Of a stretch of 64,000 nt of DNA, positions 1 through 64,000 are shown piece by piece. This DNA comes from a virus. The stretch spans positions 64,001 to 128,000 of IMG/VR virus record IMGVR_UViG_3300042691_026427; one strand, given 5' to 3'. The first letter of the stretch is position 1; every line of letters starts with the position of its first letter. Below the pieces are notes generated by a model. The model saw nothing but the letters and a program-made list of their open reading frames with translations, did no database searches and was not told the origin of the DNA. The translations under genes and the position numbers were made by a program.

Positions 1-245
1 AATTCTCGTTCTTTTAGCCTGCGAATTTCACAGTATTCAACTTGATCGTAGATGCCTTCTACAGCTTCTTCTTTGTTGTTGTCATTAAACACTGTAACAG
101 AAAATCCTAGCTTTGCCAGTTCTCTTGATACACTGATAATGCTGCTTTCGCTGCCGCCGATGCCCTTTTTATATAACGTCGTGCCATCGTAGGGTAATCC
201 AATGACATCGATAATAGCAATTTTGATTTGTTTCATAGCACTCAT
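1..245 (-). CDS. Glycosyltransferase, N-terminal part (runs off the window)
   Basis: Manual translation: MSAMKQIKIAIIDVIGLPYDGTTLYKRGIGGSESSIISVSRELAKLGFSVTVFN. The GGSE...ELAKLG..VTVF pattern is typical of GT-B/GT4 N-termini. Start is 245 or 236. Confidence 0.65.
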   Translation of the reverse strand, partial: MSAMKQIKIAIIDVIGLPYDGTTLYKKGIGGSESSIISVSRELAKLGFSVTVFNDNNKEEAVEGIYDQVEYCEIRRLKERE

Positions 246-273
246 ACTTATCTACGTATATAATAGCATAGAT

Positions 274-299
274 AAAAAAAGGACTCAACCAGAGTCCTT
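274..299 (-). terminator. Intrinsic terminator downstream of the nuclease gene
   Basis: Minus strand AAGGACTC-TGGTT-GAGTCCTT hairpin followed by a T run. Confidence 0.7.
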
Positions 300-318
300 G
301 TTTTTGAGTGAAATATTT

Positions 319-759
319 TTAATTACACCAACTTTGTTTAGCATCACCGTAATATTCACGTGCCAGTCCGTTTTGAATTAGTCCAGCACGAACACTTTGT
401 CCATTTACAATGATGTCACCTAGTACACGGCCACCAAATTTGTCCCAGGCATACAATGTAACTTGAATCTTGCCACCTTGTTGGATTAGCTGTGTAGTAA
501 ACTTGCTGGCTAACTGTGCTCGTTGATCTTCTTGAGGGCACTGTGCTCTGTGTCCTTTTTCAGGAGTGTCCACTCCAAAGATACGCACTGCCAGTTCTGG
601 TTTCAGCGGTGCTGGCAAGAAAGGTGCAGAGATGACGATAGTGTCACCGTCGCTTACGCGGATGATTTGTGCGTCATATGTTGCACCTTTTGGTGTTTTT
701 TGTGCCAATGCGGGCATTGCTGACGCTGCGATTAATAGGGTTAATAATAGTTTTTTCAT
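319..759 (-). CDS. Thermonuclease (staphylococcal nuclease-like) with signal peptide
   Basis: DGDT, RIFGVDTPE, DKFGGRVLG and GLA motifs. Likely start is MKKLLLTLLIAASAMPALA (signal peptide) at 759 rather than 786. Confidence 0.85.
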   Translation of the reverse strand: MKKLLLTLLIAASAMPALAQKTPKGATYDAQIIRVSDGDTIVISAPFLPAPLKPELAVRIFGVDTPEKGHRAQCPQEDQRAQLASKFTTQLIQQGGKIQVTLYAWDKFGGRVLGDIIVNGQSVRAGLIQNGLAREYYGDAKQSWCN

Positions 760-767
760 ATAGTTAC

Positions 768-2108
768 TTATCCATGTTCCTGCCATGATACAGATGCTAC
801 TGCATCATCGTTGTTAGTAGTGGCGATAGCAGCCAAACACCATATGTCTGATACGCCTGCGATAGTGCGACCCAGTTGATTGCTAAAATCTACTTCGTTG
901 CCACTTACACTAGCTGCGCCACCTTTGTTAGATCCCACAAAAATACCTTGGTCTATTACTGTTCCGCCAGTCAATGCTGTGGCTGATAAATCATACTCTA
1001 CTGAACTGTTGTCGCCTGCTGTAGTCCAACTAGCATCAGTCAGTGTAGGGTTTAATATTACTCGATAGCCAAACGCTGCCAGTTGTAGACCGTAGAGGTC
1101 AAACTTGGTCGGCACTACAATGCTGTCTATGTTGGCAGACTTCAGCCTAATACAAACTAATGGACGATATTCTGTTGTGGTAAGATTCTTTCCGGTCAGA
1201 CCGGTGCCAATTGCTCTGCTTTGACTACGATTGCTGTAGCCACCTTCTGATATCACTGTACTACATATGGCTCGCATAGTGCCCGCGGCACCTGTACTAG
1301 TTAGTTCATACCTAACGGGCAATGACGCAGTAGTCATGTAGACCTTATCAAATATGTTGGCATGATGGAATATATGGCAAACAATAAATTGTCCGTTGAT
1401 CACAAAGCCACAGCGCACTGATCCTACACCCAACCACTCAACATCGCACCAAAAGATATGCGATTTAGTCACATCTAGAGTAACGCCGCTGATGTTGTGT
1501 TGGCCGCCTTGACCATCCATTCTGTCACCGTTCCATGCTGATCTATTGATTTTTTCACTAGTGTCGTCTACTGTGCCGCCTGTGTATTTTCTAATCACAA
1601 GATTGATGTCAACACCGTCTACTTCAAAGTACACACCGTTCTGTGCTCCAAAATATCCCACACGCTGACGCAGGCCCGTAGTAGGAGTATTCATAACAAA
1701 TGTGGTCATAGTTAGCAAACTCTTACCGGGTTGATAGCTAAACACCTGTTTGCTTTGTCTCACTGCTGAATCACCGTTGCCTGACACTGTCATCAACATG
1801 GTGCTTTCGTTGGGCTGAAATACGCTAGTGCCTGCACCTGTATCTACTTGATTCCATCTAAACTCATCATCTCTATAACGTAGAGAACCGTCAAACAAGG
1901 TAAAGGGATTGCTGACACGCATACGGCCAAATGCGTCCATACTAGCTGAGATGTTACCGGCGTCATTGTAACTGACTCCGCCTACATTGTTTACTCGTAA
2001 TAGTGGCTCACCTGCCGCACTATAGTCCATTGCCTTATGAATGTTTAATAGATTAGGATCAGTAGAGTGAAAGTAGTTTGTGGTTGTGGTGCGAATGTCA
2101 GCTACCAT
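768..2108 (-). CDS. Phage hypothetical, probably virion-associated beta-rich protein
   Basis: 446-aa ORF. The DAFGRMRVSNPFTLFD and WLGVGSVRCGF segments resemble a family common in large myoviruses. Confidence 0.55.
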   Translation of the reverse strand: MVADIRTTTTNYFHSTDPNLLNIHKAMDYSAAGEPLLRVNNVGGVSYNDAGNISASMDAFGRMRVSNPFTLFDGSLRYRDDEFRWNQVDTGAGTSVFQPNESTMLMTVSGNGDSAVRQSKQVFSYQPGKSLLTMTTFVMNTPTTGLRQRVGYFGAQNGVYFEVDGVDINLVIRKYTGGTVDDTSEKINRSAWNGDRMDGQGGQHNISGVTLDVTKSHIFWCDVEWLGVGSVRCGFVINGQFIVCHIFHHANIFDKVYMTTASLPVRYELTSTGAAGTMRAICSTVISEGGYSNRSQSRAIGTGLTGKNLTTTEYRPLVCIRLKSANIDSIVVPTKFDLYGLQLAAFGYRVILNPTLTDASWTTAGDNSSVEYDLSATALTGGTVIDQGIFVGSNKGGAASVSGNEVDFSNQLGRTIAGVSDIWCLAAIATTNNDDAVASVSWQEHG

Positions 2109-2118
2109 ATATTACCGA

Positions 2119-2415
2119 TTAATCTAGATCTAAAATACTAATTGCGCTAGCGGCTGCTGATACAGCGGCAACTTTGTCACCTGACTTAAAATTAAAAATC
2201 ATTTCGCTGTTTGCAGGAATTTGAAAACCAACGTTAACACCAGTTACTGGGTTTGCCCCAAATGCTATAAATGCAGGGCTTGCTCCGTTAGTAATCAATA
2301 CTCGTCTAGCGGTAATCGATGTGCTTGTTGTTACGGTACCTGCACCCAATGCTACGGTTGTATATTTGTTAGTACCTGTAGTTGCAAGGGTGGTGATTGT
2401 GTAATACTGACTCAT
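2119..2415 (-). CDS. Small hypothetical beta-strand protein
   Basis: 98-aa ORF; ATGA overlap with the upstream gene. Confidence 0.65.
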   Translation of the reverse strand: MSQYYTITTLATTGTNKYTTVALGAGTVTTSTSITARRVLITNGASPAFIAFGANPVTGVNVGFQIPANSEMIFNFKSGDKVAAVSAAASAISILDLD

Positions 2416-2747
2416 TGTGTTTGTCCTTTGTTCTGGGCTGAGAAGTTTGGATACATTGCGACACTGTCGGCTCTGATATCCGCGGGATTTTTAGGACCAT
2501 TAAGGCCGCCGCCCGCATGTACTGTAACGCTGTCTATGCTGGCCACTACTTCAGCTGGACTGTTGGCATACATTTGATGCTGTTGTGTCAATAGATCAAC
2601 AATCTGTTTAAATCTATTTTGATCCGGACCAATAGCTGTTGTGATATTGGCAGTAGCAGGTTGAACTACCGCAATTTCCTCTTGAGATTCACCGTCTATT
2701 TTTTCTATAATATCTAACAGATCTCTAATTATTTCAGTAGCTCGCAT
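2412..2747 (-). CDS. Hypothetical protein with MRATEII N-terminus (possible internal head protein)
   Basis: 111-aa ORF with an upstream TAAATA motif and an AGGA RBS. Confidence 0.65.
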   Translation of the reverse strand: MRATEIIRDLLDIIEKIDGESQEEIAVVQPATANITTAIGPDQNRFKQIVDLLTQQHQMYANSPAEVVASIDSVTVHAGGGLNGPKNPADIRADSVAMYPNFSAQNKGQTQ

Positions 2748-2788
2748 GAGTATTCCTAGTTATAGAGATATTTATTCTTTTATAGAGG

Positions 2789-3970
2789 TTAGACAAACCA
2801 TGTAATTACGGAGTATCTAGTGCCTTTTGTAACTTCCATTATTTCGTGTGGAAACATAAAGTTACTAGGGAACATAATAACTGAGCCCTTTTTTAATTTA
2901 TATTTCAATTTTTTATCAAAAAATGCAAATTCCCCACCTTCGTAGTCATCATTTAACGCAAAAGAACACGACACTGTTCTCGGCTGTGCCTTAAAATGAT
3001 CACAATGCTGTGTATAAAAATAACCTACGTTATATCTTAAAAGTTCGTAACCACTATCTTGTTCAATACTTGCCATAGGCCATTTTTTATTGTACAACTG
3101 AATTGCATTGCTAGCACACTCCCATATTTTATTATCTATTATTTGTCTAACACCCGGATTTTTTTGTATGATCTCAGGACGCGAAATTCCCATTACATCA
3201 GCATTCCTAATAGATCTGTCAATTGTGCTGTCTGAGCCAACTGCGGTGGCACGCCATTCTAAAGAACTATCTTGGTATTCTGCTAAAATTAAATCGCATA
3301 TTTCGTCGGACACTACATTTTCAAAAATACAGATATATTCTTTAAGAAAGTCGATATGATTATTACTATCTTCAGATTGTTTGTTTTCGGGCTCTGCTAC
3401 TTGGTTAGATTTTTTCTTTACATCATCAGGCGGATTTTGAATTTTATCAAATACTGCCCAACTATTTTCTCCTCTACTTTTTACATAATGTAAAAATACC
3501 TGAACATATTCTTTACCTCGATATTGTTCTCGCCAATGTTCTGCTTGACATCCAAGATACAGCATGGCATCTCCAGATTCTAAATCTAAAGAAACTTCCT
3601 TACCGTCGGGAGTTTTAATCCATATAGGCCAGCTTTCGTCACCGGATAAATTAATAGTAAGACTAATTTCGCAGGCATTTCTATCTGTATGCTTTTCTAG
3701 AGTTGCCCCATTTTTATAGACTCGTGCATAGGAGTATGTTGGTAAAACAGTTTCGCCTAAAAATTTACTTACCTCGGGAGTTTTTTCACATAGTAATTCT
3801 AAAAAATCGATATGATTATAATGCGCTGATGAATTTTGTACTTGGTTATCATTATTGATATTATTTTCTTTGGTAAATCTAATAAATTCTTTGGCCAATT
3901 CATAAGATCTCTCAGAGCTTATAAAATTTTTTATGTATATAAAATTTGATTTTTCTAAAAGTTTATTCAT
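2789..3970 (-). CDS. Tandem two-domain 2OG-Fe(II) oxygenase (C-terminal domain prolyl-4-hydroxylase-like)
   Basis: Domain 1: PTYSYARVY..HTDRNACEIS..HWR. Domain 2: HCD..DYEGGEF..FPSNFMFPH....GTRYSVITW. Confidence 0.85.
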   Translation of the reverse strand: MNKLLEKSNFIYIKNFISSERSYELAKEFIRFTKENNINNDNQVQNSSAHYNHIDFLELLCEKTPEVSKFLGETVLPTYSYARVYKNGATLEKHTDRNACEISLTINLSGDESWPIWIKTPDGKEVSLDLESGDAMLYLGCQAEHWREQYRGKEYVQVFLHYVKSRGENSWAVFDKIQNPPDDVKKKSNQVAEPENKQSEDSNNHIDFLKEYICIFENVVSDEICDLILAEYQDSSLEWRATAVGSDSTIDRSIRNADVMGISRPEIIQKNPGVRQIIDNKIWECASNAIQLYNKKWPMASIEQDSGYELLRYNVGYFYTQHCDHFKAQPRTVSCSFALNDDYEGGEFAFFDKKLKYKLKKGSVIMFPSNFMFPHEIMEVTKGTRYSVITWFV

Positions 3971-3980
3971 TTTAATTAAT

Positions 3981-4265
3981 TTACATTGTTGAATAATATA
4001 CTGGAGGTGGATTTGCGTCGTATGCCGCTTGCCATGCTTCTAAACATTTTACCCCCCATGGAGGTAAAACTGAAATTGTTTCGTTCATTTTTTTGTTATT
4101 ATCTATAACCCGATATTCAATTTCTCCAACACCGTTTAACCATTGAAGTGCATGAACATCATCGGGCACCCCGCAATCTGAAAAATCAAGACCTTGATAA
4201 CTACAAATATCAGTAATTACTATAAGATCATCTACAATAATTGTAATTCTATCAGTATTAATCAT
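3981..4265 (-). CDS. Phage tail-fibre-associated small protein
   Basis: VHALQW..GEIEY pattern; lies next to fibre genes. Confidence 0.55.
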   Translation of the reverse strand: MINTDRITIIVDDLIVITDICSYQGLDFSDCGVPDDVHALQWLNGVGEIEYRVIDNNKKMNETISVLPPWGVKCLEAWQAAYDANPPPVYYSTM

Positions 4266-4596
4266 TATAATTTTTAATATCTTTATTAATGTTAATTACA
4301 GGGGTATCATTTCTTAGGGGAAGACCCGCAGCTATTGCTGCTCCCAAGACCTTAATATTGCTGTCATTGGCTTTTACCATCTCATTCCTAAAACTCTCTA
4401 CCGCAGCACCTGTTTGTCTCTGCTGCCCAGAATTTTCAATCAATAACATAGGTAAAAATGCCATTGAACAATTCCATTCGTCTACCCGTTTTCCTGTATT
4501 TGTGTCATAGCCTTCTATTTTTATAAACCATGCACACTTGAGTCCAACACATTCTTTTTTGATAAGAGGGCACCAATTTTCTCTTTTTAACTCCAT
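4258..4596 (-). CDS. Cys-rich phage hypothetical protein
   Basis: CPLIKKECVGLKCAWF...QQRQTGAAVESFRNEMVKAN; this type is often found beside tail-fibre genes. Confidence 0.65.
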   Translation of the reverse strand: MELKRENWCPLIKKECVGLKCAWFIKIEGYDTNTGKRVDEWNCSMAFLPMLLIENSGQQRQTGAAVESFRNEMVKANDSNIKVLGAAIAAGLPLRNDTPVININKDIKNYND

Positions 4597-4619
4597 ATTA
4601 AACTCCTATATTATAAAAA

Positions 4620-4627
4620 TATTTATA
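4620..4627 (-). promoter_or_regulatory. T4-type late promoter TATAAATA
   Basis: Exact TATAAATA on the minus strand upstream of the 4596 start. Confidence 0.6.
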
Positions 4628-4653
4628 GTTGTAAAGTATGTAGAGGAAAAAAA

Positions 4654-5157
4654 TTAAACCTTATATGCAATGATTACATCTACATATTTAAGGCTCCAAC
4701 CGGGCAATTGAACTGACCCGTTTACCCCAACTGTGACTGTATGAGAATGAGTTCCATCAGCGCCATTTGTAAGACTGCCGCCGTCAGGTTGACCAGTTCC
4801 AGCACCGAGAGTCATGACAATACCCGGACCTACGTTATTGTTAACAAACGTGGGGCCATTAAAGCTGCTGTTAGGAGCTCCTAAATTAACTCGATGTGAA
4901 TGGTTAGGAAGTTCTGCTAGGGTGCCATCTGAAGTTGACGGTGAATATCCCGGAGAAGTCACTACCCAAGGCCATCCTGCTGATCCTCCTGGATGCAGAG
5001 TTGAAAAGAAATTTCCAGTATCTACTACGCCGCCACCGGCCCCTCCAACAATTCTAAGAGCACTATCAGTACTGCTTACAATCTTAACCCAGCCCACCGG
5101 CGCAGCAGTTTGTCTAAATGGAATTATTGTACCAGAAGGAAATGTTTGAGTCCCCAT
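4654..5157 (-). CDS. Short tail-fibre/collar-like protein, paralog 3
   Basis: F.QTAAPVGW.K...D.ALRI N-terminus; HSH and HSHT motifs; C-terminal LKYVDVIIA. Confidence 0.7.
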   Translation of the reverse strand: MGTQTFPSGTIIPFRQTAAPVGWVKIVSSTDSALRIVGGAGGGVVDTGNFFSTLHPGGSAGWPWVVTSPGYSPSTSDGTLAELPNHSHRVNLGAPNSSFNGPTFVNNNVGPGIVMTLGAGTGQPDGGSLTNGADGTHSHTVTVGVNGSVQLPGWSLKYVDVIIAYKV

Positions 5158-5159
5158 AA

Positions 5160-5663
5160 TTAATTCCTTTGAGCTATTATTGCGTCAACATATCTCAGTG
5201 CCAATGGAAGAGGCGTAGGAGATAAATCAACTCCACCAGAGCTAGAAAGTGTATGATTATGGGATCCACCTCCACCTGCGGGTCCTGCAGGAGTGCTGTT
5301 AGGTCCATAAAATACCGGCAAAGGCGATCTGCCTGGTCCTGTTCCTGGATGGACAGGGTAAGGTGAAGTTCCTGATCCAGGAAGGCCCCAATCAAGGTGT
5401 CTATGAACTGCCATTTGAGATGAAGACAGAGTAGCAGGACCAACAGTCGCTGATATGGGAATTGTACTAGTCCCAGAAATTGTACTTGTAAGAGGTTTAT
5501 CTGTAAAAACTGTACTGAAGTTTGAAAGTCCGCCTGCGGTCACTGTGCCACTGGTTATTCGTAAAGCAGCGTCGTCATCTGTAGTTAATTTTGTCCAGCC
5601 GACAGGTGCTGTGGGTTGAACAAAAACGGTTATACTACTGGATGGAATAGATGGTATTGGCAT
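5160..5663 (-). CDS. Short tail-fibre/collar-like protein, paralog 2
   Basis: FVQPTAPVGWTK..DDAALRI; HRH and HNH motifs; LRYVDAIIA. Confidence 0.7.
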   Translation of the reverse strand: MPIPSIPSSSITVFVQPTAPVGWTKLTTDDDAALRITSGTVTAGGLSNFSTVFTDKPLTSTISGTSTIPISATVGPATLSSSQMAVHRHLDWGLPGSGTSPYPVHPGTGPGRSPLPVFYGPNSTPAGPAGGGGSHNHTLSSSGGVDLSPTPLPLALRYVDAIIAQRN

Positions 5664-6274
5664 TATGCAAAATTTTTAGTTGCTCTTATAAAATCCAAGC
5701 GTCTAATTGAAAATCCAGATGGACTTGTTGCAGTAAAGAATCCGCCGCCAGCGGCACCGGGCCAATTATGATTGTGCGAGGCTCCCGGAGCAGGATAACC
5801 GGGAGGAGTTGCAGGAAATGTAGTTCCAGCTGATTCTCGACCATAATACCAACCGTAGGCCAATACTGGTCTAGTGGACGGGACATTCGTTGTTCCATAG
5901 ACCAGTGGGTTACTAGCACCAGGAAAGGTATTAGAAGTTACAGTAGGCGAATGTGTGTGGATAGGCAGGCCCGCAGTACCAATTGAAGTAAACCCAGTAC
6001 CAGTTGAAGCAATAGGAGCCGTGGCAACTGAAACTTGGACAGGAAATCCACTTGCTGGATAAACTGATGTAAATGACCTAGTGCCTGATACTGTTCCGCC
6101 AGTTGTTCCGGACACTATTCTTAGGCCTATGTCATTTTCCGAGGTATCTTGTGTCCAACCAGTGGGTGCAGTCGCCTGATGAAATATCATAGTGGAACCG
6201 TAGTATTCGGGTTCTGGATCTGTGAATGGTTGTAGGTAAAAATCAAAACCTGCTGACGAAGCTGCTCTTGGCAT
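5663..6274 (-). CDS. Short tail-fibre/collar-like protein, paralog 1
   Basis: FHQATAPTGWTQ..NDIGLRI; HTH and HNH motifs; IRRLDFIRA. Confidence 0.7.
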   Translation of the reverse strand: MPRAASSAGFDFYLQPFTDPEPEYYGSTMIFHQATAPTGWTQDTSENDIGLRIVSGTTGGTVSGTRSFTSVYPASGFPVQVSVATAPIASTGTGFTSIGTAGLPIHTHSPTVTSNTFPGASNPLVYGTTNVPSTRPVLAYGWYYGRESAGTTFPATPPGYPAPGASHNHNWPGAAGGGFFTATSPSGFSIRRLDFIRATKNFA

Positions 6275-6289
6275 GATAATCCTTTTTAT

Positions 6290-7282
6290 TTAGACATATG
6301 TAGTGAATTGTCCGAATACAATCCATGATCCTGCAAGTCTTACTAAAGAATAAGAAACCATATCTGTTTGATTGGCAACCCCTACTGCTGTTACTCCTTG
6401 GCTCCATCTTATAGTCTGCGCTGCACCGTTAATTTGTATTCCTGTAGGAGTTCGTGCAGTTGCTCCTTGAGCTACATAAAGAACAACTACTGTGGTAACA
6501 CCGTTAGTTGTTGGTATATTGTTAAAGTTTGGTGTAAAATTAGCTGCCGGTGAAGTTAGATAAAAAACACCACCTTGTGTGAAATCAAAAGTTACTGTGC
6601 CAGTTGCACCGGAACTAGTTGGTGTAAGATCAACAGTGGTAGCAGTAACTCCTAAAGAACCAGTAAATCCTGAAATCCCTAGTGATCCGGAGAATCCAAT
6701 TGATCCAATAAATCCGACACTACCAGTGAAACTTTGACTACCGGTAAATCCCTGACTACCAGTAAATGCCCGGCTACCAGTGAATCCTTGACTACCACTA
6801 TAACCAAATGATCCAGTGAAACTTTGACTACCAGTGAATCCCTGACTACCTGTAAATCCGCTACCAGTGAAACCTCGACTACCAGTGAAACCAAAACTAC
6901 CAGTAAAACTTTGACTGCCAGTAAATCCAAAACTACCAGTAAAGGCCAGGCTACCAGTAAATCCAATACTACCACTAAATCCTTGACTACCTACATAGCT
7001 TCTGCTGCCGGTAAATCCTATCCCTCCTATTGATCCAGTGAATCCAATAGACGCAAATGCTCCAGAACTTCCCACAAACCCGGTAACTCCAAATGAACCA
7101 GTATAACCAAATGAACCTGTAAAACTTTGACTTCCAGTAAATCCAATCGAAGCAAATGCACCAGAACTACCAGTATAACCTTGGGTATTGCCCACAACAA
7201 CCCATGCTTTTCCGTTGAACTGCCATGTTCTATTTCCAAAGGTATAAGTTTGATTTAATGCTGGGCTAGGTGGAAAATTCAT
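6290..7282 (-). CDS. Collagen-like (GFTGS repeat) fibre protein
   Basis: N-terminal FPPSP..NQTY...W.FNG.AW motif, Gly-X-Y repeats and a C-terminal globular domain. Confidence 0.75.
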   Translation of the reverse strand: MNFPPSPALNQTYTFGNRTWQFNGKAWVVVGNTQGYTGSSGAFASIGFTGSQSFTGSFGYTGSFGVTGFVGSSGAFASIGFTGSIGGIGFTGSRSYVGSQGFSGSIGFTGSLAFTGSFGFTGSQSFTGSFGFTGSRGFTGSGFTGSQGFTGSQSFTGSFGYSGSQGFTGSRAFTGSQGFTGSQSFTGSVGFIGSIGFSGSLGISGFTGSLGVTATTVDLTPTSSGATGTVTFDFTQGGVFYLTSPAANFTPNFNNIPTTNGVTTVVVLYVAQGATARTPTGIQINGAAQTIRWSQGVTAVGVANQTDMVSYSLVRLAGSWIVFGQFTTYV

Positions 7283-7324
7283 TGGTATTTTTAATTATGT
7301 TATCTTTGTATATTTAACATTTTA

Positions 7325-10300
7325 TTATTCGTTGGCTGTTCTAGTTGAAGGGAACAGACGTAAATTGCCTGGCCAAATAATTCTAACAGCTCCGCCGCCT
7401 GGTTGCCAAAGTGCAGGACTACCCGGACCTCCGGCGCCGCCGCCATACAATTTACCGACGCCATTTGACCCGGGGTTGCCTGGCTGTCCAGCAGTTGTTG
7501 CTGAACCGGAAGACGCACCTCCAGTGCCGCTCGCGCCTTCACCGTATATTCCCACGCCGCCACCAGCACCTCCACCACCTGGTCCGGCACCGCCGGCACC
7601 ACCGCCACCACCTGCACCTCCCGAGCCAGTGAAACCATTTCCATAAGTGGCAAAAGCGCCACCATAATGCGGAGCGCCCGACCCACCAGACCAAGACACC
7701 TGGCCACCTACTGTTCCTCCACCGCCTCCACCTGCACCACCAGTTCCAAATAGTGAACCTGCTCCTGCAAATATGCCAGGTCCACCATTTCCAGAATATC
7801 CTGCAGCGCCACCGCCACCACCCGGATAACCGCCAAAGGTAGTTACGGTACCCCTTCCGCCACTGGCAGCAAACAAGTACGTTTCACTGTTAAAGAAAGA
7901 AGGTGGTAAGTCCTCAGGCGTGTTGCTGACGCCAATCCGCGCAACTTGAATAGGGTATACAGTTCCTGCTGTTACTGATAGATTATTCTTATATGTTAAT
8001 CCACCGCCGCCACCACCGCCATAATAGCCGTTAGGTGTGCCTCCGGCACCTACTAGTACTATTGAAATAGATGTAACTCCTTCTGGTACTGTCCAATTAT
8101 AGTTGCCAGCTGTTGTAAATTCAACTTGTCCTGGTGGCGCAACTACTTGGACTGAATTACTAGCACCAGAAGATGCACTGTTTCCTGCTGCGTTAGTAGC
8201 ATATACCGTAAATGTATATGATGACAGTGCAGTTAATCCAGTAACAGTGATAGATCCTGATCCCGATCCCGACAATGTTCCTGTAATTCCTCCAGGACTA
8301 CTAACAGCGGTATAAGACGTAATTACACTGCCACCGTTATTTGCAGGCGCAGTAAAGCTCACGCTTGCGGTAGTAGCATTTACACTTGTAGCTGTTCCAA
8401 TTGTTGGTACGTTAGGAGCCACTGCCGGAGCAACAAACAGATCATTACTGAATGTTCCAGTTCCAATAAAATTTGTAGACAGTACCTGAACATTATATGT
8501 CCTACCTTGAGCAAGAGAAGTTGCAGTGTAGGTAGTAATAGGAGCTCCTGAATTTGGTAAAGTAACATCTACTGTAGATGCAGGTGTAGTGCTGTAACTT
8601 CCAGGCGGAACTCCTACATCTAACAACAACAATCTAACTCTCCAAGAAGTAATTGGCCAACCGCTTGTATTTGTTGGGTTTGTCCAATTTACTACTAAAG
8701 AGCTAGTGCTTGCAATAGATACATTGACAACACTTATTGTAGGTGGAACACTTCCTGCTGGAATATTTCTAAGTTGTAAAGGAGAACTTGTGCCTATTGT
8801 GTTAACAGCATATACATCAAAGTCGTAATATGTACCGGCAGTAAGACCTGTAAATGTAAACTCGCCAGCGCCTGATTGTTCTAAGGTAATTGTAGGTCCG
8901 CTAGGTAATTGTGTTGTATAATATGAAGTAACAATTAATCCTCCAGTATTTGGAGTATCGTAAAGAATTACTATTGTAGTGGCGTCCGGATTCTGTGTAC
9001 CTGTTGATCTAAGTCTAGGTGGTCCAGGCGCAATCAATGGAACATAAACAAAGCCTGGCGCCACATTCAAATCTGGGAATCGGCGTTGGTTTCCCGGCCA
9101 TACTATTCGAACTGCTCCGTATCTTCCTTGATTTGCGCTAAGAGGTGTTACTCCTGTAACGTTGCCGTAGCTATATGCACCTGCGCCGCCACCTACATAT
9201 AGGTATTCGTTATTAATCACTGCTGGTGTAAATGAAAAAGGGCCAGTAGAACTACTAAGCCTATTTGCACTTCCTCCACTTATGGCAATGCCATAGGCTT
9301 CTGATCCCGTTGCATTGAATACTCCAGAGGTGCCAGAAGCGCCACGTGCATTTTGAACAATGTGAAAATCTATTTGATTTGGTGTTGCTTCATAAAATTG
9401 ATATTCTACAACCATATTAGGAGAACCTAGGGTGCCTGACGCAGATGCGGTTCCTTCAAATATAATTACATATATCCTATTGGGGGCGGTGCCTACAGTT
9501 CCAAAATAAATTCGTTGTCCAGAATTATCTGCTGCGCTAACCATTATTTTTGGAAATGCTGGGACATTGCCACCTAACCCACTAAAGGCTGAAGAACCGC
9601 TGCCAAATGTTATGTAGCTGTTTGTTCCTACAAAAACTTGCGAGTAAGATGTACCGAGAAAATTAACATTCCAAGGTAAGCTAACAGTCCAAAAGTTGTC
9701 GTCGCCGGCATTGCTAGTTGAACTAGCAAGCCCAGATATTCCTAGGGGACTATATGTAATAGCACTCACAGTGGTAATACTACCGCTAGTCACTGCATTA
9801 CTTATGTTTATGGTACTTCCGGGACCTGTCGCTGTAACCGGAGAATTTGTAGCTGTGGGAGGTGATCCGTCTAGTCGCTGCCCGTAAATTCCCACGCCGC
9901 CGCCGTAGCCTCCTGATTGAGTTTGTATTGTTCCAGCTACACTGTTGCCACCTGCGCCAGCCCCACCAAATCCTACCGCGCCCTGCTGCGAATTGAGACT
10001 AGTTTGGCGGCTACCTTCTCCTAGTCCACCAGCACCGTCATATCCGCCTGCACCTCCGCCACCTGCACCAGTCTTTTGAACGTTGTTATTTAGGCTACCA
10101 CTACCGCCATCGCCACCACGGCCTCCGCCCTCGCCAATTACTCGAGCTCCCCCTGTGCCTCCTTGAGCGAGGAAGGCGCCAGGAGCACCACCATTACCGC
10201 CAGTTGCTGAAACAATAAATGTACCACTGCCCTGTCGTCTGACCCAGCTACTGCCTCCGGCTGCACCGGCGGTTACGGCAGACCCTATATTAATGCCAGG

Positions 10301-10621
10301 AGAACCTGTAATAAAATTTGAGCCACCATTACCACCAAACCCGGCGTTTATTTCTAAAATTTCTCCGGGTGTAACAGCAATATCAGTAACATAGGCTAAT
10401 CCACCACCACCGCCTGCACCACCTGTTGAAATTATACTGGTGGTAAAATTGTATGCTGATCCACCACCGCCCCCACCACCACCTACTACTACTATTGAAA
10501 TAGATGTAACTCCTGCAGGCACAGTCCAAGAAATTATACCCGCAGTATTGAAAAAAATACGTTCCCCACCAGATGGTCGTACTAAATTCCTTGCACTACT
10601 TACGAAGAATGTTCCACTCAT
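7325..10621 (-). CDS. Gly-rich/fibronectin type III adhesin-like virion protein
   Basis: Two Gly-rich domains (WTVP.GVTSISIV..G...GAVRI.WPGN.R.FP) flank about three FN3-like repeats (e.g. GLTAGTYYDFDVYAVN, YTFTVYATNAAG). Confidence 0.75.
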   Translation of the reverse strand: MSGTFFVSSARNLVRPSGGERIFFNTAGIISWTVPAGVTSISIVVVGGGGGGGGSAYNFTTSIISTGGAGGGGGLAYVTDIAVTPGEILEINAGFGGNGGSNFITGSPGINIGSAVTAGAAGGSSWVRRQGSGTFIVSATGGNGGAPGAFLAQGGTGGARVIGEGGGRGGDGGSGSLNNNVQKTGAGGGGAGGYDGAGGLGEGSRQTSLNSQQGAVGFGGAGAGGNSVAGTIQTQSGGYGGGVGIYGQRLDGSPPTATNSPVTATGPGSTINISNAVTSGSITTVSAITYSPLGISGLASSTSNAGDDNFWTVSLPWNVNFLGTSYSQVFVGTNSYITFGSGSSAFSGLGGNVPAFPKIMVSAADNSGQRIYFGTVGTAPNRIYVIIFEGTASASGTLGSPNMVVEYQFYEATPNQIDFHIVQNARGASGTSGVFNATGSEAYGIAISGGSANRLSSSTGPFSFTPAVINNEYLYVGGGAGAYSYGNVTGVTPLSANQGRYGAVRIVWPGNQRRFPDLNVAPGFVYVPLIAPGPPRLRSTGTQNPDATTIVILYDTPNTGGLIVTSYYTTQLPSGPTITLEQSGAGEFTFTGLTAGTYYDFDVYAVNTIGTSSPLQLRNIPAGSVPPTISVVNVSIASTSSLVVNWTNPTNTSGWPITSWRVRLLLLDVGVPPGSYSTTPASTVDVTLPNSGAPITTYTATSLAQGRTYNVQVLSTNFIGTGTFSNDLFVAPAVAPNVPTIGTATSVNATTASVSFTAPANNGGSVITSYTAVSSPGGITGTLSGSGSGSITVTGLTALSSYTFTVYATNAAGNSASSGASNSVQVVAPPGQVEFTTAGNYNWTVPEGVTSISIVLVGAGGTPNGYYGGGGGGGLTYKNNLSVTAGTVYPIQVARIGVSNTPEDLPPSFFNSETYLFAASGGRGTVTTFGGYPGGGGGAAGYSGNGGPGIFAGAGSLFGTGGAGGGGGGTVGGQVSWSGGSGAPHYGGAFATYGNGFTGSGGAGGGGGAGGAGPGGGGAGGGVGIYGEGASGTGGASSGSATTAGQPGNPGSNGVGKLYGGGAGGPGSPALWQPGGGAVRIIWPGNLRLFPSTRTANE

Positions 10622-13600
10622 ACTTTTCGATAATAAATTGTTATTTTTGCTCCAGCTGCACCAGATCCAATAGTATCAACATCTAAGGTAACTTCATCAT
10701 CGTCTGCAAAACTAGTTGTAACTAAAGTTGTAGGTGTCGCAGCAGTAGTTGATGTCTTTTCTCCTGCATCAATAGTTAGTTTATTAGCTCCTAATACGGA
10801 AACACCATTTTTATTAATATCAAGAGTTACTATTGAGGCGCCGGCTGTTGTCAAGCTGGCTCTAGGCAATTGAGTCAACGTTAGTGCGTAAGGAGTCCTA
10901 AATGTTACAGCAGTTCCTGCAGATAATGGACTATATTCGTCGCTAAGTGCAACGCTCATATAATCACTAAATCCTGCACTACCAGTAAATCCTATTGCCC
11001 CCTGGGCCGTTACATTTCCTGCACTACCAGTAAATCCTAACGGGCCTAAGAATCCGCCGCCAGCAGCAACTTCAACCCATTGGAATGTGTCCCCGTCATT
11101 GGTATAGACATATTCTAAACCTAACGCACTGTCAAACCATCGATCACCTATTACTGGCGATACAGGAGCAGTTGCACTATATGAGAATGAACTTTCACCT
11201 TTTGATCCACTGAATCCGCGACTACCGGCAAATCCAAATGATCCAGTATAACCAAATGATCCTACAAATCCTTCACTACCAGTAAATCCGCGACTACCAG
11301 TGTAGCCAAAACTACCCGAGTATCCAAATGATCCTACGTAACCTCCACTACCAGTAAATGCCCGGCTACCAGTGAATCCTTGACTACCACTATAACCAAA
11401 TGATCCACTAAATCCAAAACTACCAGTGAATCCTGCGCTTCCAAAAAATCCTTGACTACCACTAAATCCTTGATCACCTGTTCTATTGAAAACTAGACTT
11501 AATGTGTCGTTGTTAGTAGGAATAGCGCCTGCAACATATGAAACAGTTAATGTAGCAAAAGTAGTACCAGTAGTAATTGAAGTAACATTCCAAACATTTA
11601 TATTAGGCGATGTGTTTAGATTATTTTCAATAATCAACTGTCCCTTATTTGGGTTAGTACTGTTGGCCCACTGATTAATATAGGTATTGATCTGCGAGCC
11701 TAGTGAATCTAAATTATTAATAAAGATAGAAGTAACACTAGTTACAACACCATTATTAAATCTTAAACTACCATTTGATCCAACGCCGGCTGTAGTTACG
11801 TTGTCAAAGTAATATTTTAGGCCGCCCTTGTCTCCTTGACTACCACTAAATCCAAAACTACCAGTAAATCCTTGACTACCGGCAAATCCTTGTGATCCAC
11901 TAAATCCAAAACTACCTGTAAATCCAAATGATCCAGTGAAACTTTGACTACCAGTGAATCCCTGACTACCAGTGAATCCCTGTGATCCACTAAATCCGAA
12001 ACTACCAGTAAATCCGAAACTACCAGTGAAACTTTGACTACCAGTAAATCCCTGTGATCCACTAAATCCTTGTGATCCGGTGAAACTTTGACTGCCAGTA
12101 AATCCTTGACTACCACTAAATCCGCTACCGGTGTAGCCGAAACTACCAGTATAACTCTGACTACCAGTATATCCAATAGAACCAGTATAACCAAATGACC
12201 CAGTGTAGCCAAATGATCCTACATAACCTTCACTACCAGTGTAACTTTGACTACCAGTATATCCAATAGAACCAGTGTATCCAAATGATCCTACATAGCC
12301 TTCACTACCAGTAAATCCTCGACTACCTGTGAATCCGCTACCAGTATAACCAAAGCTACCAGTGTAGCCAAATGATCCAGTATAGCCAAATGATCCTACA
12401 TAGCCTTCACTACCAGTAAATCCTCGACTTCCGGTATAACCAAATGATCCAGTGAAACTTTGACTACCAGTGAATCCCTGACTACCAGTGAATCCCTGTG
12501 ATCCACTAAATCCGAAACTACCAGTAAATCCGAAACTACCAGTGAAACTTTGACTACCAGTAAATCCCTGTGATCCACTAAATCCTTGTGATCCAGTGAA
12601 ACTTTGACTGCCAGTAAATCCTTGACTACCACTAAATCCGCTACCGGTGTAGCCGAAACTACCAGTATAACTCTGACTACCAGTATAACCAAAGCTACCA
12701 GTGTAGCCAAATGACCCAGTGTAGCCAAATGATCCTACATAACCTTCACTACCAGTAAATCCTCGACTTCCGGTATAACCAAATGATCCCACATAGCCTT
12801 CACTACCGGTATAACTTTGACTACCAGTGAACCCTCGACTTCCACTGTAGCCAATAGAGCCAGTGTAACCAAATGATCCTACATAGCCTTCACTACCAGT
12901 GAAACCTCGACTTCCACTATAACCAAATGATCCTACATAGCCTTCACTACCAGTGAAGCTCTGACTACCAGTAAAACCTTGACTTCCGCTATAGCCAAAT
13001 GATCCAGTGTAACCAAATGATCCTACATAACCTTCACTACCACTATAACCAAAGCTGCCTGCAAAACCTGAACTACCAGTAAAGCCTTGGCTACCTGTAA
13101 ATCCTCTATCACCTGTTCTAATAAATTCTACTACAACTTGATCATTATTAACACCATATACGCCAGATGCATACGTAACAGTTAATGTAAAATAAGTACT
13201 CTGATTAAGAATAGCGGTTACATTCCATGCACTGAAGACATTAGAAGTAGAGCTATTATTTTTAATTATTAGCTGACCCTTGATTGCATTTGTACTATCA
13301 TCCCACTGGTTAATGTAGTTTGTTTGGCCTATACCATTTACATCATTAACGTTGATATAGATTGCAGTTACGTTTGCAATAATTGCATTATTTGTTCTTA
13401 AACTACCTGCGGTGCCAACACCAGCTGTTCTATTGGTATCATAATAGTAACGCAGGCCACCTTTGTCTGCACTACTACCTGTATAACCTAGGGCCGCAAA
13501 TGCACCTGAACTACCAGTAAAACCAAATGAACCAGTATAACCAAATGAACCTGTAAAACTTTGACTACCAGTAAAGCCAGCGCCTTGACTACCAGTAAAA

Positions 13601-16600
13601 CCAATTGAGCCAGTGAATCCGAGACCGCCTTGACTACCAGTAAATCCCAATGCAGCAAATGCACCAGAACTACCAGTGTATCCGTCAACTCCTATAGTAC
13701 CGTCTAAACCTGCACTACCAGTAAATCCGGCACCTTGACTACCAGTAAAACCAAATGATCCAGTAAATCCAAAACTACCAGTATAACTTTGACTACCAGT
13801 AAAACCAGCACCCTGACTGCCGGTGAATCCAATAGAGCCGGTGAATCCAAAACTACCAGTGTAACTTTGACTACCAGTAAATCCAGCACCTTGACTGCCG
13901 GTGAATCCAATTGAACCAATATAACCAACTGATCCTACATAACCTTCACTACCAGTGTAACTTTGACTACCAGTATATCCAATAGAGCCAGTAAATCCAA
14001 TAGAGCCAGTAAATCCAAATGAACCAGTAAATCCTGATGATCCAGTAAAACTTTGACTACCAGTGTATCCTATTGATCCAGTATAACCGATTGATCCTAT
14101 ATAACCTTCACTACCAGTGTAACTTTGACTACCGGTAAAGCCAATACCTTGACTGCCAGTATATCCAATTGAACCAGTAAATCCGATTGAACCAATATAA
14201 CCAACTGATCCTACATAACCTTCACTGCCGGTATAACCGATTGAACCAGTAAATGCTCTACTACCGGTATAACCTTCACTACCTGTAAATCCTGATGATC
14301 CAGTGTAACTTTGACTACCAGTATATCCAATAGAGCCGGTGAATCCAATAGAGCCAGTAAATCCAAATGAACCAGTGTAGCCAGATGATCCAGTGTAACT
14401 TTGACTACCAGTATATCCAATAGAGCCAGTAAATCCAATAGAGCCAGTAAATCCAAATGAACCAGTAAATCCTGATGACCCGGTGTAACTTTGACTACCA
14501 GTGAATCCCAATGAACCTGTGAATCCCAATGAACCAGTGAATCCAAATGAACCTGTGAATCCTGATGATCCAGTAAAACTTTGACTACCAGTGTATCCTA
14601 TTGATCCAGTATAACCGATTGATCCTATATAACCTTCACTACCAGTGTAACTTTGACTACCGGTATATCCGATGCTACCAGTAAATCCAATGCTACCAGT
14701 AAATCCAATGCTACCAGTAAATCCCGATGATCCTGTGTAACTTTGACTACCTGTATATCCAATTGAACCGGTATATCCGATGCTACCAGTAAATCCCGAT
14801 GATCCTGTGTAACTTTGACTACCTGTATATCCAATTGAACCGGTATATCCGATGCTACCAGTAAATCCCGATGATCCTGTGAATCCCAACGAACCAGTGT
14901 AACTTTGACTACCAGTATATCCAATAGAGCCAGTGTAACCAAGACTTCCGTTGTATCCTTTGGCACCGCCATTCATAAACCATGCAGCAACAGTTGAATT
15001 GGTACCACCACTTCCCGATATTACTACAAATGCAATACTGTCGCCAGTAACAAACGGCAAATACAAATCATTTGCAATTCCAAAAGTTGCTCCATTTGCG
15101 GCTGTTACAAATACACCAGTACCAACACCGTTCTTAAGAACTTCAATTGATACGTCTGACGTGTAGGCTGAATCAGCATCTACTGTTAATGAAATTAAAA
15201 TTGCATCTTCGGGGAATGTAACACCTGCGCCAAGAGTGTTAGTTCCATTACCAAATCCAAAATATCCACCTGCTGTTAAATTAGTGCTATGTTGTCCAAA
15301 TATTACATATCGGCCACCACCGGGTCCTGCACTACCAGCAAATCCTACTGATCCCACATAACCACTACTACCAGTAAAGCTTTGACTGCCTGTAAATCCA
15401 ATACTACCAGTAAATCCAATGGAACCAACAAATCCTCTACTACCTAGGAAACCTCTACTACCTGTAAAGCCCTCACTACCTGTAAAGCCCTCACTACCTG
15501 TAAAGCCCTCACTACCTGTAAATCCAGAACCTTGACTACCGGTAAATCCCTGACTACCAGCAAATCCTCGACTACCTGTAAATCCTGCGCTTCCGAAAAA
15601 TCCTCTACTGCCCAGGAAGCCTCTACTGCCTACAAAGCCCTCACTACCTGAATAGCCCTCGCTACCAGTAAATCCAAAGCTACCAGTAAATCCAAAGCTA
15701 CCAGTAAATCCAAAGCTGCCTGAAAAACCTCGGCTACCTGCAAAACCTTCACTTCCCCTAAAGCCTCTACTGCCTGCAAAACCTATTGCAGCAAATGCAC
15801 CAGAACTACCAGTAAATCCTCGACTACCGGTCATGCCGACGCTACCTGCAAATCCTTCACTGCCAGAGAATCCAATGCTGCCAGTAAATCCTAATGCAGC
15901 AAATGCACCTGAACTTCCTACAAATCCTAATTGTCCTTGACTACCGGTGAATCCGTCACTACCAGCAAATCCGTGACTACCGGAGAATCCTCGACTGCCA
16001 GTGAAACTTTGACTACCAGTAAATCCAATACTACCTGTGAATCCAAATGATCCTACGAAACCTTCACTACCGGTATAGCTTTGACTACCAGAGAATCCAA
16101 TACTTCCTTGGCTACCAGTAAATCCAAATGATCCTACAAAGCCTTCACTTCCGGCAAATCCTTGACTACCAGTGAATCCTCGACTGCCGGTGAATCCTCG
16201 GCTACCATTATAACCTAACTCACCAACACTGCCAACAAATCCACTACTACCAGTAAAGCCTGCACCTTGACTACCAGTAAATCCAATTGAGCCAGTATAG
16301 CCAACACTACCGGTAAAACTTTGACTACCTGTAAATCCAATACTACCGGTGAATCCAATGCTACCAGTATATCCTACTGATCCCACATAACCACTACTAC
16401 CGGTAAAACTTTGACTACCTGTAAATCCAATACTACCAGTAAATCCAATCGATCCTACATAACCTTCACTACCTACAAAGCCTCGTGAACCAGTAAAACC
16501 TTGACTACCTGTAAATGCTCTACTACCGGTATAACCTTCACTACCTGTAAATCCTGCGCTTCCAACAAATCCTCTACTACCAGTAAAACTTTGACTGCCT

Positions 16601-19600
16601 GTAAATCCAATGCTACCAGTAAATCCAAATGAACCAGTAAATCCCGATGATCCAGTAAAACTTTGACTACCAGTAAATCCAGCACCTTGACTACCAGTGA
16701 ATCCAATTGAGCCAGTATAGCCACTACTACCAGTAAAACTTTGACTACCAGTAAATCCAATACTACCGGTGAATCCAATTGATCCTGCAAATCCCACACT
16801 GCCTATAAAACCTCGGCTACCAGTGAACCCAATGCTACCAGTGAACCCAATGCTACCACTAAATCCGACACTGCCAGTGAATCCCGATGATCCTACAAAA
16901 CCTGCACTACCTGCAAAACCTTGACTACCGGTGAATCCTTGGCTACCAGTATAACCTAACCCACCAATACTACCGGTAAATCCGACACTACCAGTAAAAC
17001 CGGCACCTTGACTACCGGTGAATCCAACACTACCGATAAATCCAGCACTACCAGTAAAGCTTTGACTGCCTGTAAATCCAATACTACCAGTAAATCCTTC
17101 GCTGCCTACAAAACCTCGGCTACCTGCAAAACCTCTAGATCCAGTAAATCCTGAACTGCCAGAGAATCCAATGCTGCCAGTAAACCCTGCTGATCCCTGA
17201 GCACCACTACTACCGGTAAAACTTTGACTGCCGGTATAACCAATACTACCGGTGAAGCCGATGCTACCAGTATATCCCAATTCTCCTACACTTCCTGCAA
17301 ATCCTGCACTGCCAGAGAATCCACTACTTCCTGTAAATCCAATTGAGCCGGTATAACCAAATGATCCTACAAAACCTGCACTGCCAACATAGCCGTCACT
17401 GCCAGTGAATCCAATACTACCCGTAAAACCTTGACTTCCTATAAATCCTCTGCTACCTACAAATCCTCTGCTACCTACAAATCCTTCGCTTCCTGTAAAT
17501 CCGTGACTACCAGAAAATCCTTGACTACCTGCGTAACCTTGACTGCCTGTAAATCCTAGTGCAGCAAATGCGCCAGAACTACCAGTAAATCCAAACGATC
17601 CTACAAAGCCCTCACTACCAGTGTAACCTTCGCTACCAGTATAACCTGCGCTTCCCGAATATCCTTGACTACCAGTAAATCCAATGCTACCAGTGTAACC
17701 TTCACTGCCGAAGTAACCTGTGCTACCAGCAAAGCCTCTACTGCCCAAGAATCCTTGACTGCCACTATATGCTTGACTGCCAGTAAATCCAAAACGTCCT
17801 TCGCTACCAACAAAACTAGTTTCGCCTCTGCTACCAGTGTAGCCGAACGATCCACTATAGCCGAGACTTCCACTAAAGCCAACACTGCCCGCAAAGCCTT
17901 TGCTTCCGGTGTATCCTTGACTACCTACATAGGCTTTACTACCTGTGTAACCTAACTCACCTACACTTCCCGAATAACCTGTTATGCGGCCAGCGTCGAT
18001 CCAATCAGTACCATCCCAGACAAATAATTTCCCCGTATCGGTAACAATTATACCGTCGCCATCTTGTCCAAAATACGGAACCGGTAATGCGGTATCAGTA
18101 GGCACAGTTCCGATAACTTGTAGACCTGTACCTTGATCTCCTTTAGCTCCTTGGCTACCTGTGTAACCTAGGTTACCTCTCGATCCAACAAAACCTTCAC
18201 TACCTACATAACCTTCACTGCCTGTATAGCCAATACTTCCAGTGTAACCTTCACTGCCAATAAATCCTTTACTACCAGTAAATCCTGCTCCTCGACTTCC
18301 AGTGTAGCCTACACTGCCGCCGTAACCTTTGCCAGATGTATTTGTTATCGCTTGGAAAACATTTAATTGGAATGTAACTGACTTAGACTGTGGAATTGCG
18401 TCTGTAACTGTTATTGTAAATGTTAAAGGTGCGCTAGTTAACAATAACGGAGTACCAGAAATGTATCCAGTTGCATTATTAAAGTTTAATCCTAATGGCA
18501 ATGAATTAACAGAAGTATCTAATGCATATGTGTAACTTGAACTAGGAGTCGAATAGCCGCCACTGACTGCCACAGGTAGAACCTGATCAAATTGGTTTTG
18601 TGTAAAGTTAATGGGATTAACTGGAACTGTCACTAATAGTTCAGGCGGTGCGCTTGTACCAATTGTTAATACAAACGACGATGTAGATTCTTGTCCAATA
18701 CTGTCTGTTACTTTAACAATGTAAGTAGTTGATATACCCGGGTCAGTAGGTGTTCCTTCTACTTCGCCAGTAAATGCATCATACACTACAGTATTAGGCA
18801 GTGTAGGAGGAATTAATGAATATGTTAATACACCAGAACCGTCGGACGCAAGTACTGGAATGATAGAAGTTGTAATCGCAGCATATCGAGTTAATACTAC
18901 TTCAGCCTGTTGCACTGTTAATGTAATAGGCTTTGGTTGAATTACTATCGTAACATCTGTACTGGTCGATTGTGGTATTGCAGCACTGTCAGTAACTGTA
19001 ATTGTATAAGTTGCTGTGTTTGAAATTACTGTAGGAGTTCCGGAGATAGCACCAGTTGATACATTTAGACCTAAACTTAGCGGCAATGTCGGAGAAATAG
19101 AATACTTTAGTGCGCCAGTTCCGCCATTTCCTTCAAAAGGTTTAATCAGTGTAGCAGGCACACCTATCGTATAAACTAAAGAACTTGTATTAACGATAGC
19201 AACTAACGGTTGTGGAGGATTAATTCCAATACTAATTGATGTACTAGTTGTTTGTACAACTCCACCACTATCTGTTACAGTAATTGTATAAGAAGCAGTG
19301 GTTAATGTAACAGTAGGAGTACCAGCTAAGATGCCCGATGTACTATAAGTTAATCCGGTTCCAGTTAGTGAAGGTGCAATACCGAATGCATACGGAGTGA
19401 CGCCGCCGGTAACAGTTACAGGCTGTAGTGCAGTGAATGATTTATATTGTGTGAATACATTACTAGCACTCACTACCGTAGGAGTCAACGGCGGATCAAT
19501 TACTGTTAATGTAAATGTTTGTGTGCTCTTTTGACCAACTGCATCAGTTGCAGTTACGTTAAACGGAACGGCAACTTGTATTACCTGTGCAATTCCCGTA

Positions 19601-22600
19601 ATAAATCCGTTAGTTGTACTGATAGTTAATCCACTTGGCAATGTTGGACTAATCGAAAACGATATATTTCCAAACCCACCAGTAGCACTTACAGGAGCAA
19701 CATTAGCATTCTCTATTAGACGTGTTAATTTGACTGTGGAAGTATCTAATACAGTTGTTAAAGAAGGAAGATCTACAACATTTAAGTTAAATGTAGCGGT
19801 GCTTCTATTATTCCAATAATCGCGTACAGTAATACTATACGTAGTAGTACTTAATACCGATGTAGCGATTCCGCTAACAAAACCTGTACTTGTACTAAAA
19901 ATTAAATTTCCAGGTAATGCAGGATCAATAATGTAACTAATAGGACTGTAGCCATCGGCACCATCAACTGGCTTAAACGGCACAGCATTGACAGATCTAG
20001 TCAACTGTCTAGAAGGAATTCGTAATGTTGCACTGACTGGCGGTGGTATAACATTTAATGAAAATGTTGCAGTTACTACTTGGTCTGCCTCATCACTAAT
20101 CGTAACAGAATAATTTGTTGCGGTATTAATATAAGCAGAGGCAGATCCTCCTAATAGTCCTTGATTAAATGTAATACCTGTCGGTAAAGTAGATGGAGCA
20201 AGGACATAGGTTAAAGTTCCATAACCTCCGCTGGCTGCAAACAACCGTATAGGAGCAAAAGGAACGCTTTGAGGAAGAACTACAGTAGATGTACTTGTTG
20301 TTAGAACCAATGGTCCTGGTTCATCTATTTGAAGATCAAATGTTTGTTGCTCAAAAGAATCAGGTTCAAATCCAAATTTACTTCTACTGTCATATACAGT
20401 AACAATATAAGTTTGATTGCCTTGTGAAATTCTAGGAATTCCATTCACCACACCAGTTGAAGTACTGTAAGTTAGGTCAGCAGGTAACGGCGTATCTATT
20501 ATAAATCTTAATGGCGGTATGCCGCCTGCAGCTATAATTGGGGTAAATGTAGTTGCAACATTTTTTGTTAATACAGACCCAGGAACATCTACACTTAATT
20601 CTATAGGTGGTCCGCTTGAAATAGATAATGTAAAAGTACCCGATTCGGATTGACTTGGTACAGAACTGTCGGTAGCCGTAATTGTAAATGTAGCTGTATT
20701 AAAAGAAACAGTGGTATTTCCACTAATCCTACCGGTTGAAGTTGTAAAAATTAACGGACTAGGTAAAGCTGGGCTAATACTGAAAGATAACGGATTAGTT
20801 CCGCCGCTTGCTGTAATAGGAGTATTAGAATAAGGTCCACTATACTCCACTAAATTTATTGAAGAATTTACAACCGTTATAATAATGCCTGGTGGCTTTT
20901 TAATAAACAGTGCAAAAGTTGCTGTACTAATCGATCCAACACTATCAGTTACCTGAACAGTAAACGTTGAAGTGTTAAAAGTTGAAGTTGTATTTCCTGA
21001 TAATACGCCAGTAGAACTTGAATATGTTAATGGGCTTGGTAGTGGTGGCGTAATATTGTAAACTAATACAGGAATGCCGCCAGTAGCACTAACTGGTGTA
21101 AAAGAATATGGACCGCTAAAAGAATCTAAAATTAAATTAGGATTATTAACCGTTAATATTGGAGGAGTAGGTGGTCTTACGTATAAACTAAATGACCCTG
21201 TACTGATTGCATTAATAGAATCTGTAACTGTTACGCTATAACTACTGGTATTAAAAGTACCAGTAGTTGAACCAACAATTTGTCCAGTTGAGGTACTGAA
21301 AAATAATGTACCCGGTAATGAGCTAGGACTTAAACTAAAACTTAATGTTCCAACACCACCCGAGGCACCGATTGGAGTTAATAGGAAAGGTCCTGCATAT
21401 GCAGAAAACACAACTGTTGAAGAATTAACAACAATAGTTGGCGGAACAGGAGGTTTAATATATAAAGTAAATGTTCCAGTGTTAATCTGATTCACTGAAT
21501 CACTAACACTTACACTGAAAGTATTTGTATTATAAGTCGATGTGGTTGATCCAGATACTCTGCCGGTTGATGTTGTAAAGGTTAATGGTGAAGGTAAAGG
21601 TTGATTAATATTATAAACTAACGAGCCTTTGCCTCCGGTACCAGTAACTGGAAAAAATGAATATGGGCCGCCAAACGAATCTAAAATTAAATTAGGATTA
21701 TTAACAGTTATCGTAATTGGTGTCGGCGGTGGTTCTGGGGCTACATATAATGAGAATGTACCTGTATTGTTACCTCCAAGAGAATCCGTAACAGTTACTA
21801 TATAAGTAGATGTAATTAATGTTGTAGTTGCTGTTCCAAAAATTGTGCCTGTATTAGTAAAAGTAAGACCGTTGGGCGGCGGAATACTAGGACTTACAGA
21901 ATATGTAAATGGCGCTACTCCACCTGAGCTTGCTGTAATTGGTCGAATATAATTTGCAAATGTTATATTTTGAACTAATCTTATAGAAGACGATGTTTGC
22001 GTAAGAACTATTGGTGGCAGATTAACTGCAAGTAAAAATGAACTGGCAGTCGTTTGTGCTAGCCAATCAGTTACTGTTACTGTATAAGATGTGCTACTAC
22101 TCTGCACAGTAGGAACACCACTATAGGTGCCTGTACTTGTGTTAAATGATAAACTTATAGGTAAAGAAGGACTAATGCTAAAAGTAGAAGTTCCGAATCC
22201 TCCTGTAACATTGACAGGTTTAACTGGTGATGTTATAGGTACATTGTAGGTTAGATTTTGCGGACCTACTACAGAAGTTACAACTAAGGCCGGCGGAGGA
22301 TTAATAGTTAAATTAAAATTCGACGAAGTTGTAGCACTAATTTCATCATAAATGGTAACTGTATATGTAGTTTGAGGTAGTATACTTGTTGCAGTTCCAC
22401 TAATTGTACCTGTACTAGAAAAAGTTAGACCAGTTTGAGAATTTAGATTGGGACTTATAGTATATGTAAGGCTACCAAACCCTCCAGATCCTGTAATTGG
22501 TCTAAATGGGACAACAGGAACAGTATTTTTAACAAGAACAACACTACTACTTGAAACAACTGCTGTTAACGGTCCCGAAGTTACACTTAATGAAAAAGAT

Positions 22601-24036
22601 TTTGAATCGGTCTGCGAAATACTATCAGTAACACTTACTGTAAATGATTGAGATATCTGGGAAGTAGGGGTGCCAGAAATTTGTCCAGTAGATGAGTTAA
22701 ACGTTAATCCTGTTAAAGTCTGAATATTAGGATTAATTGACCATACAACAGTTCCATAGCCCGCAGCAGTGGGGACTAGTGTAGCTGGTGAAAATGCGGT
22801 GATTGCGGCATTAACAGAAAATTGATAGCTTGTAACAGTCTGTTGTAAATTTAATGACGGTACAGCTAAGACTGAAAGTGTAAAACTTTTTGCACTAGTA
22901 TTTGCAGTAGGAGTAGTACTGTCTGTAACTGTTACTGTTACCGTTGCTGTACTAACTTGTGTAGCTACTCCTGAAATAAAACCAGTTGATGGATCAATAC
23001 TTAATCCGGCAGGTAATCCAGTTTGACTGTAAATATACGGGGTTTTACCACCACTAGCAGTCACTGGCTTAAATGCTGTAAATGATTGGCCTACATATAA
23101 TGTAGGAATAGTTCCTAATGTGCTGCCCAGCGGCGCAGTTACTGTTCCGGCTGCAATAGCAATAGAATAAGATTGTTGGTTGCTTTTAGGAGGAGCAAAA
23201 CTATCTGCAACTGCAATTGTAAAATTTGCAGTACCTGCTGGGCCAGTTGGTGTTCCGCTGATAACACCAGTAGTTGAATTTAACGTAAGTCCGTTTGGTA
23301 GACTACCACTTTGTACGGCAAATATAAATGGAGCAGTTCCTGTTCCTGAATTTACTGAAACAGTAGTAGTATATGCAACACCTACTGTTCCGGCTGGTCG
23401 AGCAACAGATGTTAATACTGGTGCAGTAGCAACAACGGTTCCAGATCCAGTTACAACTTCTAAATTAAAACTTACAGATTTTGTCGAACCGGCTTGGTCA
23501 GTAATTGTAATTGTATACGAAGTAGATGGAGATGTAACAGTAGGGGTACCTGTTACTGAATAGGATACAGAGTTGTGCAGCCAAGGACCTGTTCCGTCAC
23601 TTGCATTTGCAGACTTAATGGAACCGGTGCCTATTAATGTTAAACCGGCAGGAAGAGCAGGAACAATTGCTGATGTGTAAACCGGTGTAGTACCAGGCTT
23701 AGTTGCTGACGTTCCGCCAGTTGGGTATATAGATGTTCCGCCATAAAATTCAACAACACCTTGATTTGCAAGCGCATTTACACCAAGAGAGAAGGTAGTA
23801 CCGAGGGCAGTACCAATTAATTCAGGAATAAATGGTGCAATAACAGTGTTTACGTTGCGAGGATAAGGACCTGCGGCCGGTTTTGCCCATAGGATTTTAC
23901 CTGCGTTGATACCCGTACCAACGCTGGCTTTAGATTGGCTACCGGCGTTGGTAACATACCAATCGCCGGCTCCGTAATTATAATTGGAGGCTACCGGAGT
24001 GGCTGCGGGGTAAGTGGAATAAAAAATTGCTGGCAC
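10618..24036 (-). CDS. Giant (4472 aa) fibre protein: Ig-like (He_PIG-type) repeats plus a very long collagen-like region
   Basis: GTG start. About 19 repeats of the type LP.GL.....TG.ISGTPT....YTITVTDS, then over 2000 aa of G-X-X repeats interrupted by small globular domains. Confidence 0.8.
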   Translation of the reverse strand: MPAIFYSTYPAATPVASNYNYGAGDWYVTNAGSQSKASVGTGINAGKILWAKPAAGPYPRNVNTVIAPFIPELIGTALGTTFSLGVNALANQGVVEFYGGTSIYPTGGTSATKPGTTPVYTSAIVPALPAGLTLIGTGSIKSANASDGTGPWLHNSVSYSVTGTPTVTSPSTSYTITITDQAGSTKSVSFNLEVVTGSGTVVATAPVLTSVARPAGTVGVAYTTTVSVNSGTGTAPFIFAVQSGSLPNGLTLNSTTGVISGTPTGPAGTANFTIAVADSFAPPKSNQQSYSIAIAAGTVTAPLGSTLGTIPTLYVGQSFTAFKPVTASGGKTPYIYSQTGLPAGLSIDPSTGFISGVATQVSTATVTVTVTDSTTPTANTSAKSFTLSVLAVPSLNLQQTVTSYQFSVNAAITAFSPATLVPTAAGYGTVVWSINPNIQTLTGLTFNSSTGQISGTPTSQISQSFTVSVTDSISQTDSKSFSLSVTSGPLTAVVSSSSVVLVKNTVPVVPFRPITGSGGFGSLTYTISPNLNSQTGLTFSSTGTISGTATSILPQTTYTVTIYDEISATTSSNFNLTINPPPALVVTSVVGPQNLTYNVPITSPVKPVNVTGGFGTSTFSISPSLPISLSFNTSTGTYSGVPTVQSSSTSYTVTVTDWLAQTTASSFLLAVNLPPIVLTQTSSSIRLVQNITFANYIRPITASSGGVAPFTYSVSPSIPPPNGLTFTNTGTIFGTATTTLITSTYIVTVTDSLGGNNTGTFSLYVAPEPPPTPITITVNNPNLILDSFGGPYSFFPVTGTGGKGSLVYNINQPLPSPLTFTTSTGRVSGSTTSTYNTNTFSVSVSDSVNQINTGTFTLYIKPPVPPTIVVNSSTVVFSAYAGPFLLTPIGASGGVGTLSFSLSPSSLPGTLFFSTSTGQIVGSTTGTFNTSSYSVTVTDSINAISTGSFSLYVRPPTPPILTVNNPNLILDSFSGPYSFTPVSATGGIPVLVYNITPPLPSPLTYSSSTGVLSGNTTSTFNTSTFTVQVTDSVGSISTATFALFIKKPPGIIITVVNSSINLVEYSGPYSNTPITASGGTNPLSFSISPALPSPLIFTTSTGRISGNTTVSFNTATFTITATDSSVPSQSESGTFTLSISSGPPIELSVDVPGSVLTKNVATTFTPIIAAGGIPPLRFIIDTPLPADLTYSTSTGVVNGIPRISQGNQTYIVTVYDSRSKFGFEPDSFEQQTFDLQIDEPGPLVLTTSTSTVVLPQSVPFAPIRLFAASGGYGTLTYVLAPSTLPTGITFNQGLLGGSASAYINTATNYSVTISDEADQVVTATFSLNVIPPPVSATLRIPSRQLTRSVNAVPFKPVDGADGYSPISYIIDPALPGNLIFSTSTGFVSGIATSVLSTTTYSITVRDYWNNRSTATFNLNVVDLPSLTTVLDTSTVKLTRLIENANVAPVSATGGFGNISFSISPTLPSGLTISTTNGFITGIAQVIQVAVPFNVTATDAVGQKSTQTFTLTVIDPPLTPTVVSASNVFTQYKSFTALQPVTVTGGVTPYAFGIAPSLTGTGLTYSTSGILAGTPTVTLTTASYTITVTDSGGVVQTTSTSISIGINPPQPLVAIVNTSSLVYTIGVPATLIKPFEGNGGTGALKYSISPTLPLSLGLNVSTGAISGTPTVISNTATYTITVTDSAAIPQSTSTDVTIVIQPKPITLTVQQAEVVLTRYAAITTSIIPVLASDGSGVLTYSLIPPTLPNTVVYDAFTGEVEGTPTDPGISTTYIVKVTDSIGQESTSSFVLTIGTSAPPELLVTVPVNPINFTQNQFDQVLPVAVSGGYSTPSSSYTYALDTSVNSLPLGLNFNNATGYISGTPLLLTSAPLTFTITVTDAIPQSKSVTFQLNVFQAITNTSGKGYGGSVGYTGSRGAGFTGSKGFIGSEGYTGSIGYTGSEGYVGSEGFVGSRGNLGYTGSQGAKGDQGTGLQVIGTVPTDTALPVPYFGQDGDGIIVTDTGKLFVWDGTDWIDAGRITGYSGSVGELGYTGSKAYVGSQGYTGSKGFAGSVGFSGSLGYSGSFGYTGSRGETSFVGSEGRFGFTGSQAYSGSQGFLGSRGFAGSTGYFGSEGYTGSIGFTGSQGYSGSAGYTGSEGYTGSEGFVGSFGFTGSSGAFAALGFTGSQGYAGSQGFSGSHGFTGSEGFVGSRGFVGSRGFIGSQGFTGSIGFTGSDGYVGSAGFVGSFGYTGSIGFTGSSGFSGSAGFAGSVGELGYTGSIGFTGSIGYTGSQSFTGSSGAQGSAGFTGSIGFSGSSGFTGSRGFAGSRGFVGSEGFTGSIGFTGSQSFTGSAGFIGSVGFTGSQGAGFTGSVGFTGSIGGLGYTGSQGFTGSQGFAGSAGFVGSSGFTGSVGFSGSIGFTGSIGFTGSRGFIGSVGFAGSIGFTGSIGFTGSQSFTGSSGYTGSIGFTGSQGAGFTGSQSFTGSSGFTGSFGFTGSIGFTGSQSFTGSRGFVGSAGFTGSEGYTGSRAFTGSQGFTGSRGFVGSEGYVGSIGFTGSIGFTGSQSFTGSSGYVGSVGYTGSIGFTGSIGFTGSQSFTGSVGYTGSIGFTGSQGAGFTGSSGFVGSVGELGYNGSRGFTGSRGFTGSQGFAGSEGFVGSFGFTGSQGSIGFSGSQSYTGSEGFVGSFGFTGSIGFTGSQSFTGSRGFSGSHGFAGSDGFTGSQGQLGFVGSSGAFAALGFTGSIGFSGSEGFAGSVGMTGSRGFTGSSGAFAAIGFAGSRGFRGSEGFAGSRGFSGSFGFTGSFGFTGSFGFTGSEGYSGSEGFVGSRGFLGSRGFFGSAGFTGSRGFAGSQGFTGSQGSGFTGSEGFTGSEGFTGSEGFTGSRGFLGSRGFVGSIGFTGSIGFTGSQSFTGSSGYVGSVGFAGSAGPGGGRYVIFGQHSTNLTAGGYFGFGNGTNTLGAGVTFPEDAILISLTVDADSAYTSDVSIEVLKNGVGTGVFVTAANGATFGIANDLYLPFVTGDSIAFVVISGSGGTNSTVAAWFMNGGAKGYNGSLGYTGSIGYTGSQSYTGSLGFTGSSGFTGSIGYTGSIGYTGSQSYTGSSGFTGSIGYTGSIGYTGSQSYTGSSGFTGSIGFTGSIGFTGSIGYTGSQSYTGSEGYIGSIGYTGSIGYTGSQSFTGSSGFTGSFGFTGSLGFTGSLGFTGSQSYTGSSGFTGSFGFTGSIGFTGSIGYTGSQSYTGSSGYTGSFGFTGSIGFTGSIGYTGSQSYTGSSGFTGSEGYTGSRAFTGSIGYTGSEGYVGSVGYIGSIGFTGSIGYTGSQGIGFTGSQSYTGSEGYIGSIGYTGSIGYTGSQSFTGSSGFTGSFGFTGSIGFTGSIGYTGSQSYTGSEGYVGSVGYIGSIGFTGSQGAGFTGSQSYTGSFGFTGSIGFTGSQGAGFTGSQSYTGSFGFTGSFGFTGSQGAGFTGSAGLDGTIGVDGYTGSSGAFAALGFTGSQGGLGFTGSIGFTGSQGAGFTGSQSFTGSFGYTGSFGFTGSSGAFAALGYTGSSADKGGLRYYYDTNRTAGVGTAGSLRTNNAIIANVTAIYINVNDVNGIGQTNYINQWDDSTNAIKGQLIIKNNSSTSNVFSAWNVTAILNQSTYFTLTVTYASGVYGVNNDQVVVEFIRTGDRGFTGSQGFTGSSGFAGSFGYSGSEGYVGSFGYTGSFGYSGSQGFTGSQSFTGSEGYVGSFGYSGSRGFTGSEGYVGSFGYTGSIGYSGSRGFTGSQSYTGSEGYVGSFGYTGSRGFTGSEGYVGSFGYTGSFGYTGSFGYTGSQSYTGSFGYTGSGFSGSQGFTGSQSFTGSQGFSGSQGFTGSQSFTGSFGFTGSFGFSGSQGFTGSQGFTGSQSFTGSFGYTGSRGFTGSEGYVGSFGYTGSFGYTGSFGYTGSGFTGSRGFTGSEGYVGSFGYTGSIGYTGSQSYTGSEGYVGSFGYTGSFGYTGSIGYTGSQSYTGSFGYTGSGFSGSQGFTGSQSFTGSQGFSGSQGFTGSQSFTGSFGFTGSFGFSGSQGFTGSQGFTGSQSFTGSFGFTGSFGFSGSQGFAGSQGFTGSFGFSGSQGDKGGLKYYFDNVTTAGVGSNGSLRFNNGVVTSVTSIFINNLDSLGSQINTYINQWANSTNPNKGQLIIENNLNTSPNINVWNVTSITTGTTFATLTVSYVAGAIPTNNDTLSLVFNRTGDQGFSGSQGFFGSAGFTGSFGFSGSFGYSGSQGFTGSRAFTGSGGYVGSFGYSGSFGYTGSRGFTGSEGFVGSFGYTGSFGFAGSRGFSGSKGESSFSYSATAPVSPVIGDRWFDSALGLEYVYTNDGDTFQWVEVAAGGGFLGPLGFTGSAGNVTAQGAIGFTGSAGFSDYMSVALSDEYSPLSAGTAVTFRTPYALTLTQLPRASLTTAGASIVTLDINKNGVSVLGANKLTIDAGEKTSTTAATPTTLVTTSFADDDEVTLDVDTIGSGAAGAKITIYYRKV
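11200..18320 (-). repeat. Coding 9/18-nt periodic repeat (Gly-[FY]-Thr-Gly-Ser-X)
   Basis: Hundreds of degenerate units such as ACTACCAGTAAATCC on the plus strand. Boundaries are approximate. Confidence 0.9.
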
Positions 24037-24068
24037 GGTATATTTATTGCTTGTTAAAGTTCAATTTG

Positions 24069-27062
24069 TTATCGAGGTGTAATATCTTTTAATTGATAAG
24101 CGGTAAAGGATGCAGTTGTTACGGATCCAATTAACGGCTGTGTCAAATAAATTGTATAGTTTCCCGATGCATCGGGACCTGAATATGCAGCAGAAAGAGG
24201 ATCGGCTGGATCATAATTAGCAGTGATAGTATTAACATCAACTCCGTCACCTCTTACATCCATACCAGGCATAATTCCAATAGGATTAGCAGGAGTTGTA
24301 ACTGTAGTGGCTAATAAGTAAGAGTCGCCAGCAGTTCCAATTACAGGAAGATCAAATACAGGAGGAGTTATTTCTGCCATAACAAATACTGCTTGATTAA
24401 CATCATCAAAATATGTGTCGCCGGGGCGCAGTGAAGAATACGGATTAGCTACAAAGTCTGTATAGTTTGTAAAATGTTTTGGTGCTCGTCTGTCTTGGTG
24501 TATGCCTTCGTCACCTAGGTCAATTCCTATATTTTTAACCCATTCAACATAGCCACCTGGGTTTATTGTTATATTTGTAAATGTTACAGATGCTGTTACA
24601 GCAACATCTTGCCCAATAGAAATAGTAGAAGTAGTGCCGGAACCTGTATTAACAGAAACGCCAATCCCTCCTTCTATATTAGCCAACGAACTGCCGCCTG
24701 TACCCGGACTTCCTACATAACCAATTACGCCGGAACTACCGACAAAGCCGATACCTTCACTGCCAGTATAACCAAATGAACCTACAAATCCTTGACTACC
24801 ATTATAACCGAAACTACCAGTAAAACCCACGGGTCCTTCACTGCCAGTATATCCAATTGAACCTACAAATCCTATTGAACCTGTGTAGCCTTCACTACCA
24901 GTATATCCAATTGAACCTACAAATCCTATTGAACCTGTGTAGCCTTCACTACCAGTGTAACCAAATGAACCTACAAAACCTTCACTTCCAGTATATCCAA
25001 TCGAACCTACAAATCCTATTGATCCAGTATATCCAATCGAACCTGTCGACCCTACAAAACCTTCACTACCGGTATAGCCAAATGATCCAAAGTAGCCTAT
25101 TGATCCAGTATATCCAATTGAACCTGTTGAACCTACAAATCCTTCACTACCAGTGTAACCAAATGATCCAAAGTAGCCTATTGATCCAGTATCGCCTTTG
25201 TCGCCCTTCGGTCCTTTGATTTCTCCTACGTCTGACCAAGATGATCCTGTCCATACGTTTAGGTGCCCGTCGTCATTAGTAATATATCCATCGCCGATAT
25301 CTCCTGTATAGGGCAAAGGTAATAATGTGTAAGTTGATGTATTTCCAACGATAGTTACCGATGTGCCATCATTTCCTTTGCTACCAGTATAACCAAATGA
25401 TCCGGTATAGCCAAATGATCCTACAAAACCTTCACTACCAGTATAACCAAAACTACCAGTGTAACCAAATGATCCGGTATAGCCAAATGATCCTACAAAA
25501 CCTTCACTACCAGTATATCCAAAACTACCAGTATAGCCTATCGATCCAGTATAACCAAATGATCCGGTATAGCCAAATGATCCTACAAAACCTTCACTAC
25601 CAGTATAACCAAATGACCCAGTATAACCAAATGAACCAGTATAACCAAAGCTACCAGTGTAACCAAATGAACCTACATAACCTTCACTACCAGTAAAAGC
25701 TCGACTTCCAGTATAGCCAAATGATCCAGTATATCCAAATGATCCTGCATAGCCTTCACTTCCTGTGTAACCAAATGACCCAGTGTAACCAAATGATCCG
25801 GTATAGCCAAATGATCCTACAAAACCTTCACTACCTGTATAACTTTGACTACCAGTAAATCCAATGCTACCAGTAAATCCAATGCTACCAGTGTAACCAA
25901 ATGAACCTACATAACCTTCACTACCTATAAATCCTCGTGAACCAGTAAAACCCTGACTACCTGTAAATGCTCTACTACCGGTATAACCAATGCTACCAGT
26001 GTATCCAAATGAACCTACATAACCTTCACTACCTGTATAACTTTGACTACCAGTGTATCCAAATGAACCTGCATAGCCTTCACTACCAGTATAACCAAAT
26101 GAACCTACAAAACCGTCGCTACCAGTATAACCAAATGAACCTACAAAACCGTCGCTACCCTGAAAACCCTGACTTCCTACAAATCCCCTACTGCCAGCGA
26201 ATCCTCGACTGCCAGTGTATCCAAATGAACCTACATAACCTTCACTACCGGTGTAACTCTGGCTACCTGTAAAACCAATACTACCAGTATAACCTTCACT
26301 ACCAGTAAATCCGAAACTACCGGTATACCCAAATGAACCTACAAAACCTTCACTACCAGTGTAGCCTATACTACCAGTGAAACCTTCACTACCGGCGTAG
26401 CCTATACTGCCGGGGGCGCCTTCACTACCGGTATAACCAAATGAACCTACAAAACCTTCACTACCAGTGTAGCCTATACTACCAGTAAATCCAGTTTGTC
26501 CCACACTGCCCACATAGCCAATAATCTGACCTACGTTGACCCACTGCGAGCCATCCCATACATATAGATCTCCAGTGCTTTCTGCAATAAAACCATCAGA
26601 TTGAGAAGCGCCAGTTGGCAATCCACTAGGATTAGTAACTGTTCCTTGAATTGTAACCGATGCACCTGGGGCACCTGGTTCTCCTTTTAGACCTTGACTA
26701 CCAGTAAATCCAAAACTACCAGTATAACCTAAACCACCTAATTCTATTTGTTCCCAATTGGCATTAGCATTGGGCAAGTTACCGGTTGCTGTATTTCTAT
26801 ATTCACCTGGCAAAGAAACGTATTTGTAGTATTTTCCGCCTAAGAATGTTCTTCCGCTATTTGTATAACCAGTGACAACATAGACCAACATACCATCTTG
26901 CAGACGTTGTCCGGTTATGTTATGTAGTTGATCCCCAGAATTACCAGTTATAGAACGAAGAGAACCCCGTATTTCTGCATCTAATACGATGGGATGATTA
27001 CTAGTCGGGCTCCATGTGCCCGGCCAAGTATTTCTTGTTAAGCCGTCATAATTAGAAGTCAT
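24069..27062 (-). CDS. Collagen-like (GYTGS repeat) fibre protein
   Basis: 997 aa with long GYTGSF/GFVGSF arrays and two 'LP...GDG.I....G.L.VW.G..W..VG.I.G' knob domains. Confidence 0.8.
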   Translation of the reverse strand: MTSNYDGLTRNTWPGTWSPTSNHPIVLDAEIRGSLRSITGNSGDQLHNITGQRLQDGMLVYVVTGYTNSGRTFLGGKYYKYVSLPGEYRNTATGNLPNANANWEQIELGGLGYTGSFGFTGSQGLKGEPGAPGASVTIQGTVTNPSGLPTGASQSDGFIAESTGDLYVWDGSQWVNVGQIIGYVGSVGQTGFTGSIGYTGSEGFVGSFGYTGSEGAPGSIGYAGSEGFTGSIGYTGSEGFVGSFGYTGSFGFTGSEGYTGSIGFTGSQSYTGSEGYVGSFGYTGSRGFAGSRGFVGSQGFQGSDGFVGSFGYTGSDGFVGSFGYTGSEGYAGSFGYTGSQSYTGSEGYVGSFGYTGSIGYTGSRAFTGSQGFTGSRGFIGSEGYVGSFGYTGSIGFTGSIGFTGSQSYTGSEGFVGSFGYTGSFGYTGSFGYTGSEGYAGSFGYTGSFGYTGSRAFTGSEGYVGSFGYTGSFGYTGSFGYTGSFGYTGSEGFVGSFGYTGSFGYTGSIGYTGSFGYTGSEGFVGSFGYTGSFGYTGSFGYTGSEGFVGSFGYTGSFGYTGSKGNDGTSVTIVGNTSTYTLLPLPYTGDIGDGYITNDDGHLNVWTGSSWSDVGEIKGPKGDKGDTGSIGYFGSFGYTGSEGFVGSTGSIGYTGSIGYFGSFGYTGSEGFVGSTGSIGYTGSIGFVGSIGYTGSEGFVGSFGYTGSEGYTGSIGFVGSIGYTGSEGYTGSIGFVGSIGYTGSEGPVGFTGSFGYNGSQGFVGSFGYTGSEGIGFVGSSGVIGYVGSPGTGGSSLANIEGGIGVSVNTGSGTTSTISIGQDVAVTASVTFTNITINPGGYVEWVKNIGIDLGDEGIHQDRRAPKHFTNYTDFVANPYSSLRPGDTYFDDVNQAVFVMAEITPPVFDLPVIGTAGDSYLLATTVTTPANPIGIMPGMDVRGDGVDVNTITANYDPADPLSAAYSGPDASGNYTIYLTQPLIGSVTTASFTAYQLKDITPR
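24700..26730 (-). repeat. Coding collagen-like repeat array
   Basis: 18-nt periodic units encoding GYTGSF/GYTGSE/GFVGSF. Boundaries are approximate. Confidence 0.85.
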
Positions 27063-27063
27063 G

Positions 27064-28713
27064 TTATATTATACTAACGTATGTATTCCCTGGTTGTAAA
27101 ATAATACCATATAAATTATAAGTTTCCGAGACATAACCTACTGGTACAGAATCTGGTGTTAAAGACACTGTGCTGGTTGTTCTAGTCACGTCACTTAGTA
27201 ATGTAGAGCTTGCTCCTGTTTGAAACGATGTAGGCTGCGCAACTGAACTTCTAACACCCAACCAAAATACTCTAGGAACTAATGCAGTGTTATTAACAAA
27301 ACTGGCAAAGTTTTTTACTTGATTTCCTAATATTGTTACTCCTGCTGCAAATGTTGATCCTGTTACTATATTTGTTCTCAACGGCGGCTGTGCAGATGAA
27401 TCAGTCCATACCCAAAAACTAGGATAGGTAAATGCCATTGTCAGTGCTAGATCATTAGCCGATGCCTGTGCATTATATGCAATTCCAGTAACGGCTGCTG
27501 GTCTAGTAAATGTTGCAACAACAGCTACTGATACACTGTTGCCTGCACTGTTTTTATGTAGGGGCGCAGAAAATAGTAAACTTCCATTACCAATTAGATT
27601 ACTAGGAGTTCCGCCAACGCTGGTAACAGCTAACGTATAATTTGACGATGAAGATATTCCTGTTACGGATATTGCATAATTTGTTTGAGTATAATTCTGT
27701 AGGAAATTATTTCCAGTAAGATCAGACATACTAATTGATATCGAAGGAGTAGCCCATGCAACTGTTGCAGTTACTATGCTATCGATGTATTCTGTTTCTG
27801 TTGGAGAATTACTTGATCTAAAGTTAAAATGTATATTTGCAGAAGCAGTGCCGCCGCTTAATGAAGAACTTGTTGATCTAATTACTGCGGTGCCGTTTGT
27901 ATTAAAAATTTGAGACCACGAAATTCCAGCAGCTGGAGAAACACTAGGTCCTGTAGTGGTATAACTGGCAGCGGTAACTGTTACAGTTCCTGACAATTGT
28001 GTTAAACGTCTTACTGAAGAAATCCATTGATCCAAAAAGTCTGTTGGATTAGTTACATTTACGGTAAATCCAGTGCAGGGCACATCCCAATTCAATGCAT
28101 TGGATGGTAGTATACTGCCCGTTAACGTAGGAGTAAATCCTGCTAGATTCAATATAAACGAACCGTTGATTAATTGTGTTTCACGGACGGTATAAGAAAT
28201 TCCACCAGGGTCTACATAGCCAGTTAGTAGTCGTCTTGTACCTGTAGAAGTCCATACTAAATTGTTAGTACTAGTGCTAATTCCAGCAGAACCAGTATAA
28301 CCTATCGATCCTTGACTGCCTGTAAACCCGACAATAACTGTAGAAGTCCCGGTGGTAATAACAGTGGTGCCGCCGCCAACAGGATTTCCATTGATAAACA
28401 GTGTACCTGTATTAGAAATGGTAACAGTATTTCCACCAACAAAAAAAGTACTAGAACTTAAATGTAGAGTTCTCCATCTATTAGTAGGACTGCCTAAATT
28501 ATAGGTGTTGTCAATTCCCGGGAGAAAATTGTTGAATACTGTAGAAGAAGTAGCTGCGCCCGAAAAATTCAGCGGAATTCCGCCGGGAGTAATGCCATCT
28601 CCGATGCGTAATACACCTGTTTCGTCGTAAAAAAGCAGGTCTTTGTCGCCTACATACGCAGATGCAGCAACATTTGATACCCTACCAGCTTGTATTTTTA
28701 AGAGAGACGACAC
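27064..28713 (-). CDS. Virion structural/tail-associated protein
   Basis: N-terminal LRIGDGITPGG motif and an LGSPTNRWRTL module; Thr/Ser-rich beta composition; GTG start. Confidence 0.65.
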   Translation of the reverse strand: MSSLLKIQAGRVSNVAASAYVGDKDLLFYDETGVLRIGDGITPGGIPLNFSGAATSSTVFNNFLPGIDNTYNLGSPTNRWRTLHLSSSTFFVGGNTVTISNTGTLFINGNPVGGGTTVITTGTSTVIVGFTGSQGSIGYTGSAGISTSTNNLVWTSTGTRRLLTGYVDPGGISYTVRETQLINGSFILNLAGFTPTLTGSILPSNALNWDVPCTGFTVNVTNPTDFLDQWISSVRRLTQLSGTVTVTAASYTTTGPSVSPAAGISWSQIFNTNGTAVIRSTSSSLSGGTASANIHFNFRSSNSPTETEYIDSIVTATVAWATPSISISMSDLTGNNFLQNYTQTNYAISVTGISSSSNYTLAVTSVGGTPSNLIGNGSLLFSAPLHKNSAGNSVSVAVVATFTRPAAVTGIAYNAQASANDLALTMAFTYPSFWVWTDSSAQPPLRTNIVTGSTFAAGVTILGNQVKNFASFVNNTALVPRVFWLGVRSSVAQPTSFQTGASSTLLSDVTRTTSTVSLTPDSVPVGYVSETYNLYGIILQPGNTYVSII

Positions 28714-28754
28714 GTTAAAGACCTTACTTTAACATATTTACCGAGAAACGGTTT

Positions 28755-29102
28755 TTAAGATTTTCGAGCTTCAACCAAACGATTATATTCTGCAGAAAGT
28801 TCTTCAAAATCTTCCGAAATGTCAAATTCTGTTCTTTCATTAGTATTTTCGTTTGATGCTGCGCCATTGTCGTCTAAAATCTGGTTGATTACGGCACTAC
28901 GTTTGCCGGATTTATGTTTTTCTAATTCTAAAGATTGCTGTAACGGAGAAACAAACACTGGTTGATCTGGTAGATCCTCCGGGTTGATAGGATCAGTAGA
29001 CACAACCGGATCACCACTACCGTTAGGAATTGTAATGTTTATAGGTATATTGATAGTGACGGTTCTACTGTCAGCTTCGGATAGAAATTCTTTTGCTCTC
29101 AT
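28755..29102 (-). CDS. Hypothetical protein with MRAKEFLSE N-terminus (possible internal head protein)
   Basis: 115-aa acidic ORF; TAAATA 5 nt upstream of the ATG. Confidence 0.65.
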   Translation of the reverse strand: MRAKEFLSEADSRTVTINIPINITIPNGSGDPVVSTDPINPEDLPDQPVFVSPLQQSLELEKHKSGKRSAVINQILDDNGAASNENTNERTEFDISEDFEELSAEYNRLVEARKS

Positions 29103-29215
29103 AATAATATTTATCGTTGTGCGTTAGCTGTTTATAATTAAGATATGTTAGTAAAACTCATTCTACGGTCACTCTCTTTTAACTATTTAGCTAGTTTTCT
29201 GTTAATAAATATCCC

Positions 29216-29674
29216 ATGGACAATATACACAAAGATCAAGAGTATTGGTCCAATTTAACTTGGCCGGCGGCTCCTAATAATAGTGACTATGCGGTATTTG
29301 AGCACTATTGCAAAGGTAGTGTACTACTTTTAGGCAGTACACAACTGCTATTAACGTTAGCAGATGAAGCATGGGATTTAGAGCCCAAGTACTCTAACCC
29401 TAAGATTAAGAATCGTGATTGGTTTACGCTAGACGAACACTGGGATACTGTTATTATTGATGGCGGATTAGCATTGGGCAAAGAGTTTACAGAACGTGTG
29501 CTCTCCGCAATATTACCAAACTGCGATAGATTTGTTGCCCGTGCTTTCTTAAATCCTAACTGGCCCACAAAGTACGCCTGCTATTTCCCCCGTGCTGAAG
29601 AACTAACACCACAACCTACGGAACACCCTATTAACGAGGTATATACATTTTACATATGGAATCAAAACCAATAA
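29216..29674 (+). CDS. Hypothetical protein (possibly a degenerate Rossmann/methyltransferase-like fold)
   Basis: 152-aa ORF overlapping the QueC-like gene; VLLLGST and WDTVIIDGG segments. Confidence 0.6.
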   Translation: MDNIHKDQEYWSNLTWPAAPNNSDYAVFEHYCKGSVLLLGSTQLLLTLADEAWDLEPKYSNPKIKNRDWFTLDEHWDTVIIDGGLALGKEFTERVLSAILPNCDRFVARAFLNPNWPTKYACYFPRAEELTPQPTEHPINEVYTFYIWNQNQ

Positions 29675-30252
29675 TATTAGCCATGTACTCAGGTGGGTTA
29701 GACAGTTTAGGCATGGTCTACAAGCTACTAGCTGATCCTGCGTATAAGGACTACAGTATCCATATCCATCATATACACAATCGTAATATAGAAAATAGGG
29801 ATCGTGCTGAAGCCGTAGTAGTAGAATTAGTATTAAAAGAACTCAGACGATTAAGTTTTAATTTTGTTTATAGTGAAAGCCAAATAGCATCACAACCCTA
29901 CAATGGCAAGTTTCTGTTTGACTCAGATACAATCAACTTCTTTGCTGGATATATTTGCAGTGTCAATCCCAGTATAGTAAATGTTGCTATGGGTATGCAG
30001 GCCAATGATGCTAATCAATCACTGGAACTACGGCGAAAACGTGCTGATGCTATACTTGCAGCATTTACAACAGTTAAAAAGATTTTCCCTGTGTTAGAAA
30101 TGACAAAGCGTGAAATACAGGACAGTTTACCAGACTCACTTAAAAAAATGTTCTGGAGTTGTCGCCGTCCCGTGTACACAGAAAAAAATATCGCACCTTG
30201 TGGACAGTGCGATACTTGTGTTAAATTACGAGACCAGGGTATAATTACTTGA
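29656..30252 (+). CDS. QueC-like PP-loop ATPase (7-cyano-7-deazaguanine synthase family)
   Basis: PP-loop SGGLDS at the N-terminus; Zn-site WSC....PCGQCDTC at the C-terminus. Confidence 0.75.
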   Translation: MESKPIILAMYSGGLDSLGMVYKLLADPAYKDYSIHIHHIHNRNIENRDRAEAVVVELVLKELRRLSFNFVYSESQIASQPYNGKFLFDSDTINFFAGYICSVNPSIVNVAMGMQANDANQSLELRRKRADAILAAFTTVKKIFPVLEMTKREIQDSLPDSLKKMFWSCRRPVYTEKNIAPCGQCDTCVKLRDQGIIT

Positions 30253-30694
30253 AATTAAATGCTACAGTAATTCTGTAGTCGTTACTTCTATTCTGCTGTA
30301 CTCTGTGTGCTAGGTTACCAGGAAATTGAATTAAATCTCCCACAGTGGGCATGAATATTTGATATTCTTCATACTTGCGAAACTCTATGCCACCTGAGTT
30401 CTCAGGAACCTGTACATACAGCACACCAGAATGTTGATACGGACCATGATCGTGCCAACGATATTCGTCGCCTTGTTGACCGCAATTAAACCACCATTGA
30501 TCTATTCTTAATGGTGCCACTGCTGCTACCACACGATCAAATGTCTGTTGAAACCACGGATAAGGATTATTTCGCATACGCTGGCCGTGCCAGGTACCAA
30601 ACTTTCCTCCACGACCGCGATCTAGTTCTTTAAACAACTTAATCACCTCTGAGGCTACATTAGGGTCTACATCAATACAACTCTCACTGTACAT
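30245..30694 (-). CDS. 2OG-Fe(II) oxygenase (HxH type)
   Basis: HDH..SGVLYVQVPENSGGIEF..FP..L.HRV..N...RITVAFN. Confidence 0.8.
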   Translation of the reverse strand: MYSESCIDVDPNVASEVIKLFKELDRGRGGKFGTWHGQRMRNNPYPWFQQTFDRVVAAVAPLRIDQWWFNCGQQGDEYRWHDHGPYQHSGVLYVQVPENSGGIEFRKYEEYQIFMPTVGDLIQFPGNLAHRVQQNRSNDYRITVAFNFK

Positions 30695-30697
30695 TGA

Positions 30698-31423
30698 TTA
30701 AACACCGTAGGCAGTTTGTAGTGTTGCGTAAGCAGCAAGCACGCCAAATTCATCTAACCCGTAATCATGGACTCTAACATAATAATAAGTGCCATTGCAA
30801 GGATCGGTGGCACCTACGCCATTGTTGCCGTGTCTGGAACCAATAAACAGGTTGCTAGTAGCAGTGTCGATCGGTGCTACATACCCCGAACTAACTGTAA
30901 GTTGAACACCGTTTCTATAGACGGCCATAACTCCGCCTATGTTGGTAAATGCCCAGTGTGCCCTAGTTGATAAAGTAATGTTTGGAGTGGTTAGATCAAC
31001 GCCCGCTGTACCCGAAGGTGATCCAACTTGTAGATCCATAGAACCACTAAGATAAGCCAAATAGCCCAAACTGCCATCGTAAACCTCATTGCCCCACAAT
31101 GCTGCCCAGTAACTGGTAGGAACTAAACTACAGACCATGTCAACAGTCCAATTGCCTCGGTTTAGATTAACAGGAATATCAATATATCCCGAGTTTGTTA
31201 ATATACCGTTGACTCCGCCCGAGGCGTTAACGCTCCAGCCAGATGATATAGTTGCGTCACTACCAATACCGGCAAGCCAAGTACTGCCACTTGTTGGAAC
31301 AGTACTTGATTCCCAAACAACACTAGAACCCGGTGTTCCTGATTCAGAACCACCGCCGCCACCGCCGCCACCGCCTCCACCGCCAGTGGTATTGCTGGTT
31401 AATAATATCTGTGTAATAGGCAT
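30698..31423 (-). CDS. Concanavalin A-like/LamG domain virion protein
   Basis: HWAFT..MAVYRNG..NLFIGSR..GTYYYVRVHDYGL pattern; poly-Gly linker. Confidence 0.65.
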   Translation of the reverse strand: MPITQILLTSNTTGGGGGGGGGGGGSESGTPGSSVVWESSTVPTSGSTWLAGIGSDATISSGWSVNASGGVNGILTNSGYIDIPVNLNRGNWTVDMVCSLVPTSYWAALWGNEVYDGSLGYLAYLSGSMDLQVGSPSGTAGVDLTTPNITLSTRAHWAFTNIGGVMAVYRNGVQLTVSSGYVAPIDTATSNLFIGSRHGNNGVGATDPCNGTYYYVRVHDYGLDEFGVLAAYATLQTAYGV

Positions 31424-31432
31424 TGTGTTTCC

Positions 31433-34400
31433 TTAATCTACTGAAACATTACCAGTCATAAACCAAGTTGAATTATCCACCTTGATCAATGTGGCCATAC
31501 CTGGGTTGGCAAGATCCCAATAGGTTGCAGTATCCACTCCCGGAACTATGATGTTGATAGTTCCGAAACCATCACCGTCAATTGACACTGTGCCGCCACT
31601 GTTGTTGATGATTACCACTGTGAATCCAATTGGTAATGGAACATCTTCATGGTATGGTACAGCAATTCTAGTTTCGTTATCGGTAATGTAGATATGCTTA
31701 CCCATATCTTCTAGACTGAGTCTATGATCCGCACCATTGAAAATTGCTCGTTGTGGAATCTGCTGTGCTGAGCTAGTCTGACGAGTACCATCTGCAAATT
31801 CAATAGCACCACCATCACGATCACGGATCTCTGACAAGGTATGATAATGATTATCGCCATTGCTAGGATCCCACCAGTTTGATTCAAAGTCCGGATTCCA
31901 AGTTTCAAATTCACCTGTGCCAATGTTAGGTGTAAATGCTGTAGCTCTTGTTGAGTTAATCTTGTCCACATCATAGGCATCCATCATTACAGTCCAAGCA
32001 CCGTAGATGCCATCACAGTCTCCACTCTTAGGCAGTTTGACCAAGAAACCATTATCGTACTCGTTGTCAAAGGCTGTAGTGATTCCTGAAACATAAAGGT
32101 GCGTTGCATCTAGATGCAGATTGCGACCTTCACGTAAGTAATCATTCAATGACTGTCCGTTGCTACCAATATGTGTGGCTAAAATCTTACGCCATACAAC
32201 TTCACCGTAGGTGTTCAATCTAACAAGTCTAATACATTGGTTATATTGGCTTTCACTGAAGCTTTCTATTGCAGCGTAGATGTCACCGTTGGTGTCAACA
32301 GCTACTGAACTGTCACTATCATTAGCAACTACATCTCTCTGCCACTTGACCGCACCAGTAGCGTCTAGTTTAGTGATCACAGTTCGATTATTATCATTAT
32401 TATAATGTGACACTGCTATAGTGTTGCCAAGAACTGCTACAGATTTGGCATAATGGTCATCAAGACTGGTATTTAGAGCCTTGGTCCATTGATGAACACC
32501 AGTACTGTTAAATTTACTTACAACTGCACACCAATAGCTGTTTAGATCCGCACCTGCCGCATTGTTGACAGCAATCATTTCACCTACAGCATAAACGTTG
32601 TTGCTGGCATCTACTGCCACGGATCTGTAGCGTTCATTGTCAGTGCTGCCACCAGCACTGAGTACCTTGGTCCATACAGGAGCAAATGGTACACCCGACG
32701 CTGTGCCTACATATACAAATGCTTCACCGTTTATACTTTTTTGTACAGTCCAAGTTCCTGTGCTGCTGTAGTCCGGTGTTTGATTAGTGGTCTGTACTCT
32801 CCAGTGAGTAGTTGGAGCAGATCCTCCAACTGAATCAGTGCCGTTAACACCTCCAGGGCCAGCACCGCTGTTGTCAATTACAATCATTGTGACATCGTTA
32901 CCGGCAAAGAAGTTTATAACACCACCACCATCACTACCACTAATCATGGTAAAAGCAACACCCCAGTTGGTTCCATCGGCATCTCGAACAACAGTAACTC
33001 TTCCGATAGCACCAGTTGCTTCAAATTTAGCAATAGCACCTCCGGATACTGCGTTTAGCGTATCATTCAATGTTGGGTATGTAGATTTTGAGAAAAATGC
33101 CTCACCGCTGTAAGCCACAGTAGTTGCAGATAATATTTGGCTACTGGTTGTACCACCTAGGAACTGTGTGCCTGGGACAGTTAGTACATCGCCTATAACA
33201 TAGTTTGTACCCGTAGTATCAAACGCATAAACAGAATTAACTATTCCGGTTGGCTCAAATTGCAATGTCATTGTACAACCACTACCTACGTTGTGGTTGA
33301 TGCCAGTTCGTCCAGTATACGAAGCAGGCGATACACCGGCTGCTGTTCCCGCAACAGCGGTGTCAAAACTGTCAATAACGCCACCAGGGTCAATTGCTGA
33401 AACTGTAAGGACAGCATCGTTGACACCATCTGCACCGCCCAGTAATGATCCTAGCACCTTAAGTTTATGCCCTACTAGATAGTTGGTACTGCCAACGCCA
33501 TTAAAGGCAACAAGTGAATATGTTCCGTCGCCAACATCGTCGATATCAAAAGTTACAGTTCCACTACCTTGACGAACTGTAGTAGTCAATCCAGGATAAC
33601 GATTCACTGAATCAATATTCACACGGGTACCAGTAATGTTAGCGCCAGCCACATACCAACTGTCAGTAATAGTCTCACCTGGGACATTTGATCTAAGGAA
33701 TGACAATACACCAACGCCACTGCCTGTAGTGACAGGTGTCACTTGATAGGATTGATATTCGTCATACTTGCTGCCAACTACTACAATCTTGCCATCACTG
33801 AGAAAGTCAAAGTCATAGCCGTATGTGCCTGAATTGTTATTCAAGTCACGGACACCTGCGGAATTGACCACACGAGCAGTATCTGGATCAATCTCAACTA
33901 GTAAAATATCACTATCATCGTAGATTGCCAATACCACAAGATTTCCCGTGGTAGGATTAATTTTCATAGCATATATGCCTGAAACATAACCTTCGTCATC
34001 GTCAAAGAGTCTAATACTCCACAAGACTTCACCCTGGCTGTTGTAGCGAGCTACAAATCCTCGCTGGTCGTCCTCCTCCTCGCCGCCTATATAGACATCA
34101 CCTGTAGTGAAATCTACACAATTAGTACGGACGTCAATGTCATAAGTGTTGATATTGTTAGGTGGTCCAAATACAGAGAACCAACCCAATTGTGTTTGTG
34201 TTAATTGGATGTCGCCATCGTTAGGTATAGTCAATGTGCCATCATTGCCAAATACATATTCATAAGGTGCTGACTTGATCACTAACTGTGCCAGTTCAGG
34301 ATCAGCGTAGGTAATTGTAGGAGTAGTAACTACAACATCTGCTGTAATATCTGCAACTGTTACAGTGACTGGACCACCTTCGACTACTTCCACATCATCT

Positions 34401-36256
34401 AGGGTTACAAACTTGCCCGGAATACGGCTTTCTTTAACTGTGAATTTTTCATTGCCCGAACCCACAGTCATTTCACGACCGTCTTGATCAATTTGGAAGG
34501 TTATGCTTTCCCAGTATTGTGTATCGTCATAACTAGTATCTGGATCAAGATTTTTTACTGTGACTTGGACTGCTAACTTGCCGGAGTTGTTGACTGCTAA
34601 ACTACGTCCCATGCTAGCGCCATAATCAAACACTCCCGGAGCACCTTCAAAGTTGGCAGTAGTTCTGTTCTGAACAAACTGGTATCTGTCTGCTTCAATA
34701 TAGCGTTGCCAAAGCACAGCACCTGAAGTAGAATATTTGGCAATGGCTAGGACATCTTTAGCAGGAGGATCTGAAAAATTGTAGTTATCGTTATCTCTGT
34801 TAGGATCTTTCTGTGCTGTGGTTAGAGCACTGAGATAGACATTGCCTAGACTATCGCAGTCGATACCTGTACCAACTGACGCACAAGGTCCTGGGCCCGC
34901 TCTGCGTATCCACTGTGTTACACCTGAGGTGTTGAGTTTTACAATGTAGACCACAGTTTTAGTATAAGTGTCGGATTGATCGTGTACAATATTGATACGA
35001 CCGTTGATACTGACAAACACATTACCCTGACTGTCCGCAGTGATGTCAGCACCACTAGATTCACCTTCTAGGTTGCTTAGTACTCTAGTCCAAACTTCTG
35101 TGCCAGTTGTTCCATCAAATTTAGTAACATAGGCAAAAGTTGGTCCAGGAGGAACAGACCAACCTCCAGTAACAACAAGATCACCGTTAGAGTCTATTTC
35201 CATCCCTTGTGGCCTAACAACAAACCCTGGTTCTTCAAGATAAAAAGATTTAGCCCATGTTAGCGATCCGTCAGAGTTGGAAATTTTTAGTAGAGCACCG
35301 ATAGGGTCGTCATTGACGTTTTCTAGGTACCTTGCGGCAATAAAAGTATGTGTACCGTTGGTAACTGCTCCTGCTAGTTCTAAATCACTGTTTACGCCCT
35401 GGCGAGTTAACCGATAAGCATACGGATCGTTGTTTATTATTTCTACAGGGGAGTTGGCTGCTATATATAGGGGAGTGGTATCAGTACCACTATTGTATGC
35501 TCCTATGCCTAATACTGCGGCAATTGTGGCATAGGTTGTGCCGGTGTTAGAGCTTTCCTGTAGGCTCCACCCGGTGTTGTCACTGAAATAAGCATAGTCC
35601 CCTGAAATAGTTACTACATCAACTGTGTTGCCCCCAAATGTTCCTGAGGTAACACCGCCGGCGCCTAAATTGAATCCTTCAGTAATTGGTACTAGCACCG
35701 AAGGACGATAGTCCTTCTTCCACAGTTCTGCACCCGATGATGTATATTTGATCGCCTGTAGTCTATCAACACTGGCGTCGCGGCTGAACAATACAATGAT
35801 GTTGTCATCTGCGTCTATAACGACATCGTGTGACTGATCGATGTCCATATCTTCCTGTATCTCTTTTTGCCAGAGCAGAGTGGCTGAAGAATTAAACTTT
35901 GAGATTATTAATCGGTCTACATTGAATGGTCCAGTATCAACTTCGCTAATGTGTAAGGTGATTAAATTGTCCTCACTGTCGTAGGCCACTGCTGATGATT
36001 CAACACCGTCATCTTCGTTGTTAGAACGATTTACAATGGCAAAGTAATCTGTGTTGCCCACTGTGACAGTAACTGCTTGATCGTCTGTAAGTGTGTCGCC
36101 GCCAGCGTGTTGTAATCCAGACCAAGCAGTTACACCGTCACCGTATTTGACCTTGCCGGTGTCGGTTTCTAAACCCGGTTCACCTGCGGCCAAGATTGGA
36201 TTAGTGTTTAGCCAATTAGCGGCTGTATCTCTGCGTAGTTTGATTCTTGTTGTCAT
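31433..36256 (-). CDS. Tail fibre/receptor-binding protein with Mtd-N-like N-terminus and beta-propeller repeats
   Basis: RIKLRRDTAANW...NPILAAGEPGLETDTGKVKYGDG N-terminus; repeated D..GNVY and K....G...W.R blades. Confidence 0.75.
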   Translation of the reverse strand: MTTRIKLRRDTAANWLNTNPILAAGEPGLETDTGKVKYGDGVTAWSGLQHAGGDTLTDDQAVTVTVGNTDYFAIVNRSNNEDDGVESSAVAYDSEDNLITLHISEVDTGPFNVDRLIISKFNSSATLLWQKEIQEDMDIDQSHDVVIDADDNIIVLFSRDASVDRLQAIKYTSSGAELWKKDYRPSVLVPITEGFNLGAGGVTSGTFGGNTVDVVTISGDYAYFSDNTGWSLQESSNTGTTYATIAAVLGIGAYNSGTDTTPLYIAANSPVEIINNDPYAYRLTRQGVNSDLELAGAVTNGTHTFIAARYLENVNDDPIGALLKISNSDGSLTWAKSFYLEEPGFVVRPQGMEIDSNGDLVVTGGWSVPPGPTFAYVTKFDGTTGTEVWTRVLSNLEGESSGADITADSQGNVFVSINGRINIVHDQSDTYTKTVVYIVKLNTSGVTQWIRRAGPGPCASVGTGIDCDSLGNVYLSALTTAQKDPNRDNDNYNFSDPPAKDVLAIAKYSTSGAVLWQRYIEADRYQFVQNRTTANFEGAPGVFDYGASMGRSLAVNNSGKLAVQVTVKNLDPDTSYDDTQYWESITFQIDQDGREMTVGSGNEKFTVKESRIPGKFVTLDDVEVVEGGPVTVTVADITADVVVTTPTITYADPELAQLVIKSAPYEYVFGNDGTLTIPNDGDIQLTQTQLGWFSVFGPPNNINTYDIDVRTNCVDFTTGDVYIGGEEEDDQRGFVARYNSQGEVLWSIRLFDDDEGYVSGIYAMKINPTTGNLVVLAIYDDSDILLVEIDPDTARVVNSAGVRDLNNNSGTYGYDFDFLSDGKIVVVGSKYDEYQSYQVTPVTTGSGVGVLSFLRSNVPGETITDSWYVAGANITGTRVNIDSVNRYPGLTTTVRQGSGTVTFDIDDVGDGTYSLVAFNGVGSTNYLVGHKLKVLGSLLGGADGVNDAVLTVSAIDPGGVIDSFDTAVAGTAAGVSPASYTGRTGINHNVGSGCTMTLQFEPTGIVNSVYAFDTTGTNYVIGDVLTVPGTQFLGGTTSSQILSATTVAYSGEAFFSKSTYPTLNDTLNAVSGGAIAKFEATGAIGRVTVVRDADGTNWGVAFTMISGSDGGGVINFFAGNDVTMIVIDNSGAGPGGVNGTDSVGGSAPTTHWRVQTTNQTPDYSSTGTWTVQKSINGEAFVYVGTASGVPFAPVWTKVLSAGGSTDNERYRSVAVDASNNVYAVGEMIAVNNAAGADLNSYWCAVVSKFNSTGVHQWTKALNTSLDDHYAKSVAVLGNTIAVSHYNNDNNRTVITKLDATGAVKWQRDVVANDSDSSVAVDTNGDIYAAIESFSESQYNQCIRLVRLNTYGEVVWRKILATHIGSNGQSLNDYLREGRNLHLDATHLYVSGITTAFDNEYDNGFLVKLPKSGDCDGIYGAWTVMMDAYDVDKINSTRATAFTPNIGTGEFETWNPDFESNWWDPSNGDNHYHTLSEIRDRDGGAIEFADGTRQTSSAQQIPQRAIFNGADHRLSLEDMGKHIYITDNETRIAVPYHEDVPLPIGFTVVIINNSGGTVSIDGDGFGTINIIVPGVDTATYWDLANPGMATLIKVDNSTWFMTGNVSVD

Positions 36257-36261
36257 TTTGT

Positions 36262-36471
36262 TTATGCTCCGCCACCGTCTATGGTGTTATCTGTTAGTTC
36301 GTTGTATACCGTATCAGAGTACCCGCCATCTGCTACTGAATATGCTTGCCCGTTTATTACAGGCCATGCTGTGCTCCATCTATTCCCAAGCCAGACATAA
36401 ACTGCTGCGTTGTCAGGAATGTATTCCTGCCCCATTGTGGGTGTTGTGGGAAATGTGATCGGTGCTGTCAT
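36262..36471 (-). CDS. Small virion protein
   Basis: FPTTPTMGQEY....YVW.G.RW motif shared with the 6290..7282 N-terminus; ends IDGGGA. Confidence 0.65.
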   Translation of the reverse strand: MTAPITFPTTPTMGQEYIPDNAAVYVWLGNRWSTAWPVINGQAYSVADGGYSDTVYNELTDNTIDGGGA

Positions 36472-36497
36472 AATATATATTTACTTGTTTTTATTGT

Positions 36498-36587
36498 TTA
36501 GCGTACCCAGTACCAACTAACACCTAGGTTGTTGCTCAATTCATTCCAAGGTGCAGTTGTAAATCCTGAATTTAATATTAGTCTCAT
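36498..36587 (-). CDS. Possible 29-aa microprotein (not in the ORF track)
   Basis: MRLILNSGFTTAPWNELSNNLGVSWYWVR; its ATG overlaps the TGA stop of the upstream gene (ATGA). Confidence 0.3.
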   Translation of the reverse strand: MRLILNSGFTTAPWNELSNNLGVSWYWVR

Positions 36588-39500
36588 AGTGCAGCAATTC
36601 TAGTCTTGAAGTTTGCAAAATCAGTACTAGCAGCTACTAAAGTTTTTAGCTGTGCAATACTTATAGATGCTCCAGTTTGCTGTGTACCATTTGGAAATAC
36701 TACAGTACCTGTAGTGCCAACAGACACAGTCCATGTACCGTTGGCAATTGTAGCAGATTTGTCTTTGACTGGTAGGTACAAGGACCATGCATATCTATTA
36801 GTCGATGTTGTTTCTGCAACATCAATACCCACCATCTGATATCCACCGCTTCTAATATATTCTCTAGTATTGCCTACAATTGTGAACTCTTGATCAAAAC
36901 CAGGAGCACCTGTTGCTCTAATTTTATTTCCCGGTTTTAGATCATAGATAGCTGTTAATAATTCTTTTCCAGGAGTATCAAATGTAAATGTAGAAGTGTT
37001 CCATGCAATAGCAACAGCATCTCTAGGACCATAACCTTCTCCGCCAAAATATTCTAATTTAGAAACTGCGTCATTACCGTTGACTAACATCTGACCTTCA
37101 GAAGATATAGATATTGTGCTGGTTCCTAAATAAATGGTACTAGAACTTACATAGATATCCCTAAATCGGTTAGTAGGGCTTCCTAAATCGTATGCAACAT
37201 CAGTGTCTGGAATAATGTTGCCCGGAACAGTTAAATTACCGGCCGCACCAAATTCCCAAATATTATCTGTTACTGGTCCATTAACTGCTCCTGTTGCTAT
37301 TTGTACAGTGCCGCTACTTGCTGAGAAAGGACTATTAACAATCACCGCTGCTGCGTTGGTAGTCGATGTAGTAGTGTCACCTATCCATTGTAAGGCAGCA
37401 TATCCGCCCGTGCCTTGGGTAAGAACACCCACTGCGGTGCCGGTACTGCCCGCAATAACATCATTACCAGCACCATAAACATCACCAATACGAGTATTGC
37501 CGCCAGGTAATGTCAGTACACCATCTGCACCTAAAACTACGCTGTAACTACCTGCAGTAATTCTATCTTTATTATCTTCAAGAGTAACTGTTCTACCAGC
37601 AAGTTCATCTAAGCCCGCTGTTATTGTTCCAACTGTGGGACTACCTAGCCAGTCTGCCGGAGTAGTCGGTGTGTAAATACTTCCGCCAGTGCCAGTGACT
37701 TCGCTGCCGTTAACTAACAACACACCAGCAGTGTTAATTGCCAGTGTGCTGCCATTCATATTAATGGTTGAACCGTCAATAGTGATCTCATCTAGGTATG
37801 TACCAGGTGCTGGAACTACTACAGGATTTGTGTCTACCCAAGTTCCGTTGTAGGAAACATAAGTTCTGCCGTCTAAATTATTATACCATAATTTACCTTC
37901 TTGACTAGCACTAGGAGCAGTGTCATCAACCGTTACAGGATTTGATGCACCACCCAATACACTTTGTCCACTGCTGTTGACAATGTCGCCGCCTGATGGC
38001 AGTCTCAGTACTCCACGGTCATCAAACTCAAATACGTATTCGTCATTATCCGTATTGGTGCGAATCTCAATGCCGCCTTGGCCGATCAGTTGTATGCGAC
38101 TTGTAGAAGTTCCTTTGTTATAAATCTCTAGTGGCTGGCCACTTGTTTGATTTGGTACACTTGGGATAGTAATATATGCGTTGCTTTCGCCGCCTGGATC
38201 AAGGTACATATTATAGTAACCCCAACCAGTACCGCTTTGAGCCTTTGTTCCCAATGTGTTGTCTGATATCTTAAAATCACCTAGATCTGCGGTACCACCG
38301 CCTATTTCATACTCAACGTCAGCAGCTTCTGTGCTAACTGTGAATGGTATAACTATCCAATCATTGGCTTGAAAGTTGTTGATAGGATTTAGATTACTAC
38401 CAACATAGGCTCTCATCTGATCTCGCATCTTGGCTGCTACTGTTTGAGTTAATCCAGCGCCGCCATTGACTACAATGATCCTATCAATTTCACCGTCATC
38501 CATTTCATCTACTTCATACTGCGGAGGTTGATAGCCTTGCGGAGCAGTCAATACATTGCGTAGTATATCATAGTAGGCTGCGTCAATGACTATTGGCGTG
38601 CCAGGAAATGAGTAAGTTTGATCACCGTTTTCTTCTACTTCATCTATAGTGTAGTTAACACCTCGAGTAATACCTGGCAACACCAATTTGCCTGTAACAG
38701 ATTCACTGATTACAGAATTACCAATAGTAATACTTCCAGGACCTACGTAGATATGTCTAACTCTGTTTGTAGGACTACCAAGATCTTGTAGGTTGTCTGT
38801 GCTAGGAACAAAGTTGTTACTAGCATCAACTGCCCAACTTGCTGATCTCGAACCAGTGATAGGAGTACCGTTAATTGCGATACCGCCATCAATAACACTC
38901 AATGATGTGCCACCTATATAGATAGTGCTTGTACCAACATACAGACTACGCCATTGGCTTGATGTAGAACCTAAATCGTATGTTAGATCAGCTGCTGGTA
39001 GAATATGATTTCCTACATTTAATAAATCAGCACTAGTGCCACCTGATGGAGTTACCCACTCAACTGTATCTACATAAGTAGAAGTAGATGTTACTGCTAA
39101 AATCTGCCCAAATCGACCACGTGATAACGGTAATTTATATCCTTCAAAAGAACTGTCACTATTACCTGGATTTCCGCTTCCTTCTGTATCACTTAGACCA
39201 ATATAAACGCCCTGCTGAGATATACTGAGTAGACCTGAAAATTCTATATCTAAAGTTCTTGTATAGTCAGTAAGCGTATTTGAAATTAATGAAACAATAT
39301 CGCCTTTTAAGTTCAGTGGAGAAAAGGTATTAGTGTCTTTTCGTGAAGTTATAGTCTGAGGTATAACTACATCTTCATCATAGAACGTTCTTAGCCAACT
39401 GTTTCTAGTAACTTCTAGATAATGATCACCGGACGTTAACAAAGTAGTGCTGGTAGATAAACTGGTAACAGTGGAAATTTGTCCTTGTAATCTTAAAGGT

Positions 39501-40420
39501 AAAGAAAGATTTCCCAGTATTAAGACTCCAGTTTGTGTGAGTCTCAATTGCGTATCTCCGGATACTAAAGAAACGCCTGCTGTACCAGTGTTTACCAATG
39601 ACGCTGCTTCAAAATTATTAGCGTTTATCCCAGGTAATTGTAACCATGCAGACGAATTCTGTATCCCGTTATTATTTGTAATGCTAAAAGAAATTTGATC
39701 AGATCTACTAATACTAGCAGCATTGAAAGTAAACCCTCCCAATGGGTCATTGCCGTCTACTAACAATTTTCCAGATAGGGGTTCTATACTGATTCCGATA
39801 CCCTTAATGTATACAGCATCAGACAGATATAATGTGCTCCATCTAAATGATTCTTCTCCTAGGTTAAAGATATCAGCTTGAGCTGGAATTATACTGGTAT
39901 CATTGACTTCTTGGAAAATTCTTGTATTGGTATAATTTCTTATAAGAGTGTCATTCGCTGCTAATTCAGTTTCAGTAACATATTGCGTTAAAAAGTTAGG
40001 AAGATTGATAGATGTAAGATACTGTTGATCATCTAGATAAGTTAATGTTGGGTATTCTGTTAATTTTAAATCTACATAATTTGTAGATGCAAAATTGTAT
40101 GTCGATAAATCGGAAACAAATACAAAGGTAGTGTTTACATAATCTATCTTTGCATAATTTGACAAAGCAACAGTACTACTGGTAATAAATCCATCCGGAT
40201 TTGTACTAGGATAAGGTGTGTAACCTAATAAAGTTAATAGATCTGTATTAGTAAATTCAACAATACCAACCCTGCCATTCCAGCTAGTAACTCCTGCGGC
40301 GACAAAATTACTGACCAAACTGTCAAAATTTGAATTTATTTTACTAAAAGCCGTTCTTAAACTGTCGCCGTCTCCCGAGTTTGCTCCAGAACCTGTGTTT
40401 ATATAATTGATAATAGCCAT
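36584..40420 (-). CDS. Baseplate-attached tail/fibre protein
   Basis: N-terminal INTGSGANSGDGDSLRTAFSKINSNF resembles the T4 baseplate wedge gp9/gp10 N-terminal motif; four IP...Y.LGS...W..LY modules. Confidence 0.7.
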   Translation of the reverse strand: MAIINYINTGSGANSGDGDSLRTAFSKINSNFDSLVSNFVAAGVTSWNGRVGIVEFTNTDLLTLLGYTPYPSTNPDGFITSSTVALSNYAKIDYVNTTFVFVSDLSTYNFASTNYVDLKLTEYPTLTYLDDQQYLTSINLPNFLTQYVTETELAANDTLIRNYTNTRIFQEVNDTSIIPAQADIFNLGEESFRWSTLYLSDAVYIKGIGISIEPLSGKLLVDGNDPLGGFTFNAASISRSDQISFSITNNNGIQNSSAWLQLPGINANNFEAASLVNTGTAGVSLVSGDTQLRLTQTGVLILGNLSLPLRLQGQISTVTSLSTSTTLLTSGDHYLEVTRNSWLRTFYDEDVVIPQTITSRKDTNTFSPLNLKGDIVSLISNTLTDYTRTLDIEFSGLLSISQQGVYIGLSDTEGSGNPGNSDSSFEGYKLPLSRGRFGQILAVTSTSTYVDTVEWVTPSGGTSADLLNVGNHILPAADLTYDLGSTSSQWRSLYVGTSTIYIGGTSLSVIDGGIAINGTPITGSRSASWAVDASNNFVPSTDNLQDLGSPTNRVRHIYVGPGSITIGNSVISESVTGKLVLPGITRGVNYTIDEVEENGDQTYSFPGTPIVIDAAYYDILRNVLTAPQGYQPPQYEVDEMDDGEIDRIIVVNGGAGLTQTVAAKMRDQMRAYVGSNLNPINNFQANDWIVIPFTVSTEAADVEYEIGGGTADLGDFKISDNTLGTKAQSGTGWGYYNMYLDPGGESNAYITIPSVPNQTSGQPLEIYNKGTSTSRIQLIGQGGIEIRTNTDNDEYVFEFDDRGVLRLPSGGDIVNSSGQSVLGGASNPVTVDDTAPSASQEGKLWYNNLDGRTYVSYNGTWVDTNPVVVPAPGTYLDEITIDGSTINMNGSTLAINTAGVLLVNGSEVTGTGGSIYTPTTPADWLGSPTVGTITAGLDELAGRTVTLEDNKDRITAGSYSVVLGADGVLTLPGGNTRIGDVYGAGNDVIAGSTGTAVGVLTQGTGGYAALQWIGDTTTSTTNAAAVIVNSPFSASSGTVQIATGAVNGPVTDNIWEFGAAGNLTVPGNIIPDTDVAYDLGSPTNRFRDIYVSSSTIYLGTSTISISSEGQMLVNGNDAVSKLEYFGGEGYGPRDAVAIAWNTSTFTFDTPGKELLTAIYDLKPGNKIRATGAPGFDQEFTIVGNTREYIRSGGYQMVGIDVAETTSTNRYAWSLYLPVKDKSATIANGTWTVSVGTTGTVVFPNGTQQTGASISIAQLKTLVAASTDFANFKTRIAAL

Positions 40421-40461
40421 TTGTTTGTCCAGTTATAAGGTATTTATTCAAAATGTCCAGG

Positions 40462-40490
40462 TTGCTCTTTGTGCAAATTCATGCTACAAT
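40462..40490 (+). promoter_or_regulatory. Sigma70-like promoter of the HNH gene
   Basis: TTGCTC-17 nt-TACAAT with an extended -10 TG; TAAATA also present at 40511-40516. Confidence 0.5.
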
Positions 40491-40523
40491 ATACGAATCT
40501 AAACCAGAAATAAATAGTTCATC

Positions 40524-41045
40524 ATGGGATCAACATTAGTACTTAACACCGACGGATCACCAGTTTCCATGCTGCCTTTGAGCGTAATTCCTTGGGAAGA
40601 AGCCATTCGTTACATGGTTTTGGACAAGGCTATCGTTCTAGAATGGCACGATGACTGGATTGTCCACTCTGCACATTGGGAAACTCAAGTCCCTGCTGTA
40701 ATCATGCTGAAAGAATACATGAAAAAGAAAGCAGGCGTGCGTTTCAGCAAAAATAACGTATTTTTACGTGACGGGTATCGCTGTGCCTACTGCGAAACAG
40801 ATGTTAGCAAGAAAGAAGCTACGTTGGATCACGTGCTGCCAACCAGCCACGGTGGTAAAACTACCTTTGAAAACACTGTAACTGCCTGCGGTCCATGTAA
40901 TGCTAACAAAGGCAATAACAAGAAGATTGTGCCAAAATTCAAGCCAACAAAGCCCACATACTTTCAGTTGGTGGAAAAGCGCAAGAAAATGCCGTTTGAT
41001 TTACAGCACCACAGTTGGGAACAATACTTAGGTGTTAATCGTTAA
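40524..41045 (+). CDS. HNH endonuclease (McrA-like)
   Basis: RDGYRCAYC...TLDHVLP.SHGG...ENTVTACGPCNANK. Confidence 0.9.
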   Translation: MGSTLVLNTDGSPVSMLPLSVIPWEEAIRYMVLDKAIVLEWHDDWIVHSAHWETQVPAVIMLKEYMKKKAGVRFSKNNVFLRDGYRCAYCETDVSKKEATLDHVLPTSHGGKTTFENTVTACGPCNANKGNNKKIVPKFKPTKPTYFQLVEKRKKMPFDLQHHSWEQYLGVNR

Positions 41046-41068
41046 AAAGCCCCGCAAGGGGCTTTTTT
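41044..41068. terminator. Bidirectional intrinsic terminator between the convergent HNH and infA genes
   Basis: AAAAAGCCCC-GCAA-GGGGCTTTTTT. Confidence 0.9.
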
Positions 41069-41130
41069 ATTGGCTGTATTTTAATAGATATCCATAAGGA
41101 TAAACGCATCCTCAATGGAATTTGGCACTT

Positions 41131-41349
41131 TCACTTTGATCTATATACTATACGACATTTTGTTAAGTCGTACGGGCTCATTTCTACCTTAACTCGGTCG
41201 CCTAACAAAATTTGGATTCTATTTTGTCGCATCTTTCCCGAGATGAACCCTAAAACTGCGGAACCTTGTTCCAATCTTACCCTGAACATTGCGTTAGGTA
41301 ATACTTCTTCTATTTTACCCTCTAGACTGATAACGTCTTCTTTTGCCAC
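41131..41349 (-). CDS. infA: Translation initiation factor IF-1
   Basis: MAKEDVI..EG...[11 protein letters not shown]....ISGKMR.N.I.IL.GD.V.VE.SPYDLTK.RI.YR; 72 aa. Confidence 0.95.
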
Positions 41350-41351
41350 GA

Positions 41352-41594
41352 TTAAACACTTTCTCCTTTTAGTCCTTTGATGACCATTTCCTTAGCTCTC
41401 CTATCTAAATCGGCTACTTCAGCCGTGTGTATATTTACTGCCATTTGAGTCATGAAGTCTTTTATAGCAACCTGGCCTCGATCAGTAAAATAACAATACT
41501 CGGGCGATACTTCGCTACGATGATAGTATCGGCTGTCGCGAATCAGCTCGCAGAAGCCCCCGAACATTAAATTTTTAACAGCTTCTTTGTCCAT
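41352..41594 (-). CDS. Hypothetical protein
   Basis: Likely true start is MDKEAVKN at 41594, just after the ligase stop. The longer ORF overlaps the ligase. Confidence 0.6.
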
Positions 41595-41595
41595 A

Positions 41596-42888
41596 TTATA
41601 GTTTTTCGCCTGCTGTAAAACCTCGGAATCGAAGAGCCCGTGGAAAGCGGAGGCTGTATACGTCTTCACTATCTTGGCTCCGAGTAATTGCATCTGCTCG
41701 CACTTCCAAGACTTGACCAATAACCTCATCGTTAATCTCGGCTCTCTGATCATCTGTCCAGCCAGAGCCAACGTTAACACGGATGAACTTGCCATCGTCC
41801 TCGCCTTCGCAGATAGCCGCGCCCATTTTGCCTTCATTTTTACCCGTTCCTGGCTCAATGCCCACAATAGTCAAACTTACTTCGATGAATGGCTTTTGTT
41901 TAAGCCAAGCCACATGTCGTTTGCAAACATAGGGAGCATCGACATCTTTAATCATAATGCCTTCGAATCCTGAATCGATAGCTTCCTTGTTGTACTGCTT
42001 GAATTGCATTTCGCCCACAGCCGTACCTAGATCAACTTCGATCTGAGGAATAATATCGATACTGCCAATTTTCTTAAAAATTTCAGTCATGCCTTTCAGC
42101 ATATTGGTTCGACGCTTTTGTCCAAGAATGCTTTTGCCTTTTTGGAATTCGCTGAGAGGAATGATGTCAAACAACATTAACACAGCATCGCTAGCTTCTA
42201 CATTGTCTTTTCGGTGTACCTGCTTCATCAGTGCTTGGAAGCTGGTGCTGACAATTTCACCGTCCAGCATAACACTGCGTCCAATTAGATCAATGTTTGC
42301 TTCAATAGCTTTGGTAATATGGCTGAAGTTTTCCAAAACTTTGCCGTTGCGACTGTATTGTGTAACAGTTCTTGTCTGCATGTCTACCAATGTAAGAACA
42401 CGAACTCCATCTAACTTAGGTTCAATAAGTTTCTTACCTGATACCTTGCTTTCGTGATTAGCACCATCGTGAGCCAACATGCATTCAAATACAGGTACAG
42501 CATTTTTCTTGATCTTGTTGATTGTCTTTTCGCTAACGCCGCAACGAAGATCCTTAATAAGGATACGACGATACCAATCATTCCATTGTTTTTGTTTACT
42601 TGCGCCCAAAGCTAGTTCAATAGCATCACGTGCGGCGTCGCCTGTAAGTTGTCGGGTACTTAACAAGTGGCAAAGCTCTTTGAATGCCGCCCAAGGTAGA
42701 CCCTGCCCATCTGGTCCGCTGTGGCTAGGGACCTTTTTAACACCGAATGTGATAAACGGGCTAAGTGCAAGTCGGAAGCCTTCGAACAATTCTGCATTGT
42801 CTTGCTCTGCTTCGATAATTGCTTCTTTGTTGAGACGACTGGGATGTTCTTCCAGACTGCGGATAACTGCATCGCAAGGAGTTGTCAT
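41596..42888 (-). CDS. ATP-dependent DNA ligase
   Basis: Motif I EPKLDGVR, LDGE, EGIMIK, WLKQK, and an OB domain ending SLRFPR. Confidence 0.95.
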   Translation of the reverse strand: MTTPCDAVIRSLEEHPSRLNKEAIIEAEQDNAELFEGFRLALSPFITFGVKKVPSHSGPDGQGLPWAAFKELCHLLSTRQLTGDAARDAIELALGASKQKQWNDWYRRILIKDLRCGVSEKTINKIKKNAVPVFECMLAHDGANHESKVSGKKLIEPKLDGVRVLTLVDMQTRTVTQYSRNGKVLENFSHITKAIEANIDLIGRSVMLDGEIVSTSFQALMKQVHRKDNVEASDAVLMLFDIIPLSEFQKGKSILGQKRRTNMLKGMTEIFKKIGSIDIIPQIEVDLGTAVGEMQFKQYNKEAIDSGFEGIMIKDVDAPYVCKRHVAWLKQKPFIEVSLTIVGIEPGTGKNEGKMGAAICEGEDDGKFIRVNVGSGWTDDQRAEINDEVIGQVLEVRADAITRSQDSEDVYSLRFPRALRFRGFTAGEKL

Positions 42889-42919
42889 GTGTGTTTCATT
42901 AGTGTGTTACTATAAGACA

Positions 42920-42948
42920 ATTATACAACATTTTGAGCAGTTTGTCAA
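42920..42948 (-). promoter_or_regulatory. Consensus sigma70 promoter upstream of the ligase
   Basis: Minus strand TTGACA-17 nt-TATAAT, a perfect consensus. Confidence 0.85.
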
Positions 42949-42951
42949 GCA

Positions 42952-43278
42952 TTATTTTACCGAAAAACTACTGCCGCAGCCACAGCTAGATTCAGCATTT
43001 GGATTTAGTATGTTAAAACTAGCACCTAAGAGGTCTTCTTTATAGTCTATTACCGCACCGGTCATATATTGCATACTCATTGCATCAACTAACAGAGTAA
43101 CACCATCTTTTTCCACAACAAAGTCATCCTCATTTTGTTGTTCGTCAAAGGTAAATCCATATTGAAATCCACTGCATCCACCGCCCTGCACAAATGATCT
43201 CAATTTCAAATTGGGATTATTTTCTTCAGCTAATAGACTGGTAATTTTATCAATTGCGTTGTCAGTTACTTGTATCAT
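42952..43278 (-). CDS. erpA: A-type Fe-S carrier, ErpA-like
   Basis: [21 protein letters not shown]...[14 protein letters not shown]. Confidence 0.85.
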
Positions 43279-43595
43279 ATTCTAAAACTTTCACCGCATC
43301 CGCAGCGGTCGCGTTCATTTGGATTTTTAAAATCAAATCCTTCGTTAAGTCCATTCCGAACCCAATCAATTTCAACACCTTGAATATATGCACAGCTTTT
43401 AGGATCAACATATAGTTGGCAACCATACGACTCAAAGCATCGATCTTCCGGGTTTGGTTGATCCACATATTCTAACACATAGGCCAGTCCAGAACATCCA
43501 GTAGTTTTAACGCCTACTCGTAATCCTATACCTTTACCTCTTTTGGATAAGGTTGCTTTGACTTTTTTAGCAGCCTGTTCAGTTAGTGATATCAT
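43275..43595 (-). CDS. iscA: A-type Fe-S carrier IscA
   Basis: [30 protein letters not shown]...[14 protein letters not shown]; start at 43595. Confidence 0.9.
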
Positions 43596-43962
43596 GTTTG
43601 TTTTTGTAATCAGCCACGGCTGCTTTGATAGCATCTTCTGCTAAAATGCTACAATGTATCTTAACTGGGGGTAGTGCTAGTTCTTCAGCAATCTCACTGT
43701 TCTTGATAGTGCCTGCTTGATCAAGTGTCATGCCTTTGACCATTTCTGTTATAAGACTGCTGCTGGCGATAGCACTGCCGCAGCCATAAGTTTTGAAGCG
43801 AGCATCAGTAATAATACCATCCTCAACTTTGATCTGTAGTTTCATTACATCACCGCAGGCAGGTGCGCCAACCATGCCAGTTCCTACTGTGTCGTCAATA
43901 TCAAATTTACCTACATTGCGAGGATTTTCATAGTGATCAATTACGGCGGCCGAATAAGACAT
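43579..43962 (-). CDS. iscU: Fe-S cluster scaffold IscU
   Basis: [52 protein letters not shown]. Confidence 0.95.
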
Positions 43963-44591
43963 ATAATTCCTCTAATTTAATGGAACATTTTGTTCCTTTA
44001 CTAACATTTACATTATACGGAATAAATTCCAAATTGTAAATACTTCCGATGACTTTAGGAGGAACTTTATTTTTAAATCCCTCTGTTATACTATACTTAT
44101 GATCTAAGTGGTAACCAAATCTACTTCTTTTTTCATGATACCCTAGCTGTGTTAAATCATTTTTGCTAGTCCAATAATAAACTTTCCTGCGGTATTTTTT
44201 AAATTCAATATATTCAGGATCGTCTGGTTTCCAAAAAAATACCTTTATCTATCTTAGTTTGAATCATTTTTTTAATAGACTCAGGTTTTACTTCTCTACC
44301 CGTTAATGCTATTGAACGTTTTCTATTAGATTCTTCTGTTTGACTTTTGCCAGCCATACCTTTTCTATTTAAATTAGCTAAACTATTTGTATTAGTTTGT
44401 CTTACACCAAACATAGGATTGTTTTCTCCTTGTTTAGCAAGGCTAGCTTTTTGTTTCCATGTTTCTGAACGATTATTTGCGGACCATCTTCTTGAACAAA
44501 TAGGACCACAAAATCGTCTTGCTTGTTCTTTTTTGCCAGTCTTTAGTAATATAAATTTATTGTTACAATGTTCGCAAATTTTTTCTAACAT
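43937..44591 (-). pseudogene. NUMOD3-HNH homing endonuclease interrupted by a frameshift in a T7 run
   Basis: The 5' frame has a Zn ribbon and GENNPMFG (NUMOD3-like). Removing one T at 44233-44239 continues into YHLDHKYSITEGF...NLEFIPYNVNVSKGTKCS, with a stop at 43937. Confidence 0.75.
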
Positions 44592-44651
44592 AATAGAAAC
44601 CTCGTTGTGTTCTATTATTTAGTCTGTTACGAAAATATGCCATATAGTTGA

Positions 44652-45062
44652 TTATGTCAGGTCAGCAATCATAAACTCTTCATCGAAATATTGACGAACA
44701 TCTGGAACCATTCCTTGACTTGTGTCAAATTGCCATTGCCCAATGACTTCTAGTATTTGATTGTAAATTGTCGAGTTGTCTGTGTATCTTACAAAATATG
44801 GATCATTGCCGTATAACAGATCAGCATCGTCCAAATAGTCAATAGGATCGCCACCAAAGTATTCCGATAACCAACGAGCGTAGCATATGCCTACCATGTA
44901 GCTTTTTGCAGGATAGATCCATCCGATATCTTTTTCAGTAAAATATCTTACAGCATTATTTGTTATGTCATCAGACAGCACAATTTCTTTGGTATTGAGA
45001 TCGTCATCAAACACTTGATTGATCCGATGATAAACTTCTTGTCGTATTTTCCATTCTTTCAT
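44652..45062 (-). CDS. Hypothetical protein, last gene of the radical SAM cluster
   Basis: 136 aa; overlaps the upstream rSAM gene. Confidence 0.7.
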   Translation of the reverse strand: MKEWKIRQEVYHRINQVFDDDLNTKEIVLSDDITNNAVRYFTEKDIGWIYPAKSYMVGICYARWLSEYFGGDPIDYLDDADLLYGNDPYFVRYTDNSTIYNQILEVIGQWQFDTSQGMVPDVRQYFDEEFMIADLT

Positions 45063-45972
45063 TTTTGTACCAGTTTATTAAATTGTAATAACCATTACAA
45101 CTATTGTCAAGATCCTTAACATACCTATAGTGCTCAGTTAAGCACCCGCCAAAGTAATCACAAGTGCGGCAAACATCACTGACATTAGCTTGTTTTTCTT
45201 TCTTAGTCCATTTAATGTAGTCATCAAATGAATCAAGTCCTAGAAAGTATTCTCTATCGTTAAGATCAAATTCAAGAACACCAAAGTTACCATTAGGAGT
45301 TATATAAACATGATCATCACTGAATGCATTTCGTTGCTTGTTTATCACATCTTCTATATAGTATTCATTAATAAATTCAAACTGTTTAGGTATTGAAGAT
45401 GCTATCCATTTTTTAACAAATTTTTCGTAATCAGCATGGCTAACATTGTAGCAGTTGGCCTGATTAATACTATAAGGTTTTATCTCAACACTTTCGACAC
45501 TTGAACATAAATTCATAGATTCAATTAACTCATCTACATTCATTTTCAATACTTCAGGACTTGCCAATACTAACACTGCAATAGGCACAGGACTCATTAA
45601 CATATTTTGATAAACTCGATCATGCTTTTCACGAGCTGACCAATCGTAACTAACACTTAGATAAAAGTCATCTTCGTAAAATCCCTCATGTAACATTGAA
45701 AAATTAGTAATAACATTAATCTTTCCTTGATAATGTTTACGAATAACATCACGCATTGCATAGAAGTAATCTTTTTTTAGAGCACCAATTTCACCGCCAT
45801 ATAAATCTATATGGCCTATCTCAGGTATTTGAGCCAATAGGCTATCTAACTTATCTAAGTCTATTTTATTAGTATCGGCAAGTTGCTGTTCAGTAAGATA
45901 ACAGAAGTCACATCTAAAATTACAAAAATAACTAGGATTGATCGAAACGGTAATAGGCTTATTCATGTTCAT
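45007..45972 (-). CDS. Radical SAM protein with C-terminal Cys cluster
   Basis: CNFRCDFC, YGGE, and C-terminal CRTCDYFGGC...C. Confidence 0.9.
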   Translation of the reverse strand: MNMNKPITVSINPSYFCNFRCDFCYLTEQQLADTNKIDLDKLDSLLAQIPEIGHIDLYGGEIGALKKDYFYAMRDVIRKHYQGKINVITNFSMLHEGFYEDDFYLSVSYDWSAREKHDRVYQNMLMSPVPIAVLVLASPEVLKMNVDELIESMNLCSSVESVEIKPYSINQANCYNVSHADYEKFVKKWIASSIPKQFEFINEYYIEDVINKQRNAFSDDHVYITPNGNFGVLEFDLNDREYFLGLDSFDDYIKWTKKEKQANVSDVCRTCDYFGGCLTEHYRYVKDLDNSCNGYYNLINWYKNERMENTTRSLSSDQSSV

Positions 45973-47029
45973 TTACATAAGGTGTAGGATCTACTTTTCC
46001 AGTCAATCCGTTTGCTTCAATTATGAGAGGCGCTAGAGTTTTCATCTTAACACAATGAGCTTCTACCATATTGTGGTCTTTTAGATCTTTGATTGTTTTC
46101 TTGCAACCGTTGCATATTTGAAACATAGGGCAAGTCCAACAGCTCTGTTTTAAACTTTGTAATTCAGGTTGAAACTGTAAGGGAAATACTTTCTCCCCTT
46201 TCATTTCTTCTTCAAAGTTTATATTGTAGATCCGGTCATCACCAAATGCTCCGCAACTGTAATAATCGCCTGTAGGCTGCAAGGTTCTTATACCACTATC
46301 GCACGATCTGTTCTGAGGACAACTTGTGGCATATCCGTTCAAACGATTTACCATTTGTTTTGTGTTAAATTCCCATTCAGTTAACCCTTGTTGCCAAATT
46401 TTTACATATATTTCGTATATGTCAGCTAACATGTATGGTCTACCTTCTTGTCCCATAGTAATATTTTTAAATTTAACTGGAGGGCCACTGCTAAATGCAT
46501 AATTGAGTTTACATTCAACATTCATTTCTTTTGCCAGCTCTACATTCTTAATTGCAAGATGTTGATTCTCTTCTGTAATTACTGTGATAAAATCAGGACG
46601 ATATCCTATGCGCTCTAGCATCATATTGCTGACTGCCCAAAAGTCCTCTTCGCTGAATTCTGTTAGGTCTCCCTTAAGACGGCCGCCGCCATATTGGAAA
46701 CTAGTTGTGACTCCTAGGCGAGGATGCTTAAACAGAGATTCCCACTTGGTAGGATTTTTATAAAATGGCCACAGATTACTTGTAAAACTGATAGTAGCTG
46801 TCGAGCCTATATTGTCTAAGTGTTCAATAAGTTTCCAATAATAATCTGGTGGCATCATTAAGGGGTCGCCGCCATTGACAATTATAGTTCGAGTTTCTGG
46901 AAATCTTTCTAAGAAACGAAAGATATATTCATGATCAAGCTCTGCAGACTTATCTTCAGTAATGTTCGTGCTAGAACAAAATGTGCATTTAAAATTGCAC
47001 CGTTCAGTTGGCTTGATTATTAGATCCAT
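45959..47029 (-). CDS. Radical SAM/SPASM protein
   Basis: KPTERCNFKCTFC, NGGDP; SPASM-like C..C...YYSC...CWTCPMFQICNGC...C. Confidence 0.9.
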   Translation of the reverse strand: MDLIIKPTERCNFKCTFCSSTNITEDKSAELDHEYIFRFLERFPETRTIIVNGGDPLMMPPDYYWKLIEHLDNIGSTATISFTSNLWPFYKNPTKWESLFKHPRLGVTTSFQYGGGRLKGDLTEFSEEDFWAVSNMMLERIGYRPDFITVITEENQHLAIKNVELAKEMNVECKLNYAFSSGPPVKFKNITMGQEGRPYMLADIYEIYVKIWQQGLTEWEFNTKQMVNRLNGYATSCPQNRSCDSGIRTLQPTGDYYSCGAFGDDRIYNINFEEEMKGEKVFPLQFQPELQSLKQSCWTCPMFQICNGCKKTIKDLKDHNMVEAHCVKMKTLAPLIIEANGLTGKVDPTPYVNEHE

Positions 47030-48674
47030 ATTCTACTATTTCTTCAAAGAGGTTATTATAGATTAACTGCTCGTTTGAATTTATAAATTCTTCGATTATT
47101 TCTAATCTATTTTTTCCATTTATTTTTGTTATATCCTTAGCAGCAGTTTCGTAATTTAGTGTATCTTTTACATCGTTGTATATCTCTTTAAAAGAACTAA
47201 TGTTATTCATAGCGGTCCAACAATATTCAAGAAATGTCCGAACATCTGGTAAAACATCTTTTAAGTTTTTCCAAAGTTTCCTGACTAATGTATCTGATGC
47301 AAAAGACATAATAAACATTTGAATGTTATCTTCTAATGTATAAGAGTTACAACTGGATATAGTTTTAAAATAATTTTTACGATTTTTATAAAGGCCGCTT
47401 GAAATAAAAGAAATTCCTTCTTCTACGGTTTGTGTGAAAACTTCTACTAATTTTATTTTATTTAAAGCACAATAAAGATCATCAGTAATTTCACTATCTG
47501 GTAGAGCCATATAATCATAAAAACAATATTGAATATTATTGTTTTCTAAACTATTGTATATCACTAACAGTTCATCATAAAAATCATCCAATGTTGAACC
47601 CGGCATTGCTCTTATAAATTCCATAAAAGGAGATGATGCTCCAAAATTTTTTTCGCAGTATTCAATTAATTGTATTTTATCTATCTTGTTTAAATCAACA
47701 CGTTTAGAAATCTTCATTGCATTATCACTTAAACTCTGAATACCTATATTAGGAACTATCGATTTTCTCCCGTTTGACGTATCTGTTCCTGTTATTTTGA
47801 AAATCTCATCAATTATCTTAATTTTTTTATCTAGATTTGTTGTTTTAAACAATGAAGAGTTTATAAATGACATTCCCAAGTCATATGCATATTTTAAGAA
47901 AAACAAGTCTCGTTCTAAGAATAATCCAAAGTTTGCATCAACATTATAAATTTGCTTATAACCTAATTTGTGCAGCACATCTATTTCTCTAATTACAATA
48001 TCTTCAGGTTTCTTTAACACCTTAGTTCCAATGCCGCCACCCCATTCACAATATGTACAATGAAATGGGCACCCTCTTGTAGTTTCTATTAATACGTGTG
48101 GAAATATTCCCTCAATATCGGCGTAGTCTTTTATCTTTTTTAAGTAATCGAAATTTTCTTCATATGCACAAACATTGGGAAATTGCCATTCTCGGCATTT
48201 AGTACTTCTTAATTCAAAACTAATATCTTCTATGTTAGGTATTCCGTTATTTTCAAAATAGGAATCTATAAAATCTTGCATGAATAGTTCGCCTGGTTTT
48301 GTTACCTGACAGAAATAATCATACATAGTTTTCTTTTTGAAGATATCTATATCTTTCTGCCCTATTTGCGGACCGCCCAACACATTAACTATATTAGGGT
48401 TAATATTCTTTGCCAATCTTGCAACTTCATCTATGATATCAGTATTCCAAATGTAAGAACTGTATAAAATTATGTCAGCAGTATTAACTTCTTCCCATAT
48501 TTCTTTACAACTTTGATATCTGTTATATTTGAATGGTGGCTCTAACCATTCAACTAAATCTTTGTATTTTCCAAAATTATCATAGTATGATTTCATCCAT
48601 ATCCAAGTCACTGGACTGAATAGCTCAGTGTCAATGCTAGGAGGATTTACAAAAGCTATTTTAATTTTTTTCAT
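47004..48674 (-). CDS. Cobalamin-binding-domain radical SAM protein (class B methyltransferase-like)
   Basis: N-terminal SSYIWN..VLGGPQ (B12-binding-like); ETTRGCPFHCTYCEWG; DANFG; GIQS. Confidence 0.8.
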   Translation of the reverse strand: MKKIKIAFVNPPSIDTELFSPVTWIWMKSYYDNFGKYKDLVEWLEPPFKYNRYQSCKEIWEEVNTADIILYSSYIWNTDIIDEVARLAKNINPNIVNVLGGPQIGQKDIDIFKKKTMYDYFCQVTKPGELFMQDFIDSYFENNGIPNIEDISFELRSTKCREWQFPNVCAYEENFDYLKKIKDYADIEGIFPHVLIETTRGCPFHCTYCEWGGGIGTKVLKKPEDIVIREIDVLHKLGYKQIYNVDANFGLFLERDLFFLKYAYDLGMSFINSSLFKTTNLDKKIKIIDEIFKITGTDTSNGRKSIVPNIGIQSLSDNAMKISKRVDLNKIDKIQLIEYCEKNFGASSPFMEFIRAMPGSTLDDFYDELLVIYNSLENNNIQYCFYDYMALPDSEITDDLYCALNKIKLVEVFTQTVEEGISFISSGLYKNRKNYFKTISSCNSYTLEDNIQMFIMSFASDTLVRKLWKNLKDVLPDVRTFLEYCWTAMNNISSFKEIYNDVKDTLNYETAAKDITKINGKNRLEIIEEFINSNEQLIYNNLFEEIVEYGSNNQAN

Positions 48675-49723
48675 TAGTTATATTTTAACACATTTTCTTC
48701 GTCGAGTCTATTAAAAAATTCTCTAAACAGACATTCGTCATTGCGTTCCAATTTTGCCCAATCAGCTTGCACAAAACATCTAAATGAGCAACGATCAAAC
48801 CATTTACATCCCAAGCATTTGTTGCGTTCAAGATGCGCTTCTATAATATTGCTGTTAGAAGAAAAATTAACCGGAGTTAGAAAATCTTCAGGCTCTGTCT
48901 TTACATAACGACAAGTTACTTCTCTACCTGACGGAAGTATAGTAGTCTTGTTCATCGAATAACAAGTCATCTTATTACGACTGTTTTCCAATAGATCTTT
49001 TACGGGATAAATGTTGGGATAATTCTTGGCAATATACATCATACAATCCAACATTTCCTGTTCACTAGGCATCATCTTATCTGCAGACAATTCTGGAACA
49101 TAATAATCAAAATACAATGTATATTTTTTATACAGTGTATCTATAAAAAATTTGTCTTGGTTGCGTAATATCTTTCTAATAGCCGGAGCAGTGAGTACAA
49201 ATCCAATAACAGTGATCCAATCTCCAAATATTTTTAAGTTATTTTCAAATTGTAATGATCTGTTTAAATTAAAACCTCTGCCTGCAAAGTCATAAGATGT
49301 CGAGATATATGCATTATTTCCCACAGCTCGCATACGAGTTATTAAGTCAATTACACGTTGACTCTTGTTGAATATCAAATTAGTTACCCAATTAAATCTA
49401 ACAATCTTGTTGTTGAGGTTAACCCAATCATTTATTTTTGAATAGAATTCCCAATAAGATTCAAATGTGTTATCTGGCACTAGATCATTAAAAATCTCTC
49501 CACCCATGACGTTTACAATATGGGAATCCTTATCAGATGCCGTCATGAAATCTATAACTTGCTGAGCCTTATCAACAATACTGTTAAGTTCCATTCCTTC
49601 TGTAGAATCGTGATCTTGTCCGCAAAATGCACAACTTAGATTGCAAAATTCAAATAGATGCAACTCGATTTCAGATGAATCGGGTACCTTATCTCTTAAT
49701 ACATGTTTTAGAAAATCACTCAT
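48674..49723 (-). CDS. Radical SAM protein with C-terminal Cys cluster
   Basis: CNLSCAFC, MGGE; C...C...CLGCKWFDRCSFRC...C. Confidence 0.9.
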   Translation of the reverse strand: MSDFLKHVLRDKVPDSSEIELHLFEFCNLSCAFCGQDHDSTEGMELNSIVDKAQQVIDFMTASDKDSHIVNVMGGEIFNDLVPDNTFESYWEFYSKINDWVNLNNKIVRFNWVTNLIFNKSQRVIDLITRMRAVGNNAYISTSYDFAGRGFNLNRSLQFENNLKIFGDWITVIGFVLTAPAIRKILRNQDKFFIDTLYKKYTLYFDYYVPELSADKMMPSEQEMLDCMMYIAKNYPNIYPVKDLLENSRNKMTCYSMNKTTILPSGREVTCRYVKTEPEDFLTPVNFSSNSNIIEAHLERNKCLGCKWFDRCSFRCFVQADWAKLERNDECLFREFFNRLDEENVLKYN

Positions 49724-50129
49724 ATATATGTTCCTGTGTCACGTTGTCTATATTAAAATCTTTTGATAATTCAAAACAATATTTAGGCGACGTCTTAACA
49801 TGGACCACTGCCAGTTTAAATTCATTCGACCATTTCTCTTCTTTATTCATAGACGACGTTAATATTTTAAACAACTCCTCCATAGAAGTTATTCCTAGTT
49901 CTTCTGTTAGATATAGAATATTATTATCTATTAATCTAAATTCCATTGTTAACGGATAGTAGTATCGACAATTGTACTCGTATATTACAATAACAGATAC
50001 AGGAAACAAGGCTTTCTTAAAATATGAATACTCTGTTACTGCTTTGGCATTATCTATAGCAGTAATAGTGCATGATATTTCTATGTCTGTATTTTTTCTA
50101 ATAAACACATCATCTGTAGATTGTAACAT
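49716..50129 (-). CDS. Hypothetical protein (rSAM cluster)
   Basis: 137 aa; overlaps both neighbours. Confidence 0.6.
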   Translation of the reverse strand: MLQSTDDVFIRKNTDIEISCTITAIDNAKAVTEYSYFKKALFPVSVIVIYEYNCRYYYPLTMEFRLIDNNILYLTEELGITSMEELFKILTSSMNKEEKWSNEFKLAVVHVKTSPKYCFELSKDFNIDNVTQEHIYE

Positions 50130-51061
50130 TATCTCACCTCAAACATTTTATATATAGCGTTTGGATTATCACTGTGTTTATATGCCCAATAGACTTTGCT
50201 CACAAACGTGCAGATTGCATTTTTGCCCAACGAATCTGATAGATAGGTAATCCTACAATCATTGCCTAGATCTCTATATAGTAGTTCTTCATATTGTTCT
50301 GCATATATAAGAGAAACAGGTTCTAAATAACTATCAACGCCAGCAGCATCTCTGTGAGCTATTGCATGATTATTAAATATTTTGATCATTTCTTTATAGT
50401 CAGGGAACAGTTTTCTTAATGCATGTTCGACATTAACATTGTTATGGTCAAAATCATAACCTAATATAAAATACCAGTCATTGTGATCTAGCATTTTTTT
50501 CGGAATATCAGAAAGTCGACTGGTTGAAAATTCTAAATCAGTTCCTGTAATATAATGAGCATTAAAAATGTCTCTCTTCATATCAGTTGCATACATTTGA
50601 AGTTCTTGAGATAACAATGACCAACAACAGAATTTAACGTATTCTAATAGTTTAGTTTTTCCCAAACCGCTTAATAGAAAGTTTGGTAATAAAAACTCGT
50701 AACCTAAATTGTCAATTGACAATTCTTCTAGACAAGAAATCTTATTATAATCTGTTTGGAAGATATCAACATATTTTTCTAAATTACTTTTTTCGTTATT
50801 CAAAGATAAATTTAAGAAGTATAACTCAAACAAATTGGTTAAGTTTTCTTTGCTGTTATCTTTTAATATATTTGAAAAAAAATCTCTAAAAATAGTTACA
50901 AACTGTTCTTCACTGCAATTAATCTTTATACTCTTTTCTTGGAATAATAATGTTTGCCAAAAAGCATCACTATTCTTTCCCAAAAGGTTGTCAGCAGATA
51001 TTGTTGAATCATAATCAGATTTACAACGTGTTAACCAAACATTGTTGAATAATCTTATCAT
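50129..51061 (-). CDS. Hypothetical protein, paralog of 56911..57963
   Basis: MIRLFNNVWL / YEFLLPNFL / LLYRD align with MFHLFKRAYL / FEYLLPDYL / LLHRD. Confidence 0.7.
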   Translation of the reverse strand: MIRLFNNVWLTRCKSDYDSTISADNLLGKNSDAFWQTLLFQEKSIKINCSEEQFVTIFRDFFSNILKDNSKENLTNLFELYFLNLSLNNEKSNLEKYVDIFQTDYNKISCLEELSIDNLGYEFLLPNFLLSGLGKTKLLEYVKFCCWSLLSQELQMYATDMKRDIFNAHYITGTDLEFSTSRLSDIPKKMLDHNDWYFILGYDFDHNNVNVEHALRKLFPDYKEMIKIFNNHAIAHRDAAGVDSYLEPVSLIYAEQYEELLYRDLGNDCRITYLSDSLGKNAICTFVSKVYWAYKHSDNPNAIYKMFEVR

Positions 51062-51801
51062 AATTTACAAACTTCAGACAATAAAATATCTTTTGCCCAT
51101 CTAATAGGAATATGTTTAGATACATCTCTATTAGATGCAATAACTAGTGAGTTATCATGAGCCAATAAGCATTCTTCTACAGTACGATCTGACATAGTTA
51201 ATGTGCCAATATCTTTTTCAAAACTTAATGCTGCTACTAAATTTGCGTAATTGAATAGTTTATATAAGTTTTCTCCATATATATTTTCTACATACTGTTT
51301 TATTTCTAGGAAGTTTATGGGCACAGCTAGAGTATGTGTATCTCTTAGCATATCGTATCCCATTAATAACTGATCACTAGTAAATCTTATCAATGATCCC
51401 ATAAAGAAATATGTAGTGTTCTGTTCAATTGACTTCACGGGCTTATCTATTTCAAGGAGTGCAATATCGAACTGAGACGCACTGGTCATCCACTTTAAAT
51501 ATCCTTGGTCAATAATTTCGTATACTGCACTATCAGACCTAGATTTATTACGACTGTCTAGAGTACTGTGACGAATTTTACAATAAGATACCCAGTCTGA
51601 TCTAGAATAGCGTAATCCAGTAGCTAGTTGACCAAAATAAACAGACAACATTCCACTTATCGACAAGTGTCCTGGCTCATAATTTCTATCACCTAATGTA
51701 AATCTATAAAATCCTGGAAAGAAATCCCCAGAAGATAAAATTACCTTTGCAAATTCTTCGTCTGTAATATCTCTAGCTAGATATATTAAATCAATTGCCA
51801 T
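51058..51801 (-). CDS. Hypothetical protein (rSAM cluster)
   Basis: 247 aa; overlaps both neighbours. Confidence 0.65.
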   Translation of the reverse strand: MAIDLIYLARDITDEEFAKVILSSGDFFPGFYRFTLGDRNYEPGHLSISGMLSVYFGQLATGLRYSRSDWVSYCKIRHSTLDSRNKSRSDSAVYEIIDQGYLKWMTSASQFDIALLEIDKPVKSIEQNTTYFFMGSLIRFTSDQLLMGYDMLRDTHTLAVPINFLEIKQYVENIYGENLYKLFNYANLVAALSFEKDIGTLTMSDRTVEECLLAHDNSLVIASNRDVSKHIPIRWAKDILLSEVCKL

Positions 51802-52894
51802 ACGGAAGTGTACCCATTGCGTTTACTACTTCAAGGGCATTCTTTGCAACTAGACAATCTTTTACATTATGAACATCCATTAGATGCAAAATACCACGAT
51901 CAACACACGATCCTAAGAAAGGGCAGTCACCACATTCAGTCTTATCTCCGACATTAGAATACTGTGCTAATTGAACTGTCTGTTCAAAATTTTCAAAGTC
52001 TGTAGCGTGATGATTAGGTGTTGGAATTTTTAAGTCATCAATAAAACTAGCATATCGTTCATACAGTAATGGTGAGTAATAAAATTCTCCATTCTTCCAA
52101 TTGTATTGTTTTTCAACTAGCGAATCAGATAGTCGTCCAAACGAAAATCTTAGATAGTTATTTTTTTCATTAGTTACTACAGAATCATTAAACATTTTTT
52201 TAATTCGTTCTGCTGAATTAAAAAATTCTTCTGTAGTTAATTTCTCGTCTTTTCTTCCAAAAGAAAAATTAAAATCAATTGTGGTTTCGAATAAATGATT
52301 TACTCTCTTGTGTAGGTAATCATAATTTTTTAAGAGATCAGATATTTTAGTATTATCATAGTCGTAAACGTTCATAATGCCAAATGATCTTAGCTTTGTA
52401 GGCCAGTTCATCAATCGAATTACTTCTTCTTGATTTTTCTTAATTGTTTCTAAGTATTTGTCATTTTCTATCTGTTCAGGTTCGATAATGACATTGATTT
52501 CTAATTCGAGATTTGAATAATGATCTCTCAACACATCGGCAATTAAACTGGCCTTGCTGATGTCTAAGTAAGTTGTTTGAAAAGATAATCTTTTAAATTT
52601 ATTGAATATCTCTATAATTCTCTTGTCTGTTAGTAATGCATATGCATTTTTTGCTGAAAGGAAATCAGTAGGGCCAACAAATGCAATGAACGGACTGTAA
52701 TAATTGCCAGTGTTAAATGAATTTAAAACATTTTTTAAATCTTCATAGTGTGCATCTGTAAGAGGTTCTGCACCTTCTTTGTTTACATGACATCCTTTGC
52801 AATTCCACTGACAGCCATTTAATAATTCAAAATTTAAATTAAAATAAAATGTATAGGAATCATTTAAATTACCAGAAGCAAGATAGGCATCCAT
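51791..52894 (-). CDS. Divergent radical SAM protein (PTD in place of GGE), paralog of 58639..59640
   Basis: CQWNCKGC; GPTDFL; C-terminal CGDCPFLGSC...C. Confidence 0.8.
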   Translation of the reverse strand: MDAYLASGNLNDSYTFYFNLNFELLNGCQWNCKGCHVNKEGAEPLTDAHYEDLKNVLNSFNTGNYYSPFIAFVGPTDFLSAKNAYALLTDKRIIEIFNKFKRLSFQTTYLDISKASLIADVLRDHYSNLELEINVIIEPEQIENDKYLETIKKNQEEVIRLMNWPTKLRSFGIMNVYDYDNTKISDLLKNYDYLHKRVNHLFETTIDFNFSFGRKDEKLTTEEFFNSAERIKKMFNDSVVTNEKNNYLRFSFGRLSDSLVEKQYNWKNGEFYYSPLLYERYASFIDDLKIPTPNHHATDFENFEQTVQLAQYSNVGDKTECGDCPFLGSCVDRGILHLMDVHNVKDCLVAKNALEVVNAMGTLPYGN

Positions 52895-53614
52895 TTATTC
52901 TACTCCAAATACTTCTTCCGGATTTAGCGGAATTTCTTTGTTTATCATTTGATACAATAAGGGAACAAACATATTTAAATCATTATTATAGTAGTCAAAT
53001 AACGATTTTCCCTTAAACATGTGTGCTTCAAATTGTTGAGTAAAATACGTTAAACTTAAAGGTCTGTCTACTGAAAAGTATATTTCTAAAAAGCCTGGCA
53101 AACTAAAAAGATTAACAACATTTAATCCAACATAATGGGGATCATCAATATTTTCAAAGTTCTCTTTAACATTAAGTTCTGCGTTTAAGTCTTCAAAACT
53201 TTTAATTAGAAACAACATAGTAGAATCAATAAAATGAATCCAACGACCTACTAAACTTTCATTCTTAGTAATAAATTCTTCACACTCTTCTTTGGATAGC
53301 AAGCTCTTTCCATAATTTGCATCAGGATAAATGGCTTGTAAGATAATTTGAGCCGCAGCAACATTCAGATATGCAATGTTCGAAACACTGTTCCCCCCAA
53401 AATAAGCTTCAATTAATTCAAACTTTTGTTCTTTGGTTACTGACTCATTTAGAACCAAGTCAGAAGGAATATCTAAATTTGAGAGGTATACTAACAGTAC
53501 TTTTCCTTGAATTTTTGACTGTTGGTAATCTACCATAAAGAATGTATTTTTATCTTTAAAGTACTCTTTGATTTGATCAATTGGTATTGGTGCAATCGTC
53601 TGAACGTAATTCAT
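52895..53614 (-). CDS. Hypothetical protein (rSAM cluster)
   Basis: 239 aa, coupled to the neighbouring rSAM genes. Confidence 0.7.
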   Translation of the reverse strand: MNYVQTIAPIPIDQIKEYFKDKNTFFMVDYQQSKIQGKVLLVYLSNLDIPSDLVLNESVTKEQKFELIEAYFGGNSVSNIAYLNVAAAQIILQAIYPDANYGKSLLSKEECEEFITKNESLVGRWIHFIDSTMLFLIKSFEDLNAELNVKENFENIDDPHYVGLNVVNLFSLPGFLEIYFSVDRPLSLTYFTQQFEAHMFKGKSLFDYYNNDLNMFVPLLYQMINKEIPLNPEEVFGVE

Positions 53615-54728
53615 TATAATTTTTCCTAAGTTCTGTTAAATTTTGTTTTGCTTTTGTTTCGTATAGTTGTATAAAGGTAGATTTGTTATTTCTAATCCTC
53701 GATATAACTTTTTTCGACAACGGGCATTCATCGCTGTCATCAAACAGACTTGCATCACAATTTCCGCCGCAAATATCATAATGTTCACATGTGAAGCACA
53801 TTTCATGTTGTGTCATTTCGGCTAATTTATTTATAATGACATCTACGGCCTTGGTTTGAAATGTATCCCAGTCGTTTACCATTTCATCAACTGTAGATAC
53901 AGGTTCAACATAAGTCTTGTCGGGGCAAAATCCAACAGTACCATTTGGATTTAACGTAAATGTTCTTTTATCGCAACAATTACATTTACAATCAAACATT
54001 TGACCGCTCAATAGAGTTTTGGTGAATAGATCTACTTGTGGTAAGCACCAAGTAGTTTCATTATGTTGGTAATATTCAACCAAAGTATCTAACCAATTTG
54101 CCCATTTGATATTATTTGGTTTTAAACTTCTTGTCTGTTCATCAAACGTAGTGAGCAATTCAAAGTCTATAGAATCAACTCCATCAAATAGTTTTACAAT
54201 TTCGAGAGGATCATAATTTAAAAGATATTTCTGTGCTGTGATAGATATATGCACTTTTATACCTGCATCTATTAATTTTTTTAAATTACCAAAGAATAAA
54301 TCTTCTTGCTCATGTTTTTTATTAATTGCAATAGATCCAAATCTTATATCAGCGTCCCAACTTACTCCAATAGTTGATCTATATTCATCCTTAATAAATT
54401 GAATAAATGTATCGTCTACCTTATAGAGTAAATTGGTTTGGGGTACAATGTCCATCGGCATTGAGCCAAAAGTATTTCTTATTATTTCATTTACTTTAAC
54501 TAAATGTTCGTAAGGTGATAAAAATGTCTCGCCACCATGTATGTAAAAAGTAGCCTTGGCAGGATCAACATTTTTTTTAATTGAGGTTAGAAATTTTTCA
54601 ATGTAACCTAAATCAGTAAGCATATAGGGATCTTTGTCTCCTAATGTAAAACAGTGAGTACAATTTAAATTGCAACCCTGTATCACTCTTAGATAGATTA
54701 CATTGAATTCGTTTGAAAAAACGTTCAT
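53577..54728 (-). CDS. Radical SAM/SPASM protein, paralog of 59633..60688
   Basis: CNLNCTHC, HGGE, SWDADIRF; CKCNCC..GFCP..CFTCEHYDICGGNC...C. Confidence 0.9.
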   Translation of the reverse strand: MNVFSNEFNVIYLRVIQGCNLNCTHCFTLGDKDPYMLTDLGYIEKFLTSIKKNVDPAKATFYIHGGETFLSPYEHLVKVNEIIRNTFGSMPMDIVPQTNLLYKVDDTFIQFIKDEYRSTIGVSWDADIRFGSIAINKKHEQEDLFFGNLKKLIDAGIKVHISITAQKYLLNYDPLEIVKLFDGVDSIDFELLTTFDEQTRSLKPNNIKWANWLDTLVEYYQHNETTWCLPQVDLFTKTLLSGQMFDCKCNCCDKRTFTLNPNGTVGFCPDKTYVEPVSTVDEMVNDWDTFQTKAVDVIINKLAEMTQHEMCFTCEHYDICGGNCDASLFDDSDECPLSKKVISRIRNNKSTFIQLYETKAKQNLTELRKNYNELRSDDCTNTN

Positions 54729-55597
54729 AACTTCGGCTTGCTTGCCACAATAAAATAATAGTTAAGTTTATTGTTTTTATGATTTTCTATAAAATATTCT
54801 TCAATGCCACTTTTAAGTTCCCACTGAGATCTCAATTCCCAATAAGGTACCAAATCTTTAGTTCTATCTTCAGTAAAAATTAAGTTTAAGCCTGAGTTAA
54901 CTATTGCAGTTTCGTATTCATTAATACCATGCATGGTAGATGCGTAATGATCGTTAATAGGTTCAATAAATTCATTAAAATTATTAGTGTCTAGATTGTC
55001 GTTAAAACACCAAGTGGCAATTACAAAGCGGCCACCGGGTTCTAAAACTCTGTATACTTCCTTAAACAACATGTCAAGTTCTAATGCATATTGAGTAACT
55101 TCGCAGCAATATGCATGACTAAAAGTAGCATCAGCATAGGGAATACTTAGAAAATTAGCCTGTCTAACTTCTGCTCTATCTTGTAAATTTCTTTTTTCTA
55201 TTTCGTCTTTACAAAAATTAGTTTGATACTCAGTTAAATTTACACCATCGACTTTGACATTTGAAAACTTTTCTATAATCCTAAACATGGTGCCTCCGCG
55301 TCCGCAGCCCAAGTCAATGACTCGTTGTGGTGTACCAAATAGTTTATCAAACTGTAAAAATGTTATTAAGTGACTAGTCAGTTTGTTTTCTTGTCGTTGG
55401 ACTTCTGCTGTAATTTCTTCTGTAGTTGCAGTAGTAGCATCTATTTCAGTAGGGCCTAAGCCAAAGTGATGATGAACAAAACCATCAACTGCTTGTAGCA
55501 AGTTTCTATCATTCTTTTTATTGTTATAATAATCAAATACCGCAGTACTAAGCGTGTTTTGAGTTTGGGTATGATCGTTGTTAAATTTTGTATACAT
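54725..55597 (-). CDS. SAM-dependent methyltransferase, geranyl-diphosphate 2-C-methyltransferase-like
   Basis: Motif I DLGCGRGG, plus VDGFVHHHFGLG, INDHY..MH..EY and PYWELR...GIEEYFIE. As I recall them, these match prenyl-diphosphate C-methyltransferases. Confidence 0.8.
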   Translation of the reverse strand: MYTKFNNDHTQTQNTLSTAVFDYYNNKKNDRNLLQAVDGFVHHHFGLGPTEIDATTATTEEITAEVQRQENKLTSHLITFLQFDKLFGTPQRVIDLGCGRGGTMFRIIEKFSNVKVDGVNLTEYQTNFCKDEIEKRNLQDRAEVRQANFLSIPYADATFSHAYCCEVTQYALELDMLFKEVYRVLEPGGRFVIATWCFNDNLDTNNFNEFIEPINDHYASTMHGINEYETAIVNSGLNLIFTEDRTKDLVPYWELRSQWELKSGIEEYFIENHKNNKLNYYFIVASKPKL

Positions 55598-56218
55598 TTA
55601 AATTTCCAGTAGTGCTTTTGCGTCTGTTGCAAAAGAATATCGTGTGCCAATAAAAGGTTTTGCCCTATGCCAAACATCCGACGCCATTACTATCATAGTA
55701 TACGGGATAGGAGCATATTTGTAAACCGGATTTAAATTTTCAGGCAACCAAACATGTGATAACGGGTTTTCTTTTAAATCTTCATAGAATTCAAAACATC
55801 CGTTATCCATTCCAATAGTATCATCTTGTTTGATATATAATACTGTGGTCACGTCACCGATTTCATCTGCTCTTAAAAAAGGTTGCCAGTGACGATGTAT
55901 ACGTTGGCCTTGCCAACTGTTAGGAGTGTTGAGCCATGAATCCTTGTCTAGATAATAGTTCTGGCCTTTGCCAGCAAATCTAGGATGCACCGTATCTAGA
56001 AAATCAAAAATAATGCTGTCTATTACAGCTTCAAACATCTTCACTTCTGGTGTATTTGTTTCCCAGACGTTTAATTTGTTTTTTTCATCATCGGGTCCCA
56101 AAAAATACATTTGCGTATTGTCAATTAACGAATTACAAAATGGTTCTATAAGTTCTTTGTAATCATTTAAATCATATATCATTGCATTAAAGTTAGGAAC
56201 TTTAAATTTGTTTGTCAA
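55598..56218 (-). CDS. 2OG-Fe(II) oxygenase-like protein
   Basis: WLN...IHRH...TVLYI...GCFEF...WHRAKPFIGTRYSFA. Confidence 0.7.
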   Translation of the reverse strand: MTNKFKVPNFNAMIYDLNDYKELIEPFCNSLIDNTQMYFLGPDDEKNKLNVWETNTPEVKMFEAVIDSIIFDFLDTVHPRFAGKGQNYYLDKDSWLNTPNSWQGQRIHRHWQPFLRADEIGDVTTVLYIKQDDTIGMDNGCFEFYEDLKENPLSHVWLPENLNPVYKYAPIPYTMIVMASDVWHRAKPFIGTRYSFATDAKALLEI

Positions 56219-56904
56219 TTTTGAACCTCATCAAATACAGTAGATTTCATCAAGGGGTCGGCAGGATAGTAATATAACTTTAACTTCAATGGTTGATAGG
56301 TAGTTGCGTTATATGTCAAACCAAACACCTTCATAAAAGTAGTGTCTTTGCAAAATTCTTTAACAGATTCGATGAACGGAATTGGAAGATTATAAAAATT
56401 TGCAACTGTTTCAACATTTTGATGCATAAAATATAAATCTTTCTTTTCGGGATTAACGCTGATACCTTGTCCCCAGTGACTTAATATTTGACTTCCTGCA
56501 ACTATCATCGGCTGTGTATGTTTCCACAGATCTAAATCATAAAATTTTGGAACCTGTTGTTTGCTATCTAAAAAATAATTGATACAATAATCGTCATGTG
56601 GTCTAACGATATTAATGTTAAATTTGTTGCAATCGATCCTTCCTCCGGAATATACAGCCATGAACTTGTGTTCGGTATAGTTTATACCATCTGCAGGTTG
56701 GAAACTAAATTGTTGCAATTTTTCTAAGTTCACACCTTCATTAAAGATAGAACCCATAACATCAATATAGGCGAACAAATAATCGTCTGGAACTTTTTTA
56801 GAATTAAACAAGTTCTCTTCTACTTTGTTACCTACGATTGTTATCTCTTCGGCATGTTGATTTATTTCTTTGCTTATTTCTTTAAAAAAGTCAATACTAT
56901 TCAT
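56215..56904 (-). CDS. Hypothetical protein (weak resemblance to aromatic prenyltransferase strands)
   Basis: 229 aa; C-terminal VFGLTY....LKLKLYYYP and internal KKDLYF. The function call is speculative. Confidence 0.55.
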   Translation of the reverse strand: MNSIDFFKEISKEINQHAEEITIVGNKVEENLFNSKKVPDDYLFAYIDVMGSIFNEGVNLEKLQQFSFQPADGINYTEHKFMAVYSGGRIDCNKFNINIVRPHDDYCINYFLDSKQQVPKFYDLDLWKHTQPMIVAGSQILSHWGQGISVNPEKKDLYFMHQNVETVANFYNLPIPFIESVKEFCKDTTFMKVFGLTYNATTYQPLKLKLYYYPADPLMKSTVFDEVQN

Positions 56905-56910
56905 AGTACA

Positions 56911-57963
56911 TTAGTAAAGTCTAAATGGAGCCAAATCTGCTGTTAAATTTTGTCTCTTTTTTCTATAGCAATAAGTTGAAAATATTTGATTAGATTTTTC
57001 TCTAAATAATTCAAATGTATAAAGACACCCAAAGTTTCTATTGATGTCTCGATGTAGTAATCCTTCCCAATCTTCAGCCATAAGCATTTGGTTTACTTCA
57101 AACATATCTTCATTACCTGTATGATCGGGCACCCATATTCTTTCTAAGGAATGCCATTGATTAACAAGATTGTTGTAATCATAGTTAGAAGTAATGTAGG
57201 AAGGTTCTGCTGAGAAATTCTCATCAACCATCCAATTTAACGTTGAGCTGTTTTTCAATTGGTCTTCGACGTTACCTATTTCAAAGTTGCTGTCAGGGTC
57301 TATTACACCCATGTCTAAGAATCCAAACATCGTTTCTAATCTTAGTTGCTCCAACTCATCTCGCCAGTTGTCAATACTAATGATTCTAACACGGTCTAGT
57401 ATTTCTTCTTTGCATAGACTTTCTTCACCATGATATAGATAGTCGGGCAAAAGATATTCGAACGAAACATCCTGTTTATTAATGACATTTCTTAAAAAAT
57501 TAGAAACTGGTTGAGCATCGTATATAACTTTGAATTCTTCGAATGATTTCATCTTAAAAGTATCTCTTACCATTTGATGTCGCGTATCGGGTGCATTAAC
57601 TTGTATATAGGATCTTACTCGCACACTTTCAACCATTGATTTATACAGGAGGTAAACATCTTGCTCTGAAGCATATTGAAATATACTTTTTGCATATTGT
57701 ATTAACAATCTCTCAGTAACATCGGTTTTTAAATAGGCGATAAGTTTGTGATCAGCTTCGTACATATATTGCCAAAATTGTTCAACATCGTTTTCAAAAT
57801 TGTTTGCCAATAACTCGTCAAATGTGCCAACTGACGGCAGTATACAAATATCTGTTGGCATTGGAAAGAGATTGTATAAATCGGTTGCCATTAACATTTT
57901 GTAACCAATACTGTCGAATTTATAATCAAATTCTAAATAAGCTCTTTTAAATAAGTGAAACAT
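56911..57963 (-). CDS. Hypothetical protein immediately downstream of the candidate substrate
   Basis: Likely start MFHLFKR at 57963, forming a TAATG overlap with the stop of 57963..58625. Confidence 0.7.
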   Translation of the reverse strand: MFHLFKRAYLEFDYKFDSIGYKMLMATDLYNLFPMPTDICILPSVGTFDELLANNFENDVEQFWQYMYEADHKLIAYLKTDVTERLLIQYAKSIFQYASEQDVYLLYKSMVESVRVRSYIQVNAPDTRHQMVRDTFKMKSFEEFKVIYDAQPVSNFLRNVINKQDVSFEYLLPDYLYHGEESLCKEEILDRVRIISIDNWRDELEQLRLETMFGFLDMGVIDPDSNFEIGNVEDQLKNSSTLNWMVDENFSAEPSYITSNYDYNNLVNQWHSLERIWVPDHTGNEDMFEVNQMLMAEDWEGLLHRDINRNFGCLYTFELFREKSNQIFSTYCYRKKRQNLTADLAPFRLY

Positions 57964-58625
57964 TATCTTCTTCCTCTTGATCCGTGGCAATTATTATGGC
58001 ACGATGAATGACACACACGTAAATCAACTGTTCCTATTGAACCTCTTAGTGCAGTAACTGCGGCAGCTAAATTAGTATAAAAATTGTTGATATTGGCTGC
58101 AGAAATAGTAGCATTTGTACTTGGTTCAGATGATACGAACCCTACAGATTGCAAATAATTATTATTAAGATGGGCTTGGCCATAAGTTAATAAAACTGTT
58201 CCGGAGAAAAAGGGGATGTTTGCATTGTCTGACGGTACGCCAGTTTGAGTATATTGACCGTTAAAATATTGAGTATAATAAAGGCCCCAAACAGCTGGAC
58301 GTAATCTAGTAGTAGCATTGGCAAATGCTTTGCACATATTAACAATTAAACTGGCGTTTATTGTCAAACCGGATGCTCCTGAACCAGGTAGATTAGAAGT
58401 CGTTGGATATGCGTATGTATTCGTACCTAACTCACTTAACCTTGCAGAGAGGTATGCTCCTGTCCAGCCGATAACAGTACCGTTGTCCCACATTCTAACG
58501 TTAATTACTGGAACGTTGTAGTAGTGTATGCTTCCACTAGGGTCCATTCGCGAGGTATTCATCACTGTTGCAATAAAGTCATTAACTACGCTGGCTTTGG
58601 TTATAACTTGTCCTGTAGATGCCAT
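57963..58625 (-). CDS. Candidate radical SAM substrate with a C-terminal (CHxx)3 tail
   Basis: 220 aa ending DLRVCHSSCHNNCHGSRGRR; AAAGGA RBS and TAAATA upstream; Thr/Asn/Ser/Gly-rich body. Confidence 0.7.
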   Translation of the reverse strand: MASTGQVITKASVVNDFIATVMNTSRMDPSGSIHYYNVPVINVRMWDNGTVIGWTGAYLSARLSELGTNTYAYPTTSNLPGSGASGLTINASLIVNMCKAFANATTRLRPAVWGLYYTQYFNGQYTQTGVPSDNANIPFFSGTVLLTYGQAHLNNNYLQSVGFVSSEPSTNATISAANINNFYTNLAAAVTALRGSIGTVDLRVCHSSCHNNCHGSRGRR

Positions 58626-58638
58626 TTATCCGTTCCTT

Positions 58639-59640
58639 TTATTTAATATCCAAAAAACAACCCATGTTAAAATCTCTTGCTATAGGAAAATACCCTTTTC
58701 CCATGCAGTGGGTTAAATTTTTACAATTGACACATTTGTCTAGTATCACGTTATTTATATCATCTATACTGCTGTAAGTTTTAATAAAACCTTCGTAATT
58801 TGGAGTCAGCACTCTAAATCGAGGATTATCTATAAAAACGTATTCATCAAAAGGAATAATAGGAGTTAAAAAAATATCACCCGGTGACCCTAAAAAAGTA
58901 AATGCAGGTTTTCGCAACAGTGTTCTGTCGTTGTATTGTTTTGTTGCATTCTCTGTACCTAAATAATGATCAGTTATGTCATGTATGGTTCTAATGCTTT
59001 CTTGCAACATGTTTGTTTTTTTCTCCAAACTTATATCTGGATTATACAAAAATGTAAAATTTAGTTCAATTATCTCATCATCGGATAAAAAATCTAACAT
59101 TTGGTTTAGTTTAACTTTTTCCTTATCGGACAATGTAAATCCGGTATTGATTGCCAAGTTGATTATAACATCATCGCCGTATGTTTCTTTAATCTTTGCA
59201 ATTCTAGATTTTATTGTTATTTGATAGTTTATGTCAAACAGTTTTGCTATCAATAGATTGACCTGCAATTCAATTTTGGCCAATGGATTATTGTTTTTTA
59301 CAATTTTAAAAAATTCTGGATCAAACCCTGTTTCTAACGTAGATGCCACACCCACATACTCAAACAATGAAACTGTTTCTGCAAATTCTGCATTTTCAAA
59401 CAGTTTGTAATTGTCCTTGTTATCAAATATATCAGTTGGCAATAGATAACAAGTTTCCAATTCATAACCGTTTTTCAACAAGTCTTTGGCCAACGATAAC
59501 GAAGATGTAAAATCGTTGTAATTATTTTTAGTTCTGTTGTAAAAACATCCCCGGCAATCCATGGAACAGTCATTCAATACCAGCATTCTAAATTCTGCCA
59601 GTTTGTATGGGTCACCATATCTTTCGTAGGAATTATACAT
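58639..59640 (-). CDS. Divergent radical SAM protein (PTD in place of GGE)
   Basis: CSMDCRGC; LPTDIF; CVNCKNLTHC...GC. Confidence 0.8.
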   Translation of the reverse strand: MYNSYERYGDPYKLAEFRMLVLNDCSMDCRGCFYNRTKNNYNDFTSSLSLAKDLLKNGYELETCYLLPTDIFDNKDNYKLFENAEFAETVSLFEYVGVASTLETGFDPEFFKIVKNNNPLAKIELQVNLLIAKLFDINYQITIKSRIAKIKETYGDDVIINLAINTGFTLSDKEKVKLNQMLDFLSDDEIIELNFTFLYNPDISLEKKTNMLQESIRTIHDITDHYLGTENATKQYNDRTLLRKPAFTFLGSPGDIFLTPIIPFDEYVFIDNPRFRVLTPNYEGFIKTYSSIDDINNVILDKCVNCKNLTHCMGKGYFPIARDFNMGCFLDIK

Positions 59641-60688
59641 GATGTACAGCCTTGATAGGAATTGTAATTCTCTTTGGCTTTGCCAATGCTTTCATCAAAC
59701 TTTTCGGTGCTCCGCATATATCGTCCTGCCATTCTAGTTGATGACAATCGCTGTTGCAGTATTCAAATACTTCGCAAGTATAACATCTAGGATCCCTAGC
59801 TCTTTCGCAAGAAATGTTTTCTAATCTCTGGGGACTTGTTAACAAAGAGGCAATGTCATCATCAATGTGGCCAAATTGATGTTCTGGGGCGCTATTGGGG
59901 CAACCAGATATAGTTCCATCAGCATTTAGGGTAAACAGCTTTTCTTCACAGTCCCTGCAAAATGTAGCGCCATTGGTAAGTCCAATTTCAAATTTAGCAT
60001 AGATGCTTTCCATAAATTCGTTACTGAACCATGACCTTGCGTCATGCTCTACTATCTGATGGTGCATCTTTAAAAACCACTGATCTTGTTCTAAGTTTGT
60101 GGGAAATATATGCAAATTTTCTCTTGCGCTGCCGTTCATAGTGAGACGCTCAAGTGCTAGATCAGTAACGCCTAAATCTCTTATCCATTCCAGCAGATCA
60201 ATAGGTTCCATGGCAACGGTGCCTCGGGTAACACTGACAAACAGTTTGACCTCAACTCCTAGATCAATTAGGGTCTGCAGATTCTTTCGCCATAAGTCGT
60301 ATTGTTTAGGACTGGCAAATCTTATGTCTGGATCCCAGCTAGTTCCTATGCGGCCTCCCAATGGCCCCATGATAAAATCAATCTTGTCCTGTGTTAACTT
60401 ATAAGTTAAGTTGGTAGTGACACCCCAGCTGCGACTAGCCCATAATTCCTGGCATTGATCATACACATACTGCATCGATGATATATCTGCTAAAAAGGGT
60501 TCGCCGCCGTGAAACTCTAAATGTACATGGGGCGCACTAGCTGTTTCAACATGTAGACGTTTAAGCCAATCGGCAACCTTTACATGATCCCAATATATCT
60601 TTGCGCCTTTGCTGCCGCTAGTAAAACAGTGCAGGCAATTGAGATTACAGGTTTCTGTAGTCTTGAGGTAAATCATTAATTCTTTCAT
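59633..60688 (-). CDS. Radical SAM/SPASM protein
   Basis: KTTETCNLNCLHC, FHGGEP; CRDC..GCP..CYTCEVFEYCNSDC..C. Confidence 0.92.
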   Translation of the reverse strand: MKELMIYLKTTETCNLNCLHCFTSGSKGAKIYWDHVKVADWLKRLHVETASAPHVHLEFHGGEPFLADISSMQYVYDQCQELWASRSWGVTTNLTYKLTQDKIDFIMGPLGGRIGTSWDPDIRFASPKQYDLWRKNLQTLIDLGVEVKLFVSVTRGTVAMEPIDLLEWIRDLGVTDLALERLTMNGSARENLHIFPTNLEQDQWFLKMHHQIVEHDARSWFSNEFMESIYAKFEIGLTNGATFCRDCEEKLFTLNADGTISGCPNSAPEHQFGHIDDDIASLLTSPQRLENISCERARDPRCYTCEVFEYCNSDCHQLEWQDDICGAPKSLMKALAKPKRITIPIKAVHHV

Positions 60689-60696
60689 CAGAATAT

Positions 60697-61167
60697 TTAA
60701 TAGCCTACGCTAAGGGCCCAAGTATTTTGTACACTGCTGACTCGATGTAGATAGCCCCGTGGTATTATCACATGCTGACCCGGATGCAATACAACCTTTT
60801 TATTTCGAATGTAAACTGTCTTTCGACCCTTTATTACATGCAGTAATACATTTACATCGTCTTTGTGCCAATCAAAACTGTAGCCAAATTTTTGATTGAC
60901 AAATAGGTGTATGTTTTTAAAATTTATCTTGTTAAAACAAGAACTGACAGCGTGATCTGTTTCAAGGCCTTCAACTTTTATCACAGGATAGGATTTATGC
61001 TGTTCTATCCATTGAGAAAAAGTAAAAAAATCTTTAACTATGCAATCACTGTGTTTATAGTCAGGGTGACCTATAACTTTTATTAAACCCTGTTCATACT
61101 TGGAATAATCTAACAGCTGATCGGCCAGTAATTTACTTACTGTCTTGGTCAGGCAGTGGTCCGCCAT
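60697..61167 (-). CDS. JmjC/cupin-type 2OG oxygenase
   Basis: FDWHKDDVNVLLHVIKGRK.V...LHPGQ..IPRGYLHRV (HxD...H triad). Start uncertain. Confidence 0.75.
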   Translation of the reverse strand: MADHCLTKTVSKLLADQLLDYSKYEQGLIKVIGHPDYKHSDCIVKDFFTFSQWIEQHKSYPVIKVEGLETDHAVSSCFNKINFKNIHLFVNQKFGYSFDWHKDDVNVLLHVIKGRKTVYIRNKKVVLHPGQHVIIPRGYLHRVSSVQNTWALSVGY

Positions 61168-62005
61168 ATTTAGAGCCTCTTATCTTTTTGCCTTTGATAT
61201 AATTGCCCTGGCCGTCTGTATGGCCCTTGCCCTTGCTTTGATGTGCTCTTAACCCTTGACTGACGCAACTGCTGTGATCGCTGCTGCCCAATCGTTTGCT
61301 ACTGCGGCAAAGGTCGGGATCAGTTTTTTCGGATACCGATTGATCTTCTGCCATAGCTGGCTGAGTATCGGAGTAGGCTGAAAATGCCTGCAATGCTTTG
61401 GGATTTTGTTTTAGCCATTGTTCAAACCGTTGAGCATTCATATTGGCAAAAATACCAGTACCTAGTACCCCAGGACTCGGCGGTCTTCCACCTAACTTTA
61501 ACGCAAGTTCATGCGCTTCTTTGTCTCGTAGAATGTTTGCTTGATATTCTCTTTGATTGGCTTTGTCTTTCCAATCCATATAACTAGTCCACGAAGAGCC
61601 GGCTGGCGATCCTTTTCGTAAGTCAGCAGTAGCTGCTGGTCCAAACGCCTCCTCCACACCTTTCTTTTGCAAATAGAAATAGGAACTGACTAAATCACTA
61701 GGAAAGTCTTCATCGTAATTAAACAAGTGTCCTGCTTTCTTACGGCCCATGTCACGGACAACATGCTCCCATGCGGCATTTAATACATCATCTTCAGACG
61801 TCAAATCTGGATATTGACTGAACACTTTTGATGCAATGTTTTCATTGTAGTAATTGCCAAAGTTCTCTCCAACAAGATCGCCCTGACTGGCAGGGCGTTT
61901 CATTGAACCTTTGAGGTGCCCAGCAGGGCCTAGTTTGTTTTTATCGCTGCCCGCAAAGGCTGATGTGGGCATGAAAGCTTCGGTGACAAGTTCGTGTATT
62001 CGCAT
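61133..62005 (-). CDS. Hypothetical protein with MRIHELVTE N-terminus (possible internal head protein)
   Basis: 290 aa; TAAATA upstream; basic C-terminus. Confidence 0.65.
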   Translation of the reverse strand: MRIHELVTEAFMPTSAFAGSDKNKLGPAGHLKGSMKRPASQGDLVGENFGNYYNENIASKVFSQYPDLTSEDDVLNAAWEHVVRDMGRKKAGHLFNYDEDFPSDLVSSYFYLQKKGVEEAFGPAATADLRKGSPAGSSWTSYMDWKDKANQREYQANILRDKEAHELALKLGGRPPSPGVLGTGIFANMNAQRFEQWLKQNPKALQAFSAYSDTQPAMAEDQSVSEKTDPDLCRSSKRLGSSDHSSCVSQGLRAHQSKGKGHTDGQGNYIKGKKIRGSKYGGPLPDQDSK

Positions 62006-62036
62006 AATGTTTTTATTTAGCGAACAACTGGGTCAA

Positions 62037-62363
62037 TCACCTAAACAGGATCAGGCCCATGATGAACGTCTGGGCGGCAAAGCCCAAACAGATAGTGGCA
62101 ATGTAGGCCCGGTTGCGTTCAATCAAACTCTTGAAGAACAATGCAATCAAGGCGCTCCACACAAAAATCATAAGATCTACTGGAGGCAATCTATCACTGT
62201 CCGCCATTAGTACAGCCATCAAGGTAGGAACACTGGCAAGGTGCAACAATAAGATCACTATCCAACCTAGGGTATTGCCCGTAACCCTGCCCAAATGATC
62301 ACGTAGAAAATACCACACCCAACGAGGGGCCATACTCAACATTTCCATAATTCGACGATTCAT
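62037..62363 (-). CDS. Small membrane protein
   Basis: Three hydrophobic segments. Confidence 0.65.
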   Translation of the reverse strand: MNRRIMEMLSMAPRWVWYFLRDHLGRVTGNTLGWIVILLLHLASVPTLMAVLMADSDRLPPVDLMIFVWSALIALFFKSLIERNRAYIATICLGFAAQTFIMGLILFR

Positions 62364-62371
62364 GATAATCC

Positions 62372-62965
62372 TTATTTGTAAAAGATGTGACGGCCGATAT
62401 GTGCCACTTTGGTACGTTTCCAGCCGGGGTTGATATAGTCTCCGTGAAAATACAGAGCCTGCTCTAGACTGGGTAGTCTAAATCCTTCTAGCAAGACTTT
62501 CTTGGCCACAGCCATGCTTTCTTCATATTCGCGGCCATTAGCTGGCTTGACTTTGGTCACGCCCGAGCAGGTCCAACTGAACTGGCACACGACCTTATCC
62601 ATTATGGGGCTCTTTTGATAGATAACCCTGCAGATGTCATCAGGGAACTGGCTGCTTTTAACTCTGTTGAGAGTAACCTGAGCTACAGCTACCTTGCCCT
62701 CAAAAGGCTCACCTCCAGATTCGTAATAGATATTACGGGCTAAACAGTCTAATTGGCGCTCACGTACAGCTACAGTAACTTCTGCGGTGTCGGGCACTGC
62801 TCGGGCTTGTGCCTTGTGATCCATGGCCCAACTTAGTAGATTGATCGATACCCAAAGAGCTGCCACGGCAAAAATCACTGTAAGGATCATGCCCAATGCA
62901 CCAGCTATCTTTTGATCAGTGGACCAACGTTGCTGTTGATCCGCTGTGTTCATGATATTATTCAT
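62372..62965 (-). CDS. Cell wall hydrolase, SleB/Hydrolase_2 family, membrane-anchored
   Basis: CLARNIYYESGGEPFEGKVAVAQVTLNRV, CQFSW, ALYFHGDYINPGW, IGRHIFY; N-terminal TM helix. Confidence 0.9.
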   Translation of the reverse strand: MNNIMNTADQQQRWSTDQKIAGALGMILTVIFAVAALWVSINLLSWAMDHKAQARAVPDTAEVTVAVRERQLDCLARNIYYESGGEPFEGKVAVAQVTLNRVKSSQFPDDICRVIYQKSPIMDKVVCQFSWTCSGVTKVKPANGREYEESMAVAKKVLLEGFRLPSLEQALYFHGDYINPGWKRTKVAHIGRHIFYK

Positions 62966-63201
62966 AACAATGAACCTCCTTGTATATGGTTAATAAGTAA
63001 TGATGTTATGACAGGTTTTAAACACAGTGTTGAACACACTAGTATAACCCTACATCTTGCGGAACTGGACACACAAGTGTGTGTAATCCAGCATAGTGTT
63101 AATTATACGATCTAGTCAGCATCCCGCCAAGTGTGGATCTATCCACTCTTGGTAAAACCAAATCTAACACATACTAATATTTAACAAGAAACAACTTATC
63201 T

Positions 63202-63990
63202 ATGCAAAACCAAAGTACTGGCACAGCCCTGGGCATTATCCAAAGTAGAGGCCTAGGCGACATTTTTATAGCCCTGCCTATAGCCAAGCATTATCATGAT
63301 CAAGGTCGCAAGATCATTTGGCCTATTTGTGAAGAATTCCACAGTGCTGTAGCCCACACGGTGCCCTGGATTGAATGGGTACCTATTCCTGTAGATCCTA
63401 TGGGCAAGTTTTTTTATGATAGACCATATTTTGAACTAGGTCGTAGGGGATGTAGTGAACACATTTGCCTATATCAGGCGCTAACAGGTCATCCAGAATT
63501 CAGCAGTGCAGCCTGGTTTCAAATCCAAAAGTTTGATGAATACAAATATACTCGTGCCCAGGTGCCATTTTATAAAAAATGGACACTGAGAAACTGTTAC
63601 GAGCCTAACAAAGAGCAGACTGCTAGCCTAAAAACTCAATTGCAGTTAGAAGATGGTCAACCTTACTGTGTTGTACATCGCAAGGGCAGTAACTATACCG
63701 CCAGCCCAGATCTATCCAGCTTGCCCCCTGAGTGGCGTGTAATAGACGTAGACAGCTACCCGGGCTACAGTCCGTTTGATTGGGTTCCCCTAATTGAAGC
63801 AGCGGATGCATTTATTGCCATTGATTCAGCATGGAGCAACATGGTGGACCAATTGGATCTCGCGGTGGACAAGTACTGGATTCCTCGCAGTCACATACAC
63901 TTAACTCCAGTATTAGGATCAACATGGACAATATTAGAGCCGCCCCAAGATAGCATGGCGGCAAAAGCAATATTTCAGGCAACAAAATGA
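63202..63990 (+). CDS. Glycosyltransferase-like protein (GT9/heptosyltransferase-like)
   Basis: RGLGDIFIALP N-terminus and LIEAADAFIAIDSAWSN near the C-terminus. Confidence 0.6.
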   Translation: MQNQSTGTALGIIQSRGLGDIFIALPIAKHYHDQGRKIIWPICEEFHSAVAHTVPWIEWVPIPVDPMGKFFYDRPYFELGRRGCSEHICLYQALTGHPEFSSAAWFQIQKFDEYKYTRAQVPFYKKWTLRNCYEPNKEQTASLKTQLQLEDGQPYCVVHRKGSNYTASPDLSSLPPEWRVIDVDSYPGYSPFDWVPLIEAADAFIAIDSAWSNMVDQLDLAVDKYWIPRSHIHLTPVLGSTWTILEPPQDSMAAKAIFQATK

Positions 63991-64000
63991 AAATTTGGAT

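Follow-up and report, generated by a model that had tools for sequence, protein, structure and literature searches.

A phage gene cassette with four core radical SAM enzymes, linked to a protein with a conserved Cys-His tail: a candidate protein-maturation pathway

Introduction

The maturation of whole proteins by radical SAM (rSAM) enzymes is established for HxsA (PMC13128918) and CrpA (PMC13692751). HxsA belongs to the HXS antiphage system, in which it is matured by the rSAM enzymes HxsB and HxsC with HxsD (Li et al. 2026, PMC13128918). The enzymes anSME, QhpD and CrpC (PMC13692751) are compact, combine rSAM and SPASM domains in about 350 aa without a leader-recognition domain, and act on Cys within a protein. 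The triceptide synthases HaaB, HtkB, YhhB and ChlB are rSAM/SPASM enzymes that, in H-x-x motifs, bond the His C2 with the C-beta of the second residue after it, and the resulting His-x-x cyclophanes are established for the first three (PMC11499958). PapB and CteB (ranthipeptide/SCIFF) form thioether cross-links in substrates with Cys at regular four-residue spacing. In viruses, marine T4-like genomes have been recorded in which as many as 12 rSAM genes accompany genes for A-type carriers or IscU (Nishimura et al. 2017, PMC5332604); those genes were read as auxiliary metabolic, and no tail protein, cassette or substrate was identified.

Here we analyse a block of genes at positions 44652-61167 of a 64,000-nucleotide stretch of DNA from a large uncultured phage (the window), which an earlier note, made from the sequence alone, had read as a RiPP-like cluster that modifies a protein with a CHxx-repeat tail. 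We found no paper describing such a cassette. One of the closest likenesses is to HXS, in which several rSAM enzymes mature a whole protein at short His/Ser repeats in a basic context with the help of a small partner of unknown function; the phage tail mostly reads C-H-x-S three times. However, HxsB and HxsC match at only about 30 bits, against cut-offs of 370 and 268, and neither HxsA nor HxsD has a match. The phage protein lacks a signal peptide and a peptidoglycan-binding domain, its invariant element is Cys-His rather than HxS, and its cassette includes four or more rSAMs plus oxygenases. Moreover, the cassette is phage-encoded and its product is found in particles, whereas HxsA is a bacterial defence effector.

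Results

Organization of the block

The block comprises 19 ORFs on the minus strand that overlap or lie at most 13 nt apart (Table 1), which bears out the co-directional, tightly packed arrangement described earlier for about 18 genes. Its G+C content is 0.325, lower than the 0.418 of the rest of the window. CxxxCxxC occurs near the N-terminus of exactly the eight proteins previously named (ORFs with low coordinates 45007, 45959, 47004, 48674, 51791, 53577, 58639 and 59633), and a PF04055 scan of the whole 149-kb virus record returned the same eight places and no others, only two of them above the gathering score. Seven of the eight also have the C-terminal Cys cluster ascribed to them, CxxCx5C(x2-3C). 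TIGR04085 (SPASM) scores above cut-off in three (45959, 53577 and 59633), and Pfam SPASM (PF13186) gave no match. The 2OG oxygenase and SAM methyltransferase of the earlier note are both present. Its JmjC-like oxygenase is a cupin with an HxD...H motif; the Pfam matches to JmjC_2 and Cupin_8 are weak. Searches of the block against Pfam, NCBIfam and PHROG-type families found no protease or exporter, as had been claimed.

Table 1. Features of the cassette and its surroundings, in minus-strand order
Feature	Position in window	Strand	Evidence
Cupin (JmjC-like) Fe oxygenase, first cassette gene, core	60697-61167	-	Cupin_2 31.4 bits (cut-off 27.2)
rSAM-A, radical SAM/SPASM, core	59633-60688	-	CNLNCLHC at residue 14; C-terminal CxxCx5Cx3C
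Divergent rSAM ('PTD' type), accessory	58639-59640	-	CSMDCRGC at residue 25; C-terminal CxxCx5C
CH-tail protein, 220 aa, candidate substrate	57963-58625	-	C-terminus VCHSSCHNNCHGSRGRR-stop
Unknown 359-aa protein, accessory	56911-57990	-	phrog_36207 at 5e-16
Unknown 229-aa protein, possible ABBA-type prenyltransferase (lead only)	56215-56904	-	ESM-Atlas neighbours
2OG-Fe(II) oxygenase, accessory	55598-56218	-	phrog_81 at 7e-9
Class I SAM methyltransferase, prenyl-diphosphate C-methyltransferase kind, accessory	54725-55597	-	Several Pfam methyltransferase families
rSAM/SPASM, paralogue of rSAM-A, accessory	53577-54728	-	TIGR04085 28.7 bits
Conserved unknown, core	52895-53614	-	phrog_20767 at 2e-61
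Divergent rSAM ('PTD' type), frequent accessory	51791-52894	-	CQWNCKGC at residue 28; CxxCx5C
Three unknown proteins (247, 310, 137 aa), accessory	49716-51801	-	No family matches
rSAM-B, radical SAM with C-terminal Cys cluster, core	48674-49723	-	CNLSCAFC at residue 27; CxxCx5Cx3C
B12-binding (class B) rSAM C-methyltransferase-like, common accessory	47004-48674	-	KedN5 family E 3.5e-29
rSAM-C, rSAM/SPASM, core	45959-47029	-	PF04055 37.4 bits (above cut-off); TIGR04085 27.8 bits
rSAM-D, radical SAM with twitch-like Cys cluster, core	45007-45972	-	CNFRCDFC at residue 17; CxxCx5C
Conserved unknown, 136 aa, last cassette gene, core	44652-45062	-	phrog_20737 at 5e-54
Fe-S assembly trio: IscU scaffold and two A-type carriers	42952-43962	-	NifU_N 5.5e-51; Fe-S_biosyn 1e-19, 4.5e-19

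The CH-tail protein and its linkage to rSAM genes

The 220-aa protein singled out earlier does end in the CHxx tail, VCHSSCHNNCHGSRGRR, and its family comprises 805 clusters at 50% identity. Among 232 members the bodies are about 30% identical and the tail is nearly invariant: 218 end in (CHxx)3-RxRR, with C, H, C, H, C, H, R, R and R unchanged, and the remaining 14 are near variants. The invariant columns of the family alignment are C, H, C, H, C, H, S, R, G, R and R. The third repeat position is also occupied by Q, N or A. An AF2 model (pLDDT 82) has a confidently folded body and a disordered tail end. The body is a conserved folded domain, 125-300 aa across the family, and the model found no fold match in the PDB.

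A search from the tail protein gave 81 viral loci, many of them shortened by contig ends, in which the same four rSAM families recur in fixed gene order (rSAM-A in 69, rSAM-B in 71, rSAM-C in 63 and rSAM-D in 57). In the opposite direction, relatives of rSAM-C are encoded on 364 viral contigs; we examined the best 80 of these, and 56 had at least 8 kb of upstream sequence. The CH-tail gene lies 3-8.5 kb upstream on the same strand in 54 of the 56, so that homologous clusters keep the tail gene, the outcome that the pathway proposed earlier called for. The tail and rSAM genes are therefore near-obligately linked across hundreds of viral contigs, whichever of the two the search starts from. The block is thus not unique to this phage; it represents an enlarged version within a widespread family of phage cassettes built on four core rSAMs. 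Many of these cassettes lie directly behind a giant ORF.

Core genes

In 48/81 loci, as well as in phage RSL2 (ORF066) and the cultured Agrobacterium phage Atu_ph07, the tail gene has a cupin homologue upstream of it, and the rSAM-A gene adjoins the tail gene in most related loci. rSAM-C is the most conserved cassette rSAM (58-78% identity between loci); rSAM-B is 54% identical to RSL2 ORF072, and rSAM-D is 46% identical to RSL2 ORF077 and 57% to its Atu_ph07 homologue. Two further core proteins are of unknown function. The phrog_20767 protein directly follows the CH gene in 67 of the 81 loci, starting 3-15 nt downstream in most; its AF2 model is confident (pLDDT 92.6), and it found no fold match in the PDB or Atlas and no relation to the rSAMs by hhalign. 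The 136-aa protein stands at the far end of the cassette in 46 of the 81 loci, at 45-67% identity. These two and the CH-tail body have no recognisable fold, and the roles we assign to them are guesses.

Those cassette rSAMs that have full-length matches resemble protein or peptide maturases (anSME, PapB, DynA, YhhB, CteB and ChlB), and, as in anSME, the cluster motif stands at their very start and an RRE is lacking. Grouping with QueE, NrdG or MoaA, which would have spoken against a maturase role, was not seen: QueE and NrdG show no resemblance, and the matches to MoaA are confined to the N-terminal stretch that binds the cluster. For rSAM-A (TIGR04085 32.1 bits, cut-off 27), the top NCBIfam match is PapB (3e-13); among solved structures, the family profile has its best full-length match in anSME 4k37 (8e-8), with CteB and ChlB also matched. 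Its paralogue (27% identity over 359 aa, E 3e-35) has YhhB (4.5e-12) and anSME as top NCBIfam matches. All such family matches fall far below curated cut-offs and therefore do not allow a chemistry to be assigned (PapB, for example, has 50 bits against 340). anSME scores 47 bits against 349; a loose echo of the sulfatase motif C-x-P/A-x-R can be seen in the final tail unit, C-H-G-S-R, but at the position of the sulfatase P or A the tail carries G, S, N or A, there is no sulfatase, and four different rSAMs stand in place of one. The YhhB match is likewise weak (46 bits against 445), and triceptide precursors are short peptides with leaders. PapB targets C-x3-D/E, whereas the phage tail offers no acidic acceptor.

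Accessory genes

Accessory rSAMs vary among cassettes. The enzyme at 51791 is 43% identical to RSL2 ORF071 and has homologues in 24/81 loci; in one cassette variant this type is multiplied 2-6 fold, with five copies in a single locus. Its paralogue at 58639 (23% identity, E 4e-4) reached PF04055 only at E 0.0055 in the genome scan, and its type occurs in 6/81 loci. The putative class B enzyme, which had been credited with a B12-binding-like N-terminus, matches the B12-binding family below cut-off (24 bits against 32) and, besides the match to KedN5-type B12 rSAM methylases, has PDB matches to CysS (8.6e-16) and TokK (3e-14); its type is found in 50/162 loci.

The methyltransferase matches the GPP 2-C-methyltransferase structures 3vc1/4f84 at E 1.5e-36 over residues 20-286 (runner-up 2e-13), and NF041943 (GPPMT) along the whole profile at 171 bits, under the 400-bit cut-off. 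The ESM-Atlas feature neighbours of the 229-aa protein include PTase_Orf2 and Trp_DMAT clusters (0.88-0.90), and Pfam, NCBIfam and PDB profiles gave it no match. Its type occurs in 15/162 loci: locus L180 has it contiguous with 2OG oxygenase and methyltransferase genes (the latter's product 48% identical to ours), and L095 and L096 with the 2OG gene, the oxygenases in all three being 38% identical to the one here. That these accessory enzymes most resemble small-molecule enzymes (GPP methyltransferase; CysS, TokK and KedN5) is a counterpoint to a maturation reading. The 359-aa protein is 24% identical to RSL2 ORF069, has homologues in 8/81 loci and is a weak paralogue (E 0.004) of the protein at 50129-51061. 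Homologues of the three proteins at 49716-51801 occur only in the nearest relatives, L079 and L011, and partly in L095.

The Fe-S trio follows the cassette by about 700 nt on the same strand. Among 162 other loci, just 3 have A-type carriers within 10 kb of the cassette, and IscU and the carriers probably supply clusters to the cassette rSAMs. Peculiar to this window is the presence of the GPPMT-like gene with the 2OG oxygenase and possible prenyltransferase, the B12 rSAM, and IscU with two A-type carriers.

A homologue in virions

The Atu_ph07 CH-tail homologue (computed mass 31.89 kDa) is gp170 of the published virion proteome (PMC6102473), a gene-order assignment confirmed by neighbours at 66.07 and 21.66 kDa. 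gp170 was detected in virions by 8 peptides covering 35% of its sequence, and none of the cassette enzymes (gp164-169, gp171-172) is listed (PMC6102473). It peaks in gel band 1, where proteins of 75-139 kDa run, whereas other virion proteins of 29-32 kDa peak in bands 7-8 (PMC6102473). This migration fits a covalently linked form. However, the sample consisted of PEG-purified particles with 131 proteins listed (PMC6102473), so the detection and the top-band signal could both be due to contamination or aggregation.

Discussion

We propose, with a probability of roughly 0.62, that the cassette enzymes mature the C-terminal tail of a virion protein; the substrate is inferred and the chemistry is unknown. 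The proposal rests on the observed gene content and linkage, on a tail that is conserved while the body drifts, on the likeness of the rSAMs to maturases and on the Atu_ph07 homologue in particles; the gel migration of gp170, the Fe-S assembly genes just downstream and the precedents for rSAM maturation of whole proteins also speak for it. These results support the core of the earlier note, a dedicated multi-step pathway of post-translational modification carried by a phage, including its preference for a modified protein over a secreted peptide, for which the particle-borne homologue and the lack of a protease or exporter both speak. The term RiPP-like holds only loosely, as leader, RRE and protease are missing. 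So far, no family member has been seen to carry a modification. In addition, oxygenases need O2 and rSAM enzymes are sensitive to it, which counts against a joint maturation pathway.

In the proposed pathway, the substrate would be the disordered tail of the CH-tail protein, (Cys-His-x-x)x3-Arg-Gly-Arg-Arg. The core enzymes would be the four distinct rSAMs, which bear auxiliary-cluster motifs of SPASM/twitch type and lack a recognition domain at the N-terminus, together with the cupin oxygenase; the two unknown-fold proteins may be chaperones or adaptors. Here they would be joined by the rSAM-A paralogue, two 'PTD' rSAMs, a B12-dependent C-methylase, the 2OG oxygenase, the prenyl-diphosphate-C-methyltransferase-like enzyme and possibly a prenyltransferase, and the phage's own IscU and A-type carriers would load the approximately 20 Fe-S clusters needed. 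The modified protein would then be built into the virion, probably in the fibre or baseplate region, with the enzymes remaining in the cell. By inference, the likeliest reactions are formation of Cys thioethers or conversion of Cys to formylglycine, and His C2-to-C-beta cyclophane-type cross-links. Hydroxylation might follow, and this phage might add C-methylation and perhaps prenylation. As to function, we infer that the modification stabilizes the protein in the particle or anchors it there covalently.

Other explanations must be weighed. The Cys/His tail may be merely a metal or Fe-S site, either at a fibre trimer axis or as an electron donor or cluster carrier for rSAMs that act on another substrate (a virion protein, sugar, lipid/prenyl compound or DNA). 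Metal-binding His motifs in phage fibres are established, and three Cys-His pairs at four-residue spacing would align on one helix face. A plain metal site, however, gives no reason for the tail gene to be near-obligately linked to four different rSAMs, as seen from either search direction, and leaves the invariant RGRR end unexplained. As for the other substrate, the giant ORF ahead of many cassettes could itself be the target, and the GPPMT-like methyltransferase points to a prenyl compound, but prenyl-pointing enzymes are absent from most cassettes and no nucleotide- or sugar-type rSAM family fits (QueE, NrdG or full-length MoaA). We regard this explanation as unlikely.

We are still more doubtful that the tail protein is a scaffold or carrier on or from whose C-terminus a small cofactor, metallophore or other molecule is built (PQQ, mycofactocin or pearlin-type), with the product later released or put to use in the infected cell. 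In favour of this, the very C-terminus does not vary, a trait shared with MftA-type scaffolds; the weak rSAM matches include mycofactocin and quinohemoprotein maturases; and the GPP-methyltransferase-like and CysS/TokK-like accessories suit small-molecule synthesis. Yet neither this cassette nor those of RSL2 and Atu_ph07 includes a protease or peptidase, the body is a folded domain rather than a short leader, and the whole protein, at 35% coverage, is in virions. Its presence in particles also argues against a secreted or released RiPP-type peptide, bacteriocin-like or signalling, with the 16-residue tail as core peptide. A variable 'leader' and conserved C-terminal 'core' beside SPASM rSAMs give the locus only a superficial RiPP-cluster look: protease, exporter, RRE and immunity gene are all lacking, and, in contrast to antibiotic RiPPs, hundreds of phages share an invariant core. 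We consider such a product very improbable.

Maturation of the virion protein's tail thus remains our preferred reading and, if it is true, the chemistry carried out on that tail would be of a kind not yet described.

Organization of the gene block

The cassette lies in a source record of 149,248 bases that CheckV rates as 44% complete, implying a phage genome of roughly 340 kb; the window spans bases 64001-128000 of it. It is a minus-strand run of 19 ORFs, read from 61167 to 44652, in which neighbours overlap or stand no more than 13 nt apart. Eight of these ORFs carry a CxxxCxxC motif, the binding site of the SAM-cleaving [4Fe-4S] cluster, either within the first 30 residues or, behind a B12-like domain, at residue 202, and the PF04055 matches in the entire 149-kb record fall at exactly those eight sites and nowhere else. 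Two matches pass the gathering score, and the other six score lower (E 1.5e-6 to 5.5e-3); with the motif in all eight proteins and a profile match at all eight places, the requirements for membership of the radical SAM (rSAM) superfamily are met. Seven of the eight end in a Cys cluster of the form CxxCx5C(x2-3C), a pattern typical of SPASM/twitch domains, whose Cys residues hold one or two auxiliary clusters, and three exceed the cut-off of the SPASM model TIGR04085 (27.8, 28.7 and 32.1 bits). The Pfam SPASM model PF13186 has no match anywhere in the 149-kb record, and the same is true of the flavodoxin and Fer2 Pfam models.

For eight other cassette proteins, the 220-aa tail protein among them, neither Pfam nor NCBIfam gave a family; four have matches to PHROGs without a known function. 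Searches of the block turned up no protease or exporter family. The earlier note had described the layout, the motifs, the enzymes, the tail and the lack of a protease or exporter by inspection, and each particular that could be tested was borne out. We define the CH-tail cassette, which has no name so far, as a (CHxx)3-RxRR protein with a cupin, rSAM-A, -B, -C and -D and the genes of the 52895 and 44652 types (named for their low coordinates here), in fixed order. The window fits this definition, as it carries the full set of eight parts in the canonical order, interrupted by additional genes.

Base composition sets the block apart, with a G+C of 0.325 in the cassette vs 0.418 in the remaining window. 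The difference is uneven, as the enzyme genes (44652-59640) have values of 0.29-0.35, whereas the tail gene and rSAM-A reach 0.40-0.42 and the flanks 0.42. All seven other loci checked also have a cassette richer in AT than its flank, by a smaller margin. Low G+C fits a module moving between phages as unlike as the phiKZ-like RSL2 and the Rak2-like Atu_ph07, an interpretation that rests on sequence composition. A T4-type late promoter was considered and rejected: TATAAATA occurs 127 nt ahead of the tail gene, but the window contains 3 matches to this motif against 8.7 expected, so there is no enrichment.

Downstream of the cassette and on its strand, the genes form a very large fibre module. 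A giant ORF also stands directly ahead of the cassette in many related loci (>3227 aa in locus L056, 1821 aa in L012 and 2037 aa in L038), and Atu_ph07 encodes a 4449-aa structural protein a few genes from its cassette. Upstream of the cupin lie genes for a 290-aa protein without a family match, a small hydrophobic-looking protein and a Hydrolase_2 cell-wall hydrolase; because of this last gene, we take the cassette to be flanked by a lysis-type gene on one side and the fibre module on the other.

Coordinates of the cassette genes and neighbouring features discussed in the text (a single number is the low coordinate of the gene)
Feature	Position	Strand	Remark
Ferrochelatase-like/2OG oxygenase-like ORF	2789-3970	-	393 aa
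Collagen-like and other fibre genes	24069-27062, 6290-7282	-	
Single ORF	10618-24036	-	4472 aa
Mtd_N/beta-propeller protein	31433-36256	-	
Endosialidase-like spike	36584-40420	-	
Small NUMOD3-motif protein	44214-44591	-	Homing-endonuclease-like; G+C 0.315; between Fe-S trio and cassette
rSAM-D	45007	-	Core
rSAM-C	45959	-	Core
B12-type rSAM	47004-48674	-	Accessory
rSAM-B	48674	-	Core
'PTD'-type rSAM	51791	-	Accessory, divergent
rSAM-A paralogue	53577	-	Accessory
Class I methyltransferase	54725	-	Family match
2OG oxygenase	55598	-	phrog_81
229-aa protein	56215-56904	-	
220-aa tail protein	57963-58625	-	C-terminal end VCHSSCHNNCHGSRGRR
'PTD'-type rSAM	58639	-	Accessory, divergent
rSAM-A	59633	-	Core
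Cupin	60697	-	Pfam match
Three genes upstream of the cupin	61133-62965	-	290-aa protein, small protein, Hydrolase_2

Conservation of the tail and its linkage to the enzymes

The tail protein has 92 relatives in a set of 5.8 billion proteins, and HMMER over 1.84 billion representatives returned 805 clusters (50% identity) at E <=1e-3 and 527 at <=1e-10. Body identity among these proteins is only about 30%. The ending (CHxx)3-RxRR-stop is present in 218 of 232 family members examined, and the remaining 14 depart from it only slightly, by a fourth CH unit, a single additional residue or a truncated end.

Starting from the tail protein, an alignment-based scan recovered 94 loci in IMG/VR; 80 were retained, and window proteins were compared with locus ORFs by blastp. 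Across 81 loci the order is fixed as cupin, rSAM-A, tail protein, 52895-type, rSAM-B, rSAM-C, rSAM-D, 44652-type, and the 52895-type gene begins 3-15 nt after the tail gene in related loci. The parts were found in 48 (cupin), 69 (rSAM-A), 72 (tail protein), 67 (52895-type), 71 (rSAM-B), 63 (rSAM-C), 57 (rSAM-D) and 46 (44652-type) of these loci, many of which are truncated by contig ends. The linkage also holds in the reverse direction. Relatives of rSAM-C are encoded on 364 viral contigs; among the best 80 of these, 8 kb or more of upstream sequence is available for 56, and 54 of the 56 carry a CH-tail gene on the same strand, 3-8.5 kb upstream of rSAM-C (39 strict, 15 slightly variant). The earlier note's proposal would have failed had homologous clusters usually lacked this gene, and they clearly do not. 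One variant (L056/L053, 9686-20200) has two short CH-tail genes (125-136 aa) 4 nt behind the >3227-aa ORF, followed by five tandem 'PTD'-type rSAM paralogues, and is without a cupin, rSAM-A or 52895-type gene.

Cassettes are present in the cultured Ralstonia phages RSL2, RSF1 and the FLC4 phages, the Burkholderia phages FLC6, FLC8 and S13, Agrobacterium phage Atu_ph07, Sinorhizobium phage Phosso and Pseudomonas phage pPa_SNUABM_DT01, whose genome papers list only 'cupin, Fe-S oxidoreductase, radical SAM, 2OG oxygenase' genes. No near-identical phage was found, as neither 44000-62000 nor 20000-44000 had a megablast match among 50,697 phage records (our own record possibly masked). Among 185,579 species genomes the tail motif occurs in only six contigs, all from metagenome-assembled bins labelled Bdellovibrio-like, Gemella or Rhodobacteraceae. 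Two of the six, L095 and L096 from Bdellovibrio-like bins, have the expanded cassette type of the window at 40-56% identity. These contigs may be mis-binned phage DNA, since the flank of L095 matches phage-only PHROG families, a point that is not settled.

Probable presence of the tail protein in phage particles

The homologue in Atu_ph07 (record positions 121118-122008; L094 9983-10873) is a 296-aa protein that ends FCHSSCHASCHNSRSRR and has a computed mass of 31.89 kDa. The published virion proteome lists gp170 at 31.89 kDa, gp176 at 66.07 and gp177 at 21.66 (Attai et al. 2018, Supplementary Table S5; PMC6102473), and the computed masses of the genes six and seven places beyond the homologue equal the gp176 and gp177 values. 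Because its own mass and those of its neighbours agree with the table, the identification of the homologue as gp170 is secure. Eight unique peptides covering 35% of gp170 were detected, and the cassette enzymes gp164-169, gp171 and gp172 are absent from the virion proteome table (PMC6102473). The protein was recovered in gel fragments 1-9 with peak abundance in fragment 1, where proteins of 75-139 kDa peak, whereas other proteins of 29-32 kDa peak in fragments 7-8 (PMC6102473). This distribution suggests an SDS- and heat-stable high-mass form. Since the particles had been purified with PEG and the list comprises 131 proteins (PMC6102473), we regard virion association of gp170 as likely and the high-mass form only as a lead.

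A co-fold of the rSAM-A family, with three 4Fe-4S clusters and SAM, and tail residues 165-220 scored 0.22 against a mark of 0.32; we treat it as giving no verdict, counting neither for nor against binding. The body of the tail protein had no convincing fold match (Foldseek against the PDB, E >2; best VIA-align Z 3.7), and in BFVD it matched only uncharacterised phage proteins, Atu_ph07 among them. The 52895-type protein, modelled at pLDDT 92.6, was equally without a match in Foldseek against the PDB (E >=0.07), in VIA-align (best Z 5.0, over only 56 residues) or in the Atlas search (TM <0.4), and comparison by hhalign led us to discard a degenerate rSAM as its identity (probability 0.1-2%).

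Relationships of the radical SAM enzymes

All family matches of the rSAMs are remote. The best NCBIfam matches of rSAM-A are PapB (3e-13) and anSME; its family profile matches the anSME structure over the full length (8e-8), and CteB and ChlB were also matched. Its paralogue (27% identity) is nearest to the His-cyclophane synthase YhhB and anSME, and rSAM-C to DynA and anSME over the full length, with a MoaA match confined to the first 95 residues. Only generic matches were obtained for rSAM-B, rSAM-D and the two 'PTD' rSAMs. The enzymes thus group with protein and peptide maturases and not with QueE, NrdG or MoaA, a grouping with which would have counted against the earlier note. A role on nucleotides, DNA or cofactors was set aside on the same evidence, with the MoaA match limited to the N terminus and no competitive match of the QueE or NrdG type.

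Scores are about one-tenth of family cut-offs, and therefore no specific chemistry can be assigned. Class B (cobalamin-dependent) rSAM methylases have a B12-binding Rossmann domain ahead of the rSAM core. The B12-type rSAM reaches 24.1 bits on PF02310, under the 32.1-bit cut-off, and matches the KedN5 subfamily at E 3.5e-29, yet with 101 bits vs 700; among structures it matches CysS (1e-15) and TokK (3e-14). The cassette rSAMs also fall short of anaerobic sulfatase maturases (TIGR03942; 39-47 bits vs a cut-off of 349), and the phage tail, C-H-[GSNA]-[SNA]-R, lacks the P of the sulfatase target C/S-x-P/A-x-R. Nor is this an HXS system: HxsB scores 30.6 bits vs 370 and HxsC 30.6 vs 268, no HxsD or HxsA match exists in the cassette, and whereas HxsA carries a signal peptide, a peptidoglycan-binding domain and HxS repeats, the phage tail protein starts MASTGQ and has no signal peptide. 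The cluster motif stands at the very start of the cassette rSAMs, leaving no RRE-type recognition domain; in this they are like anSME, an enzyme that acts on proteins.

Genes particular to this copy

The window cassette holds eight rSAMs, namely the four core enzymes, the rSAM-A paralogue, two divergent enzymes and one of B12 type, the last being found in 50 of 162 loci. Between its tail and 52895-type genes it also carries an insert of three genes, encoding the methyltransferase, the adjoining 2OG oxygenase and the 229-aa protein. The nearest solved relatives of the methyltransferase are the geranyl-diphosphate 2-C-methyltransferases 3vc1 and 4f84 (E 1.5e-36, full length), the next-best PDB match being far weaker (2e-13), and it scores 171 bits over the whole NF041943 profile vs the 400-bit equivalog cut-off. 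By these comparisons it is a relative of that family and not an equivalog; no terpene cyclase was seen in the block. The sole pointer for the 229-aa protein comes from its ESM-Atlas feature neighbours, among which are aromatic prenyltransferase clusters (0.88-0.90). Neither the protein nor an alignment of 10 relatives matched any Pfam, NCBIfam or PDB profile, including the ABBA prenyltransferase families PF11468 and PF11991, and the prenyltransferase (PT) assignment, being without sequence-profile support, is retained only as a lead. The trio is contiguous in L180, a 220-kb contig (34% identity for the 229-aa protein, 38% for the 2OG oxygenase and 48% for the methyltransferase), and PT-like and 2OG genes occur together in L095 and L096. 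A prenylation sub-module in the window cassette is therefore a lead and not a finding.

About 700 nt downstream of the cassette, past the NUMOD3 endonuclease-like gene, are genes for IscU and two A-type carriers; of 162 other loci, only 3 have A-type carriers at a distance of up to 10 kb from the cassette. The 393-aa ORF in the table is an unusual fusion for a phage that also encodes Fe-S assembly proteins: its N-terminal half is ferrochelatase-like (phrog_3531/2954, E 1e-61 to 1e-66) and its C-terminal half resembles 2OG-Fe(II) oxygenases (phrog_61, 1e-38).

Interpretation and significance

We put at roughly 0.6 the probability that the cassette enzymes mature the tail of a virion protein. 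The gene linkage, the conservation of the tail and the presence of the Atu_ph07 homologue in particles are observations; the identity of the substrate, the chemistry and the purpose are inferred. Several steps would be plausible by precedent, including Cys thioether or formylglycine chemistry on the tail, His C2-to-C-beta cyclophanes on H-x-S units (PMC11499958) and cupin-catalysed hydroxylation. Maturation of whole proteins by rSAM enzymes is established for HxsA (PMC13128918) and CrpA (PMC13692751). A more elaborate scheme, which we consider unlikely at present, is that the Cys-His tail is made reactive or cross-linked and then covalently joined to another virion component, for example the adjacent giant fibre-like protein, or to its own copies, by undescribed chemistry, with further C-methylated prenyl decoration in the window phage. 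If true, this would be an enzyme-installed covalent staple in a phage particle, made by chemistry not yet described.

Other explanations start from the same genes. The repeated Cys and His residues could simply bind metal, the enzymes having some other target, a view that has to be set beside the near-constant company of tail gene and enzymes and that we think quite improbable. The tail protein might instead be a scaffold for a released small molecule, for which the methyltransferase relationship could be invoked; with gp170 found in particles, we find this very doubtful. The earlier note had called the cluster RiPP-like, and in the strict sense, which calls for a short precursor made up of leader and core, an RRE and proteolytic removal of the leader, this could not be sustained: neither an RRE nor a protease family is present in the block, the cluster motif opens the rSAM sequences and the homologue in particles is full length. 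Kinship with peptide maturases notwithstanding, a secreted RiPP is scarcely credible.

Neither the tail motif nor the cassette is described in any paper that full-text literature searches turned up. As many as 12 rSAM genes, alongside Fe-S carriers, have been recorded in phage genomes, with no substrate named (Nishimura et al. 2017, PMC5332604). Maturation of the tail is directly testable given the cultured carriers Atu_ph07, RSL2/RSF1, FLC6/S13 and pPa_SNUABM_DT01, and the enzymes could become tools for peptide cross-linking. If tail maturation is real, it would be a new class of radical SAM protein modification, with at least four distinct enzymes acting on one invariant Cys-His motif, and would account for the IscU and A-type carrier 'auxiliary metabolic genes' in phage genomes. 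It would mean that many large phages devote 5-25 kb and dozens of Fe-S clusters to chemical modification of the last 16 residues of one particle protein, and would add a principle not seen before to virion assembly or to attack on the host.

Follow-up and report, generated by a model that had tools for sequence, protein, structure and literature searches.

Positions 64,001 to 128,000 of the IMG/VR virus record IMGVR_UViG_3300042691_026427, a large uncultured phage, form the 64,000-nucleotide window analysed here. On its minus strand the window carries a gene (hereafter SUB) for a 220-aa protein that ends in DLRVCHSSCHNNCHGSRGRR, a 16-residue Cys-His-x-Ser/Asn repeat tail with a basic end. The gene lies within a cluster of radical SAM, cupin and oxygenase genes and genes of unknown function (Table 1). 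Families are denoted rSAM0, rSAM4 and rSAM8 for radical SAM families, and f3, f7, f10 and f24 for unknown proteins.

Table 1. Features of the SUB cluster in the 64,000-nucleotide window; locus counts refer to the 82 loci compared.
Position	Strand	Feature	Supporting observation
57963..58625	-	SUB, Cys-His-tailed protein; predicted folded alpha/beta body plus C-terminal tail	ORF ending VDLRVCHSSCHNNCHGSRGRR; PHROG 35144 (uncharacterised phage protein family), E 3e-10, residues 114-220 on profile positions 79-186 of 186
57966..58013	-	16-codon tail, CHSS-CHNN-CHGS-RGRR (residues 205-220)	C205, H206, C209, H210, C213 and H214 are the only invariant columns of 129 aligned relatives
58639..59640	-	Divergent radical-SAM-like gene (CSMDCRGC), rSAM8, between rSAM0 and SUB in this window	Family in 20 loci, 53 of 56 members with CxxxCxxC; paralogue of 51791-52894 (E 2e-5)
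59633..60688	-	Radical SAM/SPASM enzyme rSAM0, the family directly upstream of SUB in nearly all loci; no N-terminal RiPP-recognition domain	SPASM TIGR04085, 32.1 bits (cut-off 27)
60697..61167	-	Cupin/JmjC-like protein at the head of the cassette	Pfam Cupin_2, 1.5e-7; JmjC_2 hit for the Atu_ph07 copy
56911..57963	-	Unknown protein f7 (phrog_36207); likely ATG overlaps the SUB stop codon	Family in 56 loci
54725..56904	-	Insert largely specific to this window: GPP 2-C-methyltransferase-like enzyme, 2OG-Fe(II) oxygenase and unknown f24	Methyltransferase and oxygenase in only 1 locus, f24 in 8 to 9
53577..54728	-	Second rSAM0-family radical SAM/SPASM enzyme	SPASM, 28.7 bits (cut-off 27)
52895..53614	-	Unknown protein f3 (phrog_20767); directly after SUB in most loci, here displaced into a second module	No family or solved relative found; PDB profile search, E 0.53
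51791..52894	-	Second rSAM8-family divergent radical SAM (CQWNCKGC)	phrog_31457
48674..49723	-	Radical SAM rSAM4, the second conserved putative maturase family	
47004..48674	-	B12-binding radical SAM (KedN5-like C-methyltransferase type)	NF033712, 3.5e-29; family in 24 loci
45007..47029	-	Two further rSAM0-family radical SAM genes (45959-47029 and 45007-45972)	SPASM, 27.8 bits for 45959-47029 (cut-off 27)
44652..45062	-	Unknown protein f10 (phrog_20737), closing the cassette in most loci	Family in 46 loci

The observation made in the sequence-only reading, that three perfect Cys-His units lie at the extreme C-terminus before a basic end with only one other Cys in the protein, is confirmed, the protein having four Cys in all with C99 alone outside the tail. 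That reading also gave the gene its own ribosome-binding site and a TAAATA element. A Shine-Dalgarno-like AAGGAA does lie 7 nt before the ATG, and TAAATA is present, but as part of ATTAAATAA, which overlaps the stop codon of the upstream gene and is not the T4 late-promoter octamer. An exact TATAAATA lies 127 nt upstream at 58752-58759, inside the upstream gene. A promoter of its own is not a general property of the gene, as in most loci it is tightly coupled to the upstream radical SAM gene, and a T4-type late promoter precedes it in only 9 of 62 loci, against 61 of 1211 background genes. The SUB stop codon overlaps the start of the next gene (TAATG). Among public runs, no RNA holder was listed.

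Three similar helical motifs had also been proposed in the body. These 'I-x-x-A...' motifs map onto the three long helices of the AlphaFold2 model (residues 10-25, 91-107 and 176-197; pLDDT 83.7, pTM 0.80), but their similarity to each other is not significant (hhalign E 0.05-0.13), and an internal triplication of the body is not supported. The suggested structural-protein-like composition was a guess that no fold match supports. Foldseek against PDB gave no hit with E below 1, a wide VIA-align search gave a best Z of 3.8, a search of the ESM atlas gave TM 0.30 or less, a PDB sequence profile gave nothing convincing, and BFVD returned only uncharacterised phage proteins. Atlas look-ups of f3 and f7 were similarly uninformative. 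No Pfam or NCBIfam family, solved fold or paper was found that describes the protein, including literature searches on the motif and on radical SAM enzymes in phages.

The tail is conserved far beyond chance. About 195 database relatives and more than 130 viral contigs carry the same C-terminal (C-H-x-S/N)x3 motif, usually followed by R-G-R-R, while their bodies (about 120-300 aa) diverge to 20-30% identity. C-H at all three positions is invariant in all 129 aligned relatives, and the full CH..CH..CH.SRGRR ending is exact in 168 of 196 collected proteins (the 195 database relatives plus RSL2 ORF068), the rest being near variants. Selection acts on the protein rather than the DNA, as there are 81 distinct tail DNAs that vary freely at synonymous sites, with Ser using both AGY and TCN codons and Arg both AGR and CGN. 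No fused or longer forms were found, which is weak evidence.

In 80 of 82 loci examined the gene lies in one cassette together with rSAM0 (197 copies), whereas f3 is present in 75 loci, rSAM4 in 74 and the cupin in 64, in the recurrent order cupin-rSAM0-SUB-f3-f7-rSAM4, with further radical SAM and 2OG-oxygenase genes. In this window rSAM0 is one gene away from SUB. The same linkage holds in 8 of 10 MAG contigs, the other two having no informative flanks, in a gut contig ending CHHR, and in a variant ending CHGSI, whose immediate neighbours are rSAM0 and f3 on contigs too short for wide context. Loss of the tail among homologues, or homologues without radical SAM genes, had been named beforehand as observations that would count against the proposal, but the tail is conserved in all homologues, and no homologue with enough flanking DNA lacks radical SAM genes. 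However, most of the loci come from related aquatic T4-like phages, so their shared gene order is partly inheritance.

The rSAM0-SUB-f3 core is also present in the unrelated cultured jumbo phages Ralstonia RSL2 (phiKZ-like) and Agrobacterium Atu_ph07 (Rak2-like), where the rSAM0 profile finds copies at E 1e-139 and 7e-148, respectively, and the f3 profile finds RSL2 ORF070 and Atu_ph07 AUZ94951 at about 1e-50. In comparison, RP12, RP31 and XacN1 lack the motif, although RP12 and RP31 have radical SAM genes. A tblastn search of other subfamily members against cultured phages found nothing, because the low-complexity filter masks the tail.

The sequence-only reading inferred that the body is possibly virion-bound, and this gains experimental support from the published virion proteome of Atu_ph07. 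The homologue AUZ94952 has a computed mass of 31.89 kDa, which identifies it as gp170 of that proteome. It gave 8 unique peptides and 35% coverage and was most abundant in gel slice 1, the top slice, far above its mass; it is the only one of 34 proteins of 25-40 kDa with at least 3 peptides to peak there, the next highest peaking in slice 4. None of the cassette enzymes was detected. However, the particles were PEG-purified only, the list includes some non-structural proteins, and the RSL2 homologue is annotated only as hypothetical whereas a neighbour is called a virion structural protein. Further, the loading buffer described for the gel lists no reductant, so disulfide-linked multimers would explain the top-slice signal. 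The tail could then be an assembly staple whose cysteines form disulfides or spontaneous cross-links with other particle proteins after lysis without enzyme action, the neighbouring enzymes being unrelated passengers of the fibre region. We consider this unlikely, because it does not explain the invariant His and Ser, nor why rSAM0 and f3 travel with the gene through rearranged cassettes and into unrelated phage lineages. SDS-stable high-mass forms of a particle protein, as gp170 appears to show, are found in the HK97 capsid 'chainmail', but those isopeptide cross-links are autocatalytic Lys-Asn bonds in the capsid protein and involve no dedicated enzyme cassette or Cys-His tail.

The enzymes at 59633, 53577 and 45959 carry CxxxCxxC plus a SPASM domain above cut-off and are thus SPASM radical SAMs, a class that acts on peptides and proteins. 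However, all their matches to curated maturase families are far below cut-off, so the chemistry cannot be read from homology. The rSAM0 family shares with the anaerobic sulfatase-maturing enzyme (anSME; TIGR03942; PDB 4K36-4K39), which oxidises a Cys in a protein substrate, an RRE-less architecture of about 350-370 aa (radical SAM core plus SPASM), and its profile aligns over its full length to 4K37, although with E 1e-6 only. Against TIGR03942 the enzyme scores 47.4 bits, with a cut-off of 349. The last repeat, C-H-G/S-S-R, shares the Cys and the Arg at +4 of the sulfatase motif C-x-P/A-x-R, but does not satisfy the substrate motif (C/S)-x-(P/A)-x-R, as the third unit is C-H-x-S-R with x being G in 117, S in 40, N in 5 and A in 4 of 168 members, and never Pro. 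There is no sulfatase domain.

The HXS antiphage system (HxsA effector with HxsB/HxsC radical SAMs and HxsD; TIGR03976-03979; Li et al., Nat Commun 2026, PMC13128918) likewise has a protein-sized substrate with repeated His-x-Ser units, encoded beside paired radical SAM/SPASM enzymes and a small helper, and an rSAM-dependent covalent change (+8 Da) maps to an S-H-R-S-S unit of HxsA. The units HSS, HNN and HGS of SUB, and H-x-S/N across its family, fit this repeat. However, HXS is bacterial and defends against phage, whereas the present system is phage-encoded, with three C-H-x-S units at the extreme C-terminus and 4-8 radical SAMs plus oxygenases. HxsA has a signal peptide, a peptidoglycan-binding domain and no Cys in its repeats, whereas SUB has no Pfam or NCBIfam domain and its N-terminus (MASTGQVITK...) has no hydrophobic signal as judged by eye. 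The enzymes score 20-31 bits, at best 30.6 for each model, against cut-offs of 370 for HxsB (TIGR03978) and 267.9 for HxsC (TIGR03977).

In triceptides, formed by three-residue cyclophane-forming radical SAM/SPASM enzymes (XyeB, GrrM, FxsB, YhhB and the His-specific HaaB and HtkB; PMC11499958), the aromatic-x-x unit is repeated, His can be the aromatic donor, and Ser, Asn or Ala are acceptable third residues, so that H-x-S/N fits in form. However, triceptide precursors are short peptides with leaders, none is known in a virion, and the invariant Cys before each His has no counterpart. Enzyme similarity is generic only, the best score being 45.6 bits to YhhB (cut-offs: YhhB 445, GrrM 310, FxsB 370, AmcB 425). 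Similarly, thioether-forming SPASM enzymes (PapB ranthipeptides, CteB/SCIFF, QhpD acting on QhpC, and the CXXX-repeat system TIGR04115) process regularly spaced Cys residues, which here occur at every fourth residue, and QhpC is a small protein subunit that receives three cross-links. In SUB, there are no Asp/Glu acceptors at the expected spacing, and scores are 49.7 bits for PapB (cut-off 340), 21.8 or less for SCIFF (425) and StsB (625), and 23.8, over the N-terminal region only, for TIGR04115 (350). Prediction of a complex of SUB with rSAM0, three 4Fe-4S clusters and SAM returned a score of 0.00, which is no evidence either way.

The main rival to enzymatic maturation, though an unlikely one in our view, is that the tail is an unmodified metal-binding or redox motif, with Zn, Cu, Fe or an Fe-S cluster held by three Cys-His pairs and possibly shared between subunits. 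The radical SAM enzymes would then act on something else, such as fibre proteins, a small molecule or nucleic acid, and SUB would be a structural or accessory partner, for example a cluster or electron donor. Cys and His are the classic metal ligands, and the i, i+4, i+8 spacing puts them on one face of the short helix predicted by AlphaFold2 for residues 209-217. The phage must supply many Fe-S enzymes, and the strict co-occurrence would also fit an accessory role. However, general metal tails tolerate variation, whereas here the fourth position (Ser, rarely Asn or Ala) and the R-x-R-R end are also fixed, which ligand geometry does not require. The presence of the protein, but none of the enzymes, in the virion is odd for an enzyme cofactor donor, and no Fe-S, Rieske or Zn motif is known to have this spacing.

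A classical RiPP precursor, in which the folded body is a very long leader and the 16-residue tail is released as a small bioactive peptide, would match the usual layout of a C-terminal core next to radical SAM maturases. This appears very unlikely, as no protease or exporter family was recognised in the cassette, the body is present in virions, and the body is predicted as a confident, well-packed fold, unlike leaders. The possibility that the overlapping C-x3-C-H units are covalent haem-attachment sites of a c-type cytochrome-like protein is more remote still. CHSSCH and CHNNCH both read as CX3CH, a rare variant of the CXXCH haem motif, but the two units share the middle Cys, no cytochrome family matches, and without a signal peptide (judged by eye) the protein would not reach the periplasmic haem-attachment machinery.

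The explanation we favour, as more likely than not, is that SUB is a small phage particle protein with a fast-evolving body, whose tail is covalently matured in the infected cell by the co-encoded SPASM-type radical SAM enzymes, namely rSAM0 plus rSAM4 and paralogues, helped by f3 and trimmed by cupin/JmjC and 2OG oxygenases. The likely result would be carbon-carbon or carbon-sulfur cross-links at the C-H-x-S units, either His-to-Ser/Asn cyclophanes as in triceptides and HxsA and/or Cys thioethers, or a Cys-derived aldehyde. In this view, the matured protein enters the virion, probably near the fibre/baseplate apparatus beside whose genes the cassette sits, and there forms SDS- and heat-stable high-mass species. 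The data establish the family, the invariance of its tail, the cassette linkage, and the virion presence and anomalous migration of one homologue, while the role of the tail as enzyme substrate, the chemistry and the position in the particle are inferred. No modification has been observed in any member, three Cys and three His could simply bind metal or form disulfides, and four to eight radical SAMs is a surprising number for a 12-residue target. The interpretation in the sequence-only reading, of a folded, possibly virion-bound domain displaying a crosslinked or metal-binding tip, is thus partly supported.

Radical SAM/SPASM maturation is known for small peptides (RiPPs) and for a few cellular proteins, namely sulfatases, QhpC and HxsA, but we found no description of it for a virus particle protein. 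The system is widespread, with more than 130 IMG/VR contigs from freshwater, marine and gut sources, and is directly testable because three groups of cultured phages carry it (RSL2/FLC/S13, Atu_ph07 and Phosso). It would also give a function to the unexplained pile-ups of radical SAM genes noted in jumbo and T4-like phage genomes (PMC5332604, PMC11898562, PMC8066314). A more far-reaching possibility, which we hold tentatively as somewhat less likely than not, is that large phages of several unrelated lineages run a dedicated multi-enzyme radical-SAM/oxygenase pathway that rebuilds the Cys-His-Ser tail of one of their own particle proteins into a cross-linked, possibly metal-binding or covalently anchoring end-piece used at the host-contact apparatus. 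This would be a new class of virion maturation and a new radical SAM chemistry on C-H-x-S units. If the tail is modified, phages use natural-product-type chemistry to finish their virions, and an invariant 12-residue C-H-x-S target with 4-8 dedicated enzymes promises new cross-link chemistry.

The product of the open frame of the tailed protein ends ...VDLRVCHSSCHNNCHGSRGRR and contains four Cys in all, one of them outside the tail, so that the observation made in the sequence-only reading, namely three Cys-His units at the extreme C-terminus followed by a basic end, is confirmed. An AAGGAA lies 7 nt before the ATG, and the stop codon overlaps the start of the next gene (TAATG). The TAAATA credited to the gene in that reading is part of ATTAAATAA, which overlaps the upstream stop codon, and is not the T4 late octamer. 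An exact octamer, TATAAATA, lies 127 nt upstream of the start, inside the preceding gene, and another precedes a distant ORF; however, only three occur in 64 kb, which is fewer than the shuffled expectation, and they are weak leads. The record is a 149-kb IMG/VR virus contig, estimated to be 44% complete, and carries one copy of the gene. The rest of the window holds collagen-like tail-fibre genes and a 4472-aa ORF.

Features of the window and of the Atu_ph07 locus, with coordinates
Feature	Sequence	Coordinates	Strand	Remarks
Tailed protein	window	57963-58625	-	open frame of 220 codons
Stretch with CxxxCxxC genes	window	45007-60688		eight such genes
T4-type late-promoter octamer	window	58752-58759	-	exact
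T4-type late-promoter octamer	window	4620-4627	-	exact; 24 nt before the ORF that starts at 4596
Methyltransferase	window	54725-55597	-	matches geranyl diphosphate 2-C-methyltransferase (NF041943) over its whole length, 171 bits, below the cut-off of 400
2OG oxygenase	window	55598-56218	-	
Unknown gene	window	56215-56904	-	
B12-binding radical SAM	window	47004-48674	-	KedN5 C-methyltransferase type, E 3.5e-29, below cut-off
Weak paralogue pair	window	50129-51061 and 56911-57963	-	BLASTP E 2e-4
Weak paralogue pair	window	51791-52894 and 58639-59640	-	BLASTP E 2e-5
Giant ORF	window	10618-24036		4472 aa
ORF with ferrochelatase-like and oxygenase halves	window	2789-3970	-	393 aa
AUZ94962 (gp180)	Atu_ph07	19979-28001		about 4450 aa, 'T4-like structural protein'; coordinates are those of locus L097

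Relatives of the protein were collected by a word-indexed search, which gave 86, and by an exhaustive HMMER search, which gave 114 representatives at 50% identity. Of 196 collected proteins, 168 end exactly in CH..CH..CH.SRGRR, and the rest are near variants such as R-S-R-R, R-I-R-R or -CHGSI. In an alignment of 129 sequences, the only invariant columns are the three Cys and three His, while Ser at the fourth place of each unit and the Arg residues are conserved in at least 90%; identity to the window's protein falls to 20-30% in most relatives. Across 81 distinct tail DNAs, synonymous codons are used freely, with Ser drawn from both the AGY and TCN families and Arg from both AGR and CGN, so selection is on the peptide. 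No Pfam or NCBIfam model matches the protein, and only PHROG 35144, of unknown function, does. The AlphaFold2 model is confident (pLDDT 83.7, pTM 0.80) and predicts an alpha/beta body with a low-confidence short helix in the tail. The model has no convincing match in PDB, in a Foldseek-independent search or in the ESM atlas, and in BFVD it matches only uncharacterised phage proteins, among them one from Agrobacterium phage Atu_ph07.

Of the eight CxxxCxxC genes in the window, at least three have a SPASM domain above its curated cut-off and one is of a B12-binding type, and the same stretch also holds a cupin, a 2OG oxygenase and a methyltransferase. A pattern scan of IMG/VR found 134 contigs that encode relatives, of which 80 were retrieved, and all genes in these loci were clustered de novo. 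Among the 82 loci, the neighbours included the SPASM radical SAM family rSAM0 in 80 (197 copies), the unknown protein f3 in 75, the radical SAM family rSAM4 in 74, the cupin in 64 and the unknown protein f7 in 56. The B12-binding radical SAM is an optional member, found in 24 of the 82 loci, and several small 2OG-Fe(II) oxygenases (Pfam PF13759 and PF13640) also recur. The commonest order is cupin - rSAM0 - the tailed protein - f3 - f7 - rSAM4 - (B12 rSAM) - ... - rSAM0 - rSAM0 - f10 (a further unknown protein), and it usually lies directly after fibre-like genes. In the window, the methyltransferase, the adjoining 2OG oxygenase and the unknown gene beside it form an insert that is absent from nearly all other cassettes. 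The two weak paralogue pairs support the idea that this cassette is built from two duplicated modules, a layout that also occurs in three contigs from MAGs (L082, L083 and L086).

Rearranged versions of the cassette exist. In one, represented by loci L058, L063-L069, L074, L087 and L090, two tandem short tailed proteins (about 124 and 127 aa, tails CH.SCHYSCHGSRGRR) are followed by the unknown protein f19, then f3 and three to five copies of the divergent radical SAM family rSAM8; even these versions keep the radical SAM genes and f3. A CHGSI-ending variant is likewise flanked by rSAM0 and f3. Among 185,579 species-representative genomes, only 10 contigs match (L082-L091), all from MAGs and mostly labelled Bdellovibrio-like. 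Eight carry the same cassette and the other two have no informative flanks. Flanking genes include a phage tail-fibre protein in L084 and PHROG families in L082, so we read these contigs as phage DNA placed in bacterial bins rather than as cellular genes. One of them, a 208-kb contig binned as a gut Gemella (L089), encodes a family member ending ...CHSSCHSNCHHR, without the SRGRR end, which is surrounded by at least four rSAM0-type genes and f3, so the basic end-piece can be replaced.

The protein is also present in cultured phages. Ralstonia jumbo phage RSL2 and eight related Ralstonia/Burkholderia records encode ORF068, of 186 aa and ending VCHSSCHTSCHGSRGRR, which lies between a radical SAM gene and further radical SAM genes. 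Profiles built here find rSAM0, the tailed protein and f3 in both RSL2 and Atu_ph07, with E values of about 1e-139 to 1e-148 for rSAM0, 1e-25 to 1e-30 for the protein and 1e-50 for f3. Sinorhizobium phage Phosso has the protein too. Published descriptions of these phages list the cupin, radical SAM and 2OG genes as accessory genes without comment. In contrast, no (CHxx)3 coding pattern occurs anywhere in the genomes of Ralstonia phages RP12 and RP31 or Xanthomonas phage XacN1, although RP12 and RP31 are reported to carry radical SAM genes; phage radical SAM clusters therefore exist with other, unknown targets. Apart from the cassette, the 393-aa ORF of the window has an N-terminal half matching PHROGs annotated as 'ferrochelatase' and a C-terminal 2OG-Fe(II) oxygenase half, which is an unusual fusion.

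Evidence for presence in the virion comes from Atu_ph07. Its homologue AUZ94952 is 296 aa long and ends DFCHSSCHASCHNSRSRR, and its computed mass of 31.89 kDa is that listed for gp170 in Supplementary Table S5 of Attai et al. 2018 (PMC6102473); the neighbours AUZ94958 and AUZ94959 (66.07 and 21.66 kDa) match gp176 and gp177, which fixes the numbering. gp170 was detected with 8 unique peptides and 35% coverage in gel slices 1-9, and was most abundant in slice 1, whereas among the 34 listed proteins of 25-40 kDa with at least 3 peptides, all the others peak in slices 4-13. However, the particles were PEG-purified, the list contains a few non-structural proteins, and the loading buffer as described has no reductant. 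Disulfide-linked multimers could therefore explain the anomalous migration. None of the cassette enzymes, and not f3 (gp169), is in the list. A giant protein, gp180, is encoded 6 kb from the Atu_ph07 cassette, as a giant ORF is in the window and in many loci (the about 2000-aa family f11); gp180 is also missing from the published virion list, but it may be too large to enter the gel.

The invariant tail has three features of an enzyme substrate in a RiPP-like system. Its fixed residues alternate with free ones; the gene is strictly linked to SPASM radical SAMs through rearrangements and across phage lineages; and its H-x-S/N units match those modified in triceptides (PMC11499958) and in HxsA (PMC13128918). 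rSAM0 starts its CxxxCxxC at residue 14, so it has no leader-recognition domain, and it aligns end to end with anSME, an enzyme that acts on a Cys of a protein. This fits a folded protein substrate, perhaps presented by f3. Every match to a curated maturase family is far below cut-off, so the chemistry cannot be assigned from these matches. While the conservation of the tail, its linkage to the cassette and the detection of one homologue in virions are direct results of the analysis or of published proteomics, the covalent modification of the tail and its role as the substrate of these enzymes are inferred. The proposal of the sequence-only reading, that a folded and possibly virion-bound body displays a crosslinked or metal-binding tip, is thus supported only in part.

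Taken together, we consider enzymatic covalent maturation of the tail of a virion protein to be more likely than not. A tail that only binds metal is a less likely alternative, an enzyme-independent disulfide staple is unlikely, a small RiPP cleaved from the body is improbable, and haem attachment is very unlikely. We found no paper that describes this system, which is testable in cultured phages. In this view, it would represent a form of radical-SAM protein maturation in which the modified target is the tail of a phage virion protein.
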